Part shown: one piece after another, positions 1 through 64,000 of the stretch
How the letters are laid out: the number at the start of each line of letters is the position of its first letter
Position numbering within the stretch: position 1 is the stretch's first letter
Virus record (IMG/VR): IMGVR_UViG_3300027759_000046
Location: 189,138-253,137 of that record
Direction: 5' to 3' (one strand)
DNA length: 64,000 nucleotides
Position numbers and translations under genes: made by a program
Notes under the pieces: model-generated
Seen by the model: the letters and a program-made list of their open reading frames with translations, nothing else
Told to the model about the DNA's origin: nothing
Databases searched by the model: none

Positions 1-14
1 AAAAAGAGAAAACA

Positions 15-1040
15 ATGAAATCAATAGAGATAAACCGGTTTAAGATAGACTACTCGGCTGAGATTCTTGGAAATCAGCTAACTCTCTACTGGACCTGGCA
101 CGGCCCAGGCCAGCGCACGATTGAGGTCAAGGCCAAGGACCTCGCATTTGGCTGTAACGAGACCTCGGTGCTACCGGTCAACGCGGAACCGGGCTTGCGA
201 TACTGGAGCTGTCTTGGCAAACCAATGAGTCACGGCCATTCGACCGACTGCAATTACGGGCTCGGCTTCAAGGTCGAGTTCAGGTGTACTGAATCCGGCG
301 AGCTCTTGCACTCCGCTGATTTTCCGCTGTGCCTTACCGACTTTGGCAAACGCTCCTACTCTGGACTCTTCTCGGTTGAGAGACCCAACTTTTGGGTCAT
401 CGGCGATTCGGGCGCAAGCTCGTTCCTGTACGACTCTGAGCCAAAGGATACTGAACACGGCGAGTGGATCATAAATCACGTTACCTATCCATCACTGTCC
501 GCCAGACGATTTGCTCGCGGTAACTGGCGAGATTTCCTAAAGACGATTCCGCTGCGTAAGGGCGATGCGCTTGCATTCATGCTTGGGGCATGGGACGTCA
601 GAGCGGTCTGCGGCCATGCAAAGCTTAAAGGGGTTGAGCCCGACCAGATAATCGAGGAGACCTGTTTCAGGTACTGCCAAACCCTACAAGAGATTGAGCT
701 CATCTATCCGGACAATCCGGTGATTGCAATCGCGCCCAATCCACCGGCCAAAATCGCTAATATTAACCAGGAGTTTATTAATGTCAAGGGCTCGGACGAG
801 CAACGACTTGAAATATGGAAGCTCCTGAACCAGCGACTTGAAGAGGCTCATGCACGTGGGCAGATCAAGCGCTATTGGAACACGACCCTCTACTACAAGG
901 ACCCCGACGGATTCATGCGGCCGGAACTCCTATGGCCCAAGGACACTCATATCAAACTGGGCAAACCTGTGCTCAAGGCAATCAAGCTCCTAATAGATTG
1001 TCATCTGGTTAAAATCAGCAAGCCGGGTTCAAATAAATAA
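15..1040 (+). CDS. hypothetical protein with C-terminal SGNH/GDSL-like domain
   Basis: 341-aa ORF; VIGDS block-I-like motif and C-terminal DTHI; visibly more GC-rich than the rest of the window. Confidence 0.45.
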   Translation: MKSIEINRFKIDYSAEILGNQLTLYWTWHGPGQRTIEVKAKDLAFGCNETSVLPVNAEPGLRYWSCLGKPMSHGHSTDCNYGLGFKVEFRCTESGELLHSADFPLCLTDFGKRSYSGLFSVERPNFWVIGDSGASSFLYDSEPKDTEHGEWIINHVTYPSLSARRFARGNWRDFLKTIPLRKGDALAFMLGAWDVRAVCGHAKLKGVEPDQIIEETCFRYCQTLQEIELIYPDNPVIAIAPNPPAKIANINQEFINVKGSDEQRLEIWKLLNQRLEEAHARGQIKRYWNTTLYYKDPDGFMRPELLWPKDTHIKLGKPVLKAIKLLIDCHLVKISKPGSNK

Positions 1041-1061
1041 CCAGAAAGATATTTGTCCGCA

Positions 1062-1703
1062 ATGTCAAAGATAAAACCTTTCCTTAAACACATCAATGAG
1101 TCAGAAGAGCGCGATGAGAAGTACTCAAGACTTAAAAAATTAGGCCTCACCCAAAACGACGAGCCCGAAGATACGGTGTATGCTCTAAAAGAGGCATTTC
1201 ATAACGACCCACAGATCAAGAGCCTATTGACTCAACTTGACGCAAGAGTTGAAGAACTATTTGCACCAATCATAGACAGAGCCGAAGAGGCTTCTGGCGA
1301 TTGGGAAGATATTCGAATGGACATGTCATGGACCTGGGCCGAGGATATTGCAAACAGTTACATCTACAATCACATTTCAGAATTTGGAGAGTACCTCGAA
1401 GAATCCGAAGAACACCCAGAGCGTGAGCGTAATATTGAAAGATTAAGAGGACTTGGTCTTGCACCCAAAAAAGATTTTGACGAGCGTTGGGAAGAGCTGA
1501 TGGACGAATGGGGCGGGGATGCTGAGATTAGCCTGGCAATCGATACCTTAAAGGCCAAAACCAGTGCACTCATTGACAAGTACATTGACTTCGACGATGA
1601 CGAAGATCAGCAGCAATGGGAACAACGTCAAGAGTGGATGTACGAACAGAGCGTTGACGATCTTGGCTGGTTGGAATACATGATCAGTAGCGGATCTCTA
1701 TAA
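1062..1703 (+). CDS. acidic putative internal head protein with two internal repeats
   Basis: ATG at 1062 gives MSKIKPFLKHINE leader; AATAAATAA upstream at 1032-1040; RLKKLGL and RLRGLGL repeat units. Confidence 0.6.
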   Translation: MSKIKPFLKHINESEERDEKYSRLKKLGLTQNDEPEDTVYALKEAFHNDPQIKSLLTQLDARVEELFAPIIDRAEEASGDWEDIRMDMSWTWAEDIANSYIYNHISEFGEYLEESEEHPERERNIERLRGLGLAPKKDFDERWEELMDEWGGDAEISLAIDTLKAKTSALIDKYIDFDDDEDQQQWEQRQEWMYEQSVDDLGWLEYMISSGSL

Positions 1704-1733
1704 TAAATAATCAAACAAAAAGTATAAATTCAA

Positions 1734-2540
1734 ATGAAACACACAATCATTAAAGACTTCAAAGGTTGGAACGTGCTAATGGAAAATGCAGGATTCATCG
1801 GTGAAGAAACGGTTGGAACCGCAGGTTCAGCTGGAACAGCCGGCACAGCAGGTACAACCGGAACAGCTGGTTCAGCTGGCACAGCAGGCGCTACCTCCGC
1901 TCCATTAACTGCAATCACGGCAGCAGACGGCGCGCTAACTGCTGAGGATATTAAAAAGGTACAGGCAATTGTCTACAATGCCCCACTAACTGACACTAAA
2001 TCATGTGACGGTAAAGTTGGCCCAAACACAAAGGCAAAAATTAAAGAGTTTAGAACTGCAAACGGCATCACTGACGAAACAGTTGAACCCAATCAGACTA
2101 CGGTAGGTCCAAAAACCTTGGCTAAGATGATTGAAAAAATTACTGCAGGATTTACGCCAGGCGGAACCGCTGGAACAGCTGGAACAGCCGGTGCAACTGG
2201 TGTATTCGATCAACGTAATGCAACTGACGACCAGGCTGCAACCAAGATTTGCGACATGATTGTTGCTAAATTCAAGGACACTGCTTTCTGGCAACCATTT
2301 AAAGGAACGTTTAACGATGATGAAGGTCAAGCAGGTTTTGCATATAACAATTGGTACACGACCGAGGTTATGCCTCTAATTAAGACGCTTAGACAAGGCG
2401 ATCCAAACATTGCTCGATTAGAAGCAGCCGATGCGGCAGTTCGTCAAAAATTAGCCGGCGGAATGGCAAACGATTCAGCTTCTTGGCAAATCACAACGCT
2501 TAACGGCGAGATGAAATATCAAGTAGACACAGATTTCTAA
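1734..2540 (+). CDS. putative virion protein with GTAG repeats and peptidoglycan-binding domain
   Basis: MKHTIIKDF...ME leader; GTAGSAGTAG tracts; DGKVGPNTKAKIKEFRTANGI resembles PG_binding_1. Confidence 0.65.
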   Translation: MKHTIIKDFKGWNVLMENAGFIGEETVGTAGSAGTAGTAGTTGTAGSAGTAGATSAPLTAITAADGALTAEDIKKVQAIVYNAPLTDTKSCDGKVGPNTKAKIKEFRTANGITDETVEPNQTTVGPKTLAKMIEKITAGFTPGGTAGTAGTAGATGVFDQRNATDDQAATKICDMIVAKFKDTAFWQPFKGTFNDDEGQAGFAYNNWYTTEVMPLIKTLRQGDPNIARLEAADAAVRQKLAGGMANDSASWQITTLNGEMKYQVDTDF

Positions 2541-2555
2541 AATAAACCAAGCTTA

Positions 2556-4334
2556 ATGAAGCATACAATTATAAAAGATTACAGGAGCTGGTTGTTTGAA
2601 TCAACTCAGTACATGACAGAAGCGGCTGATCCAAACACGCCTATTGAGACTCTATTACAAAATACTGATCTTGAAGGTCTTTATCAAAGAATCATGTCAA
2701 CCGATGCGGCCTCTAAGGGTTTACCTAATTACGCTAACGTAATGCAATGGTGGCATCAAGGCGGACCGGATTTGGGATTATGGAAGTCTCTATTTAAAGC
2801 GGGCGGCGAAGCCAAACGCGATAAGGTAAATTCAGCTCGTAGCATGTACTATTGGTTGGGAGGTTTTGCAACTAAGGGTCGTAGTGCTCAAAGTGCAGGC
2901 AAAGCAAACTATATCAAAAACGTTGAAGACTTCTGTACAGCAGTTAAGACCAATGCTCCAGCAATAGTTGCCGCAGTTAACGCATTCCCAAAACCTGCTG
3001 AAAAAACACGTTACGCAGGTTGGAACGAAGCAGCTGCTAAAGCAGATGCAGTTTTGGCTTTCTTACAGACAGCTAAGGCAAAGAGTCTTAACTTAAGCTC
3101 ACAGGCAGCAGCGATGCTAATTCCATACAGTGCAATTGACGGTCAACTATCAGTTAACAATGCACCAACACCGCCAGCAACCTATTTCAAACTTACCGCA
3201 GACACATTCACAAAAGACAAGACTGATGATAATTTATCGGTAACGTCTTATGCTTATCAAACAGGTCAATGGACTCTACAAACAAGCGCGGTAACAACTC
3301 TTCAACAATTACAGACAAACATTGCAACGCTAACATCAGCAATGGCCGATCAAACTAAACTTTCTACATATTTTTCAGCAGATAATACATTAAGCGCTGA
3401 GAATAAGAAAGTTATCCTAGATTTTGTTAACACCAAGGTACAGGCTTATCTTGAAAGAAAGAATAAGGCTCTTAAACCTGGAGAAACGGCAATGACTGTT
3501 GACTCTGCAATTAAAACTGCAACTGACCTTTACATTTCGCCAAATGGTACTAATTTGACTCTATCGCCTGCAACCAAGCAGCCATCACCAGAGCCAATCA
3601 CAGTTTCAGGCTCATATCCTGAAAATCCAAATGGCGATTGGAATTCAGCTGGTGCAAAGAAAGCTACTCAGTTCTTTGGTGACGATAAGATCCAGATTGA
3701 AGCAGGTCCTATTGCGGAAATGACAAACGGTATCAAATCGTATCTAGCTCAAATTAAAGCGATGGGCGCTCAAATTACTGGCGTAAAAATCTGGGGTATT
3801 TCATCTACTAGTGCTGTACCAAGTTCATACGATCCTGCAACAAAGGGTCCAAATCCTGACGCAGGCTACACGACTGCAAAGAACGGCCCGCTTGCTCAAG
3901 ACCGTTTGACCTCAATTAAAACTTCTCTACGTCAAATCTTTACTCAAAACGGCGTTACTGATAATTTGATAACGGAAGATGCGACTCAAGATAAAGTTAC
4001 TCCAAACATTGGAGCTGCTTGGACTGAACAAGATAAGGCTAAGTTTGCAAATCGCAAACAGCCAGGTAAAGAGGCTCTACTTAAAGAGTACGACGATAAA
4101 TTTGGCAAATACAAATATGCATTTGCTCGTTTTGAGATTACGTACACAATGACTCAGCAATTTACGGTTACACCACAGGCAGATCCTATTCCAAACTCAG
4201 ACTGGAAAGTTTACATTAACTGGATTGATGAAACTTGGACACCACCGACAATTAGCATTCCAGGAATAGGTTTTAAACCTAAATCTGGAGGTTCTCAAAG
4301 AGATTGGGGAAAAACTGACTGTCCAGTATTCTAA
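2556..4334 (+). CDS. putative virion protein with OmpA-like C-terminal region
   Basis: MKHTIIKDYRSWLFE leader; NGPLAQDRLTSIKTSL resembles the OmpA-like N..L...R motif. Confidence 0.5.
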   Translation: MKHTIIKDYRSWLFESTQYMTEAADPNTPIETLLQNTDLEGLYQRIMSTDAASKGLPNYANVMQWWHQGGPDLGLWKSLFKAGGEAKRDKVNSARSMYYWLGGFATKGRSAQSAGKANYIKNVEDFCTAVKTNAPAIVAAVNAFPKPAEKTRYAGWNEAAAKADAVLAFLQTAKAKSLNLSSQAAAMLIPYSAIDGQLSVNNAPTPPATYFKLTADTFTKDKTDDNLSVTSYAYQTGQWTLQTSAVTTLQQLQTNIATLTSAMADQTKLSTYFSADNTLSAENKKVILDFVNTKVQAYLERKNKALKPGETAMTVDSAIKTATDLYISPNGTNLTLSPATKQPSPEPITVSGSYPENPNGDWNSAGAKKATQFFGDDKIQIEAGPIAEMTNGIKSYLAQIKAMGAQITGVKIWGISSTSAVPSSYDPATKGPNPDAGYTTAKNGPLAQDRLTSIKTSLRQIFTQNGVTDNLITEDATQDKVTPNIGAAWTEQDKAKFANRKQPGKEALLKEYDDKFGKYKYAFARFEITYTMTQQFTVTPQADPIPNSDWKVYINWIDETWTPPTISIPGIGFKPKSGGSQRDWGKTDCPVF

Positions 4335-4888
4335 TTAATTTTCTTAGAAACTACACCAGTTCCGAAATAGATCCAGGTAGAAGTGCTTGGATCTTTTTTT
4401 ATGCCTACCGCAAAGGCGATATGAGTAACATCAGGATTCATTAAGACCCATTTATGAGCCGGTGAATACATCCAACTATCGAATAGGGTCTGTATTGCTG
4501 AATCCTCAGATGGAATTGGAAAGACCTTAAAGTTTGGAACCGCTGGATAGCTTGCACCGTATGAAGCACAAACCTCAAGGCTAAGATTCCATGAGAATTG
4601 GTCAGATGAAACTGCTTGGAATTTTTCAACTCTGTGCCTTGCTCCAGGATAAGATTGAGATTCTCCAGGCTGAGCTTCGTATTCAGTGTGATCGCTGATT
4701 CCACGTCTAACCATGTATCGATTATGGAATTCGACGGCTGAATCTAGAACTGCTGAATACTGCAAGGGCTTAAGACCCAAAGCGGTTCTTTGCTTATTGG
4801 TTAAGCTGATTAAGATCGAGTCCTGGTGGGTTTGAGCAGAAGTGTTAACTGCTAACCCGATTGCGATTATTAAGAGTAACTGCTTCAT
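4331..4888 (-). CDS. CAP/SCP domain protein with signal peptide
   Basis: signal peptide MKQLLLIIAIGLAVNTSA; NKQRTALGLKPL, H..YM and WMYSPAHKWVLMNP CAP motifs. Confidence 0.85.
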   Translation of the reverse strand: MKQLLLIIAIGLAVNTSAQTHQDSILISLTNKQRTALGLKPLQYSAVLDSAVEFHNRYMVRRGISDHTEYEAQPGESQSYPGARHRVEKFQAVSSDQFSWNLSLEVCASYGASYPAVPNFKVFPIPSEDSAIQTLFDSWMYSPAHKWVLMNPDVTHIAFAVGIKKDPSTSTWIYFGTGVVSKKIN

Positions 4889-4921
4889 GTAATTATTATA
4901 CTATCTGGAATAAATAAAGGT

Positions 4922-5581
4922 ATGAAACCTTTTAAACTATTGCTAGTACTACTGATTTCGTTTGTACTATTTACATCATTTTCAACTGAGTTTACAGTTA
5001 AAGACAAGATTGTGATCTTGGCTCATGCTGGCTATGTTTCACATTATAGCACAGGTTTAAAATACCCAGTTGAGGTGGAGTGGTGGGATACTAAAGCTCG
5101 ACTGGGCTGCACGACTAAATTTCCTAGAAAAGACCAATTTGCACCAGATCCATTACTACCAGCTGAGACGAGCCTTGCTGATGATTATTCTGGATCAGGT
5201 TTTGATCGAGGTCACATGTGCCCAGCGGCAGATAACCAATGCGATTCTGAATTCTTAACAGAGTGCTTCTATTTTTCAAATATGGCACCTCAATATCATT
5301 CGCTGAACGCTGGGGTCTGGAAAACTCTTGAAACTCGCACCAGAGAATTTGCTGAGCAATTGGACTCAGTTAAGGTTTGGTGCGGCAATATTGGATCGGT
5401 CTCCAAAATCGGAGAGGTTTCAGTACCAGCAAAGTGTTGGAAAGTAATTTACATAAAGAAGACCAAAGTTTGGGAAGCTTACGTTTTTGAAAATACAAAA
5501 GAACAGTCTAAAAAGCTTGATCAATTAAAGGTCAAGGTATCAGACGTTGAAAAATTAACCGGCTTTAAATTTAAACCATGA
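4922..5581 (+). CDS. DNA/RNA non-specific endonuclease (NucA/EndA family) with signal peptide
   Basis: DRGHMCPAAD and FYFSNMAPQ..LNAGVWKTLE motifs; hydrophobic N-terminus. Confidence 0.92.
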   Translation: MKPFKLLLVLLISFVLFTSFSTEFTVKDKIVILAHAGYVSHYSTGLKYPVEVEWWDTKARLGCTTKFPRKDQFAPDPLLPAETSLADDYSGSGFDRGHMCPAADNQCDSEFLTECFYFSNMAPQYHSLNAGVWKTLETRTREFAEQLDSVKVWCGNIGSVSKIGEVSVPAKCWKVIYIKKTKVWEAYVFENTKEQSKKLDQLKVKVSDVEKLTGFKFKP

Positions 5582-5985
5582 AACACATAAAACAATTTAC
5601 TCAATTTGTCAACGAAAACGTTGACTGGAAGCAGCTAACTGAATTAGAGGCGTACGCAGATGGCCTCTTTAATGAGCTTGGTCTTGATGTGGTATTTACA
5701 AAACACTTTAAGGACAGAGTCAACGACGTTCGAAACGGCAACCCGATTACCTATAATGAATTGAAAGCCTTATTCCTAAAGGCTTACTTGAGAGCTGGCG
5801 AACAGATCTCAGAATTACCAGTTGAAACAGAAGCAGTTCTTAAAGATTTAAGTTCAAATCTTAATGCTCCATTCAAAATACAGGACGCACCAGATGATGC
5901 TGACCACACTGAAAACGATATGGTAATGAAGACTATTATGAAGAAAGAAAGATTCATGTCGAGTAACCCGTCTATTGAAGTTTAG
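5578..5985 (+). CDS. leader-tagged hypothetical protein, possible RelE/BECR-like RNase fold
   Basis: MKHIKQFTQFVNE leader; FTKHFKDR and C-terminal MKTIMKK; the fold call is weak. Confidence 0.45.
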   Translation: MKHIKQFTQFVNENVDWKQLTELEAYADGLFNELGLDVVFTKHFKDRVNDVRNGNPITYNELKALFLKAYLRAGEQISELPVETEAVLKDLSSNLNAPFKIQDAPDDADHTENDMVMKTIMKKERFMSSNPSIEV

Positions 5986-6003
5986 CACTTAACCTATTCA
6001 CAT

Positions 6004-6030
6004 AAAAAAAGCCAGACGAATCTGGCTTTT
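6004..6030. terminator. bidirectional intrinsic terminator
   Basis: A7-GCCAGA-CGAA-TCTGGC-T4 between convergent genes. Confidence 0.85.
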
Positions 6031-6053
6031 CTTGTTTAGTGTCCATCGACGAA

Positions 6054-6656
6054 TTACATTTCGTTCTCTTTATTAGCGCCTTTCTTCTGGAAACCAAATG
6101 GTTTAGCAGCAGGCTTTGCAGCCGGTTTACCGAATGGCATTCCTTTTGCAGCAGGTTTTTCGTCTTTCTTAGCGAATGGGTTTCCCTTTGCCGCAGGTTT
6201 ACCGAATGGCATTCCTTTCGCAACAGGTTTAGCTTTAGCTCCTCGTTTTGGGGCCTCTTCCATTTCTTCCTCTTCAGCAGCTTTGCCTTTTTTCTTTGCA
6301 GCAGGCTTTAGATTAGCGAATTTTTTATCAACTTCTTTAAGAGCTTCAATTTGAGCTTTTTTCTTTGCCTCATATAACTCTTCATCAGTCATGCGATTCA
6401 TGTTATGTCTTGAAATTCTGTGTGCATCGTAATCATCTGAATGCATTGCTTGGTCTAACTCACGTTGTGAACTAGTAGACTCTTCGCCACATGCTGTGCA
6501 ATATCCTTCTTCATCAATTTCAGAACCACAACATTGTGAAGTTTCTTCCATTGTATCGCTATCGCCGAATCTATCTTCTTGAGAAAAGGAATCTCCGTGA
6601 TTGGATTCATAATTTTCATTAATGAATTGGGTAAATCTTTTTACTTGATTTTTCAT
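6054..6656 (-). CDS. putative internal head protein with Cys cluster and Lys/Ala/Pro-rich (H1-like) repeat tail
   Basis: start at 6656 gives MKNQVKRFTQFINE; CCGSEIDEEGYCTAC; repeated AKGMPFGKPAAK. Confidence 0.65.
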   Translation of the reverse strand: MKNQVKRFTQFINENYESNHGDSFSQEDRFGDSDTMEETSQCCGSEIDEEGYCTACGEESTSSQRELDQAMHSDDYDAHRISRHNMNRMTDEELYEAKKKAQIEALKEVDKKFANLKPAAKKKGKAAEEEEMEEAPKRGAKAKPVAKGMPFGKPAAKGNPFAKKDEKPAAKGMPFGKPAAKPAAKPFGFQKKGANKENEM

Positions 6657-6675
6657 AGTATTTAAACTGTTTATT

Positions 6676-7116
6676 TTATGGTTCGATATCTTCTTCCTCT
6701 TCAGTATCATCTGAAAGGCCTAACATTTCGTCATTGAATTTATTGAAAGCTGATTCAGCTTCTTTCATGGTCTTATTTAAAGTAATAAGCTCATCTTTTA
6801 GAGTCTGAACTTTCTCTTTGTCTTCGTCAGTTGCTGGATTTTTACGAGCATCTTCTGGCATTTCCAAGAACTCTTTTTGTTTATCTTTAAATGCTTTAAC
6901 TGCATCTTTACGAGCTTGGTCAAGTTTCTTGAATTTACCAATCTCAGTTGAATCATCAATATCTTCAACCGAAGTAGGCTCAGCATCAGTCGGTGCAGCT
7001 GGTTCAGCAGGAGCGTCCATTTCAGCTGGTGTTAAGTCAGCAGGAGGATCAATTGCAGGTCCAGTAGCATCAACCTTTTCAGATTCTTCAAGCCATTGAT
7101 TGTACCTATAAATCAT
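6676..7116 (-). CDS. acidic coiled-coil hypothetical protein
   Basis: MIYRYNQWLEE leader-like N-terminus; GATAAATAAA upstream (7137-7146, -). Confidence 0.6.
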   Translation of the reverse strand: MIYRYNQWLEESEKVDATGPAIDPPADLTPAEMDAPAEPAAPTDAEPTSVEDIDDSTEIGKFKKLDQARKDAVKAFKDKQKEFLEMPEDARKNPATDEDKEKVQTLKDELITLNKTMKEAESAFNKFNDEMLGLSDDTEEEEDIEP

Positions 7117-7136
7117 TGTTTAGTTAGCTATTTTAG

Positions 7137-7166
7137 TTTATTTATCTACGACTCTCGAATAAATAA
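7137..7166. promoter_or_regulatory. divergent pair of (G/A)ATAAATAA late-promoter-like motifs
   Basis: GATAAATAAA on - and GAATAAATAA on +; same arrangement at 10827-10884 and 32883-32940; resembles the T4 late promoter TATAAATA. Confidence 0.7.
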
Positions 7167-7173
7167 CTCTACA

Positions 7174-7950
7174 ATGAAATTACTAACATTCAATACATGG
7201 TTATCTGAGACGGCCAGGCCACTAGTAAAGCTTAGTGATCTTGATATTAACCGTCGATATAAAGATGAGAGGTATGAGTATGAACTATTTCCAAGATTTA
7301 GACGACTTAAAGCCAGAATCAACGAACTAGATAAAATGCCAACTCTTGAGCACTGGTTCGCAATGATGCAGAACTCAGACGCCGAATTCTATACGCTAGT
7401 TCAAACAGGCGAACTTGGTCAACCTGATGTCAGAGAACTATTTAGAGACCTAACGGGTCGTCGTGCAGCAAAGATGGCAAAGTATAATCTAGAAGAGAAC
7501 AAAGGAGAAATCGCTGCATGGCAATGTAGCATAGACCCTTCTTGGAAAATGATTGCGCTATGGCCGACTGATCCGGGCTATGAGGACGCTGCGAAGATTT
7601 TTGACTATTTAGGAATTGCGTTTGGCGACCTTTCTTCTAAAACTATTTACGTAGACGGTGTTCAGCTTGAACAGGAAAATTTAACAAAGGATCACCTACT
7701 TGCAATTGAAGCTCATGAAATTAGTCATGGCATATTAAGTCATCAATCGTCAAATCGAGAATTAGCGGAATACGATGAGAGACAGGAAAGAGAAGCCGAT
7801 TGGATGGGAGTCAGAATCCTTGATGCAATGGATTATCAAATGGCGGCTCAAATCCTAGAAGATCGATATGAAACTCACTATGGCGAAAGTTCAGAAGATC
7901 TTGATAACACCGAAAAATTAGAATCTCAATTGCGAGATTATTTAAAATAA
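7174..7950 (+). CDS. HEXXH zinc metallopeptidase (ImmA/IrrE-like), leader-tagged
   Basis: start at 7174 gives MKLLTFNTWLSE; AHEISH...QEREAD zincin motif. Confidence 0.75.
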   Translation: MKLLTFNTWLSETARPLVKLSDLDINRRYKDERYEYELFPRFRRLKARINELDKMPTLEHWFAMMQNSDAEFYTLVQTGELGQPDVRELFRDLTGRRAAKMAKYNLEENKGEIAAWQCSIDPSWKMIALWPTDPGYEDAAKIFDYLGIAFGDLSSKTIYVDGVQLEQENLTKDHLLAIEAHEISHGILSHQSSNRELAEYDERQEREADWMGVRILDAMDYQMAAQILEDRYETHYGESSEDLDNTEKLESQLRDYLK

Positions 7951-7961
7951 AACAAAATACG

Positions 7962-8255
7962 ATGGCTAAAAAGTATTTCTTTGGATGGGACAACCTTAAA
8001 TGGTTAATTACTCAGCTTGGCGCGATGTACAGCGGAAAATCTTCTTACTTTTCAAAAAAGAGAGTTGAATCAGGTATTGCATTTGCAATTGCTCAATGGG
8101 GTATGATCTTCTTCTTACTTAAAAAATATGAAACTCTAAGTATGACTGACTTCCTAATTTGGGCAGGTGTTGAATTTACAGTTTCAGGATACATGATCAA
8201 TCAGATCCAAAAAGAAAAAGCAGCGAATTCAGCACAAGCAGACGATGTTGCATAA
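7962..8255 (+). CDS. small two-TM membrane protein (holin-like)
   Basis: SKKR followed by two hydrophobic segments. Confidence 0.45.
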   Translation: MAKKYFFGWDNLKWLITQLGAMYSGKSSYFSKKRVESGIAFAIAQWGMIFFLLKKYETLSMTDFLIWAGVEFTVSGYMINQIQKEKAANSAQADDVA

Positions 8256-8264
8256 TTAAAATTT

Positions 8265-8864
8265 ATGAAAACTTTTTCTCAATTCATTAATGAGAATTCA
8301 CAGGATTCACAGCACTATGAATTAATGGCCTCTCTTGCAAATGCAATGAACACTGCCGGTCGATATGCAAACGCGTCAGTAAATCAAGCAGACAATTCAA
8401 TTCGACTCTCATCAAACTGGGAGCTTGACACTATGAAAATTAGCGATCTTGGAAGAGTTGAACCGACTGCCTATTATGTTGCAAATCTTGTTCCAAAATT
8501 TAATAAGGAGGCCTCTACTAATCTGAGCAGACTAATTCAATTAGGGCTAGGAAATGTAAGCGATTTGCTTGAAGGATTTACTATAACTACCGCCCTTAGT
8601 GTAGACGTTTACGAAGTTGAAGGTTATGAATTCAAAGACGGCCCAGACACTAATGAGTATACTCTAGAAGAGTTAGACATTCAGGGGTTCTTTGATACTG
8701 GTGATATTAGTGGAGCGGGCGAAGCTCTTGTTGAATGGTGGGATGAAACTGCTAATGAATATGGCTATATGCTTTATACACGAGTAGCAGAAGACCTTGA
8801 ATCGTATATTGCAAGCCGCCAACCTGATGAAGAAGACGATGAGTTGGAAGATGAAGGGTGGTGA
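8265..8864 (+). CDS. acidic putative internal head protein
   Basis: MKTFSQFINE, very close to the T4 capsid-targeting sequence MKTYQEFIAE; RLIQLGL motif. Confidence 0.6.
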   Translation: MKTFSQFINENSQDSQHYELMASLANAMNTAGRYANASVNQADNSIRLSSNWELDTMKISDLGRVEPTAYYVANLVPKFNKEASTNLSRLIQLGLGNVSDLLEGFTITTALSVDVYEVEGYEFKDGPDTNEYTLEELDIQGFFDTGDISGAGEALVEWWDETANEYGYMLYTRVAEDLESYIASRQPDEEDDELEDEGW

Positions 8865-8887
8865 TGTTGGAATCTGAAGAGATTTAA

Positions 8888-9076
8888 TTAAGGCTTGCCC
8901 GTCATCATTTCATAATAGTCCCAAAGATCTTGACAAGTTTCGTACTCTTCAAGATCTTCAAGCCATTTTATAACATCGAGAATTTCAGACCAATACGGAG
9001 AGGCAATTCCTCTTTTTTCTAAGTCCTTACACTTCTTGCGCATTTCTGCGTGTCCACTGCCTTGATCTGCTGACAC
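8888..9076 (-). CDS. small protein with UVR-like motif
   Basis: EEYETCQDL resembles the UvrB/UvrC EdyE.a..l.d motif; start uncertain. Confidence 0.4.
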   Translation of the reverse strand: MSADQGSGHAEMRKKCKDLEKRGIASPYWSEILDVIKWLEDLEEYETCQDLWDYYEMMTGKP

Positions 9077-10037
9077 TATAATCCCCGTATTTTTGGCGAG
9101 GTTGTACCTCTATAGTATATTTAACGTCGAGGTCGAGCAATTGTTTGAGGCACTGAACAAAATCTGAAGTATGTAGGCTTAGTACCGAATTATAATCATC
9201 ATCTCGATATCCGCCAAAGAGGGCGCATGAAACAGGCAGAGGTCTTTCAAGTTTTCCGTCCATTTTCTTTACCCAACTCCAGAAAAATTCTGAACATTTT
9301 GTCCACCAATATGTTGAGCACTGATGCCCTAATTGATCGTCAGCATGTGAATCGGCGCCGTGACACCAAACGACATAGTCAATTTTACCGGACAAGATCG
9401 CTGATTCTAATTTACCTTCAACAAAGGTTACAAGATCCTCATAATATTTTTGATCTGAGAAACTTGGGTTAAAGTTGAATCCAACTGGCACCGCTGAATT
9501 TAGATCAGGCTGAAACACCCGAGTGTCTTCAATTGAATTACCGAAGTGGCCGTCTAAGTCTAGATAACAGCCGACCTTTCCAAGCTCTCTCCAAATCTTA
9601 ACTGATGCAATTGCCTGTCCACTAAATGTACAGAATCCACTGCCTCCGTCTGGTCGAGCATGGTGGAATCCGCTAGTTGGGCTAAAGCTAACTTCACCAG
9701 GATTTTGGATGGAATTTCGGATTGCTGAATAGATTGACGCATTAGTATAACGAACGGACTCTGCGAATTGCTGATTCCAACTCAAGCCGTTTGATGACGA
9801 TTTTGGTCCGCCCTTAAAAAAGTCTTTGACGTAATTTTTAGTGTGTGCAACCAAAAAGTCAGAATTACCGAATCTGTCGAATGCTTTAGTTATTTCAAAA
9901 TGATCAAGTAGACCCTTCTTGGCCAGATACTCGATCAAGAGCTTAGGTTTTAGAGGGGACTTACTGTAGTTAGAGTATGAGTCCTTCTCTAGTACCTGCT
10001 TTGGATTGTAAAATGTTTTTATCTTTAGGTGTCTCAT
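9027..10037 (-). CDS. histone deacetylase-family (Zn-dependent, AcuC/HDAC) protein
   Basis: GFHHA..GSGFC, DLDGHFGN, GADSHADDQLG and GGY catalytic motifs; ATG at 10037 preferred. Confidence 0.92.
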   Translation of the reverse strand: MRHLKIKTFYNPKQVLEKDSYSNYSKSPLKPKLLIEYLAKKGLLDHFEITKAFDRFGNSDFLVAHTKNYVKDFFKGGPKSSSNGLSWNQQFAESVRYTNASIYSAIRNSIQNPGEVSFSPTSGFHHARPDGGSGFCTFSGQAIASVKIWRELGKVGCYLDLDGHFGNSIEDTRVFQPDLNSAVPVGFNFNPSFSDQKYYEDLVTFVEGKLESAILSGKIDYVVWCHGADSHADDQLGHQCSTYWWTKCSEFFWSWVKKMDGKLERPLPVSCALFGGYRDDDYNSVLSLHTSDFVQCLKQLLDLDVKYTIEVQPRQKYGDYSVSRSRQWTRRNAQEV

Positions 10038-10053
10038 ACTCTTAATAATATAC

Positions 10054-10081
10054 AAAAAAAGTCGACCAAATGGCCGACTTT
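10054..10081 (-). terminator. intrinsic terminator
   Basis: minus strand AGTCGGCC-ATTT-GGTCGACT followed by a T-run. Confidence 0.8.
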
Positions 10082-10101
10082 ATAGTAAGAGTGCGCAAGC
10101 T

Positions 10102-10821
10102 TTATTTCTTTAGAAAAATATTATCTAGGTCGTCTAACCAATCCCAAACATGGGAGATTTCGACTGGACCGTCTTCGACTGGCACCTTTGCGCTGTTTTC
10201 TGAAACAGTTTGCGTTATTTGAAGAGTGATTGCGACTTGTGATAAAATAGTTGAAATAATTTCAGAGAATGTCCAGTTAGTTACTCCTTCAAAATAGACT
10301 TCCTCAGTATGTGGGTCAACGTATTCTAACCAGTCATCTGCGACCAGCGGCAAATTACACCAGTCCTGAAAATTTATTGACGCGAGCGGATGCAAAATAT
10401 CTGTGTCCGGATCGTCCTCATTGATTATTTGCAAGCCCATTAGCACGTTATGGACAGTTATAAAGTTAATGAGGTCTTCGTCTTCTTTTATTTTGCTTAC
10501 TTGAGCAGCCTTTAGTAGGAATACTTGGTTTGCATCTATTTTTTTAGCTGAAATTGAAGATTGATCGGCTGACATGAAAATTTCGTCAAGGCTAACTCCG
10601 CTCAGGCTCTGCACAAAATACAGCTTAATTATGTCTGAATACGGTTTTAGGAGGTTTAGTACAGAGTGAACTGACAAACCTTCTTCAATTTCAACTGCGT
10701 AACTCATGAACCATGTTATAGGTAGAGAAGCGTCCGCAATATTCTTTTTAATCCAGTCTTCAGAAGATTCATCCCAGAATGAAAAGAAGAGCCCGTCCTT
10801 ATTGATTGATACTTTGTGCAT
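10102..10821 (-). CDS. hypothetical protein
   Basis: 239-aa ORF with upstream promoter motifs. Confidence 0.6.
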   Translation of the reverse strand: MHKVSINKDGLFFSFWDESSEDWIKKNIADASLPITWFMSYAVEIEEGLSVHSVLNLLKPYSDIIKLYFVQSLSGVSLDEIFMSADQSSISAKKIDANQVFLLKAAQVSKIKEDEDLINFITVHNVLMGLQIINEDDPDTDILHPLASINFQDWCNLPLVADDWLEYVDPHTEEVYFEGVTNWTFSEIISTILSQVAITLQITQTVSENSAKVPVEDGPVEISHVWDWLDDLDNIFLKK

Positions 10822-10902
10822 ATTAGTTATTTATCGTTTAGTTATTTTACTCCATTTACTGGTACGGATTTCGCGAATAAATAACTAAAAGAATCAAACT
10901 TA

Positions 10903-12888
10903 ATGATTAATTCATTTATTCAAATGGTTAACGAATCAGCCGATTTAGAACTAGGCCAAGAAGGTCTTGTTGATGAGATGGGAGTTAAACGCCCAGAAAG
11001 TTTAACAGGCAGTGAAATGGGAACAATTCGTCAATCTTCAATTCAACACAGGCAAAATCAGACAAACGTTCCACGTAAAAAGAACTATCACGAATTGGTC
11101 GTGGAGCTAGTTGACGATTTAAAGCGTATGCCTAGAACAGAGATCACAATGGAGAAACCAGCAAATTCTCGATACTATTATCCAAAGTTACCGGCTGCTA
11201 TTGTGCAAAAAATGCGCGAAGCCTATGCACTAAACTCTAGATCATTTGTCCAAGATATTGGAAATTGGAGAGACATTAGTCCAAACGATTCAGACGCAAT
11301 CTATTTTAAGATTGAAGCACCTAGTGATCATCAACGAAGCCATTTTCCAAACGGCGGAATTCCGCCAATGCTTAGAGGAACTGGACTAGGTTACAAATTA
11401 TATAGAGCCCTACTTAAAACAGCCGGATATCTTTCTTCAAACCGTTCTGGATCAAATGAAAAAGATAAAGCTTGGGGTTCTCTACTTGCTCAAAAAACAA
11501 ATCCTGACGGAACTTTGTCAGTAGATGACGCTCACGCAATTATTGGTAAGTCCAATTGGATGGCACTAGACAAGGGAATGTCTGACCGTGGGAAAATAGA
11601 TGCAGCTGTCAGTTTCATAACTAACACAGTCGGAGTTCAACGAACTCAGCCCGATAAATTTGATATGGATGATGAGCTATTGTCAATTCTACCGGACGAT
11701 TTTCTGGTTAAATTGGACCCAGCTTATTTGCAATCACTAGTTGATGATGGTCGTATTACTCAGGAAAAATACAGACAAATTGAAGATTCAAGAAGTGAAG
11801 CTGACCGTCGTGAAAGAGAACGTCAAGCTCAAGCTGAAATTGAAGCACGCGAACGTCGTGCTAGAGAAGAGGCTGAGACTCGTCGTCGTTTAGCTAGTCG
11901 AATCCAACAGTTTGGTGCAGACCCAGACGCTGAATGGAGTGTTGGCGATTATATCGTAGTTAAGTCTTACCTATTTGACGCTTCATATAACGGTTTACCT
12001 ATTCGTCGAGTGGTTTCACAAAACGGCGGTACTTATATAGCTGTTAAAATCTCAGATGCAATTAGAATTGATAATGGCGATATTACTCCAAATCAAGCAA
12101 ACGATAATCGATCAACATCTGACAAATCACAATGGGTTAAAGTAAACCTTGATCAAATCCCAGATCTAACGCGAGTTAATTTAACTGACGCTGAGCGTAC
12201 GTACCTTGAGGGTCAAATGGATCCCGAAACTGCGGCTAGAGCAAGAGCAGAACGTGAGGAAGCTGAACGCGAAAGACGCGAAGCTGAACGTAGAGAAAAC
12301 GAGGAACGTGCTAGAAATAGAGAAACATTCGGTTCTTTACCCGATAATGCTGGTGAATTAAAGACTTCTCAAACTGCGAGAAATAATGGCTCAATCAGAG
12401 AAGCTGATCTATTAAAGAAATTTAGAGATTCATATTTCACAGATAGAATGGAGATCATTGTAATGGGACCGCAACAGAGAGAAGCTCTAAGAAATTCATT
12501 TGGTGTTCCAGTATTCATTGCATGGACCGGTTCATCAAGACGTCCAATACCAGCGTCTCTTGATACAATAAATAATGATCCACAATCTGTTAAATTAACG
12601 AATGCTGTAACCGGCTTTACAATTGATGCACCGTTTACTGGTCTTGGCCTAATGGCATATCCATTAACTGAAGTAACAGTTGACGATAAAATGAGAGCTA
12701 GAGCAGGAACTCACTATTATATCTCTGGCCATAAGAATGCCTTTGGTATTCTCGCAAAGAGTGATTATGGTGCAGTTAATACATCTGCTCAGAAATTTAT
12801 CTACGTTAAAGCATACGGATACGGAGAACGTAGCGTATCAGTTAGATTAGATTTATTAAGAAAGATTGGAACTCCTACTGAGCTGTAA
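10903..12888 (+). CDS. leader-tagged multidomain protein with GNAT acetyltransferase-like motif
   Basis: MINSFIQMVNE; IPPMLRGTGLGYKLYRALL matches the GNAT acetyl-CoA motif R/QxxGxG; Glu/Arg-rich coiled-coil linkers. Confidence 0.6.
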   Translation: MINSFIQMVNESADLELGQEGLVDEMGVKRPESLTGSEMGTIRQSSIQHRQNQTNVPRKKNYHELVVELVDDLKRMPRTEITMEKPANSRYYYPKLPAAIVQKMREAYALNSRSFVQDIGNWRDISPNDSDAIYFKIEAPSDHQRSHFPNGGIPPMLRGTGLGYKLYRALLKTAGYLSSNRSGSNEKDKAWGSLLAQKTNPDGTLSVDDAHAIIGKSNWMALDKGMSDRGKIDAAVSFITNTVGVQRTQPDKFDMDDELLSILPDDFLVKLDPAYLQSLVDDGRITQEKYRQIEDSRSEADRRERERQAQAEIEARERRAREEAETRRRLASRIQQFGADPDAEWSVGDYIVVKSYLFDASYNGLPIRRVVSQNGGTYIAVKISDAIRIDNGDITPNQANDNRSTSDKSQWVKVNLDQIPDLTRVNLTDAERTYLEGQMDPETAARARAEREEAERERREAERRENEERARNRETFGSLPDNAGELKTSQTARNNGSIREADLLKKFRDSYFTDRMEIIVMGPQQREALRNSFGVPVFIAWTGSSRRPIPASLDTINNDPQSVKLTNAVTGFTIDAPFTGLGLMAYPLTEVTVDDKMRARAGTHYYISGHKNAFGILAKSDYGAVNTSAQKFIYVKAYGYGERSVSVRLDLLRKIGTPTEL

Positions 12889-13627
12889 CTGGATGCATTT
12901 CGTAGAATCTAGCAAGACGCTCACGAAATTTAAAATAGTATTCTTTCATTTCGCTAGCTGACATTGTAAAATGCTGAGGCTTATCGTCGACTTCATTTGA
13001 AATCCAGATCTGACATCTTGTAGTTTTAATCTGCATTCTATCCCATACTGCAACTGAATATGCGGCAACTTGGTGTTTATAGTCTTCGATCCATTTCTCG
13101 TCTTTTGGTTTACGAGCCGTTTTGAAATCGACGATCGCATAATCGTCCGTTATTAATTGTGAAACGTTATCGACTGTTCCAGCGTATCCGCCGTCTCTTG
13201 GTGTCCATAAGAATCTTTCTTGTGCAATAACCTTTTTAATTTCCTCAAATGACTTTGACTTAATAAAATTGTAGAATAAGGTTCCACCGACTATTTTTGC
13301 ACGATTGTCAAACTTCTCTATCTCATCGTCTAACCTAGATAAGGATAGAGTTTCTTCTAATCGGTCCTTTGAGCTTAATGATGCTGGAAGATTAAGGTAA
13401 ATTTCACAGAGTCTGTGCATTACTGTTCCACGATTAGCTGCATCCTTGCCAATTTGGTCTGCTTTCTGATGGCCAACTCGGTCTCTCCATGCGTTTAGAC
13501 CTGTCTTATCTGAAGTCTCTCCGAGGACAGTAGTCACACTCGGAAAGGTTCCAATTATATGAGTATCATTACTTACTTGGTAATACCTGAAGCCATTGAT
13601 CTCAACTCTCTTTATTTTCTCGTTCAT
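12875..13627 (-). CDS. PD-(D/E)XK exonuclease (T4-like phage exonuclease)
   Basis: PSVTTVL, RGTVMH, YAGTVD, IVDFKT and QVAAY motifs. Confidence 0.9.
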   Translation of the reverse strand: MNEKIKRVEINGFRYYQVSNDTHIIGTFPSVTTVLGETSDKTGLNAWRDRVGHQKADQIGKDAANRGTVMHRLCEIYLNLPASLSSKDRLEETLSLSRLDDEIEKFDNRAKIVGGTLFYNFIKSKSFEEIKKVIAQERFLWTPRDGGYAGTVDNVSQLITDDYAIVDFKTARKPKDEKWIEDYKHQVAAYSVAVWDRMQIKTTRCQIWISNEVDDKPQHFTMSASEMKEYYFKFRERLARFYEMHPVTAQ

Positions 13628-13681
13628 TTGGATAAATAATTAAACTAGTATCTAGTACATAAAATACTCGTAAAGTTTAAC

Positions 13682-14056
13682 ATGCTTAAGAAATTTGATG
13701 AATTTAATGAAACCTTGAATGAGGGTTTTTGGGACTGGTTGACAGGCAAGTCTGAAAAGGGAGAAAAGAAGGACAAAGTGACCAGTGCTAAAGAGGGTCC
13801 AATTGATGCAAAGGTAGCAGAATATTATAAAACGCTACAGGATTTTGCTGATGCTGGCAAATCTATTGAAGTTCAGTCACTTGGCAATATGTCTTATTCT
13901 AAAATGGTTGAAGATATTCAACTTGCGTTGGAATTCCTAGGTTATAAACTTGAAAAATACGGAGTTGATGGATACTTTGGCCCAGAGACTTCTGCTGCCA
14001 TTGTTAAATTCAATCAAGATACCTTAAATAAAATACCAGATTCTCAACATGATTAA
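13682..14056 (+). CDS. peptidoglycan-binding domain protein, leader-tagged
   Basis: MLKKFDEFNETLNE; IQLALEFLGY...GVDGYFGPETSAAIVKFN. Confidence 0.8.
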   Translation: MLKKFDEFNETLNEGFWDWLTGKSEKGEKKDKVTSAKEGPIDAKVAEYYKTLQDFADAGKSIEVQSLGNMSYSKMVEDIQLALEFLGYKLEKYGVDGYFGPETSAAIVKFNQDTLNKIPDSQHD

Positions 14057-15299
14057 AGGATTCGATCAATTTACTGGAAAGATTAATGAAGCTTCAAACG
14101 GTCAGCTAAATGATGCTGACCTAGTTCCAATTCAGCCACTCGGTAAGAGCGGCGGAAACCATAAATTAAATTCACAAGCAGCAAAAGCATACGAAGAAAT
14201 GAAGAAGGCTGCTGAGGCAGACGGTGTAACTTGGGGTATTACTGACTCGTATCGAGATTATGAAGCCCAAGTTGATGTTGCTGCACGTAAAGGTCTTTAC
14301 AAAAATGGAGGATTGGCGGCAGTTCCTGGAACATCAAATCACGGATGGGGTAGTGCTCTAGATCTTGACCTAAATTCTGAAGCTCAAGAATGGTTAAAGA
14401 AGAACGCTGAAAAATTTGGATTCACAAATATTCCAAGAGAACCTTGGCATTGGGAACATAAAGCCAGTGTTGAGCTAGCAAAGACTGGAAAAGAAGGCAC
14501 TGGATCTTCAGCTAAAGTCGGATCAGTGCTAATTGATTCAGATCTAATTAAGAGACTGATTGCAAAATTAAAAGAGAAGAATTTCAGCCAAAAGGATCTA
14601 GACCAGTACATTGCTAAGTCTTCGTCAGGTAAAGGCGCAAACTTTAAAAGCGGTGAAAAGTTTCCTGCTGAAAATATGAAAGCCATTGAAAAAGCAATGG
14701 ATGATCATGGTATAACAAATGAATATGCTAGAAAGGCAATTCTTGGAGTTATTTCAAAAGAATCTCCAGGTTTAAAATCTGAAATAAGTTATTCTGGAAC
14801 AAGTGCTGCTCGAATTAGAGAAGTTTTCCCAAGTAAATTTGGTGATAAATCTGATTCTGAGATTGACGACATTAAGAAAGACGATGCTATGTTTTGGGAT
14901 GTAGTGTATGGCGGTAAATACGGAAACACTGAACCTGGAGACGGTTCAAAGTACCGAGGCCGTGGTTTTAATGGAATAACATTCAAATCAAATTACGAAA
15001 ACTTACAGAGAATTTACGACAGGTCTGGCGCTAAGGTTGGCAATATTGATATTGTTAAGAATCCTGAACTTCTTGAAAAACCTGAAGTTGCAGCCGAATT
15101 CGCTGTTCTATATTTCATGGATACTTTTAAACGTCACGGTAAGGATGTGAATTCCTACACTGATTTAGAGTCAGCCGTTACTGATTACGTTCAAGCAAAT
15201 GCAGGCTGGGGAACTTCTTTAGCTGGTGCAGTCACATCAAAGGGTTTACAAAAGGCAATGGACTTTGCGAAATCATTAGATACAGACCAAATTGCTTAA
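14049..15299 (+). CDS. M15B (VanY-like) peptidase fused to GH19-like glycoside hydrolase
   Basis: SYR..EAQ, PGTSNHGWGSALD and EPWHWE; GNTEPGDGSKYRGRGFNGITFKSNY; MIKGFDQF..INE leader. Confidence 0.88.
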   Translation: MIKGFDQFTGKINEASNGQLNDADLVPIQPLGKSGGNHKLNSQAAKAYEEMKKAAEADGVTWGITDSYRDYEAQVDVAARKGLYKNGGLAAVPGTSNHGWGSALDLDLNSEAQEWLKKNAEKFGFTNIPREPWHWEHKASVELAKTGKEGTGSSAKVGSVLIDSDLIKRLIAKLKEKNFSQKDLDQYIAKSSSGKGANFKSGEKFPAENMKAIEKAMDDHGITNEYARKAILGVISKESPGLKSEISYSGTSAARIREVFPSKFGDKSDSEIDDIKKDDAMFWDVVYGGKYGNTEPGDGSKYRGRGFNGITFKSNYENLQRIYDRSGAKVGNIDIVKNPELLEKPEVAAEFAVLYFMDTFKRHGKDVNSYTDLESAVTDYVQANAGWGTSLAGAVTSKGLQKAMDFAKSLDTDQIA

Positions 15300-15301
15300 C
15301 T

Positions 15302-16219
15302 ATGAAACACCTACTTGAATATAAAATATTTGAATCAGCTGAGAGGATTATTGATGCAACGGCTGGCGCTGGAACAGATGAGGAATCTCTGGTGCAAGCG
15401 ATTGCTGGCATTCAAACGCCTGAAGACCTATCTAAAATTGATGCAGAACTTGCTTCAAACCTAAATTCTGAATATAAAAGCGTAAAAGATGCAATAGCTG
15501 GAGAGCTTGGAGTTTTTGATACAGTTTACAAGGACGCAATTGCTCAAAAGTTTAGTCAGTTAGGTTTGCCTAACTACTTAGAAGACGGAATAATTCCAGT
15601 TAAATCAGATAAAGTAGAAAAGACTCAAATTGAAAAACCTATCAAATCTGCCATGGCTGAAACACAAACTCTTTCTCAAGGAAAAATCAATATTAATTCA
15701 AATAAATCTGCTCCGTTAATTGTTGTATTCGGTGGAATTGATGTGGGTGGACGATCGAGTGGTTCTTATATGTATGACTATTTTAAAGAGGCTACTTTAT
15801 CGAAAGCGACAACATTTATTGCAAATTCTTCAAAAATAGACGGCTCTAAAGCCTGGTCTGAAATATCTGGTTTAAACTTAACTCCATCTAAAAAGATTCT
15901 CTACCTATTCTCTGGTGGATATTTACCTGGGATGAGCTTGCTAAATAAGGTAGCTGCATCCGAGTGGGCTGCAATTTATCTAGTTGATATTTGGATAGGT
16001 CAAAACTCAAATACTGAGAATTTCTATACAAAACTCACAGCGGACTTTCCTGACAAAGTAAAATACTACTATACTGGCGGAGAGAATTCAGCAGGTGGAT
16101 CCAATAACCTAAAGGCAAAGAAGGAAATGATTGACTCTGTTAGCTATTCAAAGGGTGCAGGCTCTCACATGGGAGCAAATGATATTGCGGTAAACGACCT
16201 TAATGGAGATATCTCCTAG
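15302..16219 (+). CDS. annexin-like repeat fused to alpha/beta-hydrolase-like domain
   Basis: GAGTDEESLVQAI...AIAGELG annexin-like; VVFGG and LFSGG hydrolase-like; MKHLLEYKIFE leader. Confidence 0.5.
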   Translation: MKHLLEYKIFESAERIIDATAGAGTDEESLVQAIAGIQTPEDLSKIDAELASNLNSEYKSVKDAIAGELGVFDTVYKDAIAQKFSQLGLPNYLEDGIIPVKSDKVEKTQIEKPIKSAMAETQTLSQGKININSNKSAPLIVVFGGIDVGGRSSGSYMYDYFKEATLSKATTFIANSSKIDGSKAWSEISGLNLTPSKKILYLFSGGYLPGMSLLNKVAASEWAAIYLVDIWIGQNSNTENFYTKLTADFPDKVKYYYTGGENSAGGSNNLKAKKEMIDSVSYSKGAGSHMGANDIAVNDLNGDIS

Positions 16220-16842
16220 TCTTCTTTAGTTGATTTAGTATTTCCGAACTTAGATAAGAATATGTCGGCAGTCTTCTCAAGAACACTATTGAATGCTGTG
16301 TCAGATTCACGAATTGATTTAAAATAGTCAACGAAACCTACCATATCTGCAATTTTATAAGTATTAATCTTGACCATATCAGATGAATTTCCGTCAATTG
16401 AGACAAATGAATCTCCTGTTACTTTTAAGACAATACCAGTATGACCTTTTCCAGATGAAGCGCCGCCTCGTGACTTAATAAAGACTTGACCCGGCTGAAC
16501 CTTTGAGGGATCGCGTGAGTCTATCTTATTTTCAGCAGGTGCAGAATTCCAATGAGACATAACTGCTGCAGTTTTAGGTAGAGGATTTTCAATACTAAGT
16601 TTTGAACAAAGCTCATCGAACATTGCATAAACGAATGCCATGCACCATGGATTACCTGCGCCTAGTCCAAGCTTACCGAGCATACCCTTAACCATTGACC
16701 CGTCATTATTTCCTTCTTCTTTTTTCCCAACGTAATCTGCTAACACATGACCAAATGTTTCGGCTGCATTCGTTGCAGTATCAGGTTTAATCGCTAGTTC
16801 AGCTTCAGTTATGAATTGATTAAAATCTTTAATAAGTTTCAT
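16216..16842 (-). CDS. CHAP-domain amidase/peptidase, leader-tagged
   Basis: PWCMAFV, GHTGIV and IDGNS motifs; MKLIKDFNQFITE. Confidence 0.9.
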   Translation of the reverse strand: MKLIKDFNQFITEAELAIKPDTATNAAETFGHVLADYVGKKEEGNNDGSMVKGMLGKLGLGAGNPWCMAFVYAMFDELCSKLSIENPLPKTAAVMSHWNSAPAENKIDSRDPSKVQPGQVFIKSRGGASSGKGHTGIVLKVTGDSFVSIDGNSSDMVKINTYKIADMVGFVDYFKSIRESDTAFNSVLEKTADIFLSKFGNTKSTKED

Positions 16843-16861
16843 TCTGGATAAATTCTTTGAA

Positions 16862-17089
16862 TTATTTATCTAGGATAACCATATCCTTATAGAACATAAT
16901 TCCAAAGTCCCAGATTAAAAATGTGAATCCTATTACAAATAGACCGGTGTGTACTCCCTGTTCAATAAACCAGCCGTATGGATTGTAACAGAAAGTCAAA
17001 TTTGGGATTGGGCAAAATTGCTTGAAGTAGCCCTTTTCCCAAGTTTTGTGGCAATAAGGTTTTGCCGTAAATTTTAGTTTTGCTTCCAT
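16862..17089 (-). CDS. small membrane protein
   Basis: 75-aa ORF with hydrophobic C-terminus, directly after thyA. Confidence 0.5.
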   Translation of the reverse strand: MEAKLKFTAKPYCHKTWEKGYFKQFCPIPNLTFCYNPYGWFIEQGVHTGLFVIGFTFLIWDFGIMFYKDMVILDK

Positions 17090-17091
17090 AT

Positions 17092-18234
17092 TTAGTTGCT
17101 TAGTGGTGCTTTTATTGCTGGGTGTGATTGATAGTTTTCTAATATAATATCATTTATTGAACTACAGTGAATGCCGTCTCTAACATGGACAGTTGGTAAT
17201 TTAAAAGGCTCTCGTGTACGATATGGTATTTTGTATGCATCATAATATTCGCTTAATCCTCCACCGAACGGAACTTGCTCATCAACTGCTGTTTGATAAA
17301 AATCTCCCATTGCAGTCTTTAACATTTCGTGACGTTCGTCTGGTGAGTAGCTTCTTCCGATTTGCTCTTCAACTGCATCCACGTGATTTAAGTAAAGGTG
17401 AACATCTCCTAGGTTTCCAATCAATTGATCAGGTATCATGTTGACTTCGTCAGCTAGCATAGTTAATAGTAAGCCATAAGATGCTATGTTGAATGGTAGC
17501 CCTAAGAACGTATCTACTGAACGTTGATTCCACATCAAAGAGATTGCTCTGGTTGGTATGTTTGAACCATCTAACATTTGATGAGTATATGGTGCAAAAG
17601 TACGAGCAATACCATCTCTTTTCTTTTTATATTCTGTTCTTTCTTCCAAACTCAACTCTCTTGTATAAACTTGGAATCCATAGTGACAAGGTGGAAGTAC
17701 CATCTGGTCCAATTCACCTACATTCCAAGCATTAACCATTAAACGTCTTGAGTCTGGGTTTGTTTTAAGGTCTTGTATTAGATTTTTGATTTGGTCTACT
17801 CCGCCATCAAATATAGCATTCCAATTCCTCCATTGTCTACCATAAATTGGACCCAACTCACCCCACTTCTTAGCAAACTCTTCATCCTTCATTGACTCGA
17901 CGAAAGCTTCTTCCTTTGTTACAAAAGGTCCCCAATCGATCACACCATTATGCTTTTCGTAATTCTTAATAGCATCACCATTCCAGATATGACAGTTATT
18001 ATCAATTAGGTACTTGATATTAGTATCACCACGTAAGAACCATAACAGCTCAGTCACAACAGATTTGAATGGCATCTTCTTAGTAGTAAGAAGAGGAAAT
18101 CCTTCTTGCATATTATGACGAATTGTATAGCCGAAGATTGAACGCGTTCCTGTGCCAGTTCGATCCTCCTTTACTACACCATATTCATTTATTGCATGAA
18201 GTAGATCTATGTACTGTTTATCTAAGTTATTCAT
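17092..18234 (-). CDS. thyA: thymidylate synthase
   Basis: DRTGTG, ELLWFL, GPIYG.QWR, LPPCH, QRSVD.FLGLPFN and GDVHLY. Confidence 0.97.
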   Translation of the reverse strand: MNNLDKQYIDLLHAINEYGVVKEDRTGTGTRSIFGYTIRHNMQEGFPLLTTKKMPFKSVVTELLWFLRGDTNIKYLIDNNCHIWNGDAIKNYEKHNGVIDWGPFVTKEEAFVESMKDEEFAKKWGELGPIYGRQWRNWNAIFDGGVDQIKNLIQDLKTNPDSRRLMVNAWNVGELDQMVLPPCHYGFQVYTRELSLEERTEYKKKRDGIARTFAPYTHQMLDGSNIPTRAISLMWNQRSVDTFLGLPFNIASYGLLLTMLADEVNMIPDQLIGNLGDVHLYLNHVDAVEEQIGRSYSPDERHEMLKTAMGDFYQTAVDEQVPFGGGLSEYYDAYKIPYRTREPFKLPTVHVRDGIHCSSINDIILENYQSHPAIKAPLSN

Positions 18235-18703
18235 TTATTAACTCTTTTAATCTTTTAATTTCAGCAATCACATCATCGCCTAATTCAATTTTAGACATCA
18301 TGGTGAGGTCTGCTACTTGTCCCATAAGTACTTCAATTAATTGAGTTTTTGCATCGTCCTTCGAGGTTAAGGCTTCTTGGGAAGGCCATATTTGAGAACC
18401 GTTTAAGCTGATTGACTTTACTGGATTCGCTGGCGGAGTTCCGTCTAATGCTTTTTCGCCAACGTTTTTTAGAGCCTCTCCGCTCATACATGCTGATTCA
18501 AATCTTAATTTAACAAAGGTTGAATTGGGAGCAGTTGAGATTGAATTAGGTCTGCAATTTGGCGAAAACTTAGTAATCATAGTGTTTACAATCTTAGTCG
18601 TTTGTGAAATACTAAGAGGATTTGAGTAAACAATAAAGTACTCATTGATTTCTGCTGAATTTCGATTAAGTAATCGATTTACGAAAGTTATTAGTTTTTT
18701 CAT
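18227..18703 (-). CDS. hypothetical protein
   Basis: ORF in a tightly packed operon. Confidence 0.55.
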   Translation of the reverse strand: MKKLITFVNRLLNRNSAEINEYFIVYSNPLSISQTTKIVNTMITKFSPNCRPNSISTAPNSTFVKLRFESACMSGEALKNVGEKALDGTPPANPVKSISLNGSQIWPSQEALTSKDDAKTQLIEVLMGQVADLTMMSKIELGDDVIAEIKRLKELINE

Positions 18704-18706
18704 AGG

Positions 18707-19078
18707 TTATTCTTCTTCTGTTTTGTTTAATAATTGATTATCTGTAATTGCACCAGCAGTCATTAGCAATTTAAGTAGGGCTTCAAGGTCAGTAAAGTGC
18801 ATGCTAATTTGCTCCCTTCTATCCTTTCGTTCGATTGTGATATCCCAACCTTCTCCGTTGGCCCATTCAGTAACCTCGTAAAAATCGCCTTTCTTGCTCC
18901 AAGTGTCATCTTCATTTACGAATAGCTCCCATGACTTTCTCTGATTACTTCCAATTTTGTATTCTCCCAAAAATGAAGGTTTGAAATTATCGCAAATCGG
19001 ATCGGCATCCTGTTTTAAGTCTTCAGCCTCAAGCTGAAGTCTTTCAATCTCTTTGGTTATTTGTGTTAATCTATCCAT
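18707..19078 (-). CDS. hypothetical phage protein
   Basis: EVTEWANGEGWDI segment; operon context. Confidence 0.6.
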   Translation of the reverse strand: MDRLTQITKEIERLQLEAEDLKQDADPICDNFKPSFLGEYKIGSNQRKSWELFVNEDDTWSKKGDFYEVTEWANGEGWDITIERKDRREQISMHFTDLEALLKLLMTAGAITDNQLLNKTEEE

Positions 19079-19274
19079 GTTGATTATATTTTACATAAAA
19101 CTCTCGATTTGGGTCGCACGATCCATCGATCGAGTACCAATCCTTTTCAATAGCCTCTTTTACCCATTGAGCATCTCGCTCAGTCTCAGTGTAGGCAATT
19201 GTTCCAGTTTGTGAAATATCTCCTGTGTCTGGATCAATATCGACAAACACAACTTTCCATTCTAAATTATTCAT
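19071..19274 (-). CDS. hypothetical protein
   Basis: operon context. Confidence 0.5.
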   Translation of the reverse strand: MNNLEWKVVFVDIDPDTGDISQTGTIAYTETERDAQWVKEAIEKDWYSIDGSCDPNREFYVKYNQHG

Positions 19275-19275
19275 A

Positions 19276-19434
19276 TTAATCAGTTAAATCGTTTGGGTCT
19301 TTAGTGTATGCAATATGTTTATTAAACCATTTTGAAAATTTCCAATCAGGAAATCTTCTTTTGCAAAATTCTCCGAATACAATGAAAGCAAAGGCAATGA
19401 TCCCTGCTCCAAAATATGCTATTATTCCGTTCAT
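19276..19434 (-). CDS. 52-aa membrane protein absent from the ORF track
   Basis: manual translation MNGIIAYFGAGIIAFAFIVFGEFCKRRFPDWKFSKWFNKHIAYTKDPNDLTD; fills the gap between neighbours exactly. Confidence 0.6.
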   Translation of the reverse strand: MNGIIAYFGAGIIAFAFIVFGEFCKRRFPDWKFSKWFNKHIAYTKDPNDLTD

Positions 19435-19437
19435 TAT

Positions 19438-19797
19438 TTAAAATTTAATTTCTCTAAATGTACTTGATCCTGACCAAAATTCGATCACCTCCCCGTTTTT
19501 AGGTTGAGGTCTATCGTATTCGGCTCGCATCTTTGCTAATCTTTGGTCAACTGACTTTTTGTCATATAAATTCTTAAGTGACTGCCATTCAAGATTTAGA
19601 TCTTCAATAGTCTCATCACTGAAGTTTTTAGTTATTCCAGCCGGTTCAATTAAGAGCCATTTATCAGAATTTAGAACTGACCATTGTGTGCTGGTTGTAA
19701 CTCCATATAGGAATAGCATTCGAGACTCTTCAATCTCAGCGTGATCTTTAATTAGTTGGTTGAACACCAGATTCCCCAAGTCTATTAAGTCCTTCAT
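19438..19797 (-). CDS. hypothetical protein
   Basis: ATG at 19797 (MKDLIDL). Confidence 0.5.
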   Translation of the reverse strand: MKDLIDLGNLVFNQLIKDHAEIEESRMLFLYGVTTSTQWSVLNSDKWLLIEPAGITKNFSDETIEDLNLEWQSLKNLYDKKSVDQRLAKMRAEYDRPQPKNGEVIEFWSGSSTFREIKF

Positions 19798-20389
19798 TGT
19801 GTTTTTGTATTGTTTGTTTAATCCAGTCAAAATTAACTGGAGTATAATCGGTCAAGCATGCGCATACTGAATAGGCATTCTTGATTGGATGCAAAACTTG
19901 GTGTGAGTGACCATATAGGTGATATGATCCGTGAAATTTTCCATTGAATTCCAAGATTGGATAGTGGAACAGCACAACTCGACGAAAACCGATTTTCTGT
20001 TCTGGGTCCGGAAAGAAGATCTCTTCGTAATCTTTAAAGTCAACGATTTTTGCAACTGAACTAAGTTCCCTGAACCAGTGCTCATCGATATGAGTATCGT
20101 GATTGCCTTTTAACCAAACTATATTACCCTTTAACTGGCTAAAAATCCATTTTAGATAACTTAATTTAATTCGGTGCATTGAGGCATCTCCTAGGAAGAA
20201 AACAGTATCATCCTCCTGTACAACAGAATTCCAACGAGCAATGATCTCATTATCGTGCTCCTCAATTGATTGGAAATTATGCAAACCTTCTTCAAATCGC
20301 AATACGTTATTGTGATCAAAGTGGGGATCGCTTATGAACCAGGTTTTTGCTGGATCGAATATTTTGTTCTGTGGTATTTGTCCGCTCAT
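19748..20389 (-). CDS. calcineurin-like metallophosphoesterase
   Basis: SDPH, LGD, GNHD, HYP and GHSH motifs. Confidence 0.92.
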   Translation of the reverse strand: MSGQIPQNKIFDPAKTWFISDPHFDHNNVLRFEEGLHNFQSIEEHDNEIIARWNSVVQEDDTVFFLGDASMHRIKLSYLKWIFSQLKGNIVWLKGNHDTHIDEHWFRELSSVAKIVDFKDYEEIFFPDPEQKIGFRRVVLFHYPILEFNGKFHGSYHLYGHSHQVLHPIKNAYSVCACLTDYTPVNFDWIKQTIQKHNEGLNRLGESGVQPTN

Positions 20390-21450
20390 GTTAGTTTTGT
20401 ACTAACATACCCAAAAGCGGTTTCGGCGTCACTCATTACCTTAGATCTTTGTTGAAAAGCTAGATCAGTTTGAGCCTTATCGTATTTAGACGAAGATGTG
20501 TGCTTGTCTATTTTTGTTTTATAAATCTTGACAACTTCCTGTAGGAATTCTTGAGAGTTCTGGTATTTAGATTTAGGAAGATTGAATGTTCCGTTTTGCT
20601 CCAATGTTCTAGCAAACCCCAAGATTCCATTGCAAATCTGCTCAAGGCTTAAGTCAGTCACGTCAATTCCAGGATGTTGCTCCAAGTACTGATCAAGCTG
20701 GACTGCTCTCTTCTCTCCACGAGTAAATTCGTCTGTGAATTCAGCAAGATGGGCCAAGAACCTGTTAAAATCTCGGGTAACAATTCTCTCTTCAACGTCC
20801 TTGCGAAATGCTGGGCTGACTAGCTCACCCGCCTTAATCTTGGCAACAACGCCACGATCAGTTACCGAAACTCCGAGCGCATTACCGAATGATTGATATA
20901 AGAAACCTACAACAAATCCTTTAATACCTCTAATTGGCGTGTAGCGGGCTTTTGCCCAATCGGCCGAGTAAGTGAATGTTGGAATAACATCGACTTGCAC
21001 AGGACCATCAGTTAAATTTATGACCAGTTTGAGGTTGCCTTCAGAGATGGCTTCAGTTTCTTCAGTATCTAGATCAGGTCGAGTTGATTCAGCCGACCAT
21101 TGTAAAAAGAGGCTATTATATTTTTTAAGAGTATCAATCTCAACTCGACGACCTTGAGGTTCATCAAGTGGATACATTACAAGAATATCAACATCACCGT
21201 ATGCCTTTTCAGGATTCTCTTCAAGATCCTTTTTAAAATAGACGCCTGAGCCACCTGGTCCAACTACTTTTACTGGAGCAAGACCATGTGCCTGGGCCCA
21301 TTGATTAAAATCTGCAAAGATATTTTCCAGAACCTCAATTGCCTCCTGTAAAACAGCTGGAGTTATCTTGGTTCCTTGAGTTTTGGTTGTTGCCCAGCCT
21401 CCCATTTCATTTATTTGTAAAAAGTCCGTAAATGATTTAATATTCTTCAA
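20386..21450 (-). CDS. Pol-beta-superfamily nucleotidyltransferase, leader-tagged
   Basis: GGSG...YGDVDILV...VQVD; the TTG start gives MKNIKSFTDFLQINE. Confidence 0.75.
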   Translation of the reverse strand: MKNIKSFTDFLQINEMGGWATTKTQGTKITPAVLQEAIEVLENIFADFNQWAQAHGLAPVKVVGPGGSGVYFKKDLEENPEKAYGDVDILVMYPLDEPQGRRVEIDTLKKYNSLFLQWSAESTRPDLDTEETEAISEGNLKLVINLTDGPVQVDVIPTFTYSADWAKARYTPIRGIKGFVVGFLYQSFGNALGVSVTDRGVVAKIKAGELVSPAFRKDVEERIVTRDFNRFLAHLAEFTDEFTRGEKRAVQLDQYLEQHPGIDVTDLSLEQICNGILGFARTLEQNGTFNLPKSKYQNSQEFLQEVVKIYKTKIDKHTSSSKYDKAQTDLAFQQRSKVMSDAETAFGYVSTKLT

Positions 21451-21474
21451 AACTTGTGATGTTCTTTTAGATAT

Positions 21475-22278
21475 TTATCGCTGAACTTCCGGCACCCAGT
21501 GAGTTGTGCGCCCGTCTAGAGTCTCTTCACGAACTACAGTATTTCCTTTGGGATCGAGCTTTTGTGCATAGACTTCAAATTCAAACACGAATTCTCCTTT
21601 TTCTCCGCCCAGCCTCTGGTAATTTCTGATACTGGCTCCACCTTGTGCGTATGAAGTTTTCATGATTTTCTGAATCCAGTTAAAGAGAACAGCTGTTTCA
21701 ACTTGATCAATATCTCTGACCAATCTATGCGGCGAAATGCCTGCTCGATAAAGCACTTCGCATTTAATATAATTACCTACGCCTGCGCACACTCTCTGAT
21801 CCATCAGCACCTCAACTATTGTCTTGTTAGGATACTTATTGATTGCTGAATTGAATTTAACTAGGGTGAACTCTGTATCATTGAGAGCATCTCCACCTAG
21901 ACTCGCTAATTTCTTGGTGAGCTCAGCTCTATCGTGAGAAAATTTAAGTGTACCGAACCTGCGTTGATCTACAAAATAGAGTGACCTGGTGTCATCGATA
22001 CCAATACCAAAGTGCGCGTGCTTATCTGGGTCAGTTGACCAGTAACCGCTCATACCCAATGTAATCCACACGGTTGCACCAGTTTCAAGCTCAAGCCACA
22101 TGAATTTACCCTTGACTCCTCCGCCGACTACTCGGCTTGGCAAGGACACCTCATCAATCCCAAGTGGTCTTTTTTTAAGAAATCTACCACTAAATACTTG
22201 TAACTGTGTTACTTGTGAATCTCCGATCTCTTTTCTGAGATCTTCATACACCCTTCTAACTTCTGGTCCTTCCGGCAT
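21475..22278 (-). CDS. mutM: formamidopyrimidine-DNA glycosylase (Fpg/Nei family)
   Basis: MPEGPEV N-terminus, LGMSG, DQRRFG and GVGNYIKCEVL; zincless-finger C-terminus. Confidence 0.92.
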   Translation of the reverse strand: MPEGPEVRRVYEDLRKEIGDSQVTQLQVFSGRFLKKRPLGIDEVSLPSRVVGGGVKGKFMWLELETGATVWITLGMSGYWSTDPDKHAHFGIGIDDTRSLYFVDQRRFGTLKFSHDRAELTKKLASLGGDALNDTEFTLVKFNSAINKYPNKTIVEVLMDQRVCAGVGNYIKCEVLYRAGISPHRLVRDIDQVETAVLFNWIQKIMKTSYAQGGASIRNYQRLGGEKGEFVFEFEVYAQKLDPKGNTVVREETLDGRTTHWVPEVQR

Positions 22279-22314
22279 AAGATAAATAATTTAGTAAAAA
22301 TATACTTATTAACG

Positions 22315-23781
22315 ATGGCTACAGCAACAGCATTTGCATATAACACAGGATCACCAATTGACGGGACCGACCAGGTCGGATCTCTCGCGGTCGGAATCCC
22401 AACATACGGTTTTGAATCAACTGGCCTTGAGTGGTGGGGCGGTCCCGATCAAGAATTGGGAATAGTGGTTGCAAAACCTGTTCCAAGCGAAAAACAACCG
22501 ACTCCAGTTGGAGAAAATCTTTATTTAGACGGCACACGTAAGGGAGTTGACATTGCATTGACTGGATCACCATCTCAGGTCGCTCATCAAAACTTTGGAT
22601 ATCAACAGTCTGTATTGGGAACAATCGGTATTGACTCTATTGATAAGGTAATGTTTAGCGTTTTAGTTCAGTTAGATACACCGGGCGTTCAGACAAATTC
22701 TCACTTTATTGGAGTTGGTAAAGCATCAATGAACTATCAGGGCAATCCATACCGTGGCTATCCAGGAAATGATAATGCGAGCTATGGATATTGCAGTGAC
22801 GGTAGTACATACGGAGGCGGCAGTGTTGATGTTTCGCAGTTAGCAACTTGGGGAAATGGTGATATTGTTGATATTGCGATTGATCGCTCAATAGATGCAA
22901 TGTGGGTTAGAGTAAACGGCGGCGATTGGAATAATGATCCGTCTGCTGACCCAAATAATCCAAGCGGTGGTCTGTCCGTACCGTTTGACGCAATATGTTA
23001 TCCAGTATTATGTCCAGGATACGACGGTACGATGACTATTCAGGCAAACCCGGCGTATGGAACACCAAATAATTTTAAATTTCTAGGAAGCGGTGAAACT
23101 GCATCAGTTGCATTTAGCCGAACCTCAAACAATCCTTCAACTAAAGAAGACGAATTTATCAGCATCGCATACGCTCTGCTCTATGGTCCAGGCGATATTG
23201 GCGCAAATCCTCCGTTTGCAGACGGTGCTGAAGCATCCGCTGCACTAACCGCTGCAGGATATTGGAATAGTTATTCTAGCTTCGGCAGCTCAGGATTCCA
23301 ATGGATGACAATGACAAGTATCGCTGACTCATCGGCTTCCGGTATTGGACAAAATAATATTACTGTTTCGATTACTCAAGGAGGTGGCGGTATGCAAACC
23401 GAGAATGGTATGTACCAAGCTGCAACATTCCCAGAAGAATATGGAGTTCCACTAAGCGGTAATCAAATCCGAAACACCAAAGCTGGTGTATTTACAGCAA
23501 CATTTAGCCAGCCCGTTCTGAATCCGCTAGTTGCATTTGCAAGCGTTGGTAATCCTGGATTACCAGTCCCAGTTCAATCAACTTTACCATTCACACCAAT
23601 TTTTGGTCAGGCTACAACATATCAAAACGAATGTAGTCCAACTCAATACACTCAATTTACCGGACGAGAAGGATTTAATATTATTCGAATAGATGGTACA
23701 GTCAGTAGCGTAACTTTTACGTATACTGTCGAGGAATTCTATTGCACCGTTTGTTTTGGATTCGTTGATCAAAATGCATAA
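22315..23781 (+). CDS. SPRY/B30.2-domain beta-rich virion or adhesin-like protein
   Basis: GDIVDIAID...WVRVNG.W SPRY signature; GATAAATAA at 22281. Confidence 0.7.
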   Translation: MATATAFAYNTGSPIDGTDQVGSLAVGIPTYGFESTGLEWWGGPDQELGIVVAKPVPSEKQPTPVGENLYLDGTRKGVDIALTGSPSQVAHQNFGYQQSVLGTIGIDSIDKVMFSVLVQLDTPGVQTNSHFIGVGKASMNYQGNPYRGYPGNDNASYGYCSDGSTYGGGSVDVSQLATWGNGDIVDIAIDRSIDAMWVRVNGGDWNNDPSADPNNPSGGLSVPFDAICYPVLCPGYDGTMTIQANPAYGTPNNFKFLGSGETASVAFSRTSNNPSTKEDEFISIAYALLYGPGDIGANPPFADGAEASAALTAAGYWNSYSSFGSSGFQWMTMTSIADSSASGIGQNNITVSITQGGGGMQTENGMYQAATFPEEYGVPLSGNQIRNTKAGVFTATFSQPVLNPLVAFASVGNPGLPVPVQSTLPFTPIFGQATTYQNECSPTQYTQFTGREGFNIIRIDGTVSSVTFTYTVEEFYCTVCFGFVDQNA

Positions 23782-23848
23782 TTTTAAAAAAAGCACAAGT
23801 TTATACCCAAAGTATAAAAATAGGATTAAAAATAAATTATAAATCTAC

Positions 23849-24328
23849 ATGAAAAGACACGTTCAAATTTTCGAAAATTTTGAAAGAGCGTTTGATAACG
23901 TTTACGGAGCAAATCCCTTAATAGAAAAAGCCAAAGTTGATCAAGACGGCGACGGCGATACTGATTACGTTGACGCAAAGGTTGCTCAATATCAAAAGGG
24001 CGGTATTAAAAAAGGCCAAGCAATTGCAAAGGCAAAAATGTTTGCAAAAAAGAATAATATTAAAGACTCTATCAAAGACTCGAATAAGACAGTAAAAGAG
24101 GGCTTTTTTAATAGATGGACAAAACCTTCTATTGATCAAGCTGCTCATGATTCAGTAAGGGGTCAAGGCCACAGCCACCGAGGAAACGACGATGGAGAGT
24201 ACATTATGTTTGACGGTCAAAAATTTAGCCAAGATCAAATTGAGTATGCTGACTATCATGATATGGGCAGAATTCCTAGGGTTGAAGATGGCATATTAAT
24301 TATTGCTGATCCAAATTGGAGTAATTAA
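23849..24328 (+). CDS. leader-tagged protein with DxDxDG Ca-binding-like loop
   Basis: MKRHVQIFENFE; DQDGDGDTDYVD. Confidence 0.55.
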   Translation: MKRHVQIFENFERAFDNVYGANPLIEKAKVDQDGDGDTDYVDAKVAQYQKGGIKKGQAIAKAKMFAKKNNIKDSIKDSNKTVKEGFFNRWTKPSIDQAAHDSVRGQGHSHRGNDDGEYIMFDGQKFSQDQIEYADYHDMGRIPRVEDGILIIADPNWSN

Positions 24329-24331
24329 TCT

Positions 24332-24359
24332 AAAACTGGTTGAGAGTATTAAGTAGAAT
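24332..24359 (+). promoter_or_regulatory. bipartite AAAAC-N15-AGTAGAAT promoter-like motif
   Basis: same spacing found at five other sites in the window (see findings). Confidence 0.6.
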
Positions 24360-24382
24360 AGGCTAAATCAAAAACTTAAAAT

Positions 24383-24580
24383 ATGTATTATTTAGCAAAA
24401 CTACGCTTTGAGTCAGAAGACGACAATGGCAAACAAAAAAAGATTAGAGAACAGTATTTGGTGCAAGCATCTTCAGTTGGAGAAGCTGAACAAAAATTAA
24501 TGGATCGATTTGGACAAGGAATTTCACCTTGCCAGTTAGAAGCAGTTCAAGAATCAAAAATCTTAGGCCTTATTGAATAA
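24383..24580 (+). CDS. DUF4494-like small protein
   Basis: NGKQKKIREQYLVQASSVGEAE resembles the Bacteroidota DUF4494 N-terminal domain. Confidence 0.7.
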   Translation: MYYLAKLRFESEDDNGKQKKIREQYLVQASSVGEAEQKLMDRFGQGISPCQLEAVQESKILGLIE

Positions 24581-24602
24581 AGGTTAGCTGAGACTAAAAA
24601 AG

Positions 24603-24628
24603 AAAAGGAGCATTAAGCTCCTTTTTTT
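24603..24628. terminator. bidirectional intrinsic terminator
   Basis: AAAAGGAGC-ATTAA-GCTCCTTTTTTT between convergent genes. Confidence 0.85.
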
Positions 24629-24848
24629 ATGTGAAATATGTTGGAAATTTAGAAGAGAGGCTCTTCAGTATAGTAGGATCATCTTTGCCTTCGTGCATCA
24701 GCTCATAGGCATGATCGAATATTTTGATGCTGGTGGCATTACCTATGATTGCATCAATCTTGCGACGAACAACTGACGTTGGCCCGTTTTCGTGTATCAG
24801 CTTAACTAGGTTAGCTGGCTCTGGAATAAAGTACTTGTTGAAACTCAT
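24627..24848 (-). CDS. hypothetical protein
   Basis: 73-aa ORF preceded by GTATAATA. Confidence 0.55.
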   Translation of the reverse strand: MSFNKYFIPEPANLVKLIHENGPTSVVRRKIDAIIGNATSIKIFDHAYELMHEGKDDPTILKSLSSKFPTYFT

Positions 24849-24872
24849 ATTTTTATTATACTCTGATTAAAC

Positions 24873-24903
24873 AAAAAAGGTTAGCTTTTTAGGGCTAACC
24901 TTT
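24873..24903 (-). terminator. intrinsic terminator closing the candidate ncRNA
   Basis: minus strand AAAGGTTAGC-CCTAAAAA-GCTAACCTTTTTT. Confidence 0.85.
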
Positions 24904-24904
24904 G

Positions 24905-25325
24905 GTATCGTGGGGAACGCGTATGGAAGGATTAGGGTTTACCTTCAATTTGATGCTGAGCTTGCGTTATAACGACAACCTTCGTACACTCCTGTCAGAG
25001 TCGACTCAAAGCAAGTTGGATCCGCTTGAATCACTATCGTGTTAACCACAACAGTACGAGTGCTTTATCCCACCTAGCAAAGGATTATTCAGCCATTTAA
25101 CGGGACTATTTTATACCCGTATGCCGATTGCAAAATACCATATATGTATATCAAAACCTTAGACTCCAGTGGTTAACTGGTTCAAGTTGACCGTTTGGTC
25201 TGCTGGTTTCAGCCAGCGCTTGCGGAGCATCCTCCTAATCTAAACCATTACCTGTTTTACAATCAGGTTGTTCTGGCACATACTCGATTGAAGCTCATGA
25301 CTTCCTCAACCGTTTCCCCTCGTAA
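24905..25325 (-). ncRNA. candidate large structured non-coding RNA (~420 nt), class unrecognised
   Basis: ORF-free gap in a gene-dense genome; 5' CGAGGGGAAACG pairs with 3' CGUUCCCCACG; many hairpins and long-range complements; followed by a terminator. Confidence 0.8.
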
Positions 25326-25346
25326 TTTAAAGAACTTATGTTAATA

Positions 25347-25562
25347 TTATAACGCTAATTCGGATTTCGGTTTTACTTTTAGCGAATTTTTTTCTAAAAA
25401 AGTTTGAAAACCTTCGTAGATGTAATTCGTTGTGCACTTAGTCGACTGTTGCAGAGTCTTTATGTAGGTGTGGCCGTTGGGCGCTAAGTAAAATCCAATT
25501 ACAGTTTCTTCGCCTTGATCGCCAATCAGGATCAAGTCTTCAAGTTGAATTGAGTCTCTCAT
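25347..25562 (-). CDS. hypothetical protein
   Basis: ORF overlapping the upstream stop codon. Confidence 0.5.
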   Translation of the reverse strand: MRDSIQLEDLILIGDQGEETVIGFYLAPNGHTYIKTLQQSTKCTTNYIYEGFQTFLEKNSLKVKPKSELAL

Positions 25563-25777
25563 TGTTTTTTATAGCGTCTGCGAAAGAAGATAGAGAGCCC
25601 AAAGAATAGAGCCGCAATACAGTACAATACGAAATTCGCTCTCCACAAAGTCCCAGTGAGGTGGATTAGCCAGTACTGGACGATGTCGAACCCGAACGGA
25701 TTGAAGAACAGAGCTATCATCGCGCACCATGTCGCTAGGTTGCCCAATAACGTTTTTCTCCAAGTTTCTACTATCAC
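25559..25777 (-). CDS. small two-TM membrane protein
   Basis: two hydrophobic segments and basic tail; start uncertain. Confidence 0.55.
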   Translation of the reverse strand: MIVETWRKTLLGNLATWCAMIALFFNPFGFDIVQYWLIHLTGTLWRANFVLYCIAALFFGLSIFFRRRYKKQ

Positions 25778-25825
25778 TATCCATAGATTTTTTGAAATTT
25801 GTAAATTCGAGTTTATTTATCCAGT

Positions 25826-26107
25826 TTACCACTTCGCTTCTTGACCAATATCCGGTAGAGCACAATGAAATCCTTGTAGTCTAGTTTTGGCCTCAAGAAA
25901 ACAGCCGCAAATTTTACACTGAACGAATGTTGGATTGAAATGATCGCATGCTTTACATAAGTCCATGCGACGAGTCTTTTCAATTTCCGGAACAAAAACC
26001 TTGTTCAAGATTCTTGACATTACTGTCGGTTGGCTTGATGTTTGAGAACCGCCGCCGCATCCACAATTAGCTGTGGTCGTTTCAGTAGTTTGGTTAGTTT
26101 CTGACAT
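25826..26107 (-). CDS. Cys-rich small protein (DUF6171-like)
   Basis: CGCGG; R...CKAC...QCKICGCFL.AK.RL...HC. Confidence 0.65.
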   Translation of the reverse strand: MSETNQTTETTTANCGCGGGSQTSSQPTVMSRILNKVFVPEIEKTRRMDLCKACDHFNPTFVQCKICGCFLEAKTRLQGFHCALPDIGQEAKW

Positions 26108-27082
26108 TTAATCTAATACTTTTTCAAAGACTCTTTTATCATCAAACTCCAGGTAGTTTTCAAGTAATTTACCTGAATTCTGACGATACTGAAGTACTGC
26201 AAGATCTTTGGCCTTTGCCTCAACCTCGATATCGAAAGTGAGTCCATAAGTATTTATCTTCTCATAAACATGATCGGCATGTGAACGTGCAATAACCGTA
26301 GGATCCTCGAACGTTTTCCTACAGCTTGAATAGTGAGTAAGAGGTGTATGGCCGTGCCAAGTAGTCGAAGCAAGACGTAGCGCGGCTTCCTCAGTAAGAT
26401 CGCCAGTATTGAAACGGTGATGATGGAAATCGAATGTGATTGGCGTGCCGATTTTGCAATAGACTAACGAGTAAAGATCGGCAACTGAATACTGGGCAGC
26501 CTTATCGTCGTTTTCGACAACTAGACGAGCTTTTGTATTTGGGTGTAATACTTTAAAATTCTCGCAGAACCTAGCGGCAGCCGATTCCCTGTCGCCATAG
26601 GATCCACCTAGATGAATATTAATTGGGAACTGATAGGTAATAGGTAAACCCATTAAGGTCATAATCTCGGCATGCTGGTTAAGATCCTTGATTGTTTTAC
26701 GAACAACATTTGGATTTGGAGAACACAAGACATCGAACTGGCCTGGATGCATTGAGATACGCATGCCATGCTGTAGCGCAAATTCGCCAATTGCTTGCAG
26801 ATCAGGTAGAATATCGGCAAAGTTAGGTAACTCAGTAATCTCGTACTCGGACATCCATGGAAAGATATCGCTAGACATACGATACACAAAGATATCGTTT
26901 GCAAGATTCCAGCGCAGAATTTTAAGAATGTCCTTGACGTTTTGATGAGCGAGCTCGCCACAATATACTTGACCCTTTTCCTGAAAGGTTCTCTTGATCA
27001 TGCCACGGTTGGCTGTAATCTTTTGGTCGGCTAGTGATAAGTTAATACAGCAGTAGCCAAGTCTGACGTTAGAATTTTGCAT
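26108..27082 (-). CDS. uvsE: UV-damage endonuclease
   Basis: RLGYCCIN, YRMSSD, SMHPGQF, ENDD, FDFHHH and EAKAKD; ATG at 27082. Confidence 0.95.
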   Translation of the reverse strand: MQNSNVRLGYCCINLSLADQKITANRGMIKRTFQEKGQVYCGELAHQNVKDILKILRWNLANDIFVYRMSSDIFPWMSEYEITELPNFADILPDLQAIGEFALQHGMRISMHPGQFDVLCSPNPNVVRKTIKDLNQHAEIMTLMGLPITYQFPINIHLGGSYGDRESAAARFCENFKVLHPNTKARLVVENDDKAAQYSVADLYSLVYCKIGTPITFDFHHHRFNTGDLTEEAALRLASTTWHGHTPLTHYSSCRKTFEDPTVIARSHADHVYEKINTYGLTFDIEVEAKAKDLAVLQYRQNSGKLLENYLEFDDKRVFEKVLD

Positions 27083-27095
27083 AGGTTTATTATAC

Positions 27096-27121
27096 AAAAA
27101 AAGGGACCGTAAGGTCCCTTT
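27096..27121 (-). terminator. intrinsic terminator
   Basis: minus strand AAAGGGACC-TTAC-GGTCCCTTTTTTT. Confidence 0.85.
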
Positions 27122-27140
27122 GATTTATAGTAAGCGGTTT

Positions 27141-27770
27141 TTAGAAATTAACCGATGAATAGTTTTTCGTAATTGACCTCAATACTCTCACAACGTCAAC
27201 TGCGTCCTGTAGAGCATCGTGTGTTACGATTCCGTCAATGCCTGCTCGCTTCATGCACTCAGCCAAATTCGGTAAACCTGCATCCTTTGTCCAATCCATG
27301 CACAAGATAGCTGGATCAATCATGCGTTGTCTGATCTGTACTGATGATGACCATCCTGTCAGTTTTTGCAGAAAGAGTTTATCAAATGTTGCAAAGTTTT
27401 TACCAGCAACGGTGATTCGGACTTGACCAGTTTTTGAGTCTGGATCGCCTAATCCGTTTGCCTGCAACCATAAGCCGAATGATTTTGCAACGAGGCCTTC
27501 GGGTAAGATATTGTATTTCTTACGCAAGTCAGCTCGCTCTTCTTTATTCGCTCGTTCCAATTCGCCAAGCTGAGCCAGAATATCCTTATTCATGACCAGT
27601 GCAAATGGGCTGCCTGTGTATTGAGGGTGTTCAACTAGACACTTAAATCTAGGCAGGTCCTCAATAGGTAATGGATTAGCTGTGTCCTCAATAACTGCAC
27701 CGATCTGAATCGTTTGGCAAGTTTCTGGATCTAATCCCGTTGTTTCTATGTCTATTGATACGTATTTCAT
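27141..27770 (-). CDS. DEDDh 3'-5' exonuclease
   Basis: DIETTGLD, GKNFATFD and HDALQDA. Confidence 0.9.
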   Translation of the reverse strand: MKYVSIDIETTGLDPETCQTIQIGAVIEDTANPLPIEDLPRFKCLVEHPQYTGSPFALVMNKDILAQLGELERANKEERADLRKKYNILPEGLVAKSFGLWLQANGLGDPDSKTGQVRITVAGKNFATFDKLFLQKLTGWSSSVQIRQRMIDPAILCMDWTKDAGLPNLAECMKRAGIDGIVTHDALQDAVDVVRVLRSITKNYSSVNF

Positions 27771-27790
27771 GTAGTCTATTATACTATAGG

Positions 27791-28207
27791 TTAAAAAGGA
27801 AGGCTATCATCGCTCCAGTTAAAATCAGTTTCGGCTTGAGGTTTACTTGGTGTTGTATCAATATCGCCGAATACATCGTCATCAAATTCTCCAGCATCAG
27901 CAGTTATGCCAATTGGACCGGATTTTTTCTGACCACTAATTCTCCAAGCCTCAAGGGTTGTGAAATATTTTACTGATCCTAATTTGTCTGTCCAGTCTCG
28001 GCCTTTTACGTCGAATGCAACTGAAACAGTATCGCCAATATCGAATGACTCTAGCATATCGCATTTGTCTTGTACCAATTGGAAAAGGATTTTTTGTGGG
28101 TACTTATCTCCCACCTCAATTACGAATTCGCGTTTACGAAATCCCTTATTGAAAGTTTGCGCTGGGAACATCTCAATGATCGTTCCGGTTAATTCAAATT
28201 TATTCAT
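27791..28207 (-). CDS. DUF3127-family single-stranded DNA-binding protein
   Basis: OB-fold FRKREFVIE..KYPQ..GRDW..YFTTLEAWRI; acidic tail ending SDDSLPF. Confidence 0.85.
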   Translation of the reverse strand: MNKFELTGTIIEMFPAQTFNKGFRKREFVIEVGDKYPQKILFQLVQDKCDMLESFDIGDTVSVAFDVKGRDWTDKLGSVKYFTTLEAWRISGQKKSGPIGITADAGEFDDDVFGDIDTTPSKPQAETDFNWSDDSLPF

Positions 28208-28208
28208 G

Positions 28209-28688
28209 TTAGAAATCTGGGTTTGTTATTTTTATATCGTAGTTTTGGAAATTTTCAAAGTCTTTGCGATCAGCCTCAATACGGCGATCAACTGAGTCGC
28301 CTGGCATATTACGGTGAGTCATACGTTCACGCCTAACCTCTTCATCAATATCAATAAAGATTACCAATGAATCTTTACGGGAGTCATCAGACAGGTGAGC
28401 TAAGCCGCTTGGTGTCATGATGAATATGTCATCCTCTTCAAATTGAGTTCGAGTAGTTCCGTAAATCCAGCCGTTAAACTCAACGTATTCATAGAACTCG
28501 TCATTTTTAATTAGACTCGCCGCCTGTTCTGGAGTCAAGAAGAAATAGTCTTGTCCATCAACTTCGCCTTCTCTTGGCGGGCGTGTTGTGTAACTAACTG
28601 CGTATTTAAAGCCGCGTGATTCAAATTTTTTGCGAAGGTAATCTTTGCCGCTTGCAGCACGACCTACTATGATTATTCGTTTATGCAT
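28209..28688 (-). CDS. gmk: guanylate kinase-like nucleotide kinase
   Basis: GRAASGKD, TTRPPREGEVDGQDYFF and YGT. Confidence 0.88.
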   Translation of the reverse strand: MHKRIIIVGRAASGKDYLRKKFESRGFKYAVSYTTRPPREGEVDGQDYFFLTPEQAASLIKNDEFYEYVEFNGWIYGTTRTQFEEDDIFIMTPSGLAHLSDDSRKDSLVIFIDIDEEVRRERMTHRNMPGDSVDRRIEADRKDFENFQNYDIKITNPDF

Positions 28689-28694
28689 ATATGA

Positions 28695-29993
28695 TTAAAA
28701 TTCTCTTTGTGTTTCGTATACTGTTTTAATAACTGGAAATCTTAATGAGTGGTTTCCGTGTTGATCAGTCGTTTCTTCAAAAAACTGAACCGTAATTGTT
28801 TTACCTAAAATTTCATTTGGGTTTTGAAAGTAGTGGCGACGTTGTTCAAGAGAAAAACCTGATCCAACTCTGACTTGATTGCCTTTATGCTGAACGAATA
28901 CTGCTTTCAGCATTTCCTCTTCTTCTTCACGGCCGTTTTCAATAACTCGGTGAGTTCCGTTTTCAAGACCAGTTACTTGATACTCAGCATCATGCATCTT
29001 TTTAACCTTTAACAGGTTCTTTGAGCGTTTGCCTTCGTATCCAACATCCTTACGAATCATGATGCCTTCGTATCCCATTTCAGTTGCATCAGCTGCAACC
29101 TTTTCAAAATGTTCTCGATCAGTTAATTTGAATTGAGGCAATGGCTCTGCGAATTCCAGTCCAGTACTCGATGCCACCAAGTAAGCATTTATCATGACTA
29201 ACCTAGCAGATAGAGTTATTTCGCTTGTTCCGCTTGTAAATTCGTCAAGATCCAATAGGTCAAATACATAATACTTTGGAGTTTCAATAGTGTGGTCCTT
29301 TTTGCCTATTTCTTTGATAATCCCCTGAAAATCTTCAAGGCCAGAATCTCGCATGATACAAACTTCGCCATCTAGAACTTTAGACCTAAGACCCAATTTC
29401 ATAAGGTCTTGGCGTAAAGCATCGAGAGTTAAGAACTCCTTGCCTTGACGAGAAAAGAACTTAATATCACCAGCTTCATCAATTACGGTGATGCAACGAA
29501 CTCCGTCTAGCTTACGACTTGCCCACCACATACCTGAATCAAAATCTACTTTCTTCTCAGCCGATTCAAATTTTTCAGCTAATGCAACTTCAAAGGTCGG
29601 CACTGTCCCAGGCAGGACAGAATTGATTAAGGTAGAGGTTGCTCGGGTTTTAATATTGCGATCTATCACATCATAGATGATGTCTGCGAACTCCTTATAT
29701 TTTGCGATAAAACCATTAACTGCTTGTATTGCATTGTGGCCAGTCACATGACGTTCATTCAGATCATCAAGCATCGCAAACAGATCAGTATAATTATCGA
29801 AAATTAGGTCAGATCTCTTTTTGAGATTTGCTGAAGTAACATGATACTGCTTAAATGGCGTGTACGTGTACTTAAATATTTTTCGTAGGAATGGAGAATC
29901 GTATTTTTGCAGAATCTCTTTTTTGGCATTAGTCGAAGAAGTAGCTTTCATCTCTTCAATAAACTCCCTAAGGTTGGTAAAGTCTGTATGCAT
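28695..29993 (-). CDS. ATP-dependent DNA ligase
   Basis: KLDGVR, LDGE, EGIMIR, LLKVK, VGSGF and SLRFP. Confidence 0.95.
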   Translation of the reverse strand: MHTDFTNLREFIEEMKATSSTNAKKEILQKYDSPFLRKIFKYTYTPFKQYHVTSANLKKRSDLIFDNYTDLFAMLDDLNERHVTGHNAIQAVNGFIAKYKEFADIIYDVIDRNIKTRATSTLINSVLPGTVPTFEVALAEKFESAEKKVDFDSGMWWASRKLDGVRCITVIDEAGDIKFFSRQGKEFLTLDALRQDLMKLGLRSKVLDGEVCIMRDSGLEDFQGIIKEIGKKDHTIETPKYYVFDLLDLDEFTSGTSEITLSARLVMINAYLVASSTGLEFAEPLPQFKLTDREHFEKVAADATEMGYEGIMIRKDVGYEGKRSKNLLKVKKMHDAEYQVTGLENGTHRVIENGREEEEEMLKAVFVQHKGNQVRVGSGFSLEQRRHYFQNPNEILGKTITVQFFEETTDQHGNHSLRFPVIKTVYETQREF

Positions 29994-30016
29994 ACAATTA
30001 TTATACTATACAAAAC

Positions 30017-30045
30017 AAAAAAAGTCGACACTAGGCCGACTTTTT
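30017..30045 (-). terminator. intrinsic terminator
   Basis: minus strand AGTCGGCC-TAG-TGTCGACT followed by a T-run. Confidence 0.75.
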
Positions 30046-30064
30046 CATAAAAATATTTAGTTAA

Positions 30065-31603
30065 TTATCTTCTAACCTTTAGGAAGTCAGAGAATGAAGT
30101 AATCACAGTAGCTTCAGAAACTGCGGTAAATCCTCCTTGTTGACCGCCTTGTTGACCGCCTTGAACAGGAGTCTTTTGCATGTCTTGGGAAATCTTATCA
30201 ACTTGTTGAGCAAGAGGTCCTCCACCTGTAATACCGGCCCAATAGCCGTTACATAGAGAAAGCATGTCTCCGCTTATTTCAGAAGCAACGCAGTACTCGT
30301 AAAAGTCTCCGTCTTCTCCAAAATTCTTAGACCATACTTGTTTAACAACTGCTGCTGTTTGTGGGCTAAGTGAAGTGATCATGAAGGTGATTTGTAATTC
30401 GTCAGCTCCGTCAGTATAACCTTTTGCTAATTCTCTAATTTGAGTACAGAATGCAAATGCTGCATCTTCAGCTGTGAAGTTTTGAGCTTGAACTGGTTCT
30501 GCACCGCTTGCTGCGGCTGAGAGAGCTCCGCCTGTTGCCATTCCGGCACCAACTCCTGCTCCGATTTTTCCACCGACTTGAGCAGCTTTGCCTGCTTGAG
30601 TTAAGGTTGAGAAACCTGATTGAGCTGCTCTAAAGTCATTTGCACCAGCTGCCAGTCTTGAAACGTTTGCCGCTCCTTGAACTCCAACACCAGTTGCTTC
30701 AGCTCCAGTTGTTGCCATTGCACCGCTTCTAAATGCTGTGAAACCTCCTCTTAATTTATTAACGGCTCCAGCTGCTCTAACCGCTCTAGCTCCAGTAATA
30801 AGGCCTTTTGCCGCGGCTCCTACACCGAATGTACAAAGCCCAATCGCAACGTCTACTACCAATGATTCTAGAAAATCTACTCCCATTCCGGTCGCAATAT
30901 CTTGTTCAGTAACGGTATCACCGTAAACTGCTCTAGCTAAAACTTCAGGAGTTCCAGAGAAATCTCCTTTAACCGCATCCATTAGGGACTCATTATATGC
31001 TGTCTGATATGCAGTACCTAATGCTTTGAATATTTCTGGCACGTTTGCACCTTTTTCGTAACCAATACGATAGATTGCTCCAGCTAATGCACCAAGCTTG
31101 TCTTCGTCTGTTCCAAAATTTAATCCGAAAATTGAACTTCCTTCAACACCCTTTCTAAATTGAGTTGCTAAGTAATTCATATCTAAACCTTCGATTACCT
31201 TAGACGTTGAATCCCAATCAATATAAACTCCAGATTTTCCAGACGCGGTTTTACCGCCAGCTACATAGATTGAAACTGCGTATTCTTGGTCTCCGATTTT
31301 TACGGTAACTCGACCTGGACCAGATTGGCCAGACGCTACTAAGTTTGCAGACTCAGCGTTAAGCTTTAAGAATTCTGCGTCCGCTTTATCGCCTTTGCTA
31401 GCATTATCAATAATTAATTTCTTGATTGCCTGAACTTCCGGAGAATCAGTTGGTTCAATTGAAATGGTATTACCTTCAGGTTTTGCACCAGGCGAACCGG
31501 CTGTGCCAGCGGTACCAGCTGAACCGGCTTCAGTTAGCGAATAGTAGCCCAAAGACTTGCTCTCGTTTAATATTGCGTAATTTCCTATGTTTATGTGTCT
31601 CAT
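30065..31603 (-). CDS. putative virion protein with annexin-like repeats and Gly/Ala-rich membrane segments
   Basis: FGTDEDKL..AVKGDFSG and GYTDGADE..VASEISG; hydrophobic VAIGLCTFGVGAAA; LNE leader and GSAGTAG repeat. Confidence 0.55.
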   Translation of the reverse strand: MRHINIGNYAILNESKSLGYYSLTEAGSAGTAGTAGSPGAKPEGNTISIEPTDSPEVQAIKKLIIDNASKGDKADAEFLKLNAESANLVASGQSGPGRVTVKIGDQEYAVSIYVAGGKTASGKSGVYIDWDSTSKVIEGLDMNYLATQFRKGVEGSSIFGLNFGTDEDKLGALAGAIYRIGYEKGANVPEIFKALGTAYQTAYNESLMDAVKGDFSGTPEVLARAVYGDTVTEQDIATGMGVDFLESLVVDVAIGLCTFGVGAAAKGLITGARAVRAAGAVNKLRGGFTAFRSGAMATTGAEATGVGVQGAANVSRLAAGANDFRAAQSGFSTLTQAGKAAQVGGKIGAGVGAGMATGGALSAAASGAEPVQAQNFTAEDAAFAFCTQIRELAKGYTDGADELQITFMITSLSPQTAAVVKQVWSKNFGEDGDFYEYCVASEISGDMLSLCNGYWAGITGGGPLAQQVDKISQDMQKTPVQGGQQGGQQGGFTAVSEATVITSFSDFLKVRR

Positions 31604-31625
31604 TAGTTGTGTGAGCTTTTTTTAA

Positions 31626-32834
31626 TTATTTCTTTTCTTCGGTTCCTTCTGCTGGAGCGGTTGCCGTCTGTACTGCAACTGGAGCAGTTGCTCCTCCAGG
31701 TTTATTGATATAGATGAAACCTGCTTGACCAGCTGTTCCGCTTGTTCCGCCAGTACCACCAGTACCACCAGTACCAGACGTTCCGCCAGTAGTTACAACT
31801 GGGTTAGTTCCTTTACCTGCAAGTTCCCAAAGCTCTTTTAATCGAGCTAGAGTTATTCCAACTTTTGTGCAGTATTTAGCAAGATATTCAACATCATTTG
31901 AGTTGACCGCATTATGTTCAGCTTCTTTTGCATCAAAGAACATTCCAAAGGCAGTTGCTGTGTTTGGACCGTAATTACCGTCCGGATTGCCTAATTTATC
32001 TTGAACCCTTTTTCCAGCCTCGCCGTATTTCTCAGCAAGAACTTTTTCTTTAAGGATTAGTTGAACGAATTTTACCTCTTGTCCCTTTGACCCTCTAGAA
32101 ACTTTAATTCCGGTTTGAAGAGCTCTACCGTTAGGATTTGGGTCTTGCTTATTACTAACAATCTCAAATGCAAGAAGTTTCTCAGTTAAGTATTTTAAAA
32201 TTTGATCGTCCGCAGCGGTGTCTTTCCAATCCCATGGAAATACTCCGCCAGTACCGCCTGTTCCAGAAGAACCGGCTGATCCAGCTGTACCGGTCGTACC
32301 TGCTGTTCCAGAAGAACCACTTGTTCCAGTTTCAACTTTAATAATCTCTGGTTTAACTACTGGATTTAGGTCGGAATTCATTTTGGTAGCGTCCTCGGCT
32401 TTGTATAATTTAAGTTTACCATTTGAACTAGTTAAGAAAGGCTGCGCTTTTGATACGTCGTATTTGGAAGCATCTCTAACAGATAAGATTCCCTTAAAGA
32501 TTTGTTGGCCTGTTGCTGAACGCTCTTTGTCTTTAGTAACTGCAATGAATACGATATTATTTGCGACCTTTGACATTACTACTGCGCTCGCTGATAATTG
32601 ATCAGCTGCATTCTTTTTAGCCTCATCTGGATTCTCAGTTTCCATTTTCATAACGAAATGAAATGCAGCGATTTCGCCAGCATTAGCGTCCGGCTTATCT
32701 TCGTCAACTTTGAATTTTTGATCAGGGGTTAAAAATGAGAGTAGTGCTTCGTTTAGAGGCATTGTGCCCTTGGTTCCAGTTGACTTAGTATAGCTTTCGT
32801 TAATAAAGTCGTCAAATGATTTAAAACTTTTCAT
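31626..32834 (-). CDS. putative virion protein with GT/SG repeats and peptidoglycan-binding domain
   Basis: MKSFKSFDDFINE; RGSKGQEVKFVQ...DGNYGPNTATA; GTSGSSGTAG tracts. Confidence 0.65.
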   Translation of the reverse strand: MKSFKSFDDFINESYTKSTGTKGTMPLNEALLSFLTPDQKFKVDEDKPDANAGEIAAFHFVMKMETENPDEAKKNAADQLSASAVVMSKVANNIVFIAVTKDKERSATGQQIFKGILSVRDASKYDVSKAQPFLTSSNGKLKLYKAEDATKMNSDLNPVVKPEIIKVETGTSGSSGTAGTTGTAGSAGSSGTGGTGGVFPWDWKDTAADDQILKYLTEKLLAFEIVSNKQDPNPNGRALQTGIKVSRGSKGQEVKFVQLILKEKVLAEKYGEAGKRVQDKLGNPDGNYGPNTATAFGMFFDAKEAEHNAVNSNDVEYLAKYCTKVGITLARLKELWELAGKGTNPVVTTGGTSGTGGTGGTGGTSGTAGQAGFIYINKPGGATAPVAVQTATAPAEGTEEKK

Positions 32835-32946
32835 TTATTTCTTTGTTTTTTGTTGGCTTTCACCTTTTTATAATTTGTAAGATTATTTATTCGTGACAAG
32901 TGTCCACTTTATTATAGGGCAGCTACTCTAATAAATAATACAGACT

Positions 32947-34071
32947 ATGAAATACTTATTTGAATTTGCTCAATACTCTGCACAACCTGCTCATACTGCA
33001 TCTTTTGGTGTGCTCGGTGATCTGGGTAAAAAGTCTAAATTTGGAGAACAGACTGGATATTTTAAGAGCCTGATGGAAGAAGCTCAAGCTGGAGGCATGG
33101 ATGCCTTTGTGTTTACAGAGTTTTCACCAGAAGGAGTGACTGCTTGGAGCCTGGACGGAGATGACTGGCATGAATCAAAAAAGGCTTTACCTTCTGTATT
33201 TTACGATAGAAGTTTCAGAAAGAAAGACGGTGCTGGTAAAACTTCAAATACTCGAGCTCTATGCTCGATGGGTTGCACTCCATTAAACTCACCAGAGTTT
33301 AGAAAGCTCGCGCTAGACAAGCATTTAATGTATCAAAATTTAGCAGATCATTCAATTGACGGAATGGGCTTACCTCATACTGAGAAGTACAGCGATTCAA
33401 AATTGATTCCATTCTTGCAAAAACATCCATCAGCTATTCTTAAACCTAGATTTGGTTCAGGTGGGCATGGCATAATCAAACTTTCTAAATCGGATTCAGG
33501 TTATGGAATCAATTATAAGGAAAATTCAATAGAGTGCCAGGAACCAGAATTGCTAAATAAACTTAATGAAATTCGTCAAAAGATGAATGCTAGCAAGAGA
33601 CTCTATATTATTCAAGAGTGCATTGACTTGCCTAAATACAATAATGGAGTATTTGACGTTCGCGTAATTTATCAAAAGGGCAAGGGCGGAAGTCCTCTAC
33701 GTACAGGTATGGCTGTAAGGCTTGCTGCACCAAATAAGGTTACAGCAAATCTACACCAAGGCGGAAGTCGAGAAACTCTAGGAAATGTATTGGGAACCTT
33801 GTTTAATCAAGACATGAATGGAGAAATTGCTGAATCGATTAGAAATTACTCAAAGGAGATTTTTGAGATATTAGACAGTAAAGTCGGGCCAATTGGAGAA
33901 GTCGGTATAGATTTCCTAATTGATCAAGGAGGTAGAGTTCATCTAATTGAGGTCAACTCTGTCCCAGGTAGAAACCTATTTCATATCTTACCGGATATTA
34001 GAGAGACTGCTATTAAAAGACCAGTCGAATACGCTAAGCACTTACTAGATAAACAAAAAAAGCCGCAATAA
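32947..34071 (+). CDS. YheC/YheD-like ATP-grasp protein
   Basis: YDR, DKH, LKPRFGSGGHGI, YIIQE, FDVR, ANLHQGG, GIDF and IEVNSVPG. Confidence 0.9.
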   Translation: MKYLFEFAQYSAQPAHTASFGVLGDLGKKSKFGEQTGYFKSLMEEAQAGGMDAFVFTEFSPEGVTAWSLDGDDWHESKKALPSVFYDRSFRKKDGAGKTSNTRALCSMGCTPLNSPEFRKLALDKHLMYQNLADHSIDGMGLPHTEKYSDSKLIPFLQKHPSAILKPRFGSGGHGIIKLSKSDSGYGINYKENSIECQEPELLNKLNEIRQKMNASKRLYIIQECIDLPKYNNGVFDVRVIYQKGKGGSPLRTGMAVRLAAPNKVTANLHQGGSRETLGNVLGTLFNQDMNGEIAESIRNYSKEIFEILDSKVGPIGEVGIDFLIDQGGRVHLIEVNSVPGRNLFHILPDIRETAIKRPVEYAKHLLDKQKKPQ

Positions 34072-34081
34072 AGCGGCTTTT
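34055..34081. terminator. bidirectional intrinsic terminator
   Basis: A7-GCCGC-AATAAA-GCGGC-TTTT between convergent genes. Confidence 0.85.
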
Positions 34082-34101
34082 CTTTTTAAGTTAATGTCTA
34101 A

Positions 34102-34680
34102 TTAAGCTTGCGCTTGGCTAGACTCTTCTTCTTTTAATTTTGCAATTTGATCGTCTAATTCTTTCATTTCCATGATTGAACTATTTAACGCAACTGCAAT
34201 TCTAAATACTCGTTGTGCTGCTTCTAATCCTGAACCTCTGTAACGATTCAATAATAGAGCGCAGGCTTCGATAGCTGACGCTTGAACCGCTGGAGCTTCT
34301 GCTTCAAGTTTTAACTTAACCGCCTGTTCAATTCGAGCAACCGTTGATGCAAAACCTAAATAGCAATTCATCATCATGAACGCTTCATTCGGTCCATTAA
34401 ATTCAAATTTGCTATTGCACTGATTTTTGATCCATTTAAGATCAGCTAATTCCAAGTTTACTGCCCAATAGCCAGTACGTTTGTTAATCAATTTTTGAAC
34501 TTCGCTTAGTTCTTCAACTGGTTCTGGAATACCTCCTTCTTCTTGTGGGATTTCCATGTCAATGCTTGGCTCCATTACCTCTTCGGTCGGTTGTTCCATT
34601 GCCTCATCAGTAGGCTGTTCAATAGTTACTGCAACGTCTTCGATCAAAGCGTCTGTAACAAGGGTGTTTTGTTCTGTCAT
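34102..34680 (-). CDS. hypothetical protein with acidic N-terminal repeats (EQPTxE)
   Basis: 192-aa ORF with upstream bipartite promoter motif. Confidence 0.6.
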   Translation of the reverse strand: MTEQNTLVTDALIEDVAVTIEQPTDEAMEQPTEEVMEPSIDMEIPQEEGGIPEPVEELSEVQKLINKRTGYWAVNLELADLKWIKNQCNSKFEFNGPNEAFMMMNCYLGFASTVARIEQAVKLKLEAEAPAVQASAIEACALLLNRYRGSGLEAAQRVFRIAVALNSSIMEMKELDDQIAKLKEEESSQAQA

Positions 34681-34729
34681 GTGTATAAATTATTGTTTAG
34701 TAAATTTTACTCAAAAAGATTCGCAAGTT

Positions 34730-35209
34730 TTAGCGAAGGCGATCTAAAATTATGCGCTGGGACGCAGAAACGTGTGTGTATGCCTCTTCGACATCCATAA
34801 AACCTGCCCAGTCAAGTTCTTCAAGCTGAAGTTGTTCTTTTGGAACACGTAAGCCAGTCAAGCCGATTTCAGATAGCTCAGAGATTCTGCAAACCAGATA
34901 ATGAATGTTATTCTTGAATTTAGTCCCGCTCCAAACTTCGGCAGTTTGTATGGCAGGTTCAACTTGGTCTTGGCGAATCCGAAGACCTGTCTCCTCAAAT
35001 GTTTCGCGAAACGCTGCTTCTTCTGGAGATTCTCCATCTTCCATTTTTCCCTTGGGAATTCCCATAGTGGGTTTAACCCAACTTGAATTAGTTGGATGCA
35101 CCAATAGGATCATAGGTTTTTGAGTGTCAGCTGGTGTATAAACTATTGCAATACCTGCCGAATCAGATCGCTTCTTAGGCTTTGTGAAATTATCGAAAGT
35201 ATCAATCAT
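34730..35209 (-). CDS. Nudix hydrolase
   Basis: Nudix box PKGKMEDGESPEEAAFRETFEETGL. Confidence 0.93.
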   Translation of the reverse strand: MIDTFDNFTKPKKRSDSAGIAIVYTPADTQKPMILLVHPTNSSWVKPTMGIPKGKMEDGESPEEAAFRETFEETGLRIRQDQVEPAIQTAEVWSGTKFKNNIHYLVCRISELSEIGLTGLRVPKEQLQLEELDWAGFMDVEEAYTHVSASQRIILDRLR

Positions 35210-35399
35210 TTGAATTATTATCTAGAAATCGTTGACGATATATTGCGTTCTTTACTTGGTCTCGACGCTTAACGCTAGGCTTCTTAAATTCTTTTCTATC
35301 TCTTAACTCAGTTAGAGTTTTAGTTTTACTGAATTTCTTTTTTAAAACCTTTAGAGCTCGGTCGATCGAGCCAATTTCTTGTACGTTAACTAATAGCAT
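35202..35399 (-). CDS. rpsU: ribosomal protein bS21 (Bacteroidota type)
   Basis: SIDRALKVLKKKF...ELRDRKEFKKPSVKRR...AIY. Confidence 0.95.
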   Translation of the reverse strand: MLLVNVQEIGSIDRALKVLKKKFSKTKTLTELRDRKEFKKPSVKRRDQVKNAIYRQRFLDNNSND

Positions 35400-36131
35400 T
35401 TATAGAATGTATGGGCATTTTTTCAAAACTTCTTCTCTATTAATATACTCATTTAGATAAGTTTTGACAAAATTATTTTGGATTTTATGTTTGTACCAAG
35501 TAGGAAGAGGTCCAATATACGATTCGAATACTCTAAAATATAGATCAACTAGTTCAGGCCGATTTAATTTAAAATTCTCCATCGCTAATAATACCGGACC
35601 AGACTCTCCGAGTCCAATTCTGAATCTACTAAAATTAGAGTTAATTTTTGAATTTATTGATTCAGTAAGTTCGTTAAGCTGATCACGATACGGTAATCGG
35701 TCCATGTCTAAATGAACTGGTGTACCGTCAATTATTTGTCGAGCTCCAAATATTTTACCACGGTGTGCAGCTATTTGAATTTGATTTTCGAATTTAGGTT
35801 TAGTAAAGTAAAGTGAGCCCTTTGGAATAGGAGTCGTATTTACGTGTCTAAATGTCTGAAATGTTTTGATTTCTGAAATTGGAGAAACTACTGTAATTGG
35901 TGTCTTTAATTTCCTTGCTCCAAATTTATTGGAAACAGCCTTTGGAATAAAAGGAGAGCCTGCAAGTCTACTGAAAACTTGATGAGTTGAAAAATCATTT
36001 GGCGAAACTTCGACTGCTACTTCTGAATCATCATCACCGTATAGTTCCGGCATATCATGATTTTCACCAATTAGTTTAATTCGTTTTGAATAAGTATCGT
36101 ATACTTGAAAATCGTCAAATTTCTTTATCAT
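35400..36131 (-). CDS. hypothetical protein, possibly a degenerate ATP-grasp
   Basis: MIKKFDDFQ leader-like start; PFIPKAV..LKTPI weakly ATP-grasp-like. Confidence 0.45.
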   Translation of the reverse strand: MIKKFDDFQVYDTYSKRIKLIGENHDMPELYGDDDSEVAVEVSPNDFSTHQVFSRLAGSPFIPKAVSNKFGARKLKTPITVVSPISEIKTFQTFRHVNTTPIPKGSLYFTKPKFENQIQIAAHRGKIFGARQIIDGTPVHLDMDRLPYRDQLNELTESINSKINSNFSRFRIGLGESGPVLLAMENFKLNRPELVDLYFRVFESYIGPLPTWYKHKIQNNFVKTYLNEYINREEVLKKCPYIL

Positions 36132-38506
36132 TATCTACGGGTGATTAATTTACCAATCTTGAAAAATGATTCTTTTAATTCTAGACTGTTATCGCCTATG
36201 TGAAGCAATGCTTCAGATGGCACGGTGTCTTCGTTCCAGTGAGTTAGAACTTCTGATCGGATTTTAGATTTATCAGTTGATTCTATTTCTCCAGCCTTTT
36301 CCATCTTATCTAGCGTTGCATCGAGCCTAGACTCGCTTGACTCGTTTGGATAGTACGATCCCTTTGAACCATTGTCAATGTAAACATCTGAGAAGTAGGC
36401 TTTAAGTAATGGATTTGCTTCGCTTAATGGATGCTGCGCATCAATATTAGAGTCTTCGCCTAATTGTTTTAGGATACTTGCTTCATATTCATTAAGTCCA
36501 GATTCTTCCCATTCTTCAGGAGTTGTTAAATTCGTAACCGGCTTACTTGAATCAATATGTGGCTGTTTAATTACACAGCCAGTTGCAGCTTGAGCAACTG
36601 AAGCACTTCCTAAACATGGATTAGTTGAAGTTTTTATGTCTTCTGCTAATTTGTGAGTATCTTCTTTAGTCTTCTCTATTTGTCCCATTAGAGCTTCATA
36701 GCCTTCAGGATTTGCCTCTTTAAATTTTGCAAGATCTTCTGGAGTTACTTCGCTTCCAACCTTTTCCATATATGAAGTTTCGGTCTCTATTACAATATTT
36801 GATAGCATTTCGTTTGTTGCTGCTAAATTCAAGGTAATTTCGCCGGCTTTATCAGCAGCAGTCGATTTAACTTTATTTAGCGCGTCTTCTGGACTGCCAG
36901 CTAATAGATATTGAGCACAGCTGCTGCCCTTTAGGAAAGCCTTAAGAATGAATACTATAAAAGCTCTACCGCTAATTCCACGATAGGCAAGTTTACCCGT
37001 AAATTTTGCAAGATCCGCCTGAATTTTTCCAAGATTTTGAGTTCCTTTAATTAGGAGTTCCGGTGCTTCTTTAAATATAGCGGCAGTCTTAGCAACGTTA
37101 GGCGAGACCAATTTATTAAGTTTCGGATTTGTAATTACCTCGTCTAATATTTTAGATACGGCAGTTGAATCACCAGCTTTAATTGCGTCAGCTAAAGCTT
37201 TGTCACCAATCTTTGAGCCAGACTTGCTAAGTTCAGCAACGATTTCTGGAGATTTTAGCAATTCGCTTAAACTCTTTCCACTGATTTGACCTTCTTTAGC
37301 TAAGATATTCCCAACTAATTTTTCGGTCATTGCACCTTGAATGTACATTTTTTGAATTGAGTCAGACGCGCCATTCTTCATAATCGCTTTGAAGCCGTCT
37401 GACATAATAATCTCGGCCTGCATTGCTTTATTAAATCCTGGAATATCGGCAAATTTTGCTCCGATTTTCTCAGCATCAGCCGTGACAACACCAGCAGCTT
37501 TTGAAGCATCGGTTGCAGCAACTGCAGCCTTTTCTCCACTTGCAACAATTTTAGCGTCTTCTTTCATTAAGAGTTCGCCAGCTTCAGTCGCGCCTTTTCC
37601 AAAAGATGTCATCTTTAGAGCAAGCTCATCGATCCATTTAATTAGTCCAGCAGGTTTTGGAATAAGTCCAAAACTTACTTTATTGATTGCGGTTCCGATA
37701 AAATCAGCAATTCCACGAATCACCTTAAGAGCAGAGGTTGTAATAAATTCGCCAAGCCCTCTTAGTGCTTTACCCATGGTTTCTATAATTCCACCTGATG
37801 CTTTCGCGGCTGCATCAATTTCAAGAGCGCCAGTTTTGAAAGCCATTGTCTCTGCTTTAATTGCAGCAGTTTCGCCTTTCCATAAAACTGCAAATAGTTT
37901 TTCTCCGATTTTTGCAAAAGGCTTGATAATACCCTTTAGCGTTCCACCAATTACTTGGCCGAATCCTGGAATTGCAATAACTAAGTTAAGGCAACCAATT
38001 AGATAATTTCCACGATAGAAAGAGATTGCTGCATTTAATAAGTTAGCGACGGTGTCAATTGGAATACCTGCCCAAGAGAATGGAATAAGTCCAATAATGT
38101 CTAGGACGAATTGTAGGATCCCGATTGCTGAACCTCCTTCGGTCATCATCATTACAAAATCCTTAATCATACCTAATAAACCTTCGTTTATGGAGTTAAC
38201 ACTGTTTAGAGTGTCTCGGTATGAGCCTTCTAGAGTTAAGAAGACTGGATTGTAGCCATACTGAATTAGGAGATTTTCTGCAGCATTAGCCTCTTCGATT
38301 GTGTCGAATCTATCTAATAATTCAAGTTGATGATTTAGGATAGCATCTGCTTCCTGTGTGGTACGTGGAGAGTATTGAGTTAGGGTGAGAGTACTTAGGT
38401 TTTCCCAAAGTTCAACTGGGACAGCCATTATTGATTCTCGTAGAGAAGTTATTCTAGGGTCTTCGTTAGTACCAAAGAACTCCTCTGCTGAAGATATGTA
38501 TTTCAT
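36131..38506 (-). CDS. large putative virion protein with pre-toxin TG-like hydrophobic domain
   Basis: LDIIGLIP..DTVANLLNAAISFYRGNYLIGCLNLVIAIPGFG; internal SINEG site; AATAAATAA upstream. Confidence 0.6.
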   Translation of the reverse strand: MKYISSAEEFFGTNEDPRITSLRESIMAVPVELWENLSTLTLTQYSPRTTQEADAILNHQLELLDRFDTIEEANAAENLLIQYGYNPVFLTLEGSYRDTLNSVNSINEGLLGMIKDFVMMMTEGGSAIGILQFVLDIIGLIPFSWAGIPIDTVANLLNAAISFYRGNYLIGCLNLVIAIPGFGQVIGGTLKGIIKPFAKIGEKLFAVLWKGETAAIKAETMAFKTGALEIDAAAKASGGIIETMGKALRGLGEFITTSALKVIRGIADFIGTAINKVSFGLIPKPAGLIKWIDELALKMTSFGKGATEAGELLMKEDAKIVASGEKAAVAATDASKAAGVVTADAEKIGAKFADIPGFNKAMQAEIIMSDGFKAIMKNGASDSIQKMYIQGAMTEKLVGNILAKEGQISGKSLSELLKSPEIVAELSKSGSKIGDKALADAIKAGDSTAVSKILDEVITNPKLNKLVSPNVAKTAAIFKEAPELLIKGTQNLGKIQADLAKFTGKLAYRGISGRAFIVFILKAFLKGSSCAQYLLAGSPEDALNKVKSTAADKAGEITLNLAATNEMLSNIVIETETSYMEKVGSEVTPEDLAKFKEANPEGYEALMGQIEKTKEDTHKLAEDIKTSTNPCLGSASVAQAATGCVIKQPHIDSSKPVTNLTTPEEWEESGLNEYEASILKQLGEDSNIDAQHPLSEANPLLKAYFSDVYIDNGSKGSYYPNESSESRLDATLDKMEKAGEIESTDKSKIRSEVLTHWNEDTVPSEALLHIGDNSLELKESFFKIGKLITRR

Positions 38507-38532
38507 TAAAACTAGTCACTTTTTATTATTTA

Positions 38533-39594
38533 TTAGAGACGACTAGCTATTTGGGTTAGAATTTTATAGTAATCACCACGAGAGCAATCTGATATAAATT
38601 TACAGATTTCGAAGAAATCGTCAACTGTCTCAAATGACATTGCTGGATGAAATCTTGAATCTTTATATGAAACTGGAATTGTTCCAAAAATGACCGATTC
38701 ATAAACTCTTGCTGGAATAAATCCTTCTTTTAGATATAGATCTTTGCTGACATTTACTGAGACTTGCGCAAATTGCATATTTTCCCAAATACTAGTTCGG
38801 TTATCTCTTGGACATAGTGAGACTCTAGTAAGGTTGCCAATCCAGTTTTCCAAAGTTTGATCAGATTTTGCAGCAACCATCATGCTAAACGGGCTACCGT
38901 CGAATTTGCTAGTGCTGTCAATTTCAGAAATAATATCATTGATGATTGGATTCTTGGAATGACCTTCTTTATAATTATCAAATGATAAGTTTCCATAATA
39001 CATGATATAGTTTGGAGCCTTATTTGAGAATTTTTCATGTACGTCTAAACATGCGTCCATAAATTCTTTACTGCAACCTGGCATTGTAATTGATGGAATT
39101 TGACGACTTATGCCTAATTCTGAAATCGTACGCAGAAAACTTGGAGATAGGGAAAGATCTGTGTCTAGGATAACGATATCAGCTGGATCATATCCTGAGC
39201 TAAGGGCAAGTTCGATAATTCTCTCAAAATAAGCAGCATCTCTTAATTTCTTTTGTAGAGTCGAAAGATTTCTGAAACGAGCCTTTAAGAATAATTTTGA
39301 ATATTTCTTATTTCGAATATTTTCAATGACTTGGCTTTGGCCTATTTGATATGTCTCGAGCAATTTATTTGAGAACTTATTAAAGACTTCGCCTAATTTA
39401 TCATTTGGAAACATTGGTCGCAGTAGCGAGTCTCCATCAGTATGTAGATAATTTACAAAATCAAATTTTTCAACTGAGTATTTCTTTGAGAGTTCGTCAA
39501 TTAATCCGAGTTGATAAAAAGTATGACCTGGAATGTTATCGTCGAATATTCCTAATTGGCCAAAATAGGCGTAGAGTGCTTTGTTCGTTTCCAT
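38533..39594 (-). CDS. GT-B glycosyltransferase (T4 beta-glucosyltransferase/CgeB-like C-terminus)
   Basis: YYGN...VSVNVSKDLY..FIPARVYESVIFGTIPV. Confidence 0.6.
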   Translation of the reverse strand: METNKALYAYFGQLGIFDDNIPGHTFYQLGLIDELSKKYSVEKFDFVNYLHTDGDSLLRPMFPNDKLGEVFNKFSNKLLETYQIGQSQVIENIRNKKYSKLFLKARFRNLSTLQKKLRDAAYFERIIELALSSGYDPADIVILDTDLSLSPSFLRTISELGISRQIPSITMPGCSKEFMDACLDVHEKFSNKAPNYIMYYGNLSFDNYKEGHSKNPIINDIISEIDSTSKFDGSPFSMMVAAKSDQTLENWIGNLTRVSLCPRDNRTSIWENMQFAQVSVNVSKDLYLKEGFIPARVYESVIFGTIPVSYKDSRFHPAMSFETVDDFFEICKFISDCSRGDYYKILTQIASRL

Positions 39595-39971
39595 AATACG
39601 TATTTTACTAGAACACCGTCATTTGGTTCTATGTCAATTCTGTTATTGTAAAAAATATCCCAAGAGTCTGCGGCATACTGACCAATTCCGTATAATTCTC
39701 GTGGATGTTGCCAATCCGATTCAGACCATTCAGTACTAAATCGGATTAGAGCTTTCGCTCTGCGATTATAAAAACCAAGTGGACGAAGTAGTTCTGATAA
39801 TTCTTGAGGATCTGCCTGCGACATTGCTATTGCAGTTGGATACCTTTCAAAAAGTTCAGCTCTAATTCCGTCCACTTGTACTCTTCTAGTACAGTTCAGG
39901 AGAATACAACAGACTTGGGATTTCCAAGGATCGTCATGATAAATCTCCTGAAGTAGTTCGAATGGGCTCAT
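39552..39971 (-). CDS. MBD4-like HhH-GPD DNA glycosylase
   Basis: DPWK..CILLNCT, LRPLGFYNRRAKAL, LYGIGQYAADS and PND. Confidence 0.88.
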   Translation of the reverse strand: MSPFELLQEIYHDDPWKSQVCCILLNCTRRVQVDGIRAELFERYPTAIAMSQADPQELSELLRPLGFYNRRAKALIRFSTEWSESDWQHPRELYGIGQYAADSWDIFYNNRIDIEPNDGVLVKYVLWKRTKHSTPILAN

Positions 39972-40772
39972 TTACACGTTTTTAAATCCGGCAAAGTGAG
40001 TAATAAAATGCTTGTTTGTTCCAGCACTGCGGTTAACAAAAATTCTGTCGAAATTGTTTTCCATAATTGACATTACTTCGTTAAATTTCTCAGAACGATT
40101 TTCCAATAGCCAGCTGTAATGAAAATGGTATTCAACAATGAATAGTTTAATATGACTCCAGTCAGTAATTGACTTGATCATCTCGTATTCCATACCTTCA
40201 ATATCCATCTTGACACAATTGACTTTCTTTAATACGTCATTGATATTTTCAGCCGGCACAGTTACAACCTTACGACCTTTTACTGGATGGACAGAGTGTT
40301 TACCTGAATCTTGTGATAAGAAGAACTCTACTTCAGATTCATGGCCTGGGACAATCGCCTTTTCGATAATCTCGCAACGGCCCTGTACTCCATTCATTTC
40401 TAAATTTTGTTGAGCAAACTCGACATTATTATGAAACGGTTCGTAAGAGTAAACTTTCTTGATTTTTGGGAATTGGGTTAGCAAACGAGTTGCAAAGATA
40501 CCAATATGAGCACCTGCGTCTAACCATGTATCTTCTTGATTAAGATCTTCAAGAGTTAATGGATTACCGTCCTGTGCATAGTGGGGTAAAAATAGGGGCT
40601 TAAAATACTCTCCGCCAGTCGGCTTCATTGAGATATTTTGAGATACATTGAACTTTATTTCATCTTCTGAACGAACTAGAAATTGATATTCATGATATTT
40701 TGTTTTCTTTTCGAAAACTTGAAGGGTGCCTGCTTCGCGAGCTTCTTCAATCGAGCATAATACGTCTGCCAT
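39972..40772 (-). CDS. FkbM-family SAM-dependent methyltransferase
   Basis: LDAGAHIGIF, YEP, KMDIEGME and VEYH. Confidence 0.9.
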   Translation of the reverse strand: MADVLCSIEEAREAGTLQVFEKKTKYHEYQFLVRSEDEIKFNVSQNISMKPTGGEYFKPLFLPHYAQDGNPLTLEDLNQEDTWLDAGAHIGIFATRLLTQFPKIKKVYSYEPFHNNVEFAQQNLEMNGVQGRCEIIEKAIVPGHESEVEFFLSQDSGKHSVHPVKGRKVVTVPAENINDVLKKVNCVKMDIEGMEYEMIKSITDWSHIKLFIVEYHFHYSWLLENRSEKFNEVMSIMENNFDRIFVNRSAGTNKHFITHFAGFKNV

Positions 40773-40805
40773 TGTCTAAATAGTGTTTAGACTATTATAC
40801 TACAA

Positions 40806-41063
40806 TTACTTATCTTGGTCTAAATCAAATGGAGTATCTTGAATAGAAAGTTTCTTATCGTCACTTTGGCTTACACCAGATAGTTGATAATCAGTATCCT
40901 TTGGCTTTTCAAGTTTTTCGATATCAGCACCTTTGACTCTGAGCATTTTATTGTCAGCAGTCATTATTTGATAAACTCCATTAATTGGGTCAGTCCCAAC
41001 TATTCTGCCTGAACGACCGTCATTCAATACAATTCGATTACCGACTTTGTATTTAGAGGCCAT
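40806..41063 (-). CDS. small SH3-like beta-barrel protein
   Basis: YKVGNRIVLNDGRSGRIV. Confidence 0.5.
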   Translation of the reverse strand: MASKYKVGNRIVLNDGRSGRIVGTDPINGVYQIMTADNKMLRVKGADIEKLEKPKDTDYQLSGVSQSDDKKLSIQDTPFDLDQDK

Positions 41064-41095
41064 TGCTGAGACTAGAGTAATATCCTCAGACTCAT

Positions 41096-42634
41096 TTAAG
41101 CTTTTTTTTTGGACTGATCTAAAGAGATGTAATGGTTTCTTAGAGAATTTACATTTTTCTCAATTGAAACTTTTAAATCGCCAAGCTGTGTTTGATATTC
41201 AGCTGAAAGACTTGAATCTTTAAGAGCCTCTTCTAATTGGGTGATTGAATTCTCCAATTTAGCTAGGTCTTTCTCAACTAATTTTTTCTCTTCGTCAATT
41301 TTACGAAGATTTTTTTCGCGCTCTTCAAGTTCAATTGCATAAAGCTCGCTAACGTCATAGTTGAAATTTTCCATAACGTAATTGTGGAATGCTAGGCCTT
41401 CCATTTTCTTGATAATACGGTTGTTTGCGTATTTTTCAAAAACGTATAGAGTTTCGCCCATTGTAAATACAATAGAATCTGCGTTTAGTCTTTCATTTAC
41501 TAATTTCTTAGCAAACTCTAAGTTAACGATCATGTCTAATCCTCTGAATAGAGTAGTTAATTTAGAACGAGTTTCGATCTGTTCCATTAAGAAGATTTCA
41601 GATAATTCAACTTTACTTAAGTCTTCAACAATTGAACCGTTGATTTTTAAGTATAGATTACCTGATTCATTGATTGCGAATGAAACCTTTAAACCTCTAC
41701 CGTTAGATACGATTTCAGTTTCTTTCTCTTGGAAATTTAAAGCTGCGAAAGCTTCACATACTTCAAAGAAATCTGGATATTCTGCAACTTCTTCTGCCGT
41801 AACTTGTGAAGGGTCTTGATCTTCTTGCAATTTGATAAATTTATTATCAACGTAAACAATTGCTGCTGATTCAGAAATTTTGTAGAACGGAGCGATTATT
41901 GACTTAACTTTAGCGTCACCATTTCCTACACCGATATTAAATTTACCTTGATCCTTTGCCTCAACCATGCTTAGAGTGTTAATCAAACGAGTAACAGTAG
42001 GCATTGATGGTTTTCCACGCAATTTCATTTTAATTACGTCAGCTGAGAAAGTATTTTCTAAAAGACAGTTTTCTAATTCAATGATTGATTCGCGGTAAAG
42101 TACTGCGCCAGTTTGTCTCATTTCAAAGATTGCATTAATAACTTCTAACTTTGCACGATTTTCGTTAACGTATTCTGTTAGCTCAGTCAAAGTTGACATA
42201 ACATTCTTGTTATAAGAGTATTTACCTAAGCTTTCCAAAACGGTACCAATTACTCTAAATTCCGGAAGAGCAGCTAGTTTCTGTTCAATTAACGAAATTG
42301 TGTATTTGAAAGTTGGATCTTTGTATAATTTAGATTCTTTAAGAGCCTTTACTTTTAAAGATAGCCCAGCCTCTTTTGCCATATTCTGAAGGCGTTGAGT
42401 TGGTTTTTCTCCAAGTTTTCTAAATTTAGCAACGACTTCTTTAAGATTTTCATTTAAAGTAGCAGTAGCTAGCTCAGATAGAGTTACTAGGGAATTTTCT
42501 AAAATTTCTTCAGATGGAACTCCTAATAGTGTAGAGTTGTTTATAGATTCGAGCACAACTTTTACTGCAACGCTATCCTTAACGTTTGGGTTAGATTTTA
42601 GCTCTAAGGTTAATTCTTGTATGAGACTGTTCAT
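41096..42634 (-). CDS. putative prohead core/scaffold-like protein
   Basis: late motif upstream; many xNE/LxE sites; C-terminal coiled coil. Confidence 0.45.
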   Translation of the reverse strand: MNSLIQELTLELKSNPNVKDSVAVKVVLESINNSTLLGVPSEEILENSLVTLSELATATLNENLKEVVAKFRKLGEKPTQRLQNMAKEAGLSLKVKALKESKLYKDPTFKYTISLIEQKLAALPEFRVIGTVLESLGKYSYNKNVMSTLTELTEYVNENRAKLEVINAIFEMRQTGAVLYRESIIELENCLLENTFSADVIKMKLRGKPSMPTVTRLINTLSMVEAKDQGKFNIGVGNGDAKVKSIIAPFYKISESAAIVYVDNKFIKLQEDQDPSQVTAEEVAEYPDFFEVCEAFAALNFQEKETEIVSNGRGLKVSFAINESGNLYLKINGSIVEDLSKVELSEIFLMEQIETRSKLTTLFRGLDMIVNLEFAKKLVNERLNADSIVFTMGETLYVFEKYANNRIIKKMEGLAFHNYVMENFNYDVSELYAIELEEREKNLRKIDEEKKLVEKDLAKLENSITQLEEALKDSSLSAEYQTQLGDLKVSIEKNVNSLRNHYISLDQSKKKA

Positions 42635-42710
42635 TGAACTGGGTGTCTTTTTTTGTTATTTATTTGGCACGTTCGCTAACTTTATTTATCTATGAACGAC
42701 TATTGTTATT

Positions 42711-44645
42711 TTATTCTCTGTTGAACGAGGTTGCTGCTGCAGCATTAATATATGAAACCTGTTCATCTCTTACCTTATTACGTTTACGTAACTGGGTCTG
42801 CAGAGTTATATTGGCCTCTGTTAACGATGTCACCTGGGCACTAAGTGCTGCGATAAGCTCCTCGTTACCAGCAGCGGTTGCTGCATCTTCTCCAGCTGAA
42901 ATTACGTCAGCATAATTCGCAGAAGAAGTCCATTTTCCAGTGTATAGGAGAGATTCTGTACCGTCTGCTTTTGAAATTAGAGTAATTGTAAATAGTGCAT
43001 CAGTTGAGGCTAAAATCAATTTAGCTTGATCCTTAGGGACTCTAAATGCAATTTCTCCTAGACTTGGGTTAGTTAGAGTATCATCTACTATTGTTGAAAA
43101 AGCGAACTCTGAACCTTCTCCGAAATTTAATCTAAATTCGCTATTATTGTTTAAGTTAACCTTTGTCTGATTTGTTGCTTTGCTTGGATCCGTTTGATAC
43201 ACCGTAAATTTAATAACATTATCAGTTGGATCAATTGGTAACGTCATTCTTCCTTGTCCATAAATTACTTGATCAGTTGCATCGCCAGTTCGGTGAAGCG
43301 CATTTTTCTGGCTCAATTTGATTGAGGACTGTTTTATCGGTATGTACTCTGGGATCTTAACTTCAACCGTTTTAGTAATTACCTCAGTCGTAACTGGTGT
43401 TCCAGCATCAACTTGAGTAGATTTTGGAGCAAAGATACTGCCAGTCTCAAAGTTCTTTTGTACAATTTTATTGTAGACTTTCATAGACTGTGGGCCTTCG
43501 GGTAGAGTAATCTTTGCAAGAGATTTACCGTACTTATTTGGATTGATCACGCTTAGTGAACCCGTTCTAATTATTTGGTCTCCGTTCTTTCTATTAATTA
43601 GACGTAGTGTATAGTCAATCGACATTGATACTGCAAAACCGGCTTCTTTTAGAATAGGTCGGTATGTTAGAACTTGATCAAATGTGTTCTCTTGATAAAC
43701 AATAATATTACCGGATGGAACTAGCTCTGAGCCAATTTGCTCGTATACTTCTAATTGATGAGTAAAGAACCAATCTTGATCTGGCCCACTATCATTTAGA
43801 GTATCGATTAAAGCGTCTGGGAAAGCACCGTTCCAGGTTGCAAAGAACTCTAAATAGTCTCCATCTGTTGCTTCTTGTAAATGACAGCCTAACCCATCAA
43901 ATTTATTGACTTGTGAAACTGATCCCTCGTAATAGTTAACTATTTGATAGCGATCGTAGGTTACGTTATTTGGAGCATTGTATTCTTCGTAAGTTGCCTC
44001 AGCTAGGAAAACCGATAGAGGAGCTCCTTTAATAAATCCGATTCCACCAGTAATAGCCCATTCAAAAGATGCATCTCCGAATTGAGTAAAATCTTCGTCT
44101 AACCATGCAACTGATGGAATTTTAATATCTACGTATCTGTCATAGATCGTATTTGCTAAAAATAATGGACGAGTGTTATATGTAAAAATTGATTGAGCAG
44201 TTGCTGCGTCTAGTAGGACATTGGCTAATTGCATTTGACCAAGATCGTTAAGCTTGTGCTTTACTCCAATAATGATGTTCTCTACTTCTGTGAAATTAAA
44301 GCCTGACGCAAAATGGACCCTAACTGTGTCCATTACAACATTAGCGCTTAGACTCGATGATAATTGCGTTTCAGTAATAAGCGGATCATATTGAGTATAG
44401 ATTGGAATAAGGGTAATATCGTTGTAGATTGCTTTAGATCCACCAACTGAAATGACGCTTAGGTCTCTAGAATTATGAGTGATATCTGAATATCCGTCAG
44501 TATTATAGATTTGAAGAGTATTTACGTTTTTATTGTCAACTAAGAAATAGTCAGACGATAATATTGACGGATTTGGATCGCCCAATGGGGTTGATCTATA
44601 TTCTAGAACGCAATAATCTGATAGGTTTATGAAACTTGAATTCAT
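42711..44645 (-). CDS. putative structural protein
   Basis: 644-aa beta-rich ORF in the late-gene cluster. Confidence 0.55.
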   Translation of the reverse strand: MNSSFINLSDYCVLEYRSTPLGDPNPSILSSDYFLVDNKNVNTLQIYNTDGYSDITHNSRDLSVISVGGSKAIYNDITLIPIYTQYDPLITETQLSSSLSANVVMDTVRVHFASGFNFTEVENIIIGVKHKLNDLGQMQLANVLLDAATAQSIFTYNTRPLFLANTIYDRYVDIKIPSVAWLDEDFTQFGDASFEWAITGGIGFIKGAPLSVFLAEATYEEYNAPNNVTYDRYQIVNYYEGSVSQVNKFDGLGCHLQEATDGDYLEFFATWNGAFPDALIDTLNDSGPDQDWFFTHQLEVYEQIGSELVPSGNIIVYQENTFDQVLTYRPILKEAGFAVSMSIDYTLRLINRKNGDQIIRTGSLSVINPNKYGKSLAKITLPEGPQSMKVYNKIVQKNFETGSIFAPKSTQVDAGTPVTTEVITKTVEVKIPEYIPIKQSSIKLSQKNALHRTGDATDQVIYGQGRMTLPIDPTDNVIKFTVYQTDPSKATNQTKVNLNNNSEFRLNFGEGSEFAFSTIVDDTLTNPSLGEIAFRVPKDQAKLILASTDALFTITLISKADGTESLLYTGKWTSSANYADVISAGEDAATAAGNEELIAALSAQVTSLTEANITLQTQLRKRNKVRDEQVSYINAAAATSFNRE

Positions 44646-44647
44646 TT

Positions 44648-45475
44648 TTATCTATTGTGTAATTTGATAGTTAACCATCTAGGCGAGTAATATACGCCAA
44701 CTCCAATCATTGGAGCTAGGATCACTGGATTTTGTAAAGTTGCACCGTATCCACCAAAGATACTTAAACCTAAATATCCGCTAGGCTTTTTATTAAGCTG
44801 TTGCTCAATTTGAGTTATTCCGCTTAATTGTATTTTTGCAGGAAACGCTGTTTTTGTTGTAATATTTGCAATCTTAGTCTTAGGATCTCTTGCGATACCT
44901 AATTCAATTCCCATATTAACTGATGTTGTTAAATCTATTTTTCCAGCCTGGATTTTATTGTCTTTAAGCTTTGTAAAAACTGTTCCAGTTACTGAGTAAT
45001 AATTTAGAGTATCATATTTTTTGAAAATATCAATTAGGACAGTTGAGTCATTTAGAATTTTGCTGCCGCCTTCTGTGCTAGTAGCTGATTTTAAATTAGC
45101 AAGTTCACGATCCTTAAATTTAATTTGTGTGTTTAAGTATGCAATAAGTTCGCCATTCTTGTTATTATCGTGTACTAAGTCTTTAAATTTTGAATTTAAT
45201 TCTCGATACTCTGATTTTAGCATGTCCTTATCTGCTGATAGAATCTTTATTTCAGATAAGTTATTATTGTCACGATCTTTCCAATAGTGCATTGAATCTT
45301 TTAGGACTTCAACGTTACCTGATGTAATTTCAGCCTTTTGCTTAAGAGAGGCATTTTCTCTAGCCAAATCGTCTGCTTTGCTGCATTGTTTCAAAGAGAG
45401 CAAAATAAGCAGAATGATTATTGCTGCCATGATGTACTTTAAATTAGTATTAAGCACCGATAATAGATTCTTCAT
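44648..45475 (-). CDS. membrane-anchored coiled-coil protein (spanin-like candidate)
   Basis: N-terminal TM ending LKQCS, coiled coil and beta-rich C-terminus. Confidence 0.45.
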   Translation of the reverse strand: MKNLLSVLNTNLKYIMAAIIILLILLSLKQCSKADDLARENASLKQKAEITSGNVEVLKDSMHYWKDRDNNNLSEIKILSADKDMLKSEYRELNSKFKDLVHDNNKNGELIAYLNTQIKFKDRELANLKSATSTEGGSKILNDSTVLIDIFKKYDTLNYYSVTGTVFTKLKDNKIQAGKIDLTTSVNMGIELGIARDPKTKIANITTKTAFPAKIQLSGITQIEQQLNKKPSGYLGLSIFGGYGATLQNPVILAPMIGVGVYYSPRWLTIKLHNR

Positions 45476-45695
45476 TTAGGTCTTGTAAAATTTTATAAAA
45501 GTCTGGAACCTGTCCAGTCTCAGTCTTTATTTTATCTATTAGGAGAGTCTCGTCTTCTCGTATTTGAGCTAACTCCAACTCAACTTGATTTTTCTGAATG
45601 GTTAGCTGCTTAGTCTGTTCTTCCAATGATTCTAGTGATTTTCGTATTCTAGAATAATCAGACACAATTTTTCTTAATTCGTTTGTGTATTTCAT
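45450..45695 (-). CDS. small coiled-coil protein
   Basis: 81-aa heptad-rich ORF. Confidence 0.55.
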   Translation of the reverse strand: MKYTNELRKIVSDYSRIRKSLESLEEQTKQLTIQKNQVELELAQIREDETLLIDKIKTETGQVPDFYKILQDLNEESIIGA

Positions 45696-45696
45696 A

Positions 45697-47715
45697 TTAA
45701 ACTCTAATTTTAATTCCTTGGCCGACTAGGGCATCATATATTGCATGTAGATAATATTCAGATAAGCCGGATCCAGCATTTGCTTCCTGATTTTTTGTTT
45801 CATCAGTATTTTTAGCAGGATCAGACTGGTTTGCGGTAGGATTAACTGAATTTGAATTATTTACTGTGCTTAAATTTGAATTATTTACTGTGCTAGACTC
45901 TGCAGTTTTAATATTTGAAACTGCTTTATTAATTTCGGTTGCGGTACTTGCAGAAGTTTGAATGATTGTTTTTCCGAGTTGAGCAACTGCCGCTTCCGTT
46001 TTATTGGGAGGGTTAATGATATTGTTTGCCTGATCTCCCTTAAGTAAAGTTTTTGATTCGGTTTTTACTAGATCAGCAGTCGGTGATTTCGTCTCAGTTT
46101 TAGTTGGCTGATCTGCAGAGTCGTCTTTATCAATTTCAGGAGATTCAGCTGTATCAGTTTTGCCAGCAACAACGTCTGACGGCTTTCCAATAGTGACAGT
46201 AGATTCCTTTTTCTTGAGTTCAGCCTCTTCTAGTATTCTCTTGCTCTTCTCAAGCTTCTCTTCCCTAGTCTTGGTCTTCTTCTCCTCAGTCTCCATCTTA
46301 AATTTTCTACGTTCTCCATTGAGAACCGCAATAATATCAGGTAAAGTTCCAGGATCTTTAGCAAAGGCTTGAGCCATTTGAACCTGTTTGGCCTCATCAA
46401 GTTTAAGAAGTTCGGTTCTATATTTTAAACTTTCTTTCCAGTTTGCACCCTGTAGACTTATGTACAGTTGGCTTCTAGCAGCCTCATTTGATAATGGTTT
46501 AACGCTAGCAGCAGACAACACGTCTGAGCCAGTCGATGGCTGTATAGAATTATTGACTGTGGTATTTTGAACAGACGACTGATTTGTTACGTTCTGCGCA
46601 ATTTGATCACCAACTTGGGTATTTGAGGTTTGATTCGTTTGATTTTCAACCTTAGGGGCTACAGGTTTGTCAGAAGTACTTTGGTTTTCTGGAAGTTTAG
46701 GTTGGTTCGTTTGAGTAGTAACCGCAACTTCTGGAGAAGTTTCCTCAACTTGAGCCTCAGCGATTCCTTCTGTGTTTAAGCCGGTATTTTTAACAGTAGG
46801 TTCAGATGAACTGGCCGGTGCAGCTTTTGCTGATTGAGTAGACAATACGTTACCAGGAGTCGGTTGAGCGGGCGCACCGGATTTCTCAACGAGACTTAGT
46901 AAAGTTTGACTAGGTTTAAGTTCAGAATATGCAGCGGACTCAAATATAAAGCGGTTTTCAAATTCAATAATAAATTCGATAACCGGAAAGTTATTTGCTT
47001 TTAGCGCAGAATTGTCAACTCCTTTTTTAGAAGTAGTCCCCTGTTCCATTAATACTTTAATGTGATTTACAACAGACTTATCTGCGATTAATTTTTTAAC
47101 CTTTGCTACGGTTGCCCCATTCTTTGAATATAAGGGCTCTCCTTTATAGAAGTCAAGTAACCAACCTGTTACCTGATTATACATTGAATTAAAGTGATCA
47201 GTTAAAACTGAATCATCTAGTTTGACTGTTGAATTATTAACTGATTGCCATTTTACATGGGAATTTATTGCTAGCGAGTATATGGATTTGACAATAATTG
47301 GTGAATCTTCCAATAAATGAAATAGATCTTCTCTAAGCTTATTGAACAGGTCAACTGAATCTATGCTGGATCCACCTTGTATAAACTTGAATGAAGGATT
47401 TCCAGCAAGAACGTTAAAGTAGCTTCTAACACTTTTTGAGTCTGACGCAGTTAACACGCTAGTGGGAGGTATGTCTTTCCATTTTGAAGTTGCATACCAA
47501 AAACCTCCTTGAGTTTTGTTAAAGTACGCATGTACAAGTTTAATCCACTGCTCTCTATGTTCAGGAGTCGATCCAAGGTAGGGAAAAATTAATTGTTCTA
47601 GGTCTTCATAGGCCTTGTCATACGCTTCTGCTCCAGCTGAGTAATCTTTATTTAGCTTAGCGGTAGCATCTCGGTATGCAGTAAGAAAGGCTGGTCTAAT
47701 TATGTAATCTGCCAA
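45697..47715 (-). CDS. large low-complexity putative tail/baseplate protein
   Basis: 672 aa; AATAAATAA upstream; follows the gp26/gp51-like pair. Confidence 0.5.
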   Translation of the reverse strand: MADYIIRPAFLTAYRDATAKLNKDYSAGAEAYDKAYEDLEQLIFPYLGSTPEHREQWIKLVHAYFNKTQGGFWYATSKWKDIPPTSVLTASDSKSVRSYFNVLAGNPSFKFIQGGSSIDSVDLFNKLREDLFHLLEDSPIIVKSIYSLAINSHVKWQSVNNSTVKLDDSVLTDHFNSMYNQVTGWLLDFYKGEPLYSKNGATVAKVKKLIADKSVVNHIKVLMEQGTTSKKGVDNSALKANNFPVIEFIIEFENRFIFESAAYSELKPSQTLLSLVEKSGAPAQPTPGNVLSTQSAKAAPASSSEPTVKNTGLNTEGIAEAQVEETSPEVAVTTQTNQPKLPENQSTSDKPVAPKVENQTNQTSNTQVGDQIAQNVTNQSSVQNTTVNNSIQPSTGSDVLSAASVKPLSNEAARSQLYISLQGANWKESLKYRTELLKLDEAKQVQMAQAFAKDPGTLPDIIAVLNGERRKFKMETEEKKTKTREEKLEKSKRILEEAELKKKESTVTIGKPSDVVAGKTDTAESPEIDKDDSADQPTKTETKSPTADLVKTESKTLLKGDQANNIINPPNKTEAAVAQLGKTIIQTSASTATEINKAVSNIKTAESSTVNNSNLSTVNNSNSVNPTANQSDPAKNTDETKNQEANAGSGLSEYYLHAIYDALVGQGIKIRV

Positions 47716-47758
47716 TTGTCTCGACTATTTTTGTTATTTATTAAGACCCACAACAAGG

Positions 47759-47935
47759 CTATTGATTTGCATCTCCTGGATCCAACTCGAATTTCTCGTT
47801 ATTTGTTGACCCAGAATCCTTGATTAAGAAATCTAAATATTGGCAGTATTCGTAATACGGCAATTCATATAACGTATTAAATGATTGGTTAAGCTTCACG
47901 GCAAGAATTCGGTTAATCTCAAATAAGTTCGTCAA
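47759..47935 (-). CDS. gp51-like baseplate hub assembly protein (start uncertain: TTG 47935 or frameshift)
   Basis: LTNLFEINRILAVKLNQSFNTLYELPYYEYCQYLDFL resembles T4-like gp51-type small proteins. Confidence 0.55.
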   Translation of the reverse strand: MTNLFEINRILAVKLNQSFNTLYELPYYEYCQYLDFLIKDSGSTNNEKFELDPGDANQ

Positions 47936-48923
47936 GTCCGCCTGAAATAAGGAAAAGATCTTTGACCGTGAAGCCGGACTGCGAAAAAAGAGGCGTTGAG
48001 ACCTTGTTTCCGCACTTAGGGCATTGAGTATTAACCATTGATGATCGAGCATCCTCTATCATCTCTGTGAATTTCTTAATGAATGTGAATTTATTGATAT
48101 GCCAAGCAAATGATTCTCGACTTAGATCGTTATACCGCTGTAAGTTTAAAGCTTGCCAATCTTGAACAATATAAGGAGCAACTCCAATAAATGCTTTATC
48201 TGGTGATTTGCCTGATTTCCTAGAATCTGAAATTCTTGCACGAAGTCTTTCAATTGTTCCGATAGTCGGCATATACAAGTAGAAAGTCTCTTTTAGTTTT
48301 TCTGATTTAATTTCAAAGCATTTGTATTCTGGAGAATAGTACTTCATTACCTCTGCTGGTAATTCAATAAAGTTTAGCATGTTACTCTTGATTCTGACAT
48401 CATCTATCCATCTGGTATCTGCTTCGCAACCTGTCGTACATTCAAATTTGACAAATAATGAATTTTGATCTGCTGGAAAAGTTAATTCCTGAATCATGAA
48501 GATTAATGCAAGGCGATCTAATTCAGAAATATCTCTCCAAGACAACCACGATCTGCCTCCTTTAATTTTAAAACGGCAACACTTTTCAATAATGTAATTT
48601 AACTTATCATCAATGTCTAGCATATCGCCATCATCAATTGTTGACCACTGTCTAATTTCAGAAACGGTTGCGGCTTTAATTGTGATCTCAGCATCTTCTG
48701 GATAAAATAGTCCTTGGGATGGAAGGTTCTCTAGCGGAACGTTTTTCCAAAAAAGATCATTAGGTCCTCCAATTGTTGATTCGAGCATTGGAGTTAGGGC
48801 TTTGCCTAGAGAGATTGGTTTCTCTTCGGTTGTAGGCGGAACGTCGGTGTTTAATCCGTAGGCTTTATCCTGCTCTTCTAAGAAGTCAGCAGCTTCATCT
48901 AGGACTTTATCCTTCTCTATCAT
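47919..48923 (-). CDS. gp26-like baseplate hub/tail assembly protein
   Basis: LPSQGLFY, DRLALIFMIQELT and C-terminal CPKCG. Confidence 0.7.
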   Translation of the reverse strand: MIEKDKVLDEAADFLEEQDKAYGLNTDVPPTTEEKPISLGKALTPMLESTIGGPNDLFWKNVPLENLPSQGLFYPEDAEITIKAATVSEIRQWSTIDDGDMLDIDDKLNYIIEKCCRFKIKGGRSWLSWRDISELDRLALIFMIQELTFPADQNSLFVKFECTTGCEADTRWIDDVRIKSNMLNFIELPAEVMKYYSPEYKCFEIKSEKLKETFYLYMPTIGTIERLRARISDSRKSGKSPDKAFIGVAPYIVQDWQALNLQRYNDLSRESFAWHINKFTFIKKFTEMIEDARSSMVNTQCPKCGNKVSTPLFSQSGFTVKDLFLISGGLDELI

Positions 48924-48945
48924 TTTTACTAAAGTGTTTAGTTAA

Positions 48946-49398
48946 TTATATCACGAACTCTAGGAAGGTTTTCGCTAGATGTGACTTGGACTCGTTTAGG
49001 CGATTTAGAGTTTCAGGATAGACTTCAATAGTCTTTAGAGTTTTAGGATCTCTAATGAATGCTCTAATTGTTTTAGTTTGCTTATCGATCTTTAGGGATT
49101 CGAAATTGCCTATTACGACTTGTGGATTTTTATCCTTGGTAGCAAAAGTTGAATTTACCTTTACTCCGCTTATTCTTGAACCCTTCTTAAATTGACGATT
49201 CATGGCTTTTATCTCTTCTTCAAATTCGTCAATTTCAACCTGAGCAGGTCTAGAAAGATCAGATAGAGGCAACAGCTTTATTGCAATACCATTACTAAAC
49301 GGCGATTTAGACGCAACGAAATTAAAGTCAGCCTTTCCGTAAAAAGGTAGACCTTGCATTGCCTGCTGTCTTTGGCCGAATGTTAGTACTGGTGTCAT
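48946..49398 (-). CDS. hypothetical protein
   Basis: late-cluster ORF; C-terminal LNESKSHLAKTFLEFVI. Confidence 0.55.
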   Translation of the reverse strand: MTPVLTFGQRQQAMQGLPFYGKADFNFVASKSPFSNGIAIKLLPLSDLSRPAQVEIDEFEEEIKAMNRQFKKGSRISGVKVNSTFATKDKNPQVVIGNFESLKIDKQTKTIRAFIRDPKTLKTIEVYPETLNRLNESKSHLAKTFLEFVI

Positions 49399-49399
49399 A

Positions 49400-49717
49400 T
49401 TAAACTACGCCTGGAGTATTTGTTGTGCCCAATAAGGTAACGTTTCCAGATACTGATATTTTTGCAATTCTTGCGTAAAATGTTGAACCTTTAAGTAGGT
49501 GAACTGTTACTCCTGCTCCTGAGGTTCCTTGATCAACTGACCAAATGGTAACGTCTTGTGCGGTAGTTGGATTGTGAACTCCAAAATAGTTTGGCGTCCA
49601 AGTTCCAATTGAGCCAGTCGCTGACCCGAAACCTGACCCGTCTGTGAATGTTGGCGTGTAGTTGTTTGCATTATCACTACTCGTGTGAGTTCTTAAATAT
49701 CTTGCGATTGGTGTCAT
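49400..49717 (-). CDS. small beta-rich putative structural protein
   Basis: Thr/Gly/Ser-rich 105-aa ORF. Confidence 0.5.
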   Translation of the reverse strand: MTPIARYLRTHTSSDNANNYTPTFTDGSGFGSATGSIGTWTPNYFGVHNPTTAQDVTIWSVDQGTSGAGVTVHLLKGSTFYARIAKISVSGNVTLLGTTNTPGVV

Positions 49718-49731
49718 TCTATTTTATATTT

Positions 49732-50412
49732 TTAACAAGCGCAATCGCTTGGGTCATTATTACTTTTTGTGTAGATAATCATACCTGTAACTTTAATACT
49801 GAAGTTAGCATTTGGATTGGTTATCTCTATCTTATTTATTAGACTGTTGGCATCCCTAGTTTCAGGGTTTGCGAAATGAGCAAAAAATTGGTGTAGAGGA
49901 ACTTCAAATTCTTCGTTTACTCTGTTTGTGAACTTGAGTTTACACTCATGATCAGCAGGTAGAGTATCGTCTCCGAGTTTATCTTTGATTGGATACTTTA
50001 CATATAAGATACAACCTCTAACGTAATTCTTGTCATTTTGAATAACGTGATACAACGGTGAGCTTGATGGGTCTGCGGAGTCTGATGGAATATACTCTAG
50101 TCCTTCCCCTAATGGATAATTAGATGGAGTGCCAGATGGCCCGAATGATGGAATTGAATCAGTTGCATTATCGTACACGACTAAAGTTTCTTCTCCGCAA
50201 ACTTCAAAATCTATCGAGAGACTGCTGTCTACTGGATAGATGAAATTTTCTAGTTCGCAAAAACTTGCCTCTTTTTTTGATCCATTAAAGATACTAAAGC
50301 ATCTGTCAAGAAGCTTAAGAGCCTTTTTAGTTGGATCACCTGCGCATAAGTTCGCAAAAGCATCGCTAACTCTTCTAGCTAGTGGATCATCATTATATTT
50401 AATGTACGACAT
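49732..50412 (-). CDS. hypothetical protein
   Basis: 226-aa ORF in operon. Confidence 0.55.
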   Translation of the reverse strand: MSYIKYNDDPLARRVSDAFANLCAGDPTKKALKLLDRCFSIFNGSKKEASFCELENFIYPVDSSLSIDFEVCGEETLVVYDNATDSIPSFGPSGTPSNYPLGEGLEYIPSDSADPSSSPLYHVIQNDKNYVRGCILYVKYPIKDKLGDDTLPADHECKLKFTNRVNEEFEVPLHQFFAHFANPETRDANSLINKIEITNPNANFSIKVTGMIIYTKSNNDPSDCAC

Positions 50413-50428
50413 TCATGATAGACTTTTT

Positions 50429-51205
50429 TTATGGATCGAAAGGTTTCTTTAATCCTGAGGCGCCGGCTATTGGCATTCCTCTTGCTATTAATTCGTCAAT
50501 TGATCTAGATCTATCTATTCGAGTGCCGGCTTTAGTTGTTGGCGTTTCAGCAGGTTGAGTAACGTCCAATACGATATCAAGAGCTTCGGGTTCAGAAGCC
50601 GGCTGAGGCTCTTCTACTGCCTGCTCAGGTTCTTCGTATTGATTAAATAGTTCTTGCATTGAATCAAACTCCTCAGAAATACCACCATCATCGATAATTA
50701 CATCGATTCCTGGCTCAATTGCCTGAGTAACAGCATCTGTGATCTGATCATTTACTCCAACTTTTACAGCATCTTCTGGTTTAATATAGTCGACTAGTGA
50801 TTTAATAAAGCCTAGCGCAACAATTGGTAGAATCGCTCCACTTACAATTGACAGTACTCTTTTTTGATAAATTAACTCTTCGTCAACTAGCCCAAATAAT
50901 TCGATCCAACCTTGAAAATTTTGTAGGTGAGTGAATGCATAATAGGTATTACCCATGGCTTGCATTGCAGTTAAGATAATGAAAAGGCCCCAAACGATTC
51001 CTTTATTCATTTTCTCAAGAGTTATTAATGAAGCAAGGGATGCTGCTGCTCCCACTTCAAATGCAATTGCTAAACTTATGGCTAACCACCTTGGGTTGGA
51101 CAGCTCAAAGAATTCAATTACGTGAATCGTTGAAATTACTGAAACCAGTAAATAAAGTGTAACAAAGGTACCGATTATAAAATAGCCAGTTGTCTTCTTT
51201 CCCAT
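50429..51205 (-). CDS. four-TM membrane protein with acidic tail
   Basis: four hydrophobic helices in the first ~140 aa. Confidence 0.7.
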   Translation of the reverse strand: MGKKTTGYFIIGTFVTLYLLVSVISTIHVIEFFELSNPRWLAISLAIAFEVGAAASLASLITLEKMNKGIVWGLFIILTAMQAMGNTYYAFTHLQNFQGWIELFGLVDEELIYQKRVLSIVSGAILPIVALGFIKSLVDYIKPEDAVKVGVNDQITDAVTQAIEPGIDVIIDDGGISEEFDSMQELFNQYEEPEQAVEEPQPASEPEALDIVLDVTQPAETPTTKAGTRIDRSRSIDELIARGMPIAGASGLKKPFDP

Positions 51206-51498
51206 TATTTACCTGATTCTAATTTTTTGATCTCGTTATCAATTTCGGTTTGACGATTAACATCTAGGATTTTACGATCAGTTGATTGAATCATGCGCTT
51301 TTCAGCTTTCAGACCTTCGATCTCCAAATACTTGTTAAGCTCTTTGCTTGTGCACATAGAGTCAAGTTGAGTATTTGTGATTTTCTCCTGTTTTTCAATT
51401 TTTGAAATTCGACTTGAGTTACCACATTGCTGTACAAAAATTACTAGAAGTAAACCTAGTACAATTTTATTAAAGTGTTTGTTTACAAAATTCATCAT
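51205..51498 (-). CDS. membrane-anchored small protein (lipoprotein/spanin-like candidate)
   Basis: IVLGLLLVIFVQQCG followed by a coiled coil. Confidence 0.5.
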   Translation of the reverse strand: MMNFVNKHFNKIVLGLLLVIFVQQCGNSSRISKIEKQEKITNTQLDSMCTSKELNKYLEIEGLKAEKRMIQSTDRKILDVNRQTEIDNEIKKLESGK

Positions 51499-51524
51499 TT
51501 TAAAACGTCTTTTTAGTTATTTAT

Positions 51525-52031
51525 TTATTTTCGGTGCAATAAGTTGTCAATTACCGTAGCAATTGCCTGATAATTAAGTGCTCCCTGTACGATCCAGTAG
51601 ATTAAAAACGTGGCAATTGCTGCCCATGTGATAACGTACACAGAGTCTAGCCAATTAGAGATCTTACGATATTTGATTTGAATAAGATATGCGTAATATT
51701 CTTCGGTTTTTATACGGTCAGTCTGAGCTTCGATTAATTCAGCAAGGCCAGCTGTCTCAAATGTGCTCTTCTTAAAAGAAATTGACTCGAGCACTCGGCT
51801 CTTTTCAAGCTCGAGAGTTTCCATTCCCATCATTAGGGTCTCAGGCTCAAGATTTAAAACATAATATGCACGATGGCGCATGTCTAATCGCATACCGAGC
51901 TGTTTAAGAGAACCGTTTTTCTCCAGAGTCTTCATTGTTTTTCGATAGAAATTACGATTTGCAATGTTTTTAACAATTTGCATAAACGTTTCGTAGAACG
52001 TTTTCGGATTAAGTAAGTTAAGTAGTCCCAT
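51525..52031 (-). CDS. hypothetical membrane protein
   Basis: C-terminal TM segment. Confidence 0.55.
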   Translation of the reverse strand: MGLLNLLNPKTFYETFMQIVKNIANRNFYRKTMKTLEKNGSLKQLGMRLDMRHRAYYVLNLEPETLMMGMETLELEKSRVLESISFKKSTFETAGLAELIEAQTDRIKTEEYYAYLIQIKYRKISNWLDSVYVITWAAIATFLIYWIVQGALNYQAIATVIDNLLHRK

Positions 52032-52033
52032 AA

Positions 52034-52660
52034 TTAAAAATATTGTTCTAAGTTATCTCGCATTTGAGGATTTTTTTCAAGAACTCTGTCTTTTACCATT
52101 TTACGAGCCTTTCTGATTTTGGTTTTAACGGTATTCAGGTTCATGCTGTACTTTTCAGCAATTTCGTTACCTTTCATTAAATGAATCTCCTTGTCTATTA
52201 GAATTGACTTTTCAATACAGTCAGGCAGAGCGGCCATTTCCATTTGGGTCATGTTGTACAGTGAATCTAGGTAAATCTCTTTATCGAAATTGAAAGCTGA
52301 ATCATCTTCAATTGCTGGAGGCGAAAGCATATTATCTAAACGAACGGCCCATTGCTTTTGCAATTTGTGTTTATGCAATAGAGATTCGTTCTTTGCGATT
52401 GTATAGATCCAAGTTGTGAATCTGAAATTATCGTTATACGAAGCCAATCCTTTAAATATTTTAAAGAGAGTATTATGTAGAACCTCTTCGGTTTCGTCCG
52501 GGTCATTAAAAAATTTCCAGATGAAATATTTTAATTTTGGATACATAATAGAGGCTAGTCTATTTCTATCTCTTTCGGTGTACTCGCCGGCTTTAATTTT
52601 TTCGGCAAGTGATTGCATCTCATCGTTGAGCTGTTTGTTAATTAAGTCGTATGACGTCAT
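52034..52660 (-). CDS. RNA polymerase sigma-70 factor, ECF-like
   Basis: region 2 EEVLHNTLFKIF...FTTWIYTIAKN; region 4 EIAEKYSMNLNTVKTKIRKAR. Confidence 0.92.
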   Translation of the reverse strand: MTSYDLINKQLNDEMQSLAEKIKAGEYTERDRNRLASIMYPKLKYFIWKFFNDPDETEEVLHNTLFKIFKGLASYNDNFRFTTWIYTIAKNESLLHKHKLQKQWAVRLDNMLSPPAIEDDSAFNFDKEIYLDSLYNMTQMEMAALPDCIEKSILIDKEIHLMKGNEIAEKYSMNLNTVKTKIRKARKMVKDRVLEKNPQMRDNLEQYF

Positions 52661-52671
52661 GTAGTTATTTT

Positions 52672-53394
52672 TTACTTAAAGAATTTATGATTAGGGTTTT
52701 CGTCTTTCCATTTTTCGTAGCGTTCTGTGATTTGCACCAAGATTTTATTACGAACAATATCTTCGTCTCCAAATTGATGTATTCCTATTCCATTTATACC
52801 TGTCATTAATTTGATAAAATCAGGTAAAGCTACTTTACTCTTATTGATGTCATATTGGCTTACATCTCCGCAAATTAAAGTTTTAGAATCCTTGCCCATT
52901 CGGGTTAAAAACAACATCAGTTGTTTAAAATCAGCATTCTGAGCCTCATCTAAAATCATTAAGCAATTATCAAAAGTAGCGCCTCTCATGTAGGCAAGCG
53001 GTCTAAATTCAATAACGCCAGCGCCTTCGAGCCAATTAACCAGGTTTGGATCATGTAATATTTTTACCAAATTCGATCGGTAACTTTCCATGAATGGGTC
53101 AATTTTATCCTTGATTTCACCAGGTAAGAATCCTAATTTTTCTCCAGATTCTTGAATGGGTTTAGATAGGATGATCTTTTTGATTTTGCCCGAAATATAG
53201 AGGTTTAGTGCAGCCAGACATGCTGTAAATGTTTTACTTGTCCCAGCAGGTCCATAACAAAAAGTTATGTCATTAGACAAAATTTGATTTAAGTACTTCT
53301 GTTGAGATGGTTTAAGAGTTACTGAGCGTAAATCTTTCTCTGTGATTTCAGTGACTGATTGTCGTTGTGATTTTTTAGCTGGTCTATTTGACAT
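52672..53394 (-). CDS. phoH: PhoH-family ATPase
   Basis: GPAGTSKT, LGFLPG, LAYMRGATF, DEAQN and GDVSQYD; ATG at 53394. Confidence 0.95.
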   Translation of the reverse strand: MSNRPAKKSQRQSVTEITEKDLRSVTLKPSQQKYLNQILSNDITFCYGPAGTSKTFTACLAALNLYISGKIKKIILSKPIQESGEKLGFLPGEIKDKIDPFMESYRSNLVKILHDPNLVNWLEGAGVIEFRPLAYMRGATFDNCLMILDEAQNADFKQLMLFLTRMGKDSKTLICGDVSQYDINKSKVALPDFIKLMTGINGIGIHQFGDEDIVRNKILVQITERYEKWKDENPNHKFFK

Positions 53395-53683
53395 TTCTTT
53401 TGGTTTTTTTAATTGGTGTTTGTATTTTGACTTGTAGATCTTTGCAACGTTGACATGCTTCGTAATCTTCCAGACTTTCAAATAGAGCAAGGGCCTTTTC
53501 AAGACAGTCTGGCCAATCTTCTCTATTTGCAATTACATCCAGTGCTTCTTCCATTATCTGCAACTTTTTGATGTAGATTCGTGGAGCTCCTTTTTTATGA
53601 GCACTATCTATTGCATCAACGATTTGACTAAAAATACTGTGTTTATTGTCCAGGTAATTTCGGACCTCATCTATCTTCTTCAT
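53384..53683 (-). CDS. small protein with UVR-like motif
   Basis: LEDYEACQRCKDL. Confidence 0.55.
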   Translation of the reverse strand: MKKIDEVRNYLDNKHSIFSQIVDAIDSAHKKGAPRIYIKKLQIMEEALDVIANREDWPDCLEKALALFESLEDYEACQRCKDLQVKIQTPIKKTKRNVK

Positions 53684-55630
53684 TTACGTATTTCCATAGA
53701 ATTTTTGTAAAGTCTCCTTGTAATAGTCAACGTAGCTGGAATCTGCCTGCTGTGCAGTTGACGGCCTCTTTGCTACGCCTGACTGATTTAGATTTCTTAG
53801 TGTATCAAAATCGTACTTGGAATCTTTAGCTAAATATACTTCATTTAGGAACCTTGAGTAGACTTCTGCTAAATATTCTTTTGGCTGATTGTCAAGTTCT
53901 TCATTTGCAATCTCCCAGAAGTTTGGAGACTCAAAGAACGATGATGTGTTTACGCAAGTCATCGCCAAATCGTCATTACCGCTTTGGCTGCGATATGAAC
54001 CGTTTGATGATTTACCGAATGATCCAAGTTCGTGAATTGTCTTAAATTCATTTGGCAAGATCTTATTAACTGCTGCAAGATACTTAAATCTCTCGCAGAA
54101 TTTTATCTTATTTGTCATTGTTAATTTTAGGCCAGGTTTCCAGGCTTGAGCAGATTCAGTATGCTTTGAAAAGACTAGCATGCCGTTCCAATAGGCTTCG
54201 TTTTTTGTGATTTTGTCCATCACATACTCGCCCTTATGATTTAATTCAATTAGCATCCTAACCTTGTCTGGATTAAATATGTTGAATATAATATGCTCTA
54301 GCGAATTGCAGAATTCGTTAATATCTTTTTTATTGGTTCGGAACGTTGCAACTTGCACTAGCGCAAAGATATCAGTTTCATTTTTAATAAAGTCTTTTAC
54401 CTGTTCCAACATTTTGATAGGTAGTGCAACGAACTTAAACACGTTAACTACTGAAAAGTCTCGACTCAGTCCATCGGCTGTATCTACCGAAATTACATAA
54501 TAGCTGGGATCAGCCTTAATGTCATCTGGGCTTAACTTGTTGAAGTTAGGGTGAACTGAAATTCCGTCTAATAGTTCCAATCTATCTGGAGTTTGGGACC
54601 ATTCTGGGATGACGTAGTCTGTGCGGAGATTAAAGATCTTTTTAAGATCCTTTGACGGTAATAAGAGCTTATCAGATGAGAAAAACTGTAATCCATATTC
54701 TTGATTAAAATCTTCTTCTGACCCCAAGTTTGCAATTGTCATCTTCTTCCAAGCATCATCACGACCTGGCACCTGCCACCAGTCCACTCTTAGCGGAACG
54801 TATGCGTTCTTTTGCTCGAGAGCGTCCATGTAGATTTCATAAAAACGGTTCATTCCATTTGGAGTTGAGGTTATTATAATCTTGGAATTGGATGAGGCTG
54901 AAATAGTAGGATAAATTGCTCGATAAAAGAAGTCAAGGTACGATGGATTGATGTGAGCAAACTCATCTATGTATAGTACGTGAATCGTAAAACCAATACC
55001 AGTATTTTTGGTAGTAGTACGACCAATTAAACGACACCCATTATCAAATTTCATGGACATTACGTTATTTGAAATGCAACCAGGTTTTAGGAAGAACGGT
55101 AAGTTCTCGAATACTGACTTGATTTTATCAAGTACCTCTTTGGTAGTAGACGCGATATTGGCTACCGCTAATACGTTTTTATCGGTATGGAATAGTAGGT
55201 ACCATGCAACGAATACGCCAGACATAACTGTCTTACCGATCTGACGACTTGCCATCAAGCAGTTAAAACGATTATTCTTAAACGATCTAATAATCTCTTC
55301 TTGATAGTCTCGAAGCGTGATTTGCTGAATTCCCTCTTCTGTCATTACCTGCGCGTACTTGCTAGCAAAATAAACTGGATCAGCTTTACATCGCTTAATC
55401 TCGTCTATCTCTTCTGGCGTGTATTCGAAAACGATATTCGCTTTCTTCCAGACAGGATCATTATCTTTAAATGGGGAATTCTTGATTGTCTTAACGTCAA
55501 TTAAGCCGTTTTCGAAATCTTCAAGTAGTTGGTCTACTTTGGCTGTCGTCCAGATTGCGTTATTCTCTTGATCAAGATTTGATAGCTTAATCCTAGAGGA
55601 CCCGCCTGCGTTTGTTAGAAAATCTTTCAT
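53684..55630 (-). CDS. terminase large subunit (T4 gp17-like)
   Basis: LRDYQ, SRQIGKT, YIDEFA, TSTPNG, FNQEY, VDTADG and GNDDLAM. Confidence 0.96.
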   Translation of the reverse strand: MKDFLTNAGGSSRIKLSNLDQENNAIWTTAKVDQLLEDFENGLIDVKTIKNSPFKDNDPVWKKANIVFEYTPEEIDEIKRCKADPVYFASKYAQVMTEEGIQQITLRDYQEEIIRSFKNNRFNCLMASRQIGKTVMSGVFVAWYLLFHTDKNVLAVANIASTTKEVLDKIKSVFENLPFFLKPGCISNNVMSMKFDNGCRLIGRTTTKNTGIGFTIHVLYIDEFAHINPSYLDFFYRAIYPTISASSNSKIIITSTPNGMNRFYEIYMDALEQKNAYVPLRVDWWQVPGRDDAWKKMTIANLGSEEDFNQEYGLQFFSSDKLLLPSKDLKKIFNLRTDYVIPEWSQTPDRLELLDGISVHPNFNKLSPDDIKADPSYYVISVDTADGLSRDFSVVNVFKFVALPIKMLEQVKDFIKNETDIFALVQVATFRTNKKDINEFCNSLEHIIFNIFNPDKVRMLIELNHKGEYVMDKITKNEAYWNGMLVFSKHTESAQAWKPGLKLTMTNKIKFCERFKYLAAVNKILPNEFKTIHELGSFGKSSNGSYRSQSGNDDLAMTCVNTSSFFESPNFWEIANEELDNQPKEYLAEVYSRFLNEVYLAKDSKYDFDTLRNLNQSGVAKRPSTAQQADSSYVDYYKETLQKFYGNT

Positions 55631-56364
55631 ATCAGTGAGTTAACGTCATCTGAAAAATCTTCTGGAGATTCTTCAGGCTTTATTACATCGGTGAGTCCAC
55701 GTTCGTTCATTACTTCAGTTTTTCTACCGGGGTGGGTTAAGTGTCGAGAGTCCTCTTCATCTTCAACCTCTTCAGCCGTTATCTCTTTAATTAAATTTTT
55801 TGTTCCTGCTGTGATGTAGTAATCGCTAGTTGAGGCAAGTAACGGAGTTACTGAACCAGATCCACCAGACGACTTTTGTTCAATATCACTATGCATCTTT
55901 TTATAAGTATCTTCCAGGAATAAGATATAGTTTGCTTGAGTTTTAATAACTGTTGTCAGCTTATCTTGTAATTGACCAAATACCTCAAATAGACGAGGGT
56001 GGGCATTACCTTGATTAATCTCCTCGGCAATTTTTTCAATTGCCATTCGAATCGTCTTTAACTGAAAGAAAATATTTTGGATATTTGTATTATCTAGATT
56101 CTGTTTTTGACGTAAGTAATCATGTTTGTCTAGAACACCTAGATCAACATAGAACTTTAACATTGATCCAGTAATATCCTTTGCCTGTTTTTCAAATTGA
56201 GAGTTCATCTCAACGAAATCTAACGGCGGGGCTGCTGCGATTTCTCCAAGCTGCTCGTCAACGATATCGTCTTCTCCATTTGGACCTGTTGAGTAACCTC
56301 GTAGGAGATCCTCTAACTCACTTTTGATTTGAGCTTTCTTTTGCTTATCGAATACTTGACTCAT
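55627..56364 (-). CDS. terminase small subunit (T4 gp16-like)
   Basis: HPRLFEVFGQL resembles the gp16-family HPRAYEV motif; immediately upstream of the large subunit. Confidence 0.7.
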   Translation of the reverse strand: MSQVFDKQKKAQIKSELEDLLRGYSTGPNGEDDIVDEQLGEIAAAPPLDFVEMNSQFEKQAKDITGSMLKFYVDLGVLDKHDYLRQKQNLDNTNIQNIFFQLKTIRMAIEKIAEEINQGNAHPRLFEVFGQLQDKLTTVIKTQANYILFLEDTYKKMHSDIEQKSSGGSGSVTPLLASTSDYYITAGTKNLIKEITAEEVEDEEDSRHLTHPGRKTEVMNERGLTDVIKPEESPEDFSDDVNSLI

Positions 56365-56370
56365 ATAATA

Positions 56371-56616
56371 TTAGTTTATGCGGTTTTCGTTTTTATCTAG
56401 TGCAGGATTAGCAAATATTTTGATCTGCTTAACTGCTTCAATGTGTTCGTAAATGTAGGTTTCAAGATAGCTCATGAAGCCGTCTAGTATTGGATTTGCA
56501 CCAAACATTTGGTTAGACAAAGTCTTCTTTAGAATTGAGTCTTTGTACTTAAAACCCAGATGCAGGCGTTTGTCCTTGCGATTGTATATTGTCCAGTAGA
56601 GAGAATTTCTTATCAT
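56371..56616 (-). CDS. hypothetical protein
   Basis: 81-aa ORF between the baseplate gene and terminase. Confidence 0.55.
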   Translation of the reverse strand: MIRNSLYWTIYNRKDKRLHLGFKYKDSILKKTLSNQMFGANPILDGFMSYLETYIYEHIEAVKQIKIFANPALDKNENRIN

Positions 56617-58301
56617 TATACGATTCCTAATTTTTTACGAACTACTTTCTGTGATTTAATTTCAATATTTAGTGCACCTAACGAGCCGTCAGATAGTCCA
56701 GTTTGATATGCATTACCGTTTCGATCGGACCAACCTCCTCTGATTACTGGGAATTCGGCTGATTTAATTATAATATCATTAAATTCGTCTAGTCCAACTC
56801 TATCAGTTTCACGTCTATTCGGCCTTTCCGTAAAAGCAACCTCATTCAGTTCAGATAGTATTGTGATGCTCACTGAGTCAACACCATTTACCTCCTCAAC
56901 TATTTTAATTAGATCACTCTTTGGAACACGGTCGTTTCGGTTAAGTTTAATAAAGTAGTTGCCGACTGCGTCTGAAATATCTGACTTAATAATATCATTT
57001 GAAACATCGTCAAATGCAATAACGCTGATGTTTAGCACGTATTTAGTAATAACTGGATCCAGCAAATTAATTTCACTTGAAATCATTTTTGTTCCAGAGC
57101 GTTCAATGTATTTTAGAAGCTCATTTTTTTGAAATTGAGTTAACGTGAATTTGGATAGAGCCAAGTTAAAATAGTCAGTTCCGGTTTTAAACATTTGCGA
57201 AACGTCTGGCACAAGAAATAAGTTAATCATTCTTGCGTCTAACTCATCTAGGAAAACTCTAATGGTTGAGAACATCTGCATTTTGTGAAGTAGAACTTCG
57301 TAATTATCAACGTTAACTAATGCAAAATTCTTTGATGCTTTTGGCGCGATTAATCGAGTTAAGGCAATCTCTTCAGGATCAACACCAAAACTTGGTGGAC
57401 TTACTGTGTAAATATCAAAATATTCATTAAGGTTTATCTCTTCTCCGATTGGAGAAAATGCAGTCTCAGCGAAAGTAAAGAATACTTGACTTGGATTATC
57501 AATTATGATATTTCCGCCAGCACCCTCTGATACTAAGTATTCAACAACGATTTCAGAACCGGCTGCTGGAATTTTACCAAATGAACCGTTTCCAAAATAG
57601 ATGTCTAATCCATTAGTTATCCCGGTTTTAGCAATGAAACCTTTTCCGCCGCGAGGCATGTCTAACATTGACTCGTATTTGGTCCATTGTTCTCCATTGA
57701 CATACACCTTAACCTTAAAATTATCGATGTAGTAATTATTTGGAAAACCTAACTGGTAACTCTCAAGAGCTTGGCCCTTTCCAGTAAAAGTTTGGGTCTC
57801 AATTTGACCTTGTCGCAGGCTAAAAACTGTTGGGGGTTCATTGCCTGTCAAGTTTAATCGGATTTCATCTTGCGGTAATTCAATAACGTAGGTTAGGCCG
57901 TTATTATCGCAAGTTACCTTGAACAGATCGTTTAATAGGGCTTTATTAACGGGTGGAGTTATTCCAGGTTTTCTAACTACTCTGATCTGGGCAGTTGCGC
58001 CAATTGCACGGCTTGGATTGTGGCCTGCTAAACTTGCTAATGAATAGATTGAAGATGGTCGAGTTGCCTCATTGATATTCAACTCAGTAATTGAGTCTTC
58101 AATATAATAAAATATTAATTGGCTTAAGTTTTCAAAAACAATCAACAACTGACCAAATGGCGAAGCTGCCGTAAAGATGGTCTTTGCCTGCTTGAAACGA
58201 TTCTGCAAGAATGTGATTGATTCTCCCAAGATATCGTTTATTCGGATCTTTAGGCTCGTGAAGAGTCTAAGTGATGTATTTTGACTTGATAGGTTTGCCA
58301 T
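56616..58301 (-). CDS. baseplate wedge subunit (T4 gp6-like)
   Basis: SIYSLASLAGHNP, IYFGNGSFGKIP..G..IVVEYLVSEGAGGN and ALVNVDNY. Confidence 0.88.
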   Translation of the reverse strand: MANLSSQNTSLRLFTSLKIRINDILGESITFLQNRFKQAKTIFTAASPFGQLLIVFENLSQLIFYYIEDSITELNINEATRPSSIYSLASLAGHNPSRAIGATAQIRVVRKPGITPPVNKALLNDLFKVTCDNNGLTYVIELPQDEIRLNLTGNEPPTVFSLRQGQIETQTFTGKGQALESYQLGFPNNYYIDNFKVKVYVNGEQWTKYESMLDMPRGGKGFIAKTGITNGLDIYFGNGSFGKIPAAGSEIVVEYLVSEGAGGNIIIDNPSQVFFTFAETAFSPIGEEINLNEYFDIYTVSPPSFGVDPEEIALTRLIAPKASKNFALVNVDNYEVLLHKMQMFSTIRVFLDELDARMINLFLVPDVSQMFKTGTDYFNLALSKFTLTQFQKNELLKYIERSGTKMISSEINLLDPVITKYVLNISVIAFDDVSNDIIKSDISDAVGNYFIKLNRNDRVPKSDLIKIVEEVNGVDSVSITILSELNEVAFTERPNRRETDRVGLDEFNDIIIKSAEFPVIRGGWSDRNGNAYQTGLSDGSLGALNIEIKSQKVVRKKLGIV

Positions 58302-58401
58302 CGGTAACGGACTTCTTTTTGATTATTTATCAGCCCAATCTTTTCTTTGCAAAACCATGACCTTGGATAAATACTTTTAGTATAATACTTTTATACTACA
58401 T

Positions 58402-58770
58402 GGGGGTGCTTGGATTTGACGCGGATGGTTCAAGTATGCTCGCACGCCGAGGATGATGCTAAGACTCGCTAAAACGTATCAAAACGATAAGTGGAAACAC
58501 TAACTTCTGGAGCCTAGTTAACGCTGGCGTTAGCACTCCGGTTACTGAAGAGCTTTTAGCTGCATAAGTAACCAAGCGGCAACTGCTTGACCGAACCAAA
58601 GTTGCAAAACCAGCATGGCGTAGCGGCCAAGTCTAACCGTTACCGACTTTTAGCTCTAAGTCGTTAAAGAATGAGATAGTTGGTCCAGTTAGAAAATGGG
58701 ACTAAGCGTGTGAACGAGAGTTTACTCGAAAATCTTGCGGACACGGGTTCGACTCCCGTCACCTCCACCA
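58402..58770 (+). ncRNA. ssrA: tmRNA
   Basis: 5' GGGGGTG pairs with 3' CACCTCC-ACCA with a G3:U wobble; GGATTTGAC 5' motif; T-arm CGGGTTCGACTCCCG; tag ORF 58493-58567 GNTNFWSLVNAGVSTPVTEELLAA*. Confidence 0.96.
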
Positions 58771-58777
58771 TGTCTTA

Positions 58778-58802
58778 AAGGCTTCCATTACGGAAGCCTT
58801 TT
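58778..58802 (+). terminator. intrinsic terminator after tmRNA
   Basis: AAAGGCTTCC-ATTAC-GGAAGCCTTTT. Confidence 0.85.
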
Positions 58803-58834
58803 CTTTTTAGACAGCCTGATTGATAAATAAGAGT

Positions 58835-59587
58835 ATGAAGGCACTTAACACCGACGATATTTTTTTAAGGAATTTAACAATAGCTCTACTTGATCTCCTG
58901 AATGGATCAATGACACTTTCTCTGTCTAGAGACGATCATAAAGAGACATTCTCTGTTCCATTTCTCTATAATTTTGGAACTGATGAGGGTTTCTTAAAGG
59001 ATTTTTATATTGGACTCCCAGACAACTGTCAAATCCCAGTAGCCGAAGGCACTTACGATATTATTCCAAGAGGAATTGTTACCCTAGGATCATTTCAGGT
59101 AAAATCATCAGATATTACAAATCGATTCATTCGTGGACAGTACTCCGAATTGGAACGCGGACCAAACGATCAAAACGTTTTAACTGGATATTCTGCTCAA
59201 CTCTATTCTCTACCAATGTCAGTTAAGTTTGACGTAAAGATTATTTGCGATAACTTAAATAAAGCATTCAAGATTGCTGAGAGAATGTTAGACATTAATT
59301 ACGCAAATCGTGTAATGTATTTTCAATACAATGGAGTTCGTATTCCGGCTCAATTCCAGTTTCCAACAAATGAAACGGTTGACAAGGTTTACAAATTTAC
59401 AATGAATGAAAATAACAAGATCAATGTGAGTCTTTCAATTGATGTTGAGACCTATTTCCCAAGCTTTGAGCAGAGTTCTAAGAGGCTTAGCACAAATGTT
59501 ATGGAAAGAGTTAATATCAATAAAAAGGACGATACTGGAAATAATATGACAAGCAGTTGGGTTGATCAAAATACACCTATCATTTAA
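58835..59587 (+). CDS. tail terminator/sheath stabiliser (T4 gp15-like)
   Basis: VPFLY, IPRG and PMSVKFDVKIICDNLNKAFKIAERM pattern; GATAAATAA at 58822. Confidence 0.7.
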   Translation: MKALNTDDIFLRNLTIALLDLLNGSMTLSLSRDDHKETFSVPFLYNFGTDEGFLKDFYIGLPDNCQIPVAEGTYDIIPRGIVTLGSFQVKSSDITNRFIRGQYSELERGPNDQNVLTGYSAQLYSLPMSVKFDVKIICDNLNKAFKIAERMLDINYANRVMYFQYNGVRIPAQFQFPTNETVDKVYKFTMNENNKINVSLSIDVETYFPSFEQSSKRLSTNVMERVNINKKDDTGNNMTSSWVDQNTPII

Positions 59588-60369
59588 TGAAGTACTTATT
59601 AGAATTTAAAACATTTACAATTACTGAAGGCGGTAACGCTTTTCCTGATGCACAAAGCCTTGATCGTGGCGCGGTTGAACCGGCTTTTGCTAAATTCCAA
59701 GATGCAATGTCAAATGTATTTGGCAAAGCTGAACTTGAATTAATTGGTTCATGGAAACAAAAAGAAGTATCTGGTGATCTAGATACTCTATTCTATTCTG
59801 ACTTAACTCTTCCTGAGATCTCAGCAAAAGTTCAAGAAGCAGGATACGAAACCAAGATATTTTATGGATTTAATATTGTGTCCGTTAAATTTGAAATTTC
59901 ACCAGAGCATTTTGTTCAATTTGATATGTTCGTTAGGCCGATGGACACCAACCGTGATGTAAACGATTTGTTCTATAAATCAACTGATGAAGAACGGTAT
60001 TCAACAAAGCATCGTGTCTTTTTGATCTTTTGTGCGCTAGATTCTATGAAGTTTGATAAGATTGAAAAAGACGGTGTGTTAACTCATTTTAAAGGTTATA
60101 TGCTTCGACCTGACGGTCTCTATCAATTCACGAAAGAGATGAAGAAGATTAATTATAAGATTATGGATCGCCAAAAGTTAACCGACGACCTTGATCAAAT
60201 TTCGTTGATCTTATTTGGTAAAGTCTATCCGTATCAACAATGGAATACTTACGAAAAGACTCTCACCTTGCTTGAGAAGAATCCTAAATTAGACATGAAG
60301 ACTATTCTTGACGAATATCGTGCTAAATTGGATGAAGAAGGTCTTGTGGTTCCAGGTGGAATCAGTTAA
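59587..60369 (+). CDS. Pol-beta-superfamily nucleotidyltransferase, leader-tagged
   Basis: MKYLLEFKTFTITEGGN; LIGS..SGDLD..VQFD. Confidence 0.78.
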   Translation: MKYLLEFKTFTITEGGNAFPDAQSLDRGAVEPAFAKFQDAMSNVFGKAELELIGSWKQKEVSGDLDTLFYSDLTLPEISAKVQEAGYETKIFYGFNIVSVKFEISPEHFVQFDMFVRPMDTNRDVNDLFYKSTDEERYSTKHRVFLIFCALDSMKFDKIEKDGVLTHFKGYMLRPDGLYQFTKEMKKINYKIMDRQKLTDDLDQISLILFGKVYPYQQWNTYEKTLTLLEKNPKLDMKTILDEYRAKLDEEGLVVPGGIS

Positions 60370-60980
60370 TCAAATTCCAATTCCAAATCAAAATTGAAAT
60401 ACTTAAAATCTACAGTAAATGTCTGAAATTGTGGAGTAACTGACGAGTACGATAGAGTTATTGCACTCATTTGAGTAATCATTGGTCGGTTAAAGATAAT
60501 TGAACTTACTCCATACCCTTCATTATTTAAAAGAGTTAATCTGATCGGGCTAAAATACGGATGGTTGCCGTGTCTGATTGGACTATTTGTTAGAGCTTGA
60601 CCCAACGAATTGCCTGTATTCTTTTCGCTTGTGTTTGCAGGCTCAAGGTAATTAAGTAACGTATCCATCATGATGAAATAGTTTAAGTAGGCATCAGTTA
60701 ACTTAAAAGTTAATTTAAGATCCCTATTAAACATGTCAGCAATGGGCTTTGAAGATTGAACTTCTTGTATTTTACCAAGAGTTCTGGTCTGAGTCGGCAA
60801 TTGGCTTGTTAATCCAGGAAAGGTTACGCTCTGAATAGTTGATGCCATAAAATCTGAAATTGATTTATACGGCAATAACAGATTACGATAGTATTTCTCA
60901 TACTTCGCATTGACCGCATCATTAAAGAAATCTTGCGGTAAATTAACTAAAAAGCTGTTCTGTCTAGAATTAAGTATCAT
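60366..60980 (-). CDS. tail tube/tail completion protein (T4 gp3/gp19-like)
   Basis: IQSVTFPG..LKLTFKLTDAYLNY..FTVDFKY. Confidence 0.65.
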   Translation of the reverse strand: MILNSRQNSFLVNLPQDFFNDAVNAKYEKYYRNLLLPYKSISDFMASTIQSVTFPGLTSQLPTQTRTLGKIQEVQSSKPIADMFNRDLKLTFKLTDAYLNYFIMMDTLLNYLEPANTSEKNTGNSLGQALTNSPIRHGNHPYFSPIRLTLLNNEGYGVSSIIFNRPMITQMSAITLSYSSVTPQFQTFTVDFKYFNFDLELEFD

Positions 60981-60990
60981 ACAGAATTAT

Positions 60991-63333
60991 CTATATGAGG
61001 CCGAGAGCGGTCTTTATTTTATCAATTACCGTTGATGTTTTGATTGTTCTAGAGCACTCAAACATTCGGTGAGTTCCTTTGTGTACTGGACACCAGTTCC
61101 AATCAGCCGGATCAAGCTTGTGAGTATTGAAACAGCCTGAACATTTGCCGGCTGGTGCACAAACTCTATGAGTGTTCTCAACCGTTTCGGTGTAATCATA
61201 CGAGAATCCTGAAATAAGGACAAGTGGGGTCGTGGTTGCCCAAGCCAACCAGCTTAGTCCACTACCAATTCCTACAAAGACTTGAGACTCTTCAAGTTCA
61301 CGAATGACATTCTCGATTGGACCTGACGCTAATTTGCGAACGCTAGTTGGATGAGAATTACCCATGAAGCCATCTTCTTCTCTTGACACCAGCACTACTT
61401 CATAACCGGTTTCCTTACACCAGTCAACTACTTCTTGCCAGCCGTCTGGATTATTCCAGTATTTTGCTTGGCATGTGCCGTGAATTGCGATTGCGATCTG
61501 TTTTTTCTTTTCAACCTTTGGAATCGCAAGTAGAGGTTTAGTCTCTTTATACTCAAGACCCAAGATATCAAATGCACATTTTTGCATTGCCTGATCCTTG
61601 ACTTCTTTGACGTTTCGGTTTAGATCAATTTTATGATCTTGATCGTAATACCAGCCAATATTGTACATTGCAACAATATTATCAACAACATCGCCAGGTT
61701 TAATGAACTCAATTTCCGGATACTGTTTTTCAAAAAGTTGGTTTAGATGAGTTGAACAAATTACCTTGCAACCGTGCTTCTTACGAAACTCTTCAACTGC
61801 TGGAAACCAGGCCAAACTATCGCCAAGAGAAGATGAATCTACTGAAATATAGACTCTACGATCTTTTAGGCTAATTGACTCGTCTAGGACAAGTTGACCG
61901 CTTTCTTTGTGAGTTACCTTAACTCTCCAATCAATATAGTATCGCTTATTTGACTTGACCCACATATTACGGGTGATTGTGTCCTTGTGCTCGACCTTGC
62001 CAGTTTTCTTATTAATAAACTCAACTAAGTATTCGCCTGGGGCTCCCCCAGTTATCTCTACGTGTGGTCCATTTACGAAATGATAGTTAATAGTCAAGTC
62101 TTTTGCACGCTTTAGATTCACCTCTCTGATGTGACTTGAACGTTCATCAATATGATCAGCTGCAAGCCGTGCAACTCTATCCCAGTTAAAATCTTGATGG
62201 ATCTTTTGAGCATCAGCTAGCGCCTTCTCCTTATGTGATTTATAATTTAAGTAGGCATCTCTCATTGCTCTACGTAAGTCGTTAAAATCAGGCTCATAAT
62301 AATTGCCAACGATATCTGCAGTAGTTACGGTCGGTTTATCTTCCGCTGAGCCAAGCGCTGAGCGTTCGCCAACAATTTTGACTGGAATACCTTTGCCTTC
62401 AGCAAACTCCATTTGGCCTGAGCACTCTGAATAGATTGATGGAGTTCCGCAAGCCATTGCCTCGATTAGTGGCAGATTCCAGCCTTCACTACGCGCACAT
62501 GATACAAATACGTTAACTGACTTGATTAGGTCAACGTACTCTTTTCTTGGCGGCATGTGTAATACTTTAATACGGTCGTCTTTGAATTCGTATTTTGCTA
62601 AGCGCTCTTCGGTTGTTTGACAACCGTCTGCACTAAAGCCCCATGGATTATCAGCAGATAAGATTAGATCTACAGGTTCGTCCGCTGAAAATTCTTCCAA
62701 GAAAGCTCTAACTATTTCGGTTGTAGATTTGCGGTAATCCCAACGACCGAATAGGCCGAATGTAAATCGGTCTTCTCCGGTTAATGGATGAACGACATTT
62801 TCAGGAAAGAATGTCTCAATATCAACTCCTTCTGGGATTACAAATATTTTATCAGCTGGGTAGCCCTGTTTGACTGTGCAATCTCGTTGCCATTTAGACG
62901 GAACCCAAACTTCATCAAATTCTAATAACTTATCAAAGAACTCTGATGGCTGTAGCGTTGATTCCCAAACGTTATAGGCAATCTTGTAATTATCGTAATT
63001 GTGATAAAAGTAATGATGATTAGTTTCGTTTAGAATTAGGTCGACATGAGTCTGGCCGAGGTTTGGCCAAGATTGATATACTTTATGATCGCTAAGAGTA
63101 CGATCTCCATTCCATAGAGATTGCTCAACAAGTAAAGACTTGATCTGATCTGTCATATACGCCTCACCATTATGAGGTTCGTCAGACATACCCTCCCACG
63201 AAGATCCTACTGTGTAGTTTCGGATTTCAAGAGGAAGCCTCTCTGCTAATTTTGTGAAAAATGATTGAGCATGATTATTATAACCGGTATTGCCAATAAA
63301 AGATGTGTGGACCTTGAGTTTTAACTTTGACAC
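60991..63333 (-). CDS. GT4 glycosyltransferase fused to Aah/TibC-like O-heptosyltransferase domain
   Basis: EGWNLPLIEAMACG (GT4); SLGDSLAWFP, GIGSGLSWLAW and CSGCFN..WCPVHKGT.RMFECSRTI (Aah/TibC Cys ligands). Confidence 0.88.
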   Translation of the reverse strand: MSKLKLKVHTSFIGNTGYNNHAQSFFTKLAERLPLEIRNYTVGSSWEGMSDEPHNGEAYMTDQIKSLLVEQSLWNGDRTLSDHKVYQSWPNLGQTHVDLILNETNHHYFYHNYDNYKIAYNVWESTLQPSEFFDKLLEFDEVWVPSKWQRDCTVKQGYPADKIFVIPEGVDIETFFPENVVHPLTGEDRFTFGLFGRWDYRKSTTEIVRAFLEEFSADEPVDLILSADNPWGFSADGCQTTEERLAKYEFKDDRIKVLHMPPRKEYVDLIKSVNVFVSCARSEGWNLPLIEAMACGTPSIYSECSGQMEFAEGKGIPVKIVGERSALGSAEDKPTVTTADIVGNYYEPDFNDLRRAMRDAYLNYKSHKEKALADAQKIHQDFNWDRVARLAADHIDERSSHIREVNLKRAKDLTINYHFVNGPHVEITGGAPGEYLVEFINKKTGKVEHKDTITRNMWVKSNKRYYIDWRVKVTHKESGQLVLDESISLKDRRVYISVDSSSLGDSLAWFPAVEEFRKKHGCKVICSTHLNQLFEKQYPEIEFIKPGDVVDNIVAMYNIGWYYDQDHKIDLNRNVKEVKDQAMQKCAFDILGLEYKETKPLLAIPKVEKKKQIAIAIHGTCQAKYWNNPDGWQEVVDWCKETGYEVVLVSREEDGFMGNSHPTSVRKLASGPIENVIRELEESQVFVGIGSGLSWLAWATTTPLVLISGFSYDYTETVENTHRVCAPAGKCSGCFNTHKLDPADWNWCPVHKGTHRMFECSRTIKTSTVIDKIKTALGLI

Positions 63334-63378
63334 AGAATAGGGTGTTTATAAGCTTATACTCAAGGTCCTCATCAGGTT

Positions 63379-63783
63379 TTATTCGCAAGGGGTAAACCTA
63401 GCAATCATTCCTCCACCGTCATACTGGAAAGAATATCCGCCTATTTCCGAGTCTGACTCAACGTAATAGTATTGGCCCTGCTGTAAGTTTTCAAACGGCA
63501 TAGATACTTCGGCATCGAGCCATATTCCAGAAAAGCCGTCGTCAATATACAATCTGCCCGGGTCAACTGGTATTCCGTTTTTATTGGTTGAGCATGCCGA
63601 ACCAACATCCAAGAATCCTCCATTGCCTGGAATCATTCCGAATAGCACAACCACATAAGAGTCACCGCCGCCACTAACACCAGTTAAGTCGACGCCGATC
63701 ACATTTGAGCTGTTTTGGAGAGAGGCCCCGCTTAGTTCAACTCCGTTGCTTAAGTCTACTCCGTTAATGTTTACCTTAGCCAT
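63379..63783 (-). CDS. putative virion-associated protein
   Basis: 134-aa Gly-rich beta protein starting MAKVNINGVD. Confidence 0.5.
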   Translation of the reverse strand: MAKVNINGVDLSNGVELSGASLQNSSNVIGVDLTGVSGGGDSYVVVLFGMIPGNGGFLDVGSACSTNKNGIPVDPGRLYIDDGFSGIWLDAEVSMPFENLQQGQYYYVESDSEIGGYSFQYDGGGMIARFTPCE

Positions 63784-63797
63784 TTATATTCCATTTT

Positions 63798-63998
63798 TTA
63801 AGGCAATCTAACCCAAGTGTTATCCGGCCAGAATCTTAATATTGGCCAGTCCATTGAGAATACGTAACCGATAATTCTGACATATTCACCTGAGCCAGTT
63901 GGCGGAACTATATCGATCTCACCTGGTGTAGTCTGCATGTACATAGGCTTGCCATTAATATAACCATTTCCATTGCACTGTTCGTTTTGAGCAAAGCC
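63798..63998 (-). CDS. C-terminal fragment of a phage structural (fibre/decoration-like) protein, truncated by the window edge
   Basis: manual translation ...GKPMYMQTTPGEIDIVPPTGSGEYVRIIGYVFSMDWPILRFWPDNTWVRLP*. Confidence 0.6.
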   Translation of the reverse strand, partial: GFAQNEQCNGNGYINGKPMYMQTTPGEIDIVPPTGSGEYVRIIGYVFSMDWPILRFWPDNTWVRLP

Positions 63999-64000
63999 AA

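What the first reader, a model, noticed from the sequence alone, without database searches (positions are those of the whole stretch)
13682..16842. Cluster of four leader-tagged cell-wall proteins
Seen: a PG-binding protein, an M15B peptidase-GH19 fusion, an annexin-like/hydrolase-like protein and a CHAP enzyme lie together. All carry the leader, sit behind late motifs and lack signal peptides. Further tagged PG-binding or OmpA-like domains occur at 1734, 2556 and 31626. Inference: these are head-packaged, ejected wall-breaching components (ejectosome-like) rather than ordinary endolysins.
Basis: partly seen in the sequence, partly recalled or inferred. Interest (0 to 1): 0.65.

Follow-up and report, generated by a model that had tools for sequence, protein, structure and literature searches.

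The report
Capsid-addressed cell-wall enzymes of jumbo phage
Four neighbouring genes of an uncultured 253-kb T4-like jumbo phage encode cell-wall-binding and cell-wall-cutting proteins that each start with a short tag almost identical to phage T4's capsid-targeting sequence, so they are probably loaded into the phage head and delivered at infection rather than used for ordinary lysis; this is inferred from sequence only.

Summary
None has a signal peptide. All begin with a 11-14-residue leader.

The leader matches the T4 capsid-targeting sequence at its functional positions (aromatic 4, Phe 7, aliphatic 8, Glu 10). The genome (253 kb, contractile tail) encodes a T4-type prohead protease fused to a scaffold-like array of 14-residue repeats ending in the same motif, a Gp23-type capsid protein and a gp55-type late sigma factor.

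About 37 ORFs genome-wide carry the leader. It is conserved at protein level, not DNA level, and is kept on orthologues down to about 40% identity.

Untagged lysis-type enzymes exist elsewhere (GH19 endolysin beside a small membrane protein; signal-anchored SLT). The gp5-like hub has no lysozyme domain.

Best reading: prohead-targeted, protease-processed capsid cargo that supplies muralytic activity at entry. Packaging is well supported by inference. Ejection into the periplasm and wall breaching are untested. A T7-type channel-forming ejectosome is not supported. Only two of the four genes have an exact late motif. The PG-binding/OmpA-like claims at 1734, 2556 and 31626 are only weak leads.

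The parts
13632..13639 (+). late-promoter-like motif ATAAATAA, 42 nt upstream of P1; probable promoter of the P1-P2-P3 operon
   Evidence: The motif has 82 copies against about 43 in shuffles. 63 of them lie within 80 nt upstream of a same-strand start.
13682..13723 (+). P1 leader MLKKFDEFNETLNE (predicted cleavage after Glu14)
   Evidence: conserved in orthologues in L005, L012 and L013
13682..14056 (+). P1, 124 aa: leader + GFWDW motif + PG_binding_1 (aa 75-112; nt 13904-14017)
14049..14090 (+). P2 leader MIKGFDQFTGKINE (predicted cleavage after Glu14); its start overlaps the P1 stop by 8 nt
14049..15299 (+). P2, 416 aa: leader + VanY/M15B zinc peptidase (aa 37-137; nt 14157-14459; SNH98..D105, EPWH134) + GH19-type muramidase (aa 205-358; nt 14661-15122; KE238S, YRGRG)
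15302..15334 (+). P3 leader MKHLLEYKIFE (short variant; predicted cleavage after Glu11)
15302..16219 (+). P3, 305 aa: leader + single annexin-like five-helix repeat (aa 13-86; weak) + low-confidence linker + alpha/beta-hydrolase domain (aa about 118-305; S204, D229, H289). In homologues the hydrolase domain is fused to PG_binding_1, VanY or CHAP.
16216..16842 (-). P4, 208 aa: leader MKLIKDFNQFITE (nt 16804-16842) + CHAP domain (aa 62-152; nt 16387-16659; C67, H134); convergent with P3, with stop codons overlapping
16862..16869 (-). late-promoter-like motif ATAAATAA, 19 nt upstream of P4
1734..2540 (+). further tagged protein (268 aa): leader, collagen-like GTAGSAG linkers, sub-threshold PG_binding_1
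2556..4334 (+). further tagged protein (592 aa); the OmpA-like C-terminus is only a lead
31626..32834 (-). further tagged protein (402 aa); the PG_binding_1-like region is only a lead
10903..12888 (+). tagged 661-aa protein of unknown function upstream of the cluster (leader MINSFIQMVNE); syntenic in relatives

Best explanation
The four genes encode late-expressed cargo proteins of the phage head. Each carries a 11-14-residue N-terminal propeptide of the T4 capsid-targeting-sequence type.

Inferred steps, in order:
1. The propeptide binds the scaffolding core of the assembling prohead.
2. The T4-type prohead protease cuts after the Glu of the [LIVF]-x-E end.
3. The mature PG-binding protein, the M15B/GH19 enzyme, the serine hydrolase and the CHAP enzyme stay inside the DNA-filled capsid.
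4. At infection they leave through the contractile tail. They supply local peptidoglycan-degrading activity that the lysozyme-less tail hub cannot give.

Host lysis is left to separate, untagged enzymes.

Shown from sequence: the domains, the leader, its match to T4's functional positions, the T4-type head and late-transcription genes, the untagged lysis genes, and the domain shuffling.

Inferred: packaging, cleavage, ejection, and the site and time of action.
For: 1. T4 IPII/IPIII begin MKTYQEFIAE|A and IPI begins MKTFKEFTS...ITE|A. In T4, targeting maps to residues 4 and 7 and processing to residues 8 and 10 (PMC9026906). Leaders here, such as MKTFSQFINE, MKSFKQFLNE and MKLIKDFNQFITE, have aromatic, Phe, aliphatic and Glu at the equivalent positions.
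2. The genome has Peptidase_S77 (1e-9; phrog_207 4e-35), a Gp23 capsid protein (9e-43), a sheath and a large terminase.
3. The protease ORF carries eleven 14-residue repeats. Nine end in aromatic-x-x-aromatic-[LIV]-x-[E/Q], the leader core. A leader-tagged 119-aa gene lies next to the capsid gene.
4. About 37 unrelated ORFs carry the leader, always at the N-terminus. Codons at conserved residues vary as in the rest of the genome.
5. Orthologues at 39-82% identity, and essentially all full-length members of the P3 family, keep a leader. A natural P1-P2 fusion keeps an internal leader-like site at the junction.
6. The late motif ATAAATAA is enriched before tagged genes (18/37 against 40/298, p=2e-6) and also precedes structural genes. 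A gp55-type sigma factor is present.
7. Wall-active genes are enriched among tagged ORFs (p=1e-3), including a fifth, a GH24 lysozyme at G000 171610-172434.
8. Untagged lysis-type genes exist: GH19 (phrog_181 6e-59) followed by a 92-aa membrane protein and another lysin-like ORF, and SLT with a signal anchor beside a small membrane protein.
9. The hub is 270 aa with an OB fold only.
10. The M15, CHAP and GH19 domains hit tape-measure and hub lysin modules. A cyanophage gp5-like hub contains the GH19 relative.
Against: There are no virion proteomics, and no cultured carrier was found among those checked. T4's tagged proteins act in the cytoplasm, so release into the periplasm is an added assumption. 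The cargo here is mostly acidic (median pI 5.3), unlike T4's basic internal proteins. P1 has no catalytic domain. Two of the four genes lack their own late motif. The docking test of leader against protease gave no verdict. The muralytic census used a limited set of Pfam families, so a tail-borne lysin of another family could have been missed.
Confidence: 0.6

Rival explanations
1. The proteins are packaged in the capsid as proposed, but their job after delivery is not to breach the wall at entry. They might remodel or mark the sacculus against superinfection, pre-weaken the wall for later lysis, act on precursors, or serve partly as internal structural or packing proteins.
For: The packaging evidence is the same as for the main explanation. 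The T4 paradigm delivers tagged proteins to the cytoplasm (PMC3012670). VanY-type enzymes can act on precursor pentapeptides (established knowledge). P1 is binding-only.
Against: GH19, GH24, CHAP and PG_binding_1 need polymerised peptidoglycan. The hub lacks a lysin, so an entry role fills an obvious gap. The domains are related to hub and tape-measure lysins.
Confidence: 0.17
2. They are accessory endolysins used at lysis. The leader would then be a different kind of signal, for example an amphipathic membrane-association helix or an inhibitory propeptide removed to time activation, and not a capsid address.
For: The P2 GH19 half and P1 hit endolysin PHROGs best. The genes are late, as lysis genes are. 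No proteomic proof of packaging exists.
Against: The same leader heads about 37 unrelated proteins, most not wall-related. It matches the T4 CTS at its functional positions. Its core is repeated in the protease-scaffold ORF. No holin-like neighbour is present: the neighbours are an exonuclease and ThyA. Canonical untagged lysis genes lie elsewhere.
Confidence: 0.13
3. The 'leader' is a nucleotide-level element (a translation-initiation region or recombination box), or simply shared ancestry of paralogues, with no protein-level function.
For: T-even internal-protein loci are known to be recombinationally plastic (established knowledge). The leaders lie at gene starts.
Against: Identical residues use the identical codon in only 54% of pairs, as expected from genome codon usage. 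The bodies behind the leader are unrelated folds. The leader survives in orthologues at about 40% identity while adjacent linkers diverge.
Confidence: 0.03

Closest known systems
Phage T4 internal proteins IPI/IPII/IPIII and Alt with the capsid targeting sequence (CTS), processed by prohead protease gp21
   Same: Both have a short N-terminal propeptide with the same key positions (aromatic 4, Phe 7, aliphatic 8, Glu 10) and an [LIV]-x-E end. Both have an S77-family protease, a Gp23-type capsid, and diverse unrelated cargo behind one conserved tag.
   Different: There are about 37 tagged genes here instead of a handful. The cargo includes at least five wall-active proteins, which the papers I found do not report for T4-type tagged proteins. 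The cargo is mostly acidic. Protease and scaffold-like repeats lie in one ORF. The host is probably Bacteroidota. Nothing is shown experimentally.
Head-internal virion-associated lysins of podoviruses (T7/T3 gp16, SP6 gp36, phiKMV gp36)
   Same: Muralytic activity is stored inside the capsid and delivered at infection (PMC5380687).
   Different: Those are single, very large (107-143 kDa) core proteins that form an extensible tail or channel. Here there are several small soluble enzymes without hydrophobic segments in a contractile-tailed phage, addressed by a cleavable tag.
Tail-tip lysins of myoviruses (T4 gp5; cyanophage gp5-like hubs with a GH19-like insert; phiKZ gp181)
   Same: They have the same presumed task of local peptidoglycan digestion at entry. 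P2's GH19 half is related to the insert of a cyanophage gp5-like hub.
   Different: Here the hub is 270 aa with only the OB fold. The enzymes are free-standing genes with a capsid-type leader.
Ejection proteins of phiKZ-like giant phages (phiKZ, 201phi2-1, SPN3US)
   Same: Both are jumbo myoviruses with many protease-processed inner-head proteins that are ejected (PMC5694885).
   Different: Those use an S80 protease with an S/A/G-x-E motif, and their propeptides are often over 100 residues. Here the leader is short and T4-like, with an aliphatic or aromatic residue two positions before the Glu. No muralytic set is described among the ejection proteins in those papers.
Phage P1 DarB N-terminal capsid-targeting signal
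   Same: An N-terminal signal is sufficient for capsid loading of cargo (PMC9024508).
   Different: The P1 signal is an unrelated sequence carried by anti-restriction cargo, and P1 uses a tail-associated muralytic enzyme.

Membership tests
T4-type CTS-bearing head cargo | N-terminal 10-20-residue propeptide with T4's targeting positions (aromatic 4, Phe 7) and processing positions (aliphatic 8, Glu 10) | tested here: met
   P4 and about 19 others are canonical. P1 and P2 have a 3-residue insertion like T4 IPI's longer propeptide. P3 is a short variant.
T4-type CTS-bearing head cargo | Genome encodes a gp21-family (S77) prohead protease and a Gp23-type capsid protein | tested here: met
T4-type CTS-bearing head cargo | Scaffold/core proteins carry the same cleavage motif many times | tested here: met
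   eleven 14-residue repeats, nine ending in the leader-core motif
T4-type CTS-bearing head cargo | Protein physically present in the mature head, with the propeptide removed after Glu | not testable with these tools
   Needs virion mass spectrometry. The docking job gave no verdict.
T4-type CTS-bearing head cargo | Ejected into the host with the DNA | not testable with these tools
   Needs infection experiments.
Virion-associated peptidoglycan hydrolases | Muralytic domain with intact catalytic residues | tested here: met
   (P2, P3, P4). P1 is binding-only.
Virion-associated peptidoglycan hydrolases | Distinct from the phage's lysis endolysin | tested here: met
   Untagged GH19 + membrane protein + second lysin-like ORF, and signal-anchored SLT + membrane protein.
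Virion-associated peptidoglycan hydrolases | Structural component of the virion | not testable with these tools
   Inferred only from the leader.
Canonical endolysin | Located in a lysis cassette next to holin/spanin-type membrane proteins | tested here: not met
   The neighbours are a PD-(D/E)XK exonuclease and ThyA. There is no strong TM segment in P1-P4.
T7-type ejectosome (gp14/gp15/gp16) | Large internal core proteins with membrane-spanning or channel-forming parts, one bearing the lysin domain | tested here: not met
   P1-P4 are 124-416 aa, with maximum 19-residue hydropathy of at most 1.03, and the tail is contractile.
phiKZ-type ejection proteins | S80 protease with an S/A/G-x-E motif and long propeptides | tested here: not met
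   The leaders are 11-14 residues with [LIVF]-x-E. S77 scores above S80 (33.1 against 28.7 bits), though both families match.
Annexin repeat (P3 N-domain) | About 70-residue five-helix repeat with the G-x-G-T-[DE] loop | tested here: inconclusive
   PDB annexin V E about 1e-3 over aa 14-53. The model has five helices, pLDDT 57-80. No Pfam hit even at E<=5.
Alpha/beta-hydrolase serine enzymes (P3 C-domain) | Fold with nucleophile-acid-His triad after the canonical strands | tested here: met
   Foldseek hits to esterases, cutinases and DPP-IV at E about 1e-4. S204 follows strand 198-203, D229 follows strand 224-228, H289 follows strand 282-286. All three are invariant in 34 sequences. The substrate is unknown.

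The most novel reading that the evidence does not exclude
A large, so far uncultured clade of jumbo myoviruses, probably infecting Bacteroidota, uses a T4-type capsid-targeting tag as a general address label. It loads some 37 different proteins (about 12% of its coding capacity) into the head. The load includes a complete peptidoglycan toolkit: two glycosidases, a zinc peptidase, a CHAP enzyme, a new PG-associated serine-hydrolase family and binding modules. This toolkit is ejected and replaces the tail-tip lysozyme of classical myoviruses.
Probability: 0.4. Interest if true: 0.75.

Novelty: new variant of a known kind. Interest (0 to 1): 0.64.

Why it matters
If true, it extends the T4 capsid-targeting mechanism far beyond the T-even phages, both in phylogeny and in scale. 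It would show that contractile-tailed phages can carry their wall-breaching enzymes as capsid cargo rather than as tail parts.

It also gives a simple sequence rule (the leader) for predicting the injected proteome of many uncultured jumbo phages. That proteome includes dozens of unknown proteins that are prime candidates for early host take-over or anti-defence functions.

It defines an unnamed alpha/beta-hydrolase family that is repeatedly fused to peptidoglycan-binding and lytic domains.

The near-identity of the tag to T4's suggests it could be tested directly in the established T4 packaging system.

Tried and rejected
- Docking of the protease domain (aa 1-215) with the first 45 residues of P4 gave no answer, score 0.00. 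This is not evidence either way.
- PDB sequence search with P4 found nothing.
- tblastn of P3 against sequenced phages found nothing.
- Pfam at E<=5 on the proteins at 2556 and 31626 and on P3 found nothing. Atlas look-alikes for 2556 (OmpA) and 31626 (PG_binding_1) stayed under the 0.9 mark, so they are leads only.
- A rigid back-translated leader pattern gave 8 hits in this genome and 0 in the control. It gave none in Flavobacterium phage immuto, Tenacibaculum phage PTm1 or Prevotella phage Lak-B5, and one leader-like hit in the uncultured phage LR756500. The pattern covers only one leader form, so absence is weak evidence.
- The sigma-70 promoter and intrinsic-terminator scan of 13400-17200 was uninformative.
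- The nucleotide-level explanation of the leader was rejected by the codon test.
- Two family scans were first sent with locus coordinates off by one and were re-sent corrected (then 39, 40).
- The large representative-protein search, the read-laying tools and alternative genetic codes were not used.
- Literature searches found no description of T4-type tags on muralytic cargo in the held library. Subscription-only papers are not covered.
Full report
WHAT IS THERE

The window is the last 64 kb of a 253,137-bp IMG/VR virus record (CheckV 94% complete, about 38% GC).
- P1 (13682-14056, +, 124 aa) has a PG_binding_1 domain.
- P2 (14049-15299, +, 416 aa) is a VanY/M15B zinc peptidase (aa 37-137) fused to a GH19-type lysin (aa 205-358). 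The GH19 half matches solved phage endolysins such as 4ok7.
- P4 (16216-16842, -, 208 aa) has a CHAP domain.
- P3 (15302-16219, +, 305 aa) has no Pfam hit.

P3 in more detail. Its N-terminus matches one annexin repeat weakly (E about 1e-3). An AlphaFold model built on 34 homologues has mean pLDDT 78, with the C-domain mostly above 90. It shows a five-helix N-domain, a disordered linker and a C-domain. The C-domain matches esterases, cutinases and DPP-IV-type serine peptidases. S204 (in F-S-G-G), D229 and H289 are invariant and sit after the canonical strands.

In 334 database homologues this C-domain is very often fused to PG_binding_1. It is fused once to VanY plus PG_binding_1, and in locus L006 to CHAP plus PG_binding_1. 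It is therefore best read as an unnamed wall-directed serine hydrolase.

Catalytic signatures of P2 and P4 are intact. None of the four has a hydrophobic N-terminus, while two neighbouring ORFs have obvious signal peptides.

THE LEADER

All four proteins begin with M-[KLI]-K-x-F-x-x-F...[LIF]-x-E. Genome-wide I count about 37 ORFs with such a start, about 20 of them in the window.
- An anchored PSSM finds 19 sites of at least 16 bits. All are at N-termini, and there are none in 20 proteome shuffles.
- The proteins behind the leader are unrelated. Most are ORFans. Others include a nucleotidyltransferase, a DUF5824 protein and a GH24 lysozyme.
- Conserved residues use synonymous codons in genome-typical proportions, so selection acts on the peptide.
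- Orthologues in related IMG/VR contigs at 39-82% identity keep the leader. So do essentially all full-length members of the P3 family.

WHAT THE LEADER IS

I fetched T4's own genes. IPII and IPIII start MKTYQEFIAE|A, and IPI starts MKTFKEFTS...ITE|A. A review of T4 head assembly states three things (PMC9026906):
- The first ten residues of IPIII are the capsid targeting sequence.
- Targeting depends mainly on residues 4 and 7.
- Processing depends on residues 8 and 10.

Leaders here, such as MKTFSQFINE and MKSFKQFLNE, have aromatic, Phe, aliphatic and Glu at exactly those positions. The longer P1/P2 form parallels T4 IPI's longer propeptide.

The genome has the matching machinery:
- A Peptidase_S77 prohead protease (phrog_207 4e-35).
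- A Gp23-type capsid protein next to it.
- A 1010-aa tail sheath.
- A large terminase and a baseplate wedge protein.

The protease ORF continues into eleven 14-residue repeats. Nine end in aromatic-x-x-aromatic-[LIV]-x-[E/Q], which is the leader core. This is what one expects of a scaffold that is chopped up by the same protease, as T4 gp22 is (PMC5694885). A small leader-tagged gene lies directly beside the capsid gene.

In L013 and L015, P1 and P2 are one 442-aa protein. It retains a leader-like site...FESFSEMLDE|AQNG, at the junction. That fits a processing site rather than a mere start context.

That the T4 protease cuts after [L/I]-x-E is established knowledge (Black, Showe and Steven). 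The papers I could read show it only by example.

LATE EXPRESSION

ATAAATAA resembles the T4 late promoter TATAAATA. It occurs 82 times against about 43 in shuffles. 63 copies lie within 80 nt upstream of a same-strand start, peaking at 15-25 nt. It precedes the protease/scaffold, sheath, baseplate and many tagged genes.

Tagged genes carry it far more often than others (18/37 against 40/298, p=2e-6). A gp55-type late sigma factor is encoded (phrog_234 2e-17).

Of the four genes, only P1 (motif at 13632-13639) and P4 (motif at 16862-16869) have the exact motif. P2 overlaps P1 by 8 nt and P3 starts 2 nt after P2, so P1-P2-P3 looks like one late operon.

ENDOLYSINS OR CARGO?

A six-frame census was run with PG_binding_1, Phage_lysozyme, SLT, M23, Amidase_2, GH19, CHAP and NlpC/P60, plus family scans.

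Tagged wall-active proteins:
- P1, P2, P3 and P4.
- A GH24 lysozyme at G000 171610-172434.
- The weak PG-binding protein at window 1734.

Untagged wall-active proteins:
- A strong GH19 endolysin at G000 147015-147626 (phrog_181 6e-59). It lies behind a late motif and is followed by a 92-aa membrane protein and a second lysin-like ORF.
- An SLT transglycosylase with an N-terminal signal anchor, next to a 107-aa membrane protein.
- A DUF2589 + PG_binding_1 protein.

So ordinary lysis candidates exist and do not carry the leader.

The gp5-like hub is 270 aa. It matches only the OB-fold part of 'hub and tail lysozyme' profiles.

Related domains occur in virion proteins of other phages:
- The M15 part of P2 hits a tape-measure PHROG, and P4 hits a 'baseplate hub and tail lysozyme' PHROG.
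- The best isolate match to P2's GH19 half lies inside the gp5-like hub of a T4-like cyanophage.

Known head-internal lysins are podoviral (T7 gp16 and relatives), and myoviral ones are in the baseplate (PMC5380687).

Related phages shuffle the same modules (PG_binding_1, M15, GH19, CHAP, P3 hydrolase) behind one leader. This argues that they work as a set.

MECHANISM AND LIMITS

The most likely sequence of events is:
1. Late synthesis.
2. Tag-mediated capture by the scaffold core.
3. Cleavage after Glu.
4. Retention in the filled head.
5. Exit through the tail at infection.
6. Local wall digestion.

Steps 2-6 are inferred. The weakest link is the compartment. T4's tagged proteins work in the cytoplasm (PMC3012670), so periplasmic release is an assumption.

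The cargo is mostly acidic, unlike T4's internal proteins. The T7-style 'ejectosome' analogy holds only for 'lysin stored in the head'. P1-P4 are small and soluble, with no channel-forming features.

The host is inferred to be Bacteroidota, probably Flavobacteriia, on two grounds:
- ThyA DNA is 78% identical to Flavobacterium phages.
- The nearest capsid proteins are in huge uncultured phages, Prevotella Lak phages and Tenacibaculum phages.

No cultured carrier of the leader was found among those checked.

NOVELTY

The CTS principle, processed ejection proteins of giant phages, and head-stored lysins of podoviruses are all known. I found no description of three things in the searchable literature:
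- A T4-type tag on a whole muralytic toolkit.
- Its use on about 37 genes in a distant jumbo-phage lineage.
- The pairing with a lysozyme-less hub.

I rate it a new variant of a known kind. It is of solid interest but rests on inference.

Noticed in passing
whole window; e.g. 1062, 1734, 2556, 5578, 6656(-), 7116(-), 7174, 8265, 10903, 21450(-), 23849, 31603(-), 32834(-), 36131(-), 59587: About 20 ORFs in the window (about 37 in the 253-kb genome) start with the same T4-CTS-like leader. Most have no known domain, so they are candidates for injected host-takeover or anti-defence proteins.
   Followed up: partly
outside the window: G000 64429-66411 (-), locus L002: The prohead protease (S77) and a scaffold-like region lie in one 660-aa ORF. 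The scaffold-like part holds eleven 14-residue repeats whose ends mimic the leader core. An internal start giving a separate scaffold protein was not examined.
   Followed up: partly
outside the window: G000 147015-148525 (+) and 129297-130123 (-): Two untagged lysis-type gene groups: GH19 endolysin + 92-aa membrane protein + second lysin-like ORF, and signal-anchored SLT + 107-aa membrane protein.
   Followed up: partly
outside the window: G000 171610-172434 (-): A fifth leader-tagged wall enzyme: a GH24 phage lysozyme (4e-10) with leader MKHINLFESWLNE.
   Followed up: partly
outside the window: G000 157896-158663 (-): A leader-tagged protein with a nucleotidyltransferase (NTP_transf_2) domain, a possible injected enzyme.
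   Followed up: no
window 1734-2540, 30065-31603 (-), 31626-32834 (-): Tagged proteins contain collagen-like G-T-A-G-S-A-G linkers. The 512-aa protein at 30065-31603 also has an annexin-like G-T-D-E-D loop at aa 164, like P3's N-domain.
   Followed up: no
window 32947-34071 (+): A YheC/D-type ATP-grasp enzyme (7e-55) begins MKYLFEFAQY, which is leader-like but has no Glu cleavage end. It is unclear whether it is cargo.
   Followed up: no
window 7138-7166: Back-to-back late motifs on opposite strands (- at 7138, + at 7159) lie between two divergent tagged genes, suggesting a bidirectional late promoter region.
   Followed up: no
database homologues of P3 (e.g. P0054, P0072, P0098) and locus L007 5758-6759: Many called ORFs extend upstream of the leader Met into a hydrophobic-looking stretch. 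In this genome such extensions are translations of the AT-rich late-promoter region (ATAAATAA reads as ..INN..). For distant homologues a real membrane anchor is not excluded.
   Followed up: partly
loci L012, L013/L015, L005 against window 12875-18234: The stretch between the PD-(D/E)XK exonuclease and ThyA is a variable islet. Relatives hold P1+P2 only, a P1-P2 fusion, or all four genes. P2's C-terminal domain is swapped for a different one in L012 and L013.
   Followed up: partly
outside the window: G000 25444-25887 (-): A T4 gp55-type late sigma factor (phrog_234 2e-17) is encoded, consistent with the T4-like late motif.
   Followed up: yes
window 13724-13750: Directly after the predicted cleavage site, P1 and its orthologues share a Trp-rich motif G-F-W-D-W-L-T-G-K. 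Its role is unknown; it may be a membrane or scaffold contact.
   Followed up: no

What the first reader, a model, noticed from the sequence alone, without database searches (positions are those of the whole stretch)
20386..60369. Two divergent leader-tagged nucleotidyltransferases with E-(M)GG right after the predicted cut
Seen: INE-MGGW (21450-) and ITE-GGNA (59587), each followed by GS...GD[VL]D...[V]Q[VF]D Pol-beta catalytic motifs. Established: this fold includes tRNA and protein nucleotidylating enzymes and cyclic-nucleotide synthases. Inference: injected enzymes, possibly activated by maturation cleavage, that modify host RNA or protein or counter nucleotide-signalling defences.
Basis: partly seen in the sequence, partly recalled or inferred. 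Interest (0 to 1): 0.6.

Follow-up and report, generated by a model that had tools for sequence, protein, structure and literature searches.

The report
Capsid-tagged Pol X-like enzymes in a phage
A 253-kb freshwater T4-like phage encodes two distantly related mini DNA-polymerase-beta-like enzymes that carry the short N-terminal tag T4 uses to load proteins into its head, so they are probably packed with the DNA and delivered to the host as nucleic-acid repair enzymes.

Summary
Both ORFs exist at the stated coordinates: A is window 20386-21450(-), 354 aa; B is 59587-60369(+), 260 aa. Both carry the stated leaders and an hG[GS]...GDxD...QxD set that is invariant among their relatives.

Both AlphaFold models match family X DNA polymerases over palm plus thumb (Z about 10-11). 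This includes nearly the whole of the minimal ASFV Pol X. Other nucleotidyltransferases match the palm only. A and B are homologous (hhalign 97%, E 5e-11). They belong to a large, unnamed, phage-only family of about 350 cluster representatives.

The leader is real and portable. About 28 of 334 genes in this genome start with M-K-x-x-x-x-F-x-x-F-[IL]-N-E, which closely resembles the T4 capsid-targeting sequence MKTYQEFIAE. The genome also encodes a gp21-type (S77) prohead protease.

The GG belongs to the enzyme, not to the cut site. Leaderless relatives start M-GG.

Context points to strand-break repair. A lies in a conserved Fpg/Nei - A - metallophosphoesterase operon. Relatives are fused to, or lie next to, ligase-like domains and a P-loop kinase.

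Packaging, cleavage and activity are inferred, not shown.

The parts
20386..21450 (-). Gene A: 354-aa Pol X-like nucleotidyltransferase with leader. TTG start.
   Evidence: ORF. 63 metagenomic homologues. AF2 pLDDT 88.2. In an unbiased structural search the top 9 hits are all family X polymerases: Pol beta Z 10.7 with 185-205 aa aligned, ASFV Pol X Z 9.8 with 173 of 176 aa.
21406..21450 (-). Leader of A, MKNIKSFTDFLQINE. The predicted cut is after Glu15 and is followed by M16-G17-G18.
   Evidence: Leader HMM 18.9 bits. The peptide and the TTG start are the same in an 88%-identical relative, with a synonymous change. pLDDT is below 50 for residues 1-4 and 13-18.
20989..21252 (-). Catalytic core of A: G67-S68, D86, D88, D154.
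   Evidence: Invariant in alignment A1.
59587..60369 (+). Gene B: 260-aa minimal Pol X-like nucleotidyltransferase with leader.
   Evidence: ORF. AF2 pLDDT 88.0. In an unbiased structural search the top 8 hits are all family X polymerases: Pol beta Z 10.6 with 170 aa aligned, ASFV Pol X Z 9.5 with 159 of 176 aa at rmsd 3.4.
59587..59628 (+). Leader of B, MKYLLEFKTFTITE. The predicted cut is after Glu14 and is followed by G15-G16.
   Evidence: Leader HMM 13.8 bits. pLDDT is below 50 for residues 1-15. 79 of 148 family representatives have a leader ending h-x-E directly before GG.
59746..59925 (+). Catalytic core of B: G54-S55, D64, D66, Q111, D113.
   Evidence: Invariant in A2 and in the 74-sequence alignment A3. 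The family profile aligns GS..SGDxD to Pol beta GSFRRGAESSGDMD, but weakly (E 0.2-0.5).
21475..22278 (-). Fpg/Nei DNA glycosylase/AP lyase, directly upstream of A.
   Evidence: Pfam PF01149, PF06831 and PF21025. It is also directly upstream of A homologues at 88% and 61% identity, and two genes away at 68%.
19748..20389 (-). Metallophosphoesterase-like gene, overlapping the end of A by 4 nt.
   Evidence: The five calcineurin-type motifs can be read in the sequence (DPHFDH, GD, GNHD, H, GHSH). There is a weak PdeM hit, E 0.004, below the cut-off. The downstream position is conserved in L013 and L016.
21472..21478 (-). ATAAATA late-promoter-like motif, 28 nt upstream of the start of A.
   Evidence: ATAAATAA is upstream of 14 of 28 leader genes against 42 of 306 other genes (Fisher p 2e-5).
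58820..59587 (+). T4 gp15-like tail sheath stabiliser. Its stop overlaps the start of B by 1 nt. ATAAATA lies at 58823-58829.
   Evidence: Pfam PF16724, 25.2 bits. The same gp15-like then B order is found in a 47%-identical relative, beside TerL and a 555-aa gene where this window has its baseplate wedge. Sequence.
28695..29993 (-). ATP-dependent DNA ligase, a possible sealing partner.
   Evidence: PHROG 114, E 4e-89. The link to A or B is inferred only.
5578..5985 (+). Another leader-tagged gene (MKHIKQFTQFVNE|N), the top leader-HMM hit.
   Evidence: 24.4 bits.
8265..8864 (+). Another leader-tagged gene (MKTFSQFINE|N). It is the closest to the T4 sequence MKTYQEFIAE.
   Evidence: T4 sequence from PMC8442874.
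13682..14056 (+). Leader-tagged peptidoglycan-binding protein.
16216..16842 (-). Leader-tagged CHAP-domain cell-wall hydrolase.
31626..32834 (-). Leader-tagged 402-aa protein of unknown function.
   Evidence: 19.4 bits.

Best explanation
A and B are two divergent but homologous members of an uncharacterised, phage-restricted family of minimal family-X-like (Pol beta palm plus thumb) nucleotidyltransferases with intact two-metal active sites. Each is made with a 14-15-residue N-terminal propeptide of the T4 capsid-targeting-sequence type.

The proposed mechanism has four steps.
1. The genes are expressed late. B is co-transcribed with the gp15-like tail gene.
2. The leader docks the protein to the scaffolding core of the prohead.
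3. The gp21-type S77 protease cuts after the Glu of I-x-E. This leaves the family's conserved (M)GG N-terminus and a free enzyme inside the head.
4. The enzyme enters the cell with the DNA. There it extends 3'-OH ends at gaps or breaks by one or a few nucleotides so that a ligase can seal them.

For A, the conserved Fpg/Nei - A - metallophosphoesterase operon suggests short-patch base-excision repair of the phage genome. Fpg would leave a 1-nt gap with a 3'-phosphate, the phosphoesterase would clean the end, A would fill the gap and a ligase would seal it.

Shown here: the ORFs, the motifs, their conservation, the predicted fold, A-B homology, the leader family, the protease gene, and the gene contexts and fusions. 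Inferred: packaging, cleavage, delivery, the substrate (DNA or RNA) and the repair role.
For: Fold. AF2 models have pLDDT 88. In searches that do not depend on Foldseek, the top 8-9 hits for both proteins are all family X polymerases, with 160-205 residues aligned over palm plus thumb. ASFV Pol X is covered almost completely. Other NTases align over the palm only, at Z 8.7 or less. The family profile's best PDB sequence hits are all Pol beta, though not significant.

Active site. The catalytic residues are invariant.

Homology of A and B. hhalign gives 97.1% probability and E 5e-11 over 168 columns.

Leader. It occurs at 19 of 334 N-termini against 0.5 expected. 28 genes score 9 bits or more with the leader HMM. 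P3 is I, L or V in 25 of 26 leaders, P1 is always Glu and P1' varies. T4 gp21 cuts after L/I-x-E, and the T4 tag MKTYQEFIAE uses residues 4 and 7 for targeting and 8 and 10 for processing (PMC9026906; PMC8442874). Leaders such as MKTFSQFINE match at all four of these positions.

Protease and capsid. An S77 protease lies in a 660-aa ORF beside a gp23-type capsid gene. The capsid protein has ..GSLNE|ST upstream of its first conserved block, much like T4 gp23 ..GSFLTE|AE.

Other tagged proteins. The leader set includes CHAP, VanY/M15, PG-binding and lysozyme proteins. Enzymes of these kinds are known virion or ejection proteins in other phages (my own knowledge, not tested here).

Timing. A late-promoter-like ATAAATA(A) motif is enriched upstream of leader genes (p 2e-5) and also precedes the capsid protease, several large virion-type genes, A, and the gp15-B pair.

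The leader is an add-on. The Atu_ph07 homologue and 8 other representatives start M-GG, and A keeps a Met between Glu and GG.

Repair context. Fpg/Nei lies upstream of A at 100%, 88%, 68% and 61% identity, with UvdE and an RNase_T-like gene (faint Pfam hit) nearby in one relative. Family members are fused to Rnl2-type ligase or DUF6267 domains, and DUF6267 carries a KxDG ligase motif. One relative has an operon of a B-type gene, an A-type gene and DUF6267. In another, an A-type gene is followed by a leader-tagged P-loop kinase.

Expression. Lake metatranscriptome contigs cover parts of A, Fpg and the phosphoesterase. One contig from a close relative spans Fpg into A.
Against: There are no virion proteome, cleavage or activity data for this uncultivated phage or any close relative.

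Structural Z scores of about 10-11 are only moderately above the background of 7-8. The MSAs used for folding were shallow, at 21 and 25 sequences. No Pfam Pol X model hits A or B.

A tag on about 8-10% of all genes is far more than T4 uses. The tagged set includes a HAD-like protein and apparently ordinary enzymes, so the tag could have another role.

h-x-E-GG also precedes internal copies of the domain in fusion proteins. This could mean the Glu is part of the domain rather than a cut site.

Fpg itself has no leader, so a complete BER set would not be packaged. The Fpg link is lost in the 35%-identical relatives.

A has a TTG start with no clear ribosome-binding site.

RNA-library contigs cannot prove transcription.
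Confidence: 0.5

Rival explanations
1. The enzymes are cytoplasmic repair polymerases and are not packaged. The shared N-terminal peptide would then be something other than a capsid tag. It could be a common helix for assembly into a replication or repair complex, a stability element, or a translation-initiation feature. A and B would act on replicating phage DNA in the cell.
For: A sits in a DNA-repair operon whose other members lack the leader. About 28 or more genes carry the tag, including a HAD-like protein. h-x-E-GG also occurs inside fusion proteins. A conserves a Met right after the Glu, so a leaderless form could be made from an internal start.
Against: The peptide matches the T4 capsid-targeting sequence at the four positions shown to matter, and it ends in the gp21 motif. 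An S77 protease is present. Conservation is at the amino-acid level, with synonymous and conservative changes. Cell-wall hydrolases carry the tag. The late-promoter-like motif is enriched upstream of tagged genes. B lies in the structural module, and that position is conserved.
Confidence: 0.22
2. The enzymes are RNA-end repair nucleotidyltransferases that work like RlaP. They would restore one or two nucleotides at the 3' ends of tRNAs cut by host anticodon nucleases so that a phage RNA ligase can reseal them. This would be a counter-defence function, with or without packaging.
For: Family members are repeatedly fused to or adjacent to Rnl2-type RNA_ligase or DUF6267 domains and to a polynucleotide-kinase-like P-loop kinase. 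The genome has three PF09414 ligase-like genes. RlaP enzymes add 1-2 NMPs to damaged RNA (bioRxiv 10.64898/2025.12.29.696909). Jumbo phages commonly pair such NTases with RNA ligases (PMC7824862).
Against: Neither A nor B, nor any part of the genome, matches PF10127. RlaP has a helical C-terminal domain, whereas A and B have a Pol X-like thumb. In this genome A lies next to a DNA glycosylase and not next to an RNA ligase. PF09414-type domains do not distinguish DNA ligases from RNA ligases.
Confidence: 0.2
3. The enzymes are injected effectors that nucleotidylate host proteins or RNAs, or that make or intercept cyclic-nucleotide signals to block defences such as CBASS.
For: The proteins have a Pol-beta superfamily palm with an intact active site. 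A capsid-type leader suggests early delivery.
Against: CD-NTases, OAS/cGAS, MenT and aminoglycoside NTases align over the palm only, at Z 6-8.5. No defence or signalling genes are adjacent. The conserved partners are repair enzymes and ligases.
Confidence: 0.06
4. The proteins are catalytically dead and were recruited as structural or scaffold components of the head.
For: None specific, other than the leader.
Against: The GS loop and all three carboxylates are invariant across hundreds of diverged relatives.
Confidence: 0.02

Closest known systems
African swine fever virus Pol X and other family X DNA polymerases (Pol beta, lambda, mu, TdT, bacterial PolX)
   Same: A and B have the predicted palm plus thumb architecture. 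159-173 of the 176 residues of ASFV Pol X align (Z 9.5-9.8), and Pol beta aligns over residues 142-335 (Z 10.6-10.9). They share the GS loop, a DxD on the next strand and a third Asp in a Q/R-x-D strand. Like ASFV Pol X, they lack the 8-kDa lyase domain. A lies beside BER-type genes.
   Different: There is no significant sequence similarity and no hit to the Pfam Pol X palm or thumb models. A and B have extra C-terminal helical regions. They have a conserved N-terminal GG-x-A motif that has no described counterpart. They carry a cleavable-looking capsid leader. Polymerase activity is untested.
[quoted passage not shown]
   Same: The N-terminal peptide of about 10-15 residues has aromatic residues three apart followed by I/L-x-E. 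It is a portable tag on unrelated proteins, and a gp21-type protease is encoded.
   Different: The cargo here is enzymes (Pol X-like NTases, cell-wall hydrolases and others) rather than small basic proteins. About 28 or more genes carry the tag, against a handful in T4. The leaders of A and B are 4-5 residues longer. Targeting and cleavage are not demonstrated.
RlaP (PF10127), the RNA-ligase-associating Pol-beta nucleotidyltransferases, including T4 NrdC.11
   Same: Both are Pol-beta superfamily enzymes of phages. At family level both are linked to ligases by fusion and neighbourhood.
   Different: There is no PF10127 match. The C-terminal domain differs: helical in RlaP, Pol X-like thumb here. 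In this genome neither gene is next to an RNA ligase.
Ejection (E) proteins of giant phages phiKZ, 201phi2-1 and SPN3US
   Same: Many different head-internal proteins are processed after Glu by a gp21-related protease and delivered to the host (PMC9026906).
   Different: In those phages the motif is S/A-x-E, the propeptides are longer and no common short N-terminal tag is described. No Pol X-like cargo came up in the papers searched.

Membership tests
Pol-beta-like nucleotidyltransferase superfamily | hG[GS] loop followed by a Dx[DE] strand | tested here: met
   A has G67-S68 ... D86-V-D88. B has G54-S55 ... D64-L-D66. All are invariant.
Pol-beta-like nucleotidyltransferase superfamily | Third catalytic carboxylate on a later beta strand, and the minimal NTase alpha-beta fold | tested here: met
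   D154 in A and D113 in B are invariant. Both models align to many NTase palms at Z 6-9.
Family X DNA polymerases | Palm followed by the Pol X thumb (nascent base-pair binding) subdomain | tested here: met
   Predicted models only. The top 8-9 hits of an unbiased search are all Pol X, with 160-205 residues aligned over both subdomains.
Family X DNA polymerases | Recognition by the family's sequence models (Pfam DNA_pol_B_palm and DNA_pol_B_thumb) | tested here: not met
   A and B have no Pfam hit at E up to 1. One fused relative gives DNA_pol_B_palm at E 0.025. The profile against PDB gives Pol beta first, but at E 0.2-0.5.
Family X DNA polymerases | 8-kDa dRP-lyase domain and helix-hairpin-helix fingers subdomain | tested here: not met
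   The folded part of B starts at the palm, with alignments beginning at model residue 17-26. In A only the low-confidence leader helix overlays Pol beta residues 91-141. ASFV Pol X lacks these domains too.
Family X DNA polymerases | Template-directed or terminal (d)NMP addition to a primer 3'-OH | not testable with these tools
   This needs enzyme assays.
T4-type capsid-targeting-sequence (CTS) proteins | N-terminal peptide with aromatic or hydrophobic residues at the T4 positions 4 and 7, ending in L/I-x-E | tested here: met
   The general leader of this genome matches exactly (for example MKTFSQFINE). A and B match with 1-2 extra residues before I-x-E (T4 data).
T4-type capsid-targeting-sequence (CTS) proteins | A gp21-type (S77) prohead protease in the same genome | tested here: met
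   PF03420 scores 33-35 bits, above the cut-off, at G000:C1:64429-66411.
T4-type capsid-targeting-sequence (CTS) proteins | Presence in the virion with the leader removed | not testable with these tools
   The phage is uncultivated and no proteome is available.
RlaP (PF10127) | Match to the PF10127 model | tested here: not met
   A and B give no hit, and neither does any part of the genome, while control genomes do.
RlaP (PF10127) | NTase domain plus C-terminal helical domain forming the RNA cleft | tested here: not met
   A and B have a beta-rich Pol X-like thumb after the palm. RlaP is described as NTase plus a helical domain.
RlaP (PF10127) | Genomic association with RNA ligases | tested here: inconclusive
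   The association is met at family level through fusions and neighbours. It is not met at these two loci.
CD-NTases / cGAS-OAS | NTase core plus the helical C-terminal lobe typical of cGAS/DncV-like enzymes | tested here: not met
   Only the palm aligns well (about 92-128 residues, Z 6-8.4). Longer alignments have rmsd of 9-10 A.

The most novel reading that the evidence does not exclude
This freshwater T4-like jumbo phage uses a T4-type capsid-targeting peptide as a general address label on about a tenth of its genes. Through it, the phage loads its head with a nucleic-acid repair kit alongside cell-wall hydrolases. The kit would include two Pol X-like polymerases, a third Pol-beta NTase and, in relatives, ligase-like and kinase enzymes. 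The prohead protease would also act as an activating step, exposing the conserved Gly-Gly N-terminus of the polymerases. It would cut the same h-x-E|GG junction in multidomain relatives to release the enzyme. The phage genome, which is exposed to sunlight and oxidants in the lake, would then arrive together with its own repair enzymes.
Probability: 0.3. Interest if true: 0.8.

Novelty: new variant of a known kind. Interest (0 to 1): 0.62.

Why it matters
Three things would follow if this is true.

1. It would define a large, unnamed, phage-only branch of family-X-like polymerases. There are about 350 cluster representatives, with no Pfam or PHROG family and no literature found. It would also link DUF6267 to ligases.
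2. It would show that the T4 capsid-targeting mechanism is an ancient and general cargo system, used far outside the T-even phages to deliver enzymes rather than only small inhibitor proteins.
3. It would give a testable example of a virus that packages DNA or RNA repair enzymes with its genome. From memory, something similar has been reported for ASFV particles; this was not checked here. It bears on how environmental phages survive UV and oxidative damage and how they counter host nucleases.

The short tag could also be useful for loading proteins into capsids.

Tried and rejected
Searches that gave nothing:
- Pfam, PHROGs and NCBIfam scans of A and B gave no hit.
- tblastn of A and B against 50,697 phage records gave no match, even at E 10 for B.
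- BLASTP of A against B gave nothing. The first, narrow profile-profile comparison was weak (22%). Homology appeared only after building a broad 74-sequence profile.
- Profile searches of A1 and A2 against PDB sequences gave nothing.
- PF19782 (DUF6267) and PF10127 (RlaP) were not found in this genome.
- HMM searches for further A or B paralogues in the genome found none. A third, unrelated leader-tagged NTase was found by eye and confirmed by Pfam.

Ideas rejected:
- Double-glycine bacteriocin-type leader with cleavage after GG. The other roughly 26 tagged proteins lack GG, leaderless relatives keep GG, and I came across no C39 peptidase (none was searched for).
- DUF6267 as the NTase domain itself. 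It is a separate domain with a KxDG motif.
- Fpg adjacency as a family-wide rule. It holds down to 61% identity but not in the 35-36% relatives.

Not pursued or not informative:
- I did not follow up the Atu_ph07 virion proteome. Its homologue has no leader, so the result would not bear on the tag.
- The literature searches found no report of CTS-tagged nucleotidyltransferases or of DUF6267.
- The first protein-atlas call failed because the service was busy. The repeat found only unnamed viral clusters.
- No complex prediction was run. The protease-substrate contact is transient and the leader is too short for that tool.

Full report
SETTING

The window is the last 64 kb of a single 253,137-bp virus record, G000:C1:189138-253137, with a CheckV completeness of 94%. 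The record is a T4-like jumbo myovirus from lake and freshwater metagenomes.
- It has a T4-type large terminase and baseplate wedge, a gp23-type capsid protein and a gp21-type S77 prohead protease.
- Its nearest terminases are only 30-38% identical. They belong to uncultured huge phages, Sphingomonas phage PAU, Tenacibaculum PTm1 and the Lak phages.
- No alternative genetic code was needed.

THE OBSERVATION

Both ORFs are as described.
- A is window 20386-21450(-), 354 aa, starting MKNIKSFTDFLQINE-MGGW.
- B is 59587-60369(+), 260 aa, starting MKYLLEFKTFTITE-GGNA.
- The GS / GDxD / QxD residues are invariant in 21 and 25 natural homologues.
- G16, G54, D64, D66, Q111 and D113 stay invariant across 74 far more distant representatives.

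All homologues come from metagenomes and are unnamed. Many public gene calls for A start at Met16 (339 aa). This is because the real start is TTG or GTG. In an 88%-identical relative the upstream frame encodes the same leader from the same TTG, with a synonymous change.

WHAT THE PROTEINS ARE

Family scans were blank, so I folded both proteins from their alignments. pLDDT was 88.2 and 88.0, and the leaders were disordered.
- Foldseek put family X DNA polymerases first for both.
- VIA-align against 48,161 representative chains does not depend on Foldseek. It gave family X polymerases as the top 8 hits for B and the top 9 for A.
- For A: Pol beta Z 10.7 (185-205 residues aligned), TdT 10.2, Pol lambda 10.2, ASFV Pol X 9.8 (173 of 176 residues), Thermus PolX 9.7.
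- For B: Pol beta 10.6 and ASFV Pol X 9.5 (159 of 176 residues, rmsd 3.4).
- Every other nucleotidyltransferase aligned over the palm alone, about 90-128 residues, at Z 8.7 or less. This includes TUTases, GLD-2, OAS, CD-NTases, CCA-adding enzymes, MenT and aminoglycoside NTases.

These Z values are only moderately above the tool's stated background of 7-8. The unanimity of the top hits and the two-subdomain coverage are what carry the call.

At sequence level the link is weak. The broad family profile finds Pol beta first in the PDB, aligning GS..SGDxD to GSFRRGAESSGDMD, but at E 0.2-0.5. I therefore call these proteins Pol X-like and not members of the Pol X family.

A and B looked unrelated by BLASTP. 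A profile of 74 diverse B-type sequences matches the A profile at 97.1% probability and E 5e-11, from the leader through the third Asp and beyond. They are divergent members of one family.

A full HMMER scan of 1.84 billion representatives found 350 relatives at E 0.001 or better. The nearest atlas clusters are viral and carry no family name.

THE LEADER

The leader is a portable tag.
- A simple pattern hits 19 of 334 gene N-termini, against 0.5 expected from its internal frequency.
- A small HMM finds 28 genes at 9 bits or more, almost all at the N-terminus or at an internal Met that is the likely true start.
- In 26 of these 28 a cut site can be read. P3 is I (14), L (9), V (2) or T (1). P2 is mostly N or T. 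P1 is always Glu. P1' is variable.

This fits what is published for T4.
- T4 gp21 cuts after L/I-x-E.
- The T4 capsid targeting sequence is the first 10 residues, MKTYQEFIAE.
- In that sequence residues 4 and 7 matter for targeting and residues 8 and 10 for processing (PMC9026906; PMC8442874).
- Leaders here such as MKTFSQFINE and MKSFKQFLNE match at all four of those positions. A and B carry one or two extra residues before I-x-E.

Further support:
- The capsid protein has ..GSLNE|ST upstream of its first conserved block, much as T4 gp23 has ..GSFLTE|AE.
- Tagged proteins include CHAP, VanY/M15, peptidoglycan-binding and T4-lysozyme-type enzymes. These are plausible virion cargo.
- A third, unrelated Pol-beta NTase is also tagged (PF01909; G000:C1:157896-158663).
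- A T4-late-promoter-like ATAAATA(A) lies upstream of 14 of 28 tagged genes, against 42 of 306 others (p 2e-5). It also precedes the capsid protease and large structural genes, A, and the gp15-like/B pair.

THE GG

The data separate the two.
- GG-x-A is the first conserved motif of the enzyme family.
- Of the best 148 representatives, 79 have a leader ending h-x-E directly before GG, and 8 start M-GG.
- The structural homologue in Agrobacterium phage Atu_ph07 (TM 0.74; profile E 1.4e-8) also starts MGGRAF.
- A keeps a Met between Glu and GG, as if a leader had been added in front of an older start codon.
- In 19 of 21 multidomain relatives where the domain is internal, it is still preceded by h-x-E-GG.

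Cleavage, or Met removal in the leaderless forms, would therefore always give the same Gly-Gly N-terminus. That fits the idea that a free N-terminus matters, and it fits protease release of the domain from polyproteins. It is also what one would see if the Glu were simply part of the domain. AlphaFold places this segment at low confidence, which favours a flexible linker, but the question is open.

FUNCTION FROM CONTEXT

A lies between an Fpg/Nei glycosylase/lyase (three Pfam domains) and a gene with all five metallophosphoesterase motifs, which has a weak PdeM hit. The spacing is a 24-nt gap and a 4-nt overlap.
- The same order is kept at 88% identity, where UvdE and an RNase_T-like gene (faint Pfam hit) lie nearby.
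- It is also kept at 68% and 61% identity.
- It is not kept in the 35-36% relatives.

B directly follows a gp15-like tail gene with a 1-nt overlap. This order is also kept in a 47% relative, next to the terminase and a 555-aa gene where this window has its baseplate wedge.

Across the family:
- The domain is repeatedly fused to Rnl2-type ligase domains or to DUF6267.
- DUF6267 has an H-x-EDL motif and a K-[VW]-DG ligase motif I.
- One contig has a B-type gene, an A-type gene and DUF6267 in a row.
- Another has an A-type gene followed by a leader-tagged P-loop kinase.
- Atu_ph07 has a KxDG ligase-like neighbour.

This is the signature of end healing and sealing. It is functionally like the RlaP NTases that act with RNA ligases (PMC7824862; bioRxiv 10.64898/2025.12.29.696909). 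A and B are not RlaP members by model or by architecture.

Whether the substrate is DNA or RNA cannot be settled here. For A the neighbours argue for DNA.

Lake metatranscriptome contigs cover parts of A and both neighbours. One contig from a close relative runs from Fpg into A across the leader. This is compatible with expression but does not prove it.

VERDICT

It needs correction on enzyme class (Pol X-like) and on likely role (repair, not host modification or cyclic-nucleotide signalling).

Packaging, cleavage, activation and activity are all inferences. My confidence in the full chain is about 0.5. My confidence in the Pol X-like fold and the intact active site is about 0.9. My confidence that the peptide is a T4-type capsid or protease tag is about 0.65.

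I found no published description of this family, of DUF6267, or of capsid-tagged polymerases.

LIMITS AND COMPLIANCE
- The fold models rest on shallow alignments.
- Two word-index protein searches and one full representative search were used, because the family scans left both proteins open.

Noticed in passing
window 58402-58770 (+): A phage-encoded tmRNA lies just upstream of the gp15-like/B operon. ARAGORN gives the tag peptide GNTNFWSLVNAGVSTPVTEELLAA, and Rfam RF00023 scores 113.8 bits over the full model. A terminator-like hairpin follows it.
   Followed up: partly
G000:C1:157896-158663 (-), outside the window: A third leader-tagged Pol-beta nucleotidyltransferase (MRYLNKFTDFINE|S..., TGS...SDLDVHV; PF01909 at 22.7 bits). 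It is unrelated to A and B and has no GG motif. It heads a run of four consecutive leader-tagged genes at 153652-158663.
   Followed up: partly
whole genome; in the window e.g. 5578-5985, 6054-6710, 8265-8864, 13682-14056, 16216-16842, 31626-32834: About 28 genes, and perhaps 35-40 with weaker matches, begin with the same capsid-targeting-like peptide. They often sit in clusters. Several are cell-wall enzymes: PG_binding_1, CHAP, VanY/M15 (14049-15299; its leader scores only 7.4 bits) and Phage_lysozyme at G000:C1:171610-172434.
   Followed up: partly
window 15302-16219 (+) and G000:C1:171610-172434 (-): Just after the leader, both proteins contain G-x-G-T-D-E-E-S-L stretches that look like annexin-type repeats. 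This was seen in the sequence only.
   Followed up: no
window 1734-2540 (+) and 30065-31603 (-): Two proteins with weaker leader-like N-termini carry collagen-like GTAGSAG repeats. There is a weak Pfam Collagen hit for the first of them only.
   Followed up: no
G000:C1:85209-88160 (-): A 983-aa multidomain protein has an N-terminal Rnl2-type RNA_ligase domain (29.6 bits) and a weak cytidylyltransferase-like (HIGH NTase) region. It lies next to a leader-tagged gene. Two further PF09414 ligase-like genes are at 127693-128916 and 131326-132438.
   Followed up: partly
loci L015:2024-3172, and proteins P0220 and P0185: Pfam DUF6267 carries an H-x-EDL motif and a K-[VW]-DG motif like motif I of ATP-dependent ligases. 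It is fused to, or adjacent to, the A/B-type NTase in either order. It is probably a ligase domain. No literature on it was found.
   Followed up: partly
window 21406-21450 (-): A starts with TTG, and relatives start with TTG or GTG. A Met is conserved right after the predicted cut, so many public gene calls begin there (339 aa). A second, leaderless product from Met16 is conceivable.
   Followed up: partly
window 17092-18234 (-), 60991-63333 (-), 32947-34071 (+): There is an unusually long (380-aa) thymidylate-synthase-family protein, a 780-aa protein with GT4 and GT9 glycosyltransferase domains, and a YheC/D-type ATP-grasp enzyme. Together they may point to modified DNA or surface glycans.
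   Followed up: no
G000:C1:27555-29135 (+) and 66478-67356 (-): GroEL-like and DnaJ-like N-termini were seen among the genome's ORFs. The DnaJ-like gene lies next to the prohead protease gene.
   Followed up: no
locus L009 (Agrobacterium phage Atu_ph07, MF403008: 47215-50592): Four paralogous genes next to the Atu_ph07 homologue begin M-[RK]-[WL]-x-Q-L-x-E. This may be that phage's own version of a cleavable head-targeting leader.
   Followed up: no
window 19700-22300: Contigs from three lake metatranscriptome libraries cover parts of the phosphoesterase, A and Fpg. One 1.5-kb contig from a roughly 93%-identical relative spans Fpg and the 5' part of A. DNA carry-over cannot be excluded.
   Followed up: partly

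What the first reader, a model, noticed from the sequence alone, without database searches (positions are those of the whole stretch)
24905..25325. Unannotated ~420-nt highly structured RNA with closed ends and multiple possible pseudoknots
Seen on the - strand, in the only large ORF-free gap besides the tmRNA locus. Terminal helix: CGAGGGGAAACG/CGUUCCCCACG. Hairpins: GGUUGAGG/CUUCAAUC, ACCUG/CAGGU, GCUGG/CCAGC, GACC/GGUC, CCAGU/ACUGG, ACGGG/CCCGU, CUGUUGUG/CACGAUAG and GAAGG/CCUUC. Long-range complements: UUAACCAC/GUGGUUAA (loop-loop), UGAGCUU/AAGCUCA, GGUUUA/UAAACC, GAUUAGG/CCUAAUC, GAUGCU/AGCAUC, UCCGC/GCGGA, CUUGAA/UUCAAG and UCGUAC/GUACGA. A strong terminator follows immediately. It lies downstream of a late motif (25812) and two small genes, one a membrane protein. 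I cannot match it to tRNA, tmRNA, group I/II introns or canonical RNase P. Inference: a new or highly diverged large phage ncRNA or ribozyme, comparable in complexity to the GOLLD/ROOL/OLE classes.
Basis: partly seen in the sequence, partly recalled or inferred. Interest (0 to 1): 0.88.

Follow-up and report, generated by a model that had tools for sequence, protein, structure and literature searches.

The report
Tandem manA-like phage RNA, highly expressed
The gap holds a real, very abundant, roughly 420-456-nt structured RNA of a freshwater jumbo phage; it is not a new RNA class but two copies of the known manA fold fused into one chain with helices exchanged between the copies, and it behaves as a free-standing RNA gene, not a gene leader.

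Summary
The structured RNA is real. In 14 distinct homologues, 41 of 107 modelled base pairs show compensatory changes and under 1% of cells are non-canonical.

It is not a new class. Rfam's manA model (RF01745) matches both halves below its gathering score of 55.2 bits:
- D1, window 25311-25095: 44.6 bits, E 4e-10.
- D2, window 25095-24926: 37.6 bits, E 1.5e-8.
- The orthologous D1 of homologue L115 scores 56.3 bits, above the cut-off.

The architecture is new. One closing helix encloses both domains. The basal helix of each domain's third hairpin is strand-swapped between domains (helices X1 and X2, both with compensatory changes). The conserved ACCA/UGGU kissing-loop pair is split, one half per domain.

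In metatranscriptomes it is a discrete transcript at 50-100 times the depth of neighbouring genes:
- Transcript ends are 25326 and 24871; a shorter form ends at 24910.
- No read-through into the downstream 73-aa gene was seen.
- At least 20 RNA runs hold it.
- One run shows a head-to-tail junction, which is unexplained.

A 2026 cryo-EM preprint reports that manA RNAs self-assemble into RNA-only cages.

Best reading: a trans-acting, self-assembling phage ncRNA that is a single-chain manA dimer. A tandem riboswitch is the main rival.

The parts
24871..25326 (-). Full transcript unit (456 nt): 5' end at 25326, 3' end at 24871 after the terminator U-run.
   Evidence: The X15 metatranscriptome contig is a closed 456-nt cycle joining 25326 to 24871, at depth 426 against 0-8 on flanking genes.
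24910..25312 (-). Shorter form assembled in most RNA runs. Its 3' end at 24910 is the end of the terminal helix, so the terminator hairpin is missing.
   Evidence: Contigs span 24910-25312, 24910-25309 and 24910-25310 in X16, X17 and X20. An Illumina adaptor abuts 24910 in X16. Most RNA runs hold 0.72-0.87 of the sampled words.
24909..25322 (-). Terminal helix T (25322-25313 paired with 24918-24909), enclosing the whole RNA.
   Evidence: 4 of 7 core pairs show compensatory changes in 14 sequences.
25285..25312 (-). Hairpin H1. The stem covaries; the 10-nt loop AAGUCAUGAG is nearly invariant and contains the self-complementary UCAUGA.
   Evidence: 7 of 9 stem pairs are compensatory. The loop is identical in 13 of 14 sequences, and UCAUGA in all 14.
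25095..25311 (-). Domain D1: first manA-like domain. It keeps the UAACCA loop and lacks the GUGGUG loop.
   Evidence: Rfam RF01745 scores 44.6 bits, E 4.2e-10, over model positions 1-192. The orthologous domain scores 56.3 bits in L115 and 53.6 bits in L157.
24926..25095 (-). Domain D2: second manA-like domain. It keeps UGGCUGAAUAA, the GUGGU loop and the GGUAAACCCUAAUCC hairpin, and lacks the ACCA loop.
   Evidence: Rfam RF01745 scores 37.6 bits, E 1.5e-8, over model positions 23-182. A covariance model built from D2 finds the canonical manA of L219 colinearly but weakly (14.4 bits, E 0.12).
24921..25283 (-). Closing helix C: GUAUG (25283-25279) pairs with CAUAC (24925-24921). The 5' strand belongs to D1 and the 3' strand to D2, at the position of manA's own closing helix.
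   Evidence: No non-canonical cell in 70; one compensatory pair and two one-sided changes.
24949..25155 (-). Inter-domain helix X1: UUUGAU (25155-25150) pairs with AUCAAA (24954-24949). These are the 5' strand of D1's third hairpin and the 3' strand of D2's.
   Evidence: All 6 pairs are kept in every sequence of A2. There are two independent compensatory changes, in L115 and L030. Column shuffles give 0.18 such helices per RNA.
24973..25126 (-). Inter-domain helix X2: CGGCA (25126-25122) pairs with UGUCG (24977-24973). It is the reciprocal strand pair of X1, and together they form a four-way junction.
   Evidence: No non-canonical cell in 70. One position has three pair types (AU, UA, GC), and one G-U becomes A-U.
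25045..25173 (-). Candidate kissing contact K1: ACCA in the D1 loop (25173-25170) with UGGU in the D2 hairpin (25048-25045).
   Evidence: Pairable in all 14 sequences. The only change, A to G in 3 sequences, gives G-U. There is no compensatory change. It matches the two conserved loops of the manA consensus.
24876..24903 (-). Intrinsic terminator hairpin, followed by a U-run to 24871.
   Evidence: Found by the terminator scan. Stem sequences differ but stay paired in all four clades. Depth on the downstream gene is zero.
25327..25340 (-). Conserved block just upstream of the 5' end (contains GTTCTTT at 25329-25335). It may be a promoter element or a processing signal; which is unresolved.
   Evidence: Invariant or nearly so in the alignments. 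There is no sigma-70 match, and the motif is not enriched in the window.
24627..24848 (-). Downstream 73-aa gene of unknown function. It is the would-be regulated gene under the riboswitch rival.
   Evidence: It follows the RNA in 13 of 14 homologues but not in L115. Its homologues occur without the RNA in L200-L205, L208 and L212. No family match was found.

Best explanation
Window 25326-24871 (minus strand) is a free-standing gene for an abundant structured non-coding RNA of a ~253-kb freshwater phage.

Shown:
- The RNA is two manA-class domains in one chain.
- The domains are not simply side by side. One closing helix (C) and an extra terminal helix (T) enclose both. The basal helix of the third hairpin is exchanged between the domains (X1, X2), giving a four-way junction.
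- The two conserved manA loops ACCA and UGGU are divided, one per domain, so that D1 can kiss D2.
- The transcript ends at its own intrinsic terminator and accumulates far above its neighbours.

Inferred:
- It works like other manA RNAs, which in vitro assemble into RNA-only oligomers through inter-molecular kissing loops. On this reading it is a covalent, strand-swapped manA dimer that folds into a compact particle.
- It may assemble further, for example through the invariant palindromic UCAUGA loop of H1.
- It acts in trans during infection as a scaffold, container or decoy, not by sensing a ligand for the next gene.
- The cellular target is unknown.
For: Structure:
- RNAalifold on 7 sequences gives 127 pairs, 41 of them compensatory.
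- My model on 14 sequences has 107 pairs, 41 compensatory, with 13 of 1498 cells non-canonical and 12 G-U pairs that fix the strand.

Homology to manA, twice:
-.

Inter-domain helices:
- X1 and X2 each carry compensatory changes in two independent lineages.
- The column-shuffle null expects 0.18 helices of X1's quality per RNA.
- The local, non-swapped hairpin has mismatches in L030 and L115 for D1 and cannot form in D2 (hand check of the alignment; non-canonical marks).

Free-standing expression:
- Depth is 426 against 0-8 on flanks in X15.
- RNA-only contigs with zero flank coverage appear in X16, X17 and X20, from four different studies.
- At least 20 RNA runs hold 72-100% of the sampled words.

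No coupling to the next gene:
- No read-through was seen.
- In L115 a convergent gene follows the RNA.
- Homologues of the 73-aa gene lack the RNA elsewhere.
- There is no conserved antiterminator.

Selection:
- The RNA is 89-92% identical where the adjacent gene is 72-82% identical at nucleotide level.

Assembly:
- manA RNAs form a 60-mer, decamers and octamers through kissing loops L5-L7', L8-L9' and L3-L8' (bioRxiv 10.64898/2026.07.01.735769).
Against: - Assembly of this particular RNA was not tested and cannot be tested with these tools.
- The manA cages were made in vitro at high RNA and Mg concentrations, and their biological role is unknown.
- K1 and the H1 palindrome are conserved but show no covariation. 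K1 needs the top two pairs of the D2 hairpin to open.
- My mapping of K1 to the preprint's L5-L7' is an inference from helix order, not from coordinates.
- X1 and X2 rest on only two diverged lineages (L030, L115).
- Contig depth is a crude measure of abundance, and the runs were selected for holding this stretch.
- A terminated riboswitch leader can also accumulate.
- The RNA sits directly upstream of a co-oriented gene in 13 of 14 homologues.
Confidence: 0.6

Rival explanations
1. Tandem riboswitch. The two manA-like aptamers bind a metabolite cooperatively, as in tandem glycine riboswitches, and the terminator at 24903-24876 is the expression platform controlling the 73-aa gene.
For: - manA was proposed as a riboswitch candidate found in 5' UTRs (PMC2864571).
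- The RNA is immediately upstream of a co-oriented gene in 13 of 14 homologues.
- A terminator sits between the RNA and that gene.
- In the window/L003/L196 clade the terminator's 5' strand is complementary to the D1 UAACCA loop: -10.8 kcal/mol against -7.3 +/- 1.5 for shuffles.
Against: - That complementarity is absent in L020, L030 and L115, and no other conserved antiterminator exists.
- L115 has no downstream co-oriented gene.
- The 73-aa gene family occurs without the RNA, and many close phage relatives lack the RNA altogether.
- No read-through was seen in four metatranscriptomes, although the RNA is 50-100 times above its neighbours.
- The downstream gene has no link to any metabolite.
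Confidence: 0.2
2. The RNA is circularised in vivo, for example by a phage or host RNA ligase acting on ends held near each other by helix T. It would then function as a nuclease-resistant circular RNA. This is compatible with the best explanation.
For: The X15 contig is a closed 456-nt cycle joining 25326 to 24871 with no extra letters, at depth 426.
Against: - It was seen in only 1 of 4 runs laid. The other three give linear 401-403-nt contigs that end at 24910, one with an adaptor abutting that end.
- Most RNA runs hold only about 0.87 of the words, meaning they lack the terminator part.
- A few junction reads from RT template switching or ligation of a very abundant RNA would be enough to close a de Bruijn cycle.
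- The joined ends are exactly where a start or processing site and a terminator release site would lie.
Confidence: 0.12
3. It is a ribozyme: a self-cleaving, ligating or RNase P-like catalyst.
For: Large, conserved, complex fold with defined ends.
Against: No Rfam ribozyme family matches, even at E up to 10 in the region. Both halves are explained by manA, for which no catalysis is known.
Confidence: 0.03

Closest known systems
manA RNA motif (Rfam RF01745; Weinberg et al. 2010, PMC2864571)
   Same: - Each half aligns to the manA covariance model with a significant E-value, and the hairpin order is the same.
- The signature sequences are shared: (U)GNCUGAAUAA ... UAAgG, the GUGGU and ACCA loops, and the GGUA...AAUCC terminal hairpin.
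- Like manA, it is phage-borne.
   Different: - Both window domains score below the gathering threshold.
- There are two domains in one chain under a shared closing helix, with a strand-swapped third helix, and each domain lacks one of the two kissing loops.
- There is an extra terminal helix and an enlarged invariant H1 loop.
- The source is a freshwater jumbo phage, not a marine T4-like cyanophage or Photobacterium.
- It has its own terminator and is not linked to mannose, nucleotide or photosynthesis genes.
manA RNA-only assemblies (cryo-EM preprint, bioRxiv 10.64898/2026.07.01.735769)
   Same: Protomer-protomer contacts through kissing loops. The ACCA/UGGU pair here is the likely equivalent of L5-L7' (my inference from helix order).
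   Different: - There, single ~190-nt protomers form pentamers, decamers or a 60-mer in vitro.
- Here two protomers are covalently fused with exchanged strands, and the kissing chain is capped at both outer ends.
- The oligomeric state of this RNA is unknown.
GOLLD / ROOL / OLE large ornate RNAs (PMC12286853)
   Same: Large, highly structured, often phage- or prophage-associated ncRNAs of unknown function. ROOL and GOLLD form RNA-only multimeric cages.
   Different: No sequence or structure match to those Rfam families. This RNA is smaller and built from manA modules.
Tandem glycine riboswitch
   Same: Two homologous structured domains in series, tied by inter-domain contacts and followed by one terminator.
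   Different: No ligand is known, there is no conserved switching helix, the downstream gene is dispensable, and the helices are truly strand-swapped instead of docked.

Membership tests
manA RNA (RF01745) | Covariance-model score at or above Rfam's gathering threshold (55.2 bits). | tested here: inconclusive
   Window D1 scores 44.6 bits and D2 37.6 bits, both below the threshold although E is 4e-10 and 1.5e-8. The orthologous D1 scores 56.3 bits in L115 (above) and 53.6 bits in L157.
manA RNA (RF01745) | Conserved core motifs: GNCUGAAUAA...UAAgG, the GUGGUG loop, the uaACCA loop and the GGUA...AAUCC hairpin. | tested here: met
   All motifs are present across the two domains taken together. 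D1 lacks GUGGUG and D2 lacks ACCA.
manA RNA (RF01745) | Each unit is closed by its own closing helix and has a local third hairpin. | tested here: not met
   The closing helix C joins the D1 5' strand to the D2 3' strand. The third-hairpin basal helices are exchanged (X1, X2), with compensatory support.
manA RNA (RF01745) | Position in the 5' UTR of mannose/fructose, nucleotide, ibpA or photosynthesis genes (cis-regulatory). | tested here: not met
   It has its own terminator. The downstream gene encodes an unknown 73-aa protein, is absent in L115, and shows no read-through.
manA RNA (RF01745) | Self-assembly into discrete homo-oligomers. | not testable with these tools
   This needs SEC or cryo-EM. 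Complex prediction refuses RNA-only jobs.
Tandem riboswitch | A conserved alternative pairing (antiterminator) linking the aptamer to the terminator. | tested here: not met
   The best partner of the terminator's 5' strand differs between clades and is no better than shuffles in L020, L030 and L115.
Tandem riboswitch | Ligand binding. | not testable with these tools
   Biochemical assay required.
GOLLD / ROOL / OLE | Match to the family covariance model. | tested here: not met
   No such hit at gathering score or at E up to 10.
Circular RNA | Back-splice-like head-to-tail junction seen reproducibly in RNA. | tested here: inconclusive
   The junction 25326/24871 appears in X15 only. Three other runs give linear contigs.

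The most novel reading that the evidence does not exclude
Nature has fused two manA protomers into one strand-swapped chain and expresses it as a free, very abundant phage RNA. This would be the first in-vivo and evolutionary evidence that protomer-protomer contacts of manA RNAs are under selection. It would mean that manA-class RNAs are self-assembling, trans-acting particles and not riboswitches. The RNA may in addition be circularised.
Probability: 0.35. Interest if true: 0.8.

Novelty: new variant of a known kind. Interest (0 to 1): 0.6.

Why it matters
manA has been an orphan 'riboswitch candidate' since 2010. In 2026 it was reported to build RNA-only cages in vitro, with no evidence that this matters in cells. 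This locus adds three things:
- A natural single-chain dimer whose inter-domain helices covary, so contact between two manA folds is selected.
- A gene layout (own terminator, dispensable neighbour) and expression data (a discrete RNA 50-100 times above its flanks, present in at least 20 lake and estuary metatranscriptomes) that argue for a trans-acting RNA.
- A defined roughly 420-nt construct for cryo-EM and for infection experiments.

It also shows that Rfam's manA threshold misses diverged freshwater members.

Tried and rejected
- Rfam at gathering score finds only the tmRNA, which explains why the RNA was unannotated.
- blastn against INPHARED phages, in both near and distant modes, found nothing.
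- Looser DNA patterns in viral and metagenome contigs gave mostly chance hits, and none of them carried manA.
- Related phages that share the UvdE and DUF4494 genes often lack the RNA, and no diverged manA sits in its place.
- A pattern for canonical tandem manA gave only coding-sequence chance matches plus one single canonical manA, in L217/L219 at 173 bits. That scan ran at gathering score, so sub-threshold tandems could have been missed.
- A sigma-70 promoter for the RNA: none was found. GTTCTTT as a recurrent phage promoter motif: it is not enriched.
- A conserved antiterminator: none.
- The function of the 73-aa neighbour gave no lead.
- A full-length (420-nt) covariance model could not be built within the tool's size limit. 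Only a D2 model (R1) was made, and it does not detect D1.

Full report
**What is there**

With ORFs of at least 60 aa, the window has only two gaps of 250 nt or more: 24849-25346 and the tmRNA locus 58302-58819. The window is identical to part of a 253-kb IMG/VR viral contig from a freshwater sample (L004). It encodes a large terminase, a baseplate wedge protein, UvdE, a DNA ligase and a guanylate kinase, so it belongs to a jumbo phage. It has no close relative in INPHARED. On the minus strand the gap ends in an intrinsic terminator: stem 24903-24876, then a U-run.

**Is the structure real?**

The single-sequence fold is only modestly better than shuffles (z = -2.6). The proof comes from homologues. 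I collected 14 distinct versions of the whole ~450-nt unit:
- from loci fetched through the neighbouring UvdE gene;
- from DNA patterns;
- from contigs encoding homologues of the downstream 73-aa protein.

They are aligned as A3. Identity to the window ranges from 99.8% to 64%.

- RNAalifold on the first seven sequences predicts 127 pairs, 41 of them with compensatory double changes.
- My hand-curated model has 107 pairs on 14 sequences. Of these, 41 are compensatory and 13 show one-sided changes, and only 13 of 1498 cells are non-canonical.
- Twelve G-U pairs in the window copy fix the minus strand.
- The RNA is more conserved (89-92% nt) than the adjacent protein gene (72-82% nt) in the same genomes.

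**What it is**

Rfam at gathering thresholds reports only the tmRNA. In E-value mode the manA model RF01745 matches both halves:
- The 5' half, 25311-25095, matches end to end: 44.6 bits, E 4.2e-10. In a scan of the whole window this is still E 3.3e-8.
- The 3' half, 25095-24926, matches when scanned alone: 37.6 bits, E 1.5e-8, model positions 23-182.
- The orthologous 5' domain scores 56.3 bits in the most diverged homologue L115, above the 55.2-bit cut-off, and 53.6 bits in L157.
- A covariance model built from the 3' domain alone finds the canonical manA of a marine viral contig (L219, 173 bits to Rfam) colinearly but weakly: 14.4 bits, E 0.12.

So the RNA consists of two manA-class domains, D1 and D2. 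The RNA was unannotated because both domains fall below Rfam's threshold.

**Architecture**

The two domains are not independent neighbours.
1. *Shared closing helix.* manA's closing helix is formed here by GUAUG at the start of D1 (25283-25279) and CAUAC after the last hairpin of D2 (24925-24921). D1 and D2 are joined by only 4 nt where D1's 3' strand and D2's 5' strand of that helix would be.
2. *Extra terminal helix.* Helix T (25322-25313 / 24918-24909) encloses everything, including hairpin H1.
3. *Strand-swapped third hairpin.* An unbiased scan of all column pairs for helices that pair in every sequence recovers the expected local helices plus two inter-domain ones.
   - X1, UUUGAU/AUCAAA (25155-25150 / 24954-24949), changes to UUCGAU/AUCGAA in L115 and to UUUGAC/GUCAAA in L030.
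   - X2, CGGCA/UGUCG (25126-25122 / 24977-24973), has A-U, U-A and G-C at one position, and a G-U that becomes A-U at another.
   - These four strands are exactly the basal strands of manA's third hairpin in D1 and D2, so that helix is strand-swapped and forms a four-way junction.
   - Column shuffles give 0.18 helices of X1's quality per RNA, against five observed; the other four are accepted helices.
   - The non-swapped hairpin has a mismatch in L030 and in L115 for D1 and cannot form in D2.
4. *Split kissing loops.* The two conserved manA loops are divided. D1 keeps UAACCA but has GAUG where GUGGUG should be. D2 keeps GUGGU but has GACA where ACCA should be. ACCA (25173-25170) and UGGU (25048-25045) can pair in all 14 sequences, and the only change (A to G) gives G-U. 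This is conservation, not covariation.
5. *Invariant H1 loop.* H1's stem covaries at 7 of 9 pairs, while its 10-nt loop AAGUCAUGAG is identical in 13 of 14 sequences. Its self-complementary core UCAUGA is in all 14. A palindrome this short is not rare by chance, so it is only a lead for dimerisation.

- one is a real helix (UCGUAC/GUACGA, the D2 junction helix);
- one survives as the 4-bp kissing core;
- six are not conserved.

**Expression**

Public metatranscriptomes hold the stretch. I laid four runs from four studies on 23500-27500.
- X15 gives word depth 426 on the RNA against 0-8 on all flanking genes.
- X16, X17 and X20 each give a single contig, 24910-25312, 24910-25309 and 24910-25310, and nothing on the flanks.
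- No run covers the downstream 73-aa gene.
- In X16 an Illumina adaptor abuts 24910, the last base of helix T, which marks a real 3' end there.
- A second search finds at least 20 RNA runs from about 18 studies (lakes, freshwater, estuary) holding 72-100% of the RNA's sampled words. Most hold 0.87, which matches the ~403-nt form without the terminator hairpin.

Caveats: contig depth is crude, contigs carry no strand, and the runs were chosen because they hold this stretch.

**An unexplained junction**

The X15 contig (486 nt) is a closed cycle. Position 25326 is joined to 24871 with no extra letters, which is a 456-nt unit plus the 30-nt k-1 overlap.
- This places the ends exactly: 5' at an A three bases after the invariant GTTCTTT block, and 3' at the end of the terminator U-run.
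- It could be a true circular RNA. It could also be a few template-switch or ligation chimeras of a very abundant RNA, which would be enough to close a de Bruijn cycle.
- The other three runs are linear. The cap on read laying prevented a further look.
- No sigma-70 promoter precedes the RNA, and GTTCTTT is not a recurrent motif.
- The 5' end could be a phage-specific start. It could also be a processing site: AA|AUU fits the RNase E preference (my own knowledge). In that case the transcript would start at the GGATAAATA motif at 25814-25822, a motif that also precedes the tmRNA gene.

**Cis or trans?**

For a leader or riboswitch role:
- manA was proposed as a riboswitch candidate in 5' UTRs (PMC2864571).
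- A co-oriented 73-aa gene follows the terminator in 13 of 14 homologues.

Against it:
- In L115 the RNA is followed by a convergent DUF4494 gene.
- Homologues of the 73-aa gene occur without the RNA (L200-L205, L208, L212).
- Many close relatives of the phage lack the RNA, and nothing manA-like sits in its place.
- The terminator stem changes sequence freely between clades while staying paired, and no upstream partner is conserved.
- No read-through is seen.

In the window's own clade the terminator's 5' strand is complementary to the D1 UAACCA loop (-10.8 kcal/mol against -7.3 +/- 1.5 for shuffles). This is not so in the other three clades, so I record it but do not build on it.

**How it most likely works**

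A July 2026 preprint (bioRxiv 10.64898/2026.07.01.735769) reports cryo-EM structures in which single manA RNAs form a 60-mer T=1 cage, decamers and octamers. These are built from pentamers held by inter-molecular kissing loops L5-L7', L8-L9' and L3-L8'. The preprint does not mention tandem forms.

Numbering manA's helices in order makes L5 the GUGGUG loop and L7 the ACCA loop. That mapping is my inference. On that reading the RNA here is a covalent manA dimer:
- the L5-L7' contact is satisfied between D1 and D2;
- its two outer partners have been lost;
- the closing and third helices are exchanged between the protomers.

Shown: the fold, the double homology, the swapped helices, and a discrete abundant transcript.

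Inferred: that the RNA forms a compact particle or further oligomers and acts in trans. I give this about 0.6.

The main rival is a tandem riboswitch (about 0.2). In-vivo circularisation (about 0.12) is compatible with either. Chance or non-function is excluded by the covariation.

**Novelty and verdict**

This is not a new class. It is a new variant of manA: single-chain, strand-swapped, free-standing and from a freshwater jumbo phage, where known manA RNAs come from marine T4-like cyanophages and Photobacterium. A narrow pattern search for canonical tandem manA in IMG/VR found none.

It matters because it gives evolutionary and expression evidence bearing on whether manA-manA contacts and assemblies are biological, and it offers a defined construct to test that.

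Interest 0.6.

Noticed in passing
window 58402-58770 (+): The phage encodes a tmRNA (113.8 bits) with tag peptide GNTNFWSLVNAGVSTPVTEELLAA. It is preceded by GGATAAATA (58365-58373) and a TATAAT box.
   Followed up: partly
window 25814-25822 (-), 58365-58373 (+), 13630-13638 (+): The motif GGATAAATA occurs three times against 0.97 expected. It lies upstream of the small-gene operon that precedes the RNA and upstream of the tmRNA, so it may be a phage promoter element.
   Followed up: partly
window 24871/25326; run X15: A head-to-tail junction gives a closed 456-nt contig cycle for the RNA in one metatranscriptome. Circular RNA or library artefact: undecided.
   Followed up: partly
window 24383-26107 and loci L158-L191, L200-L212: The stretch between UvdE/DUF6171-like and the convergent DUF4494 gene is an indel hot spot. 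Small genes of 71-95 aa, a 400-aa gene and the RNA come and go among close relatives.
   Followed up: partly
L233 1671-1707: A 2.4-kb contig carrying the RNA is binned in an uncultured Holophagaceae MAG from a freshwater run. This is either a weak host hint or mis-binning.
   Followed up: no
window 24903-24894 vs 25177-25169: In the window/L003/L196 clade only, the terminator's 5' strand AAAGGUUAGC is complementary to the D1 loop AG(U/C)UAACCA, mimicking D2's GUGGUUAA.
   Followed up: partly
window 25235-25224 and 25001-24988: The stems of the D1 GAUG hairpin (GGAG/CUCC) and the D2 GACA hairpin (CUCU/GGAG) change in parallel, so cross-pairing between the two hairpins stays possible in all clades. 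This could be a further strand exchange, or chance between purine-rich and pyrimidine-rich runs.
   Followed up: no
L219 2966-3189: A canonical manA (173 bits) sits directly behind a near-consensus sigma-70 promoter (TTGACA-17-TATATT, with TG) and about 200 nt ahead of the next gene. No clear terminator was found.
   Followed up: partly
search hit H1, LR756502.1: The closest UvdE in INPHARED (54% identity) is in a 642-kb uncultured phage genome.
   Followed up: no
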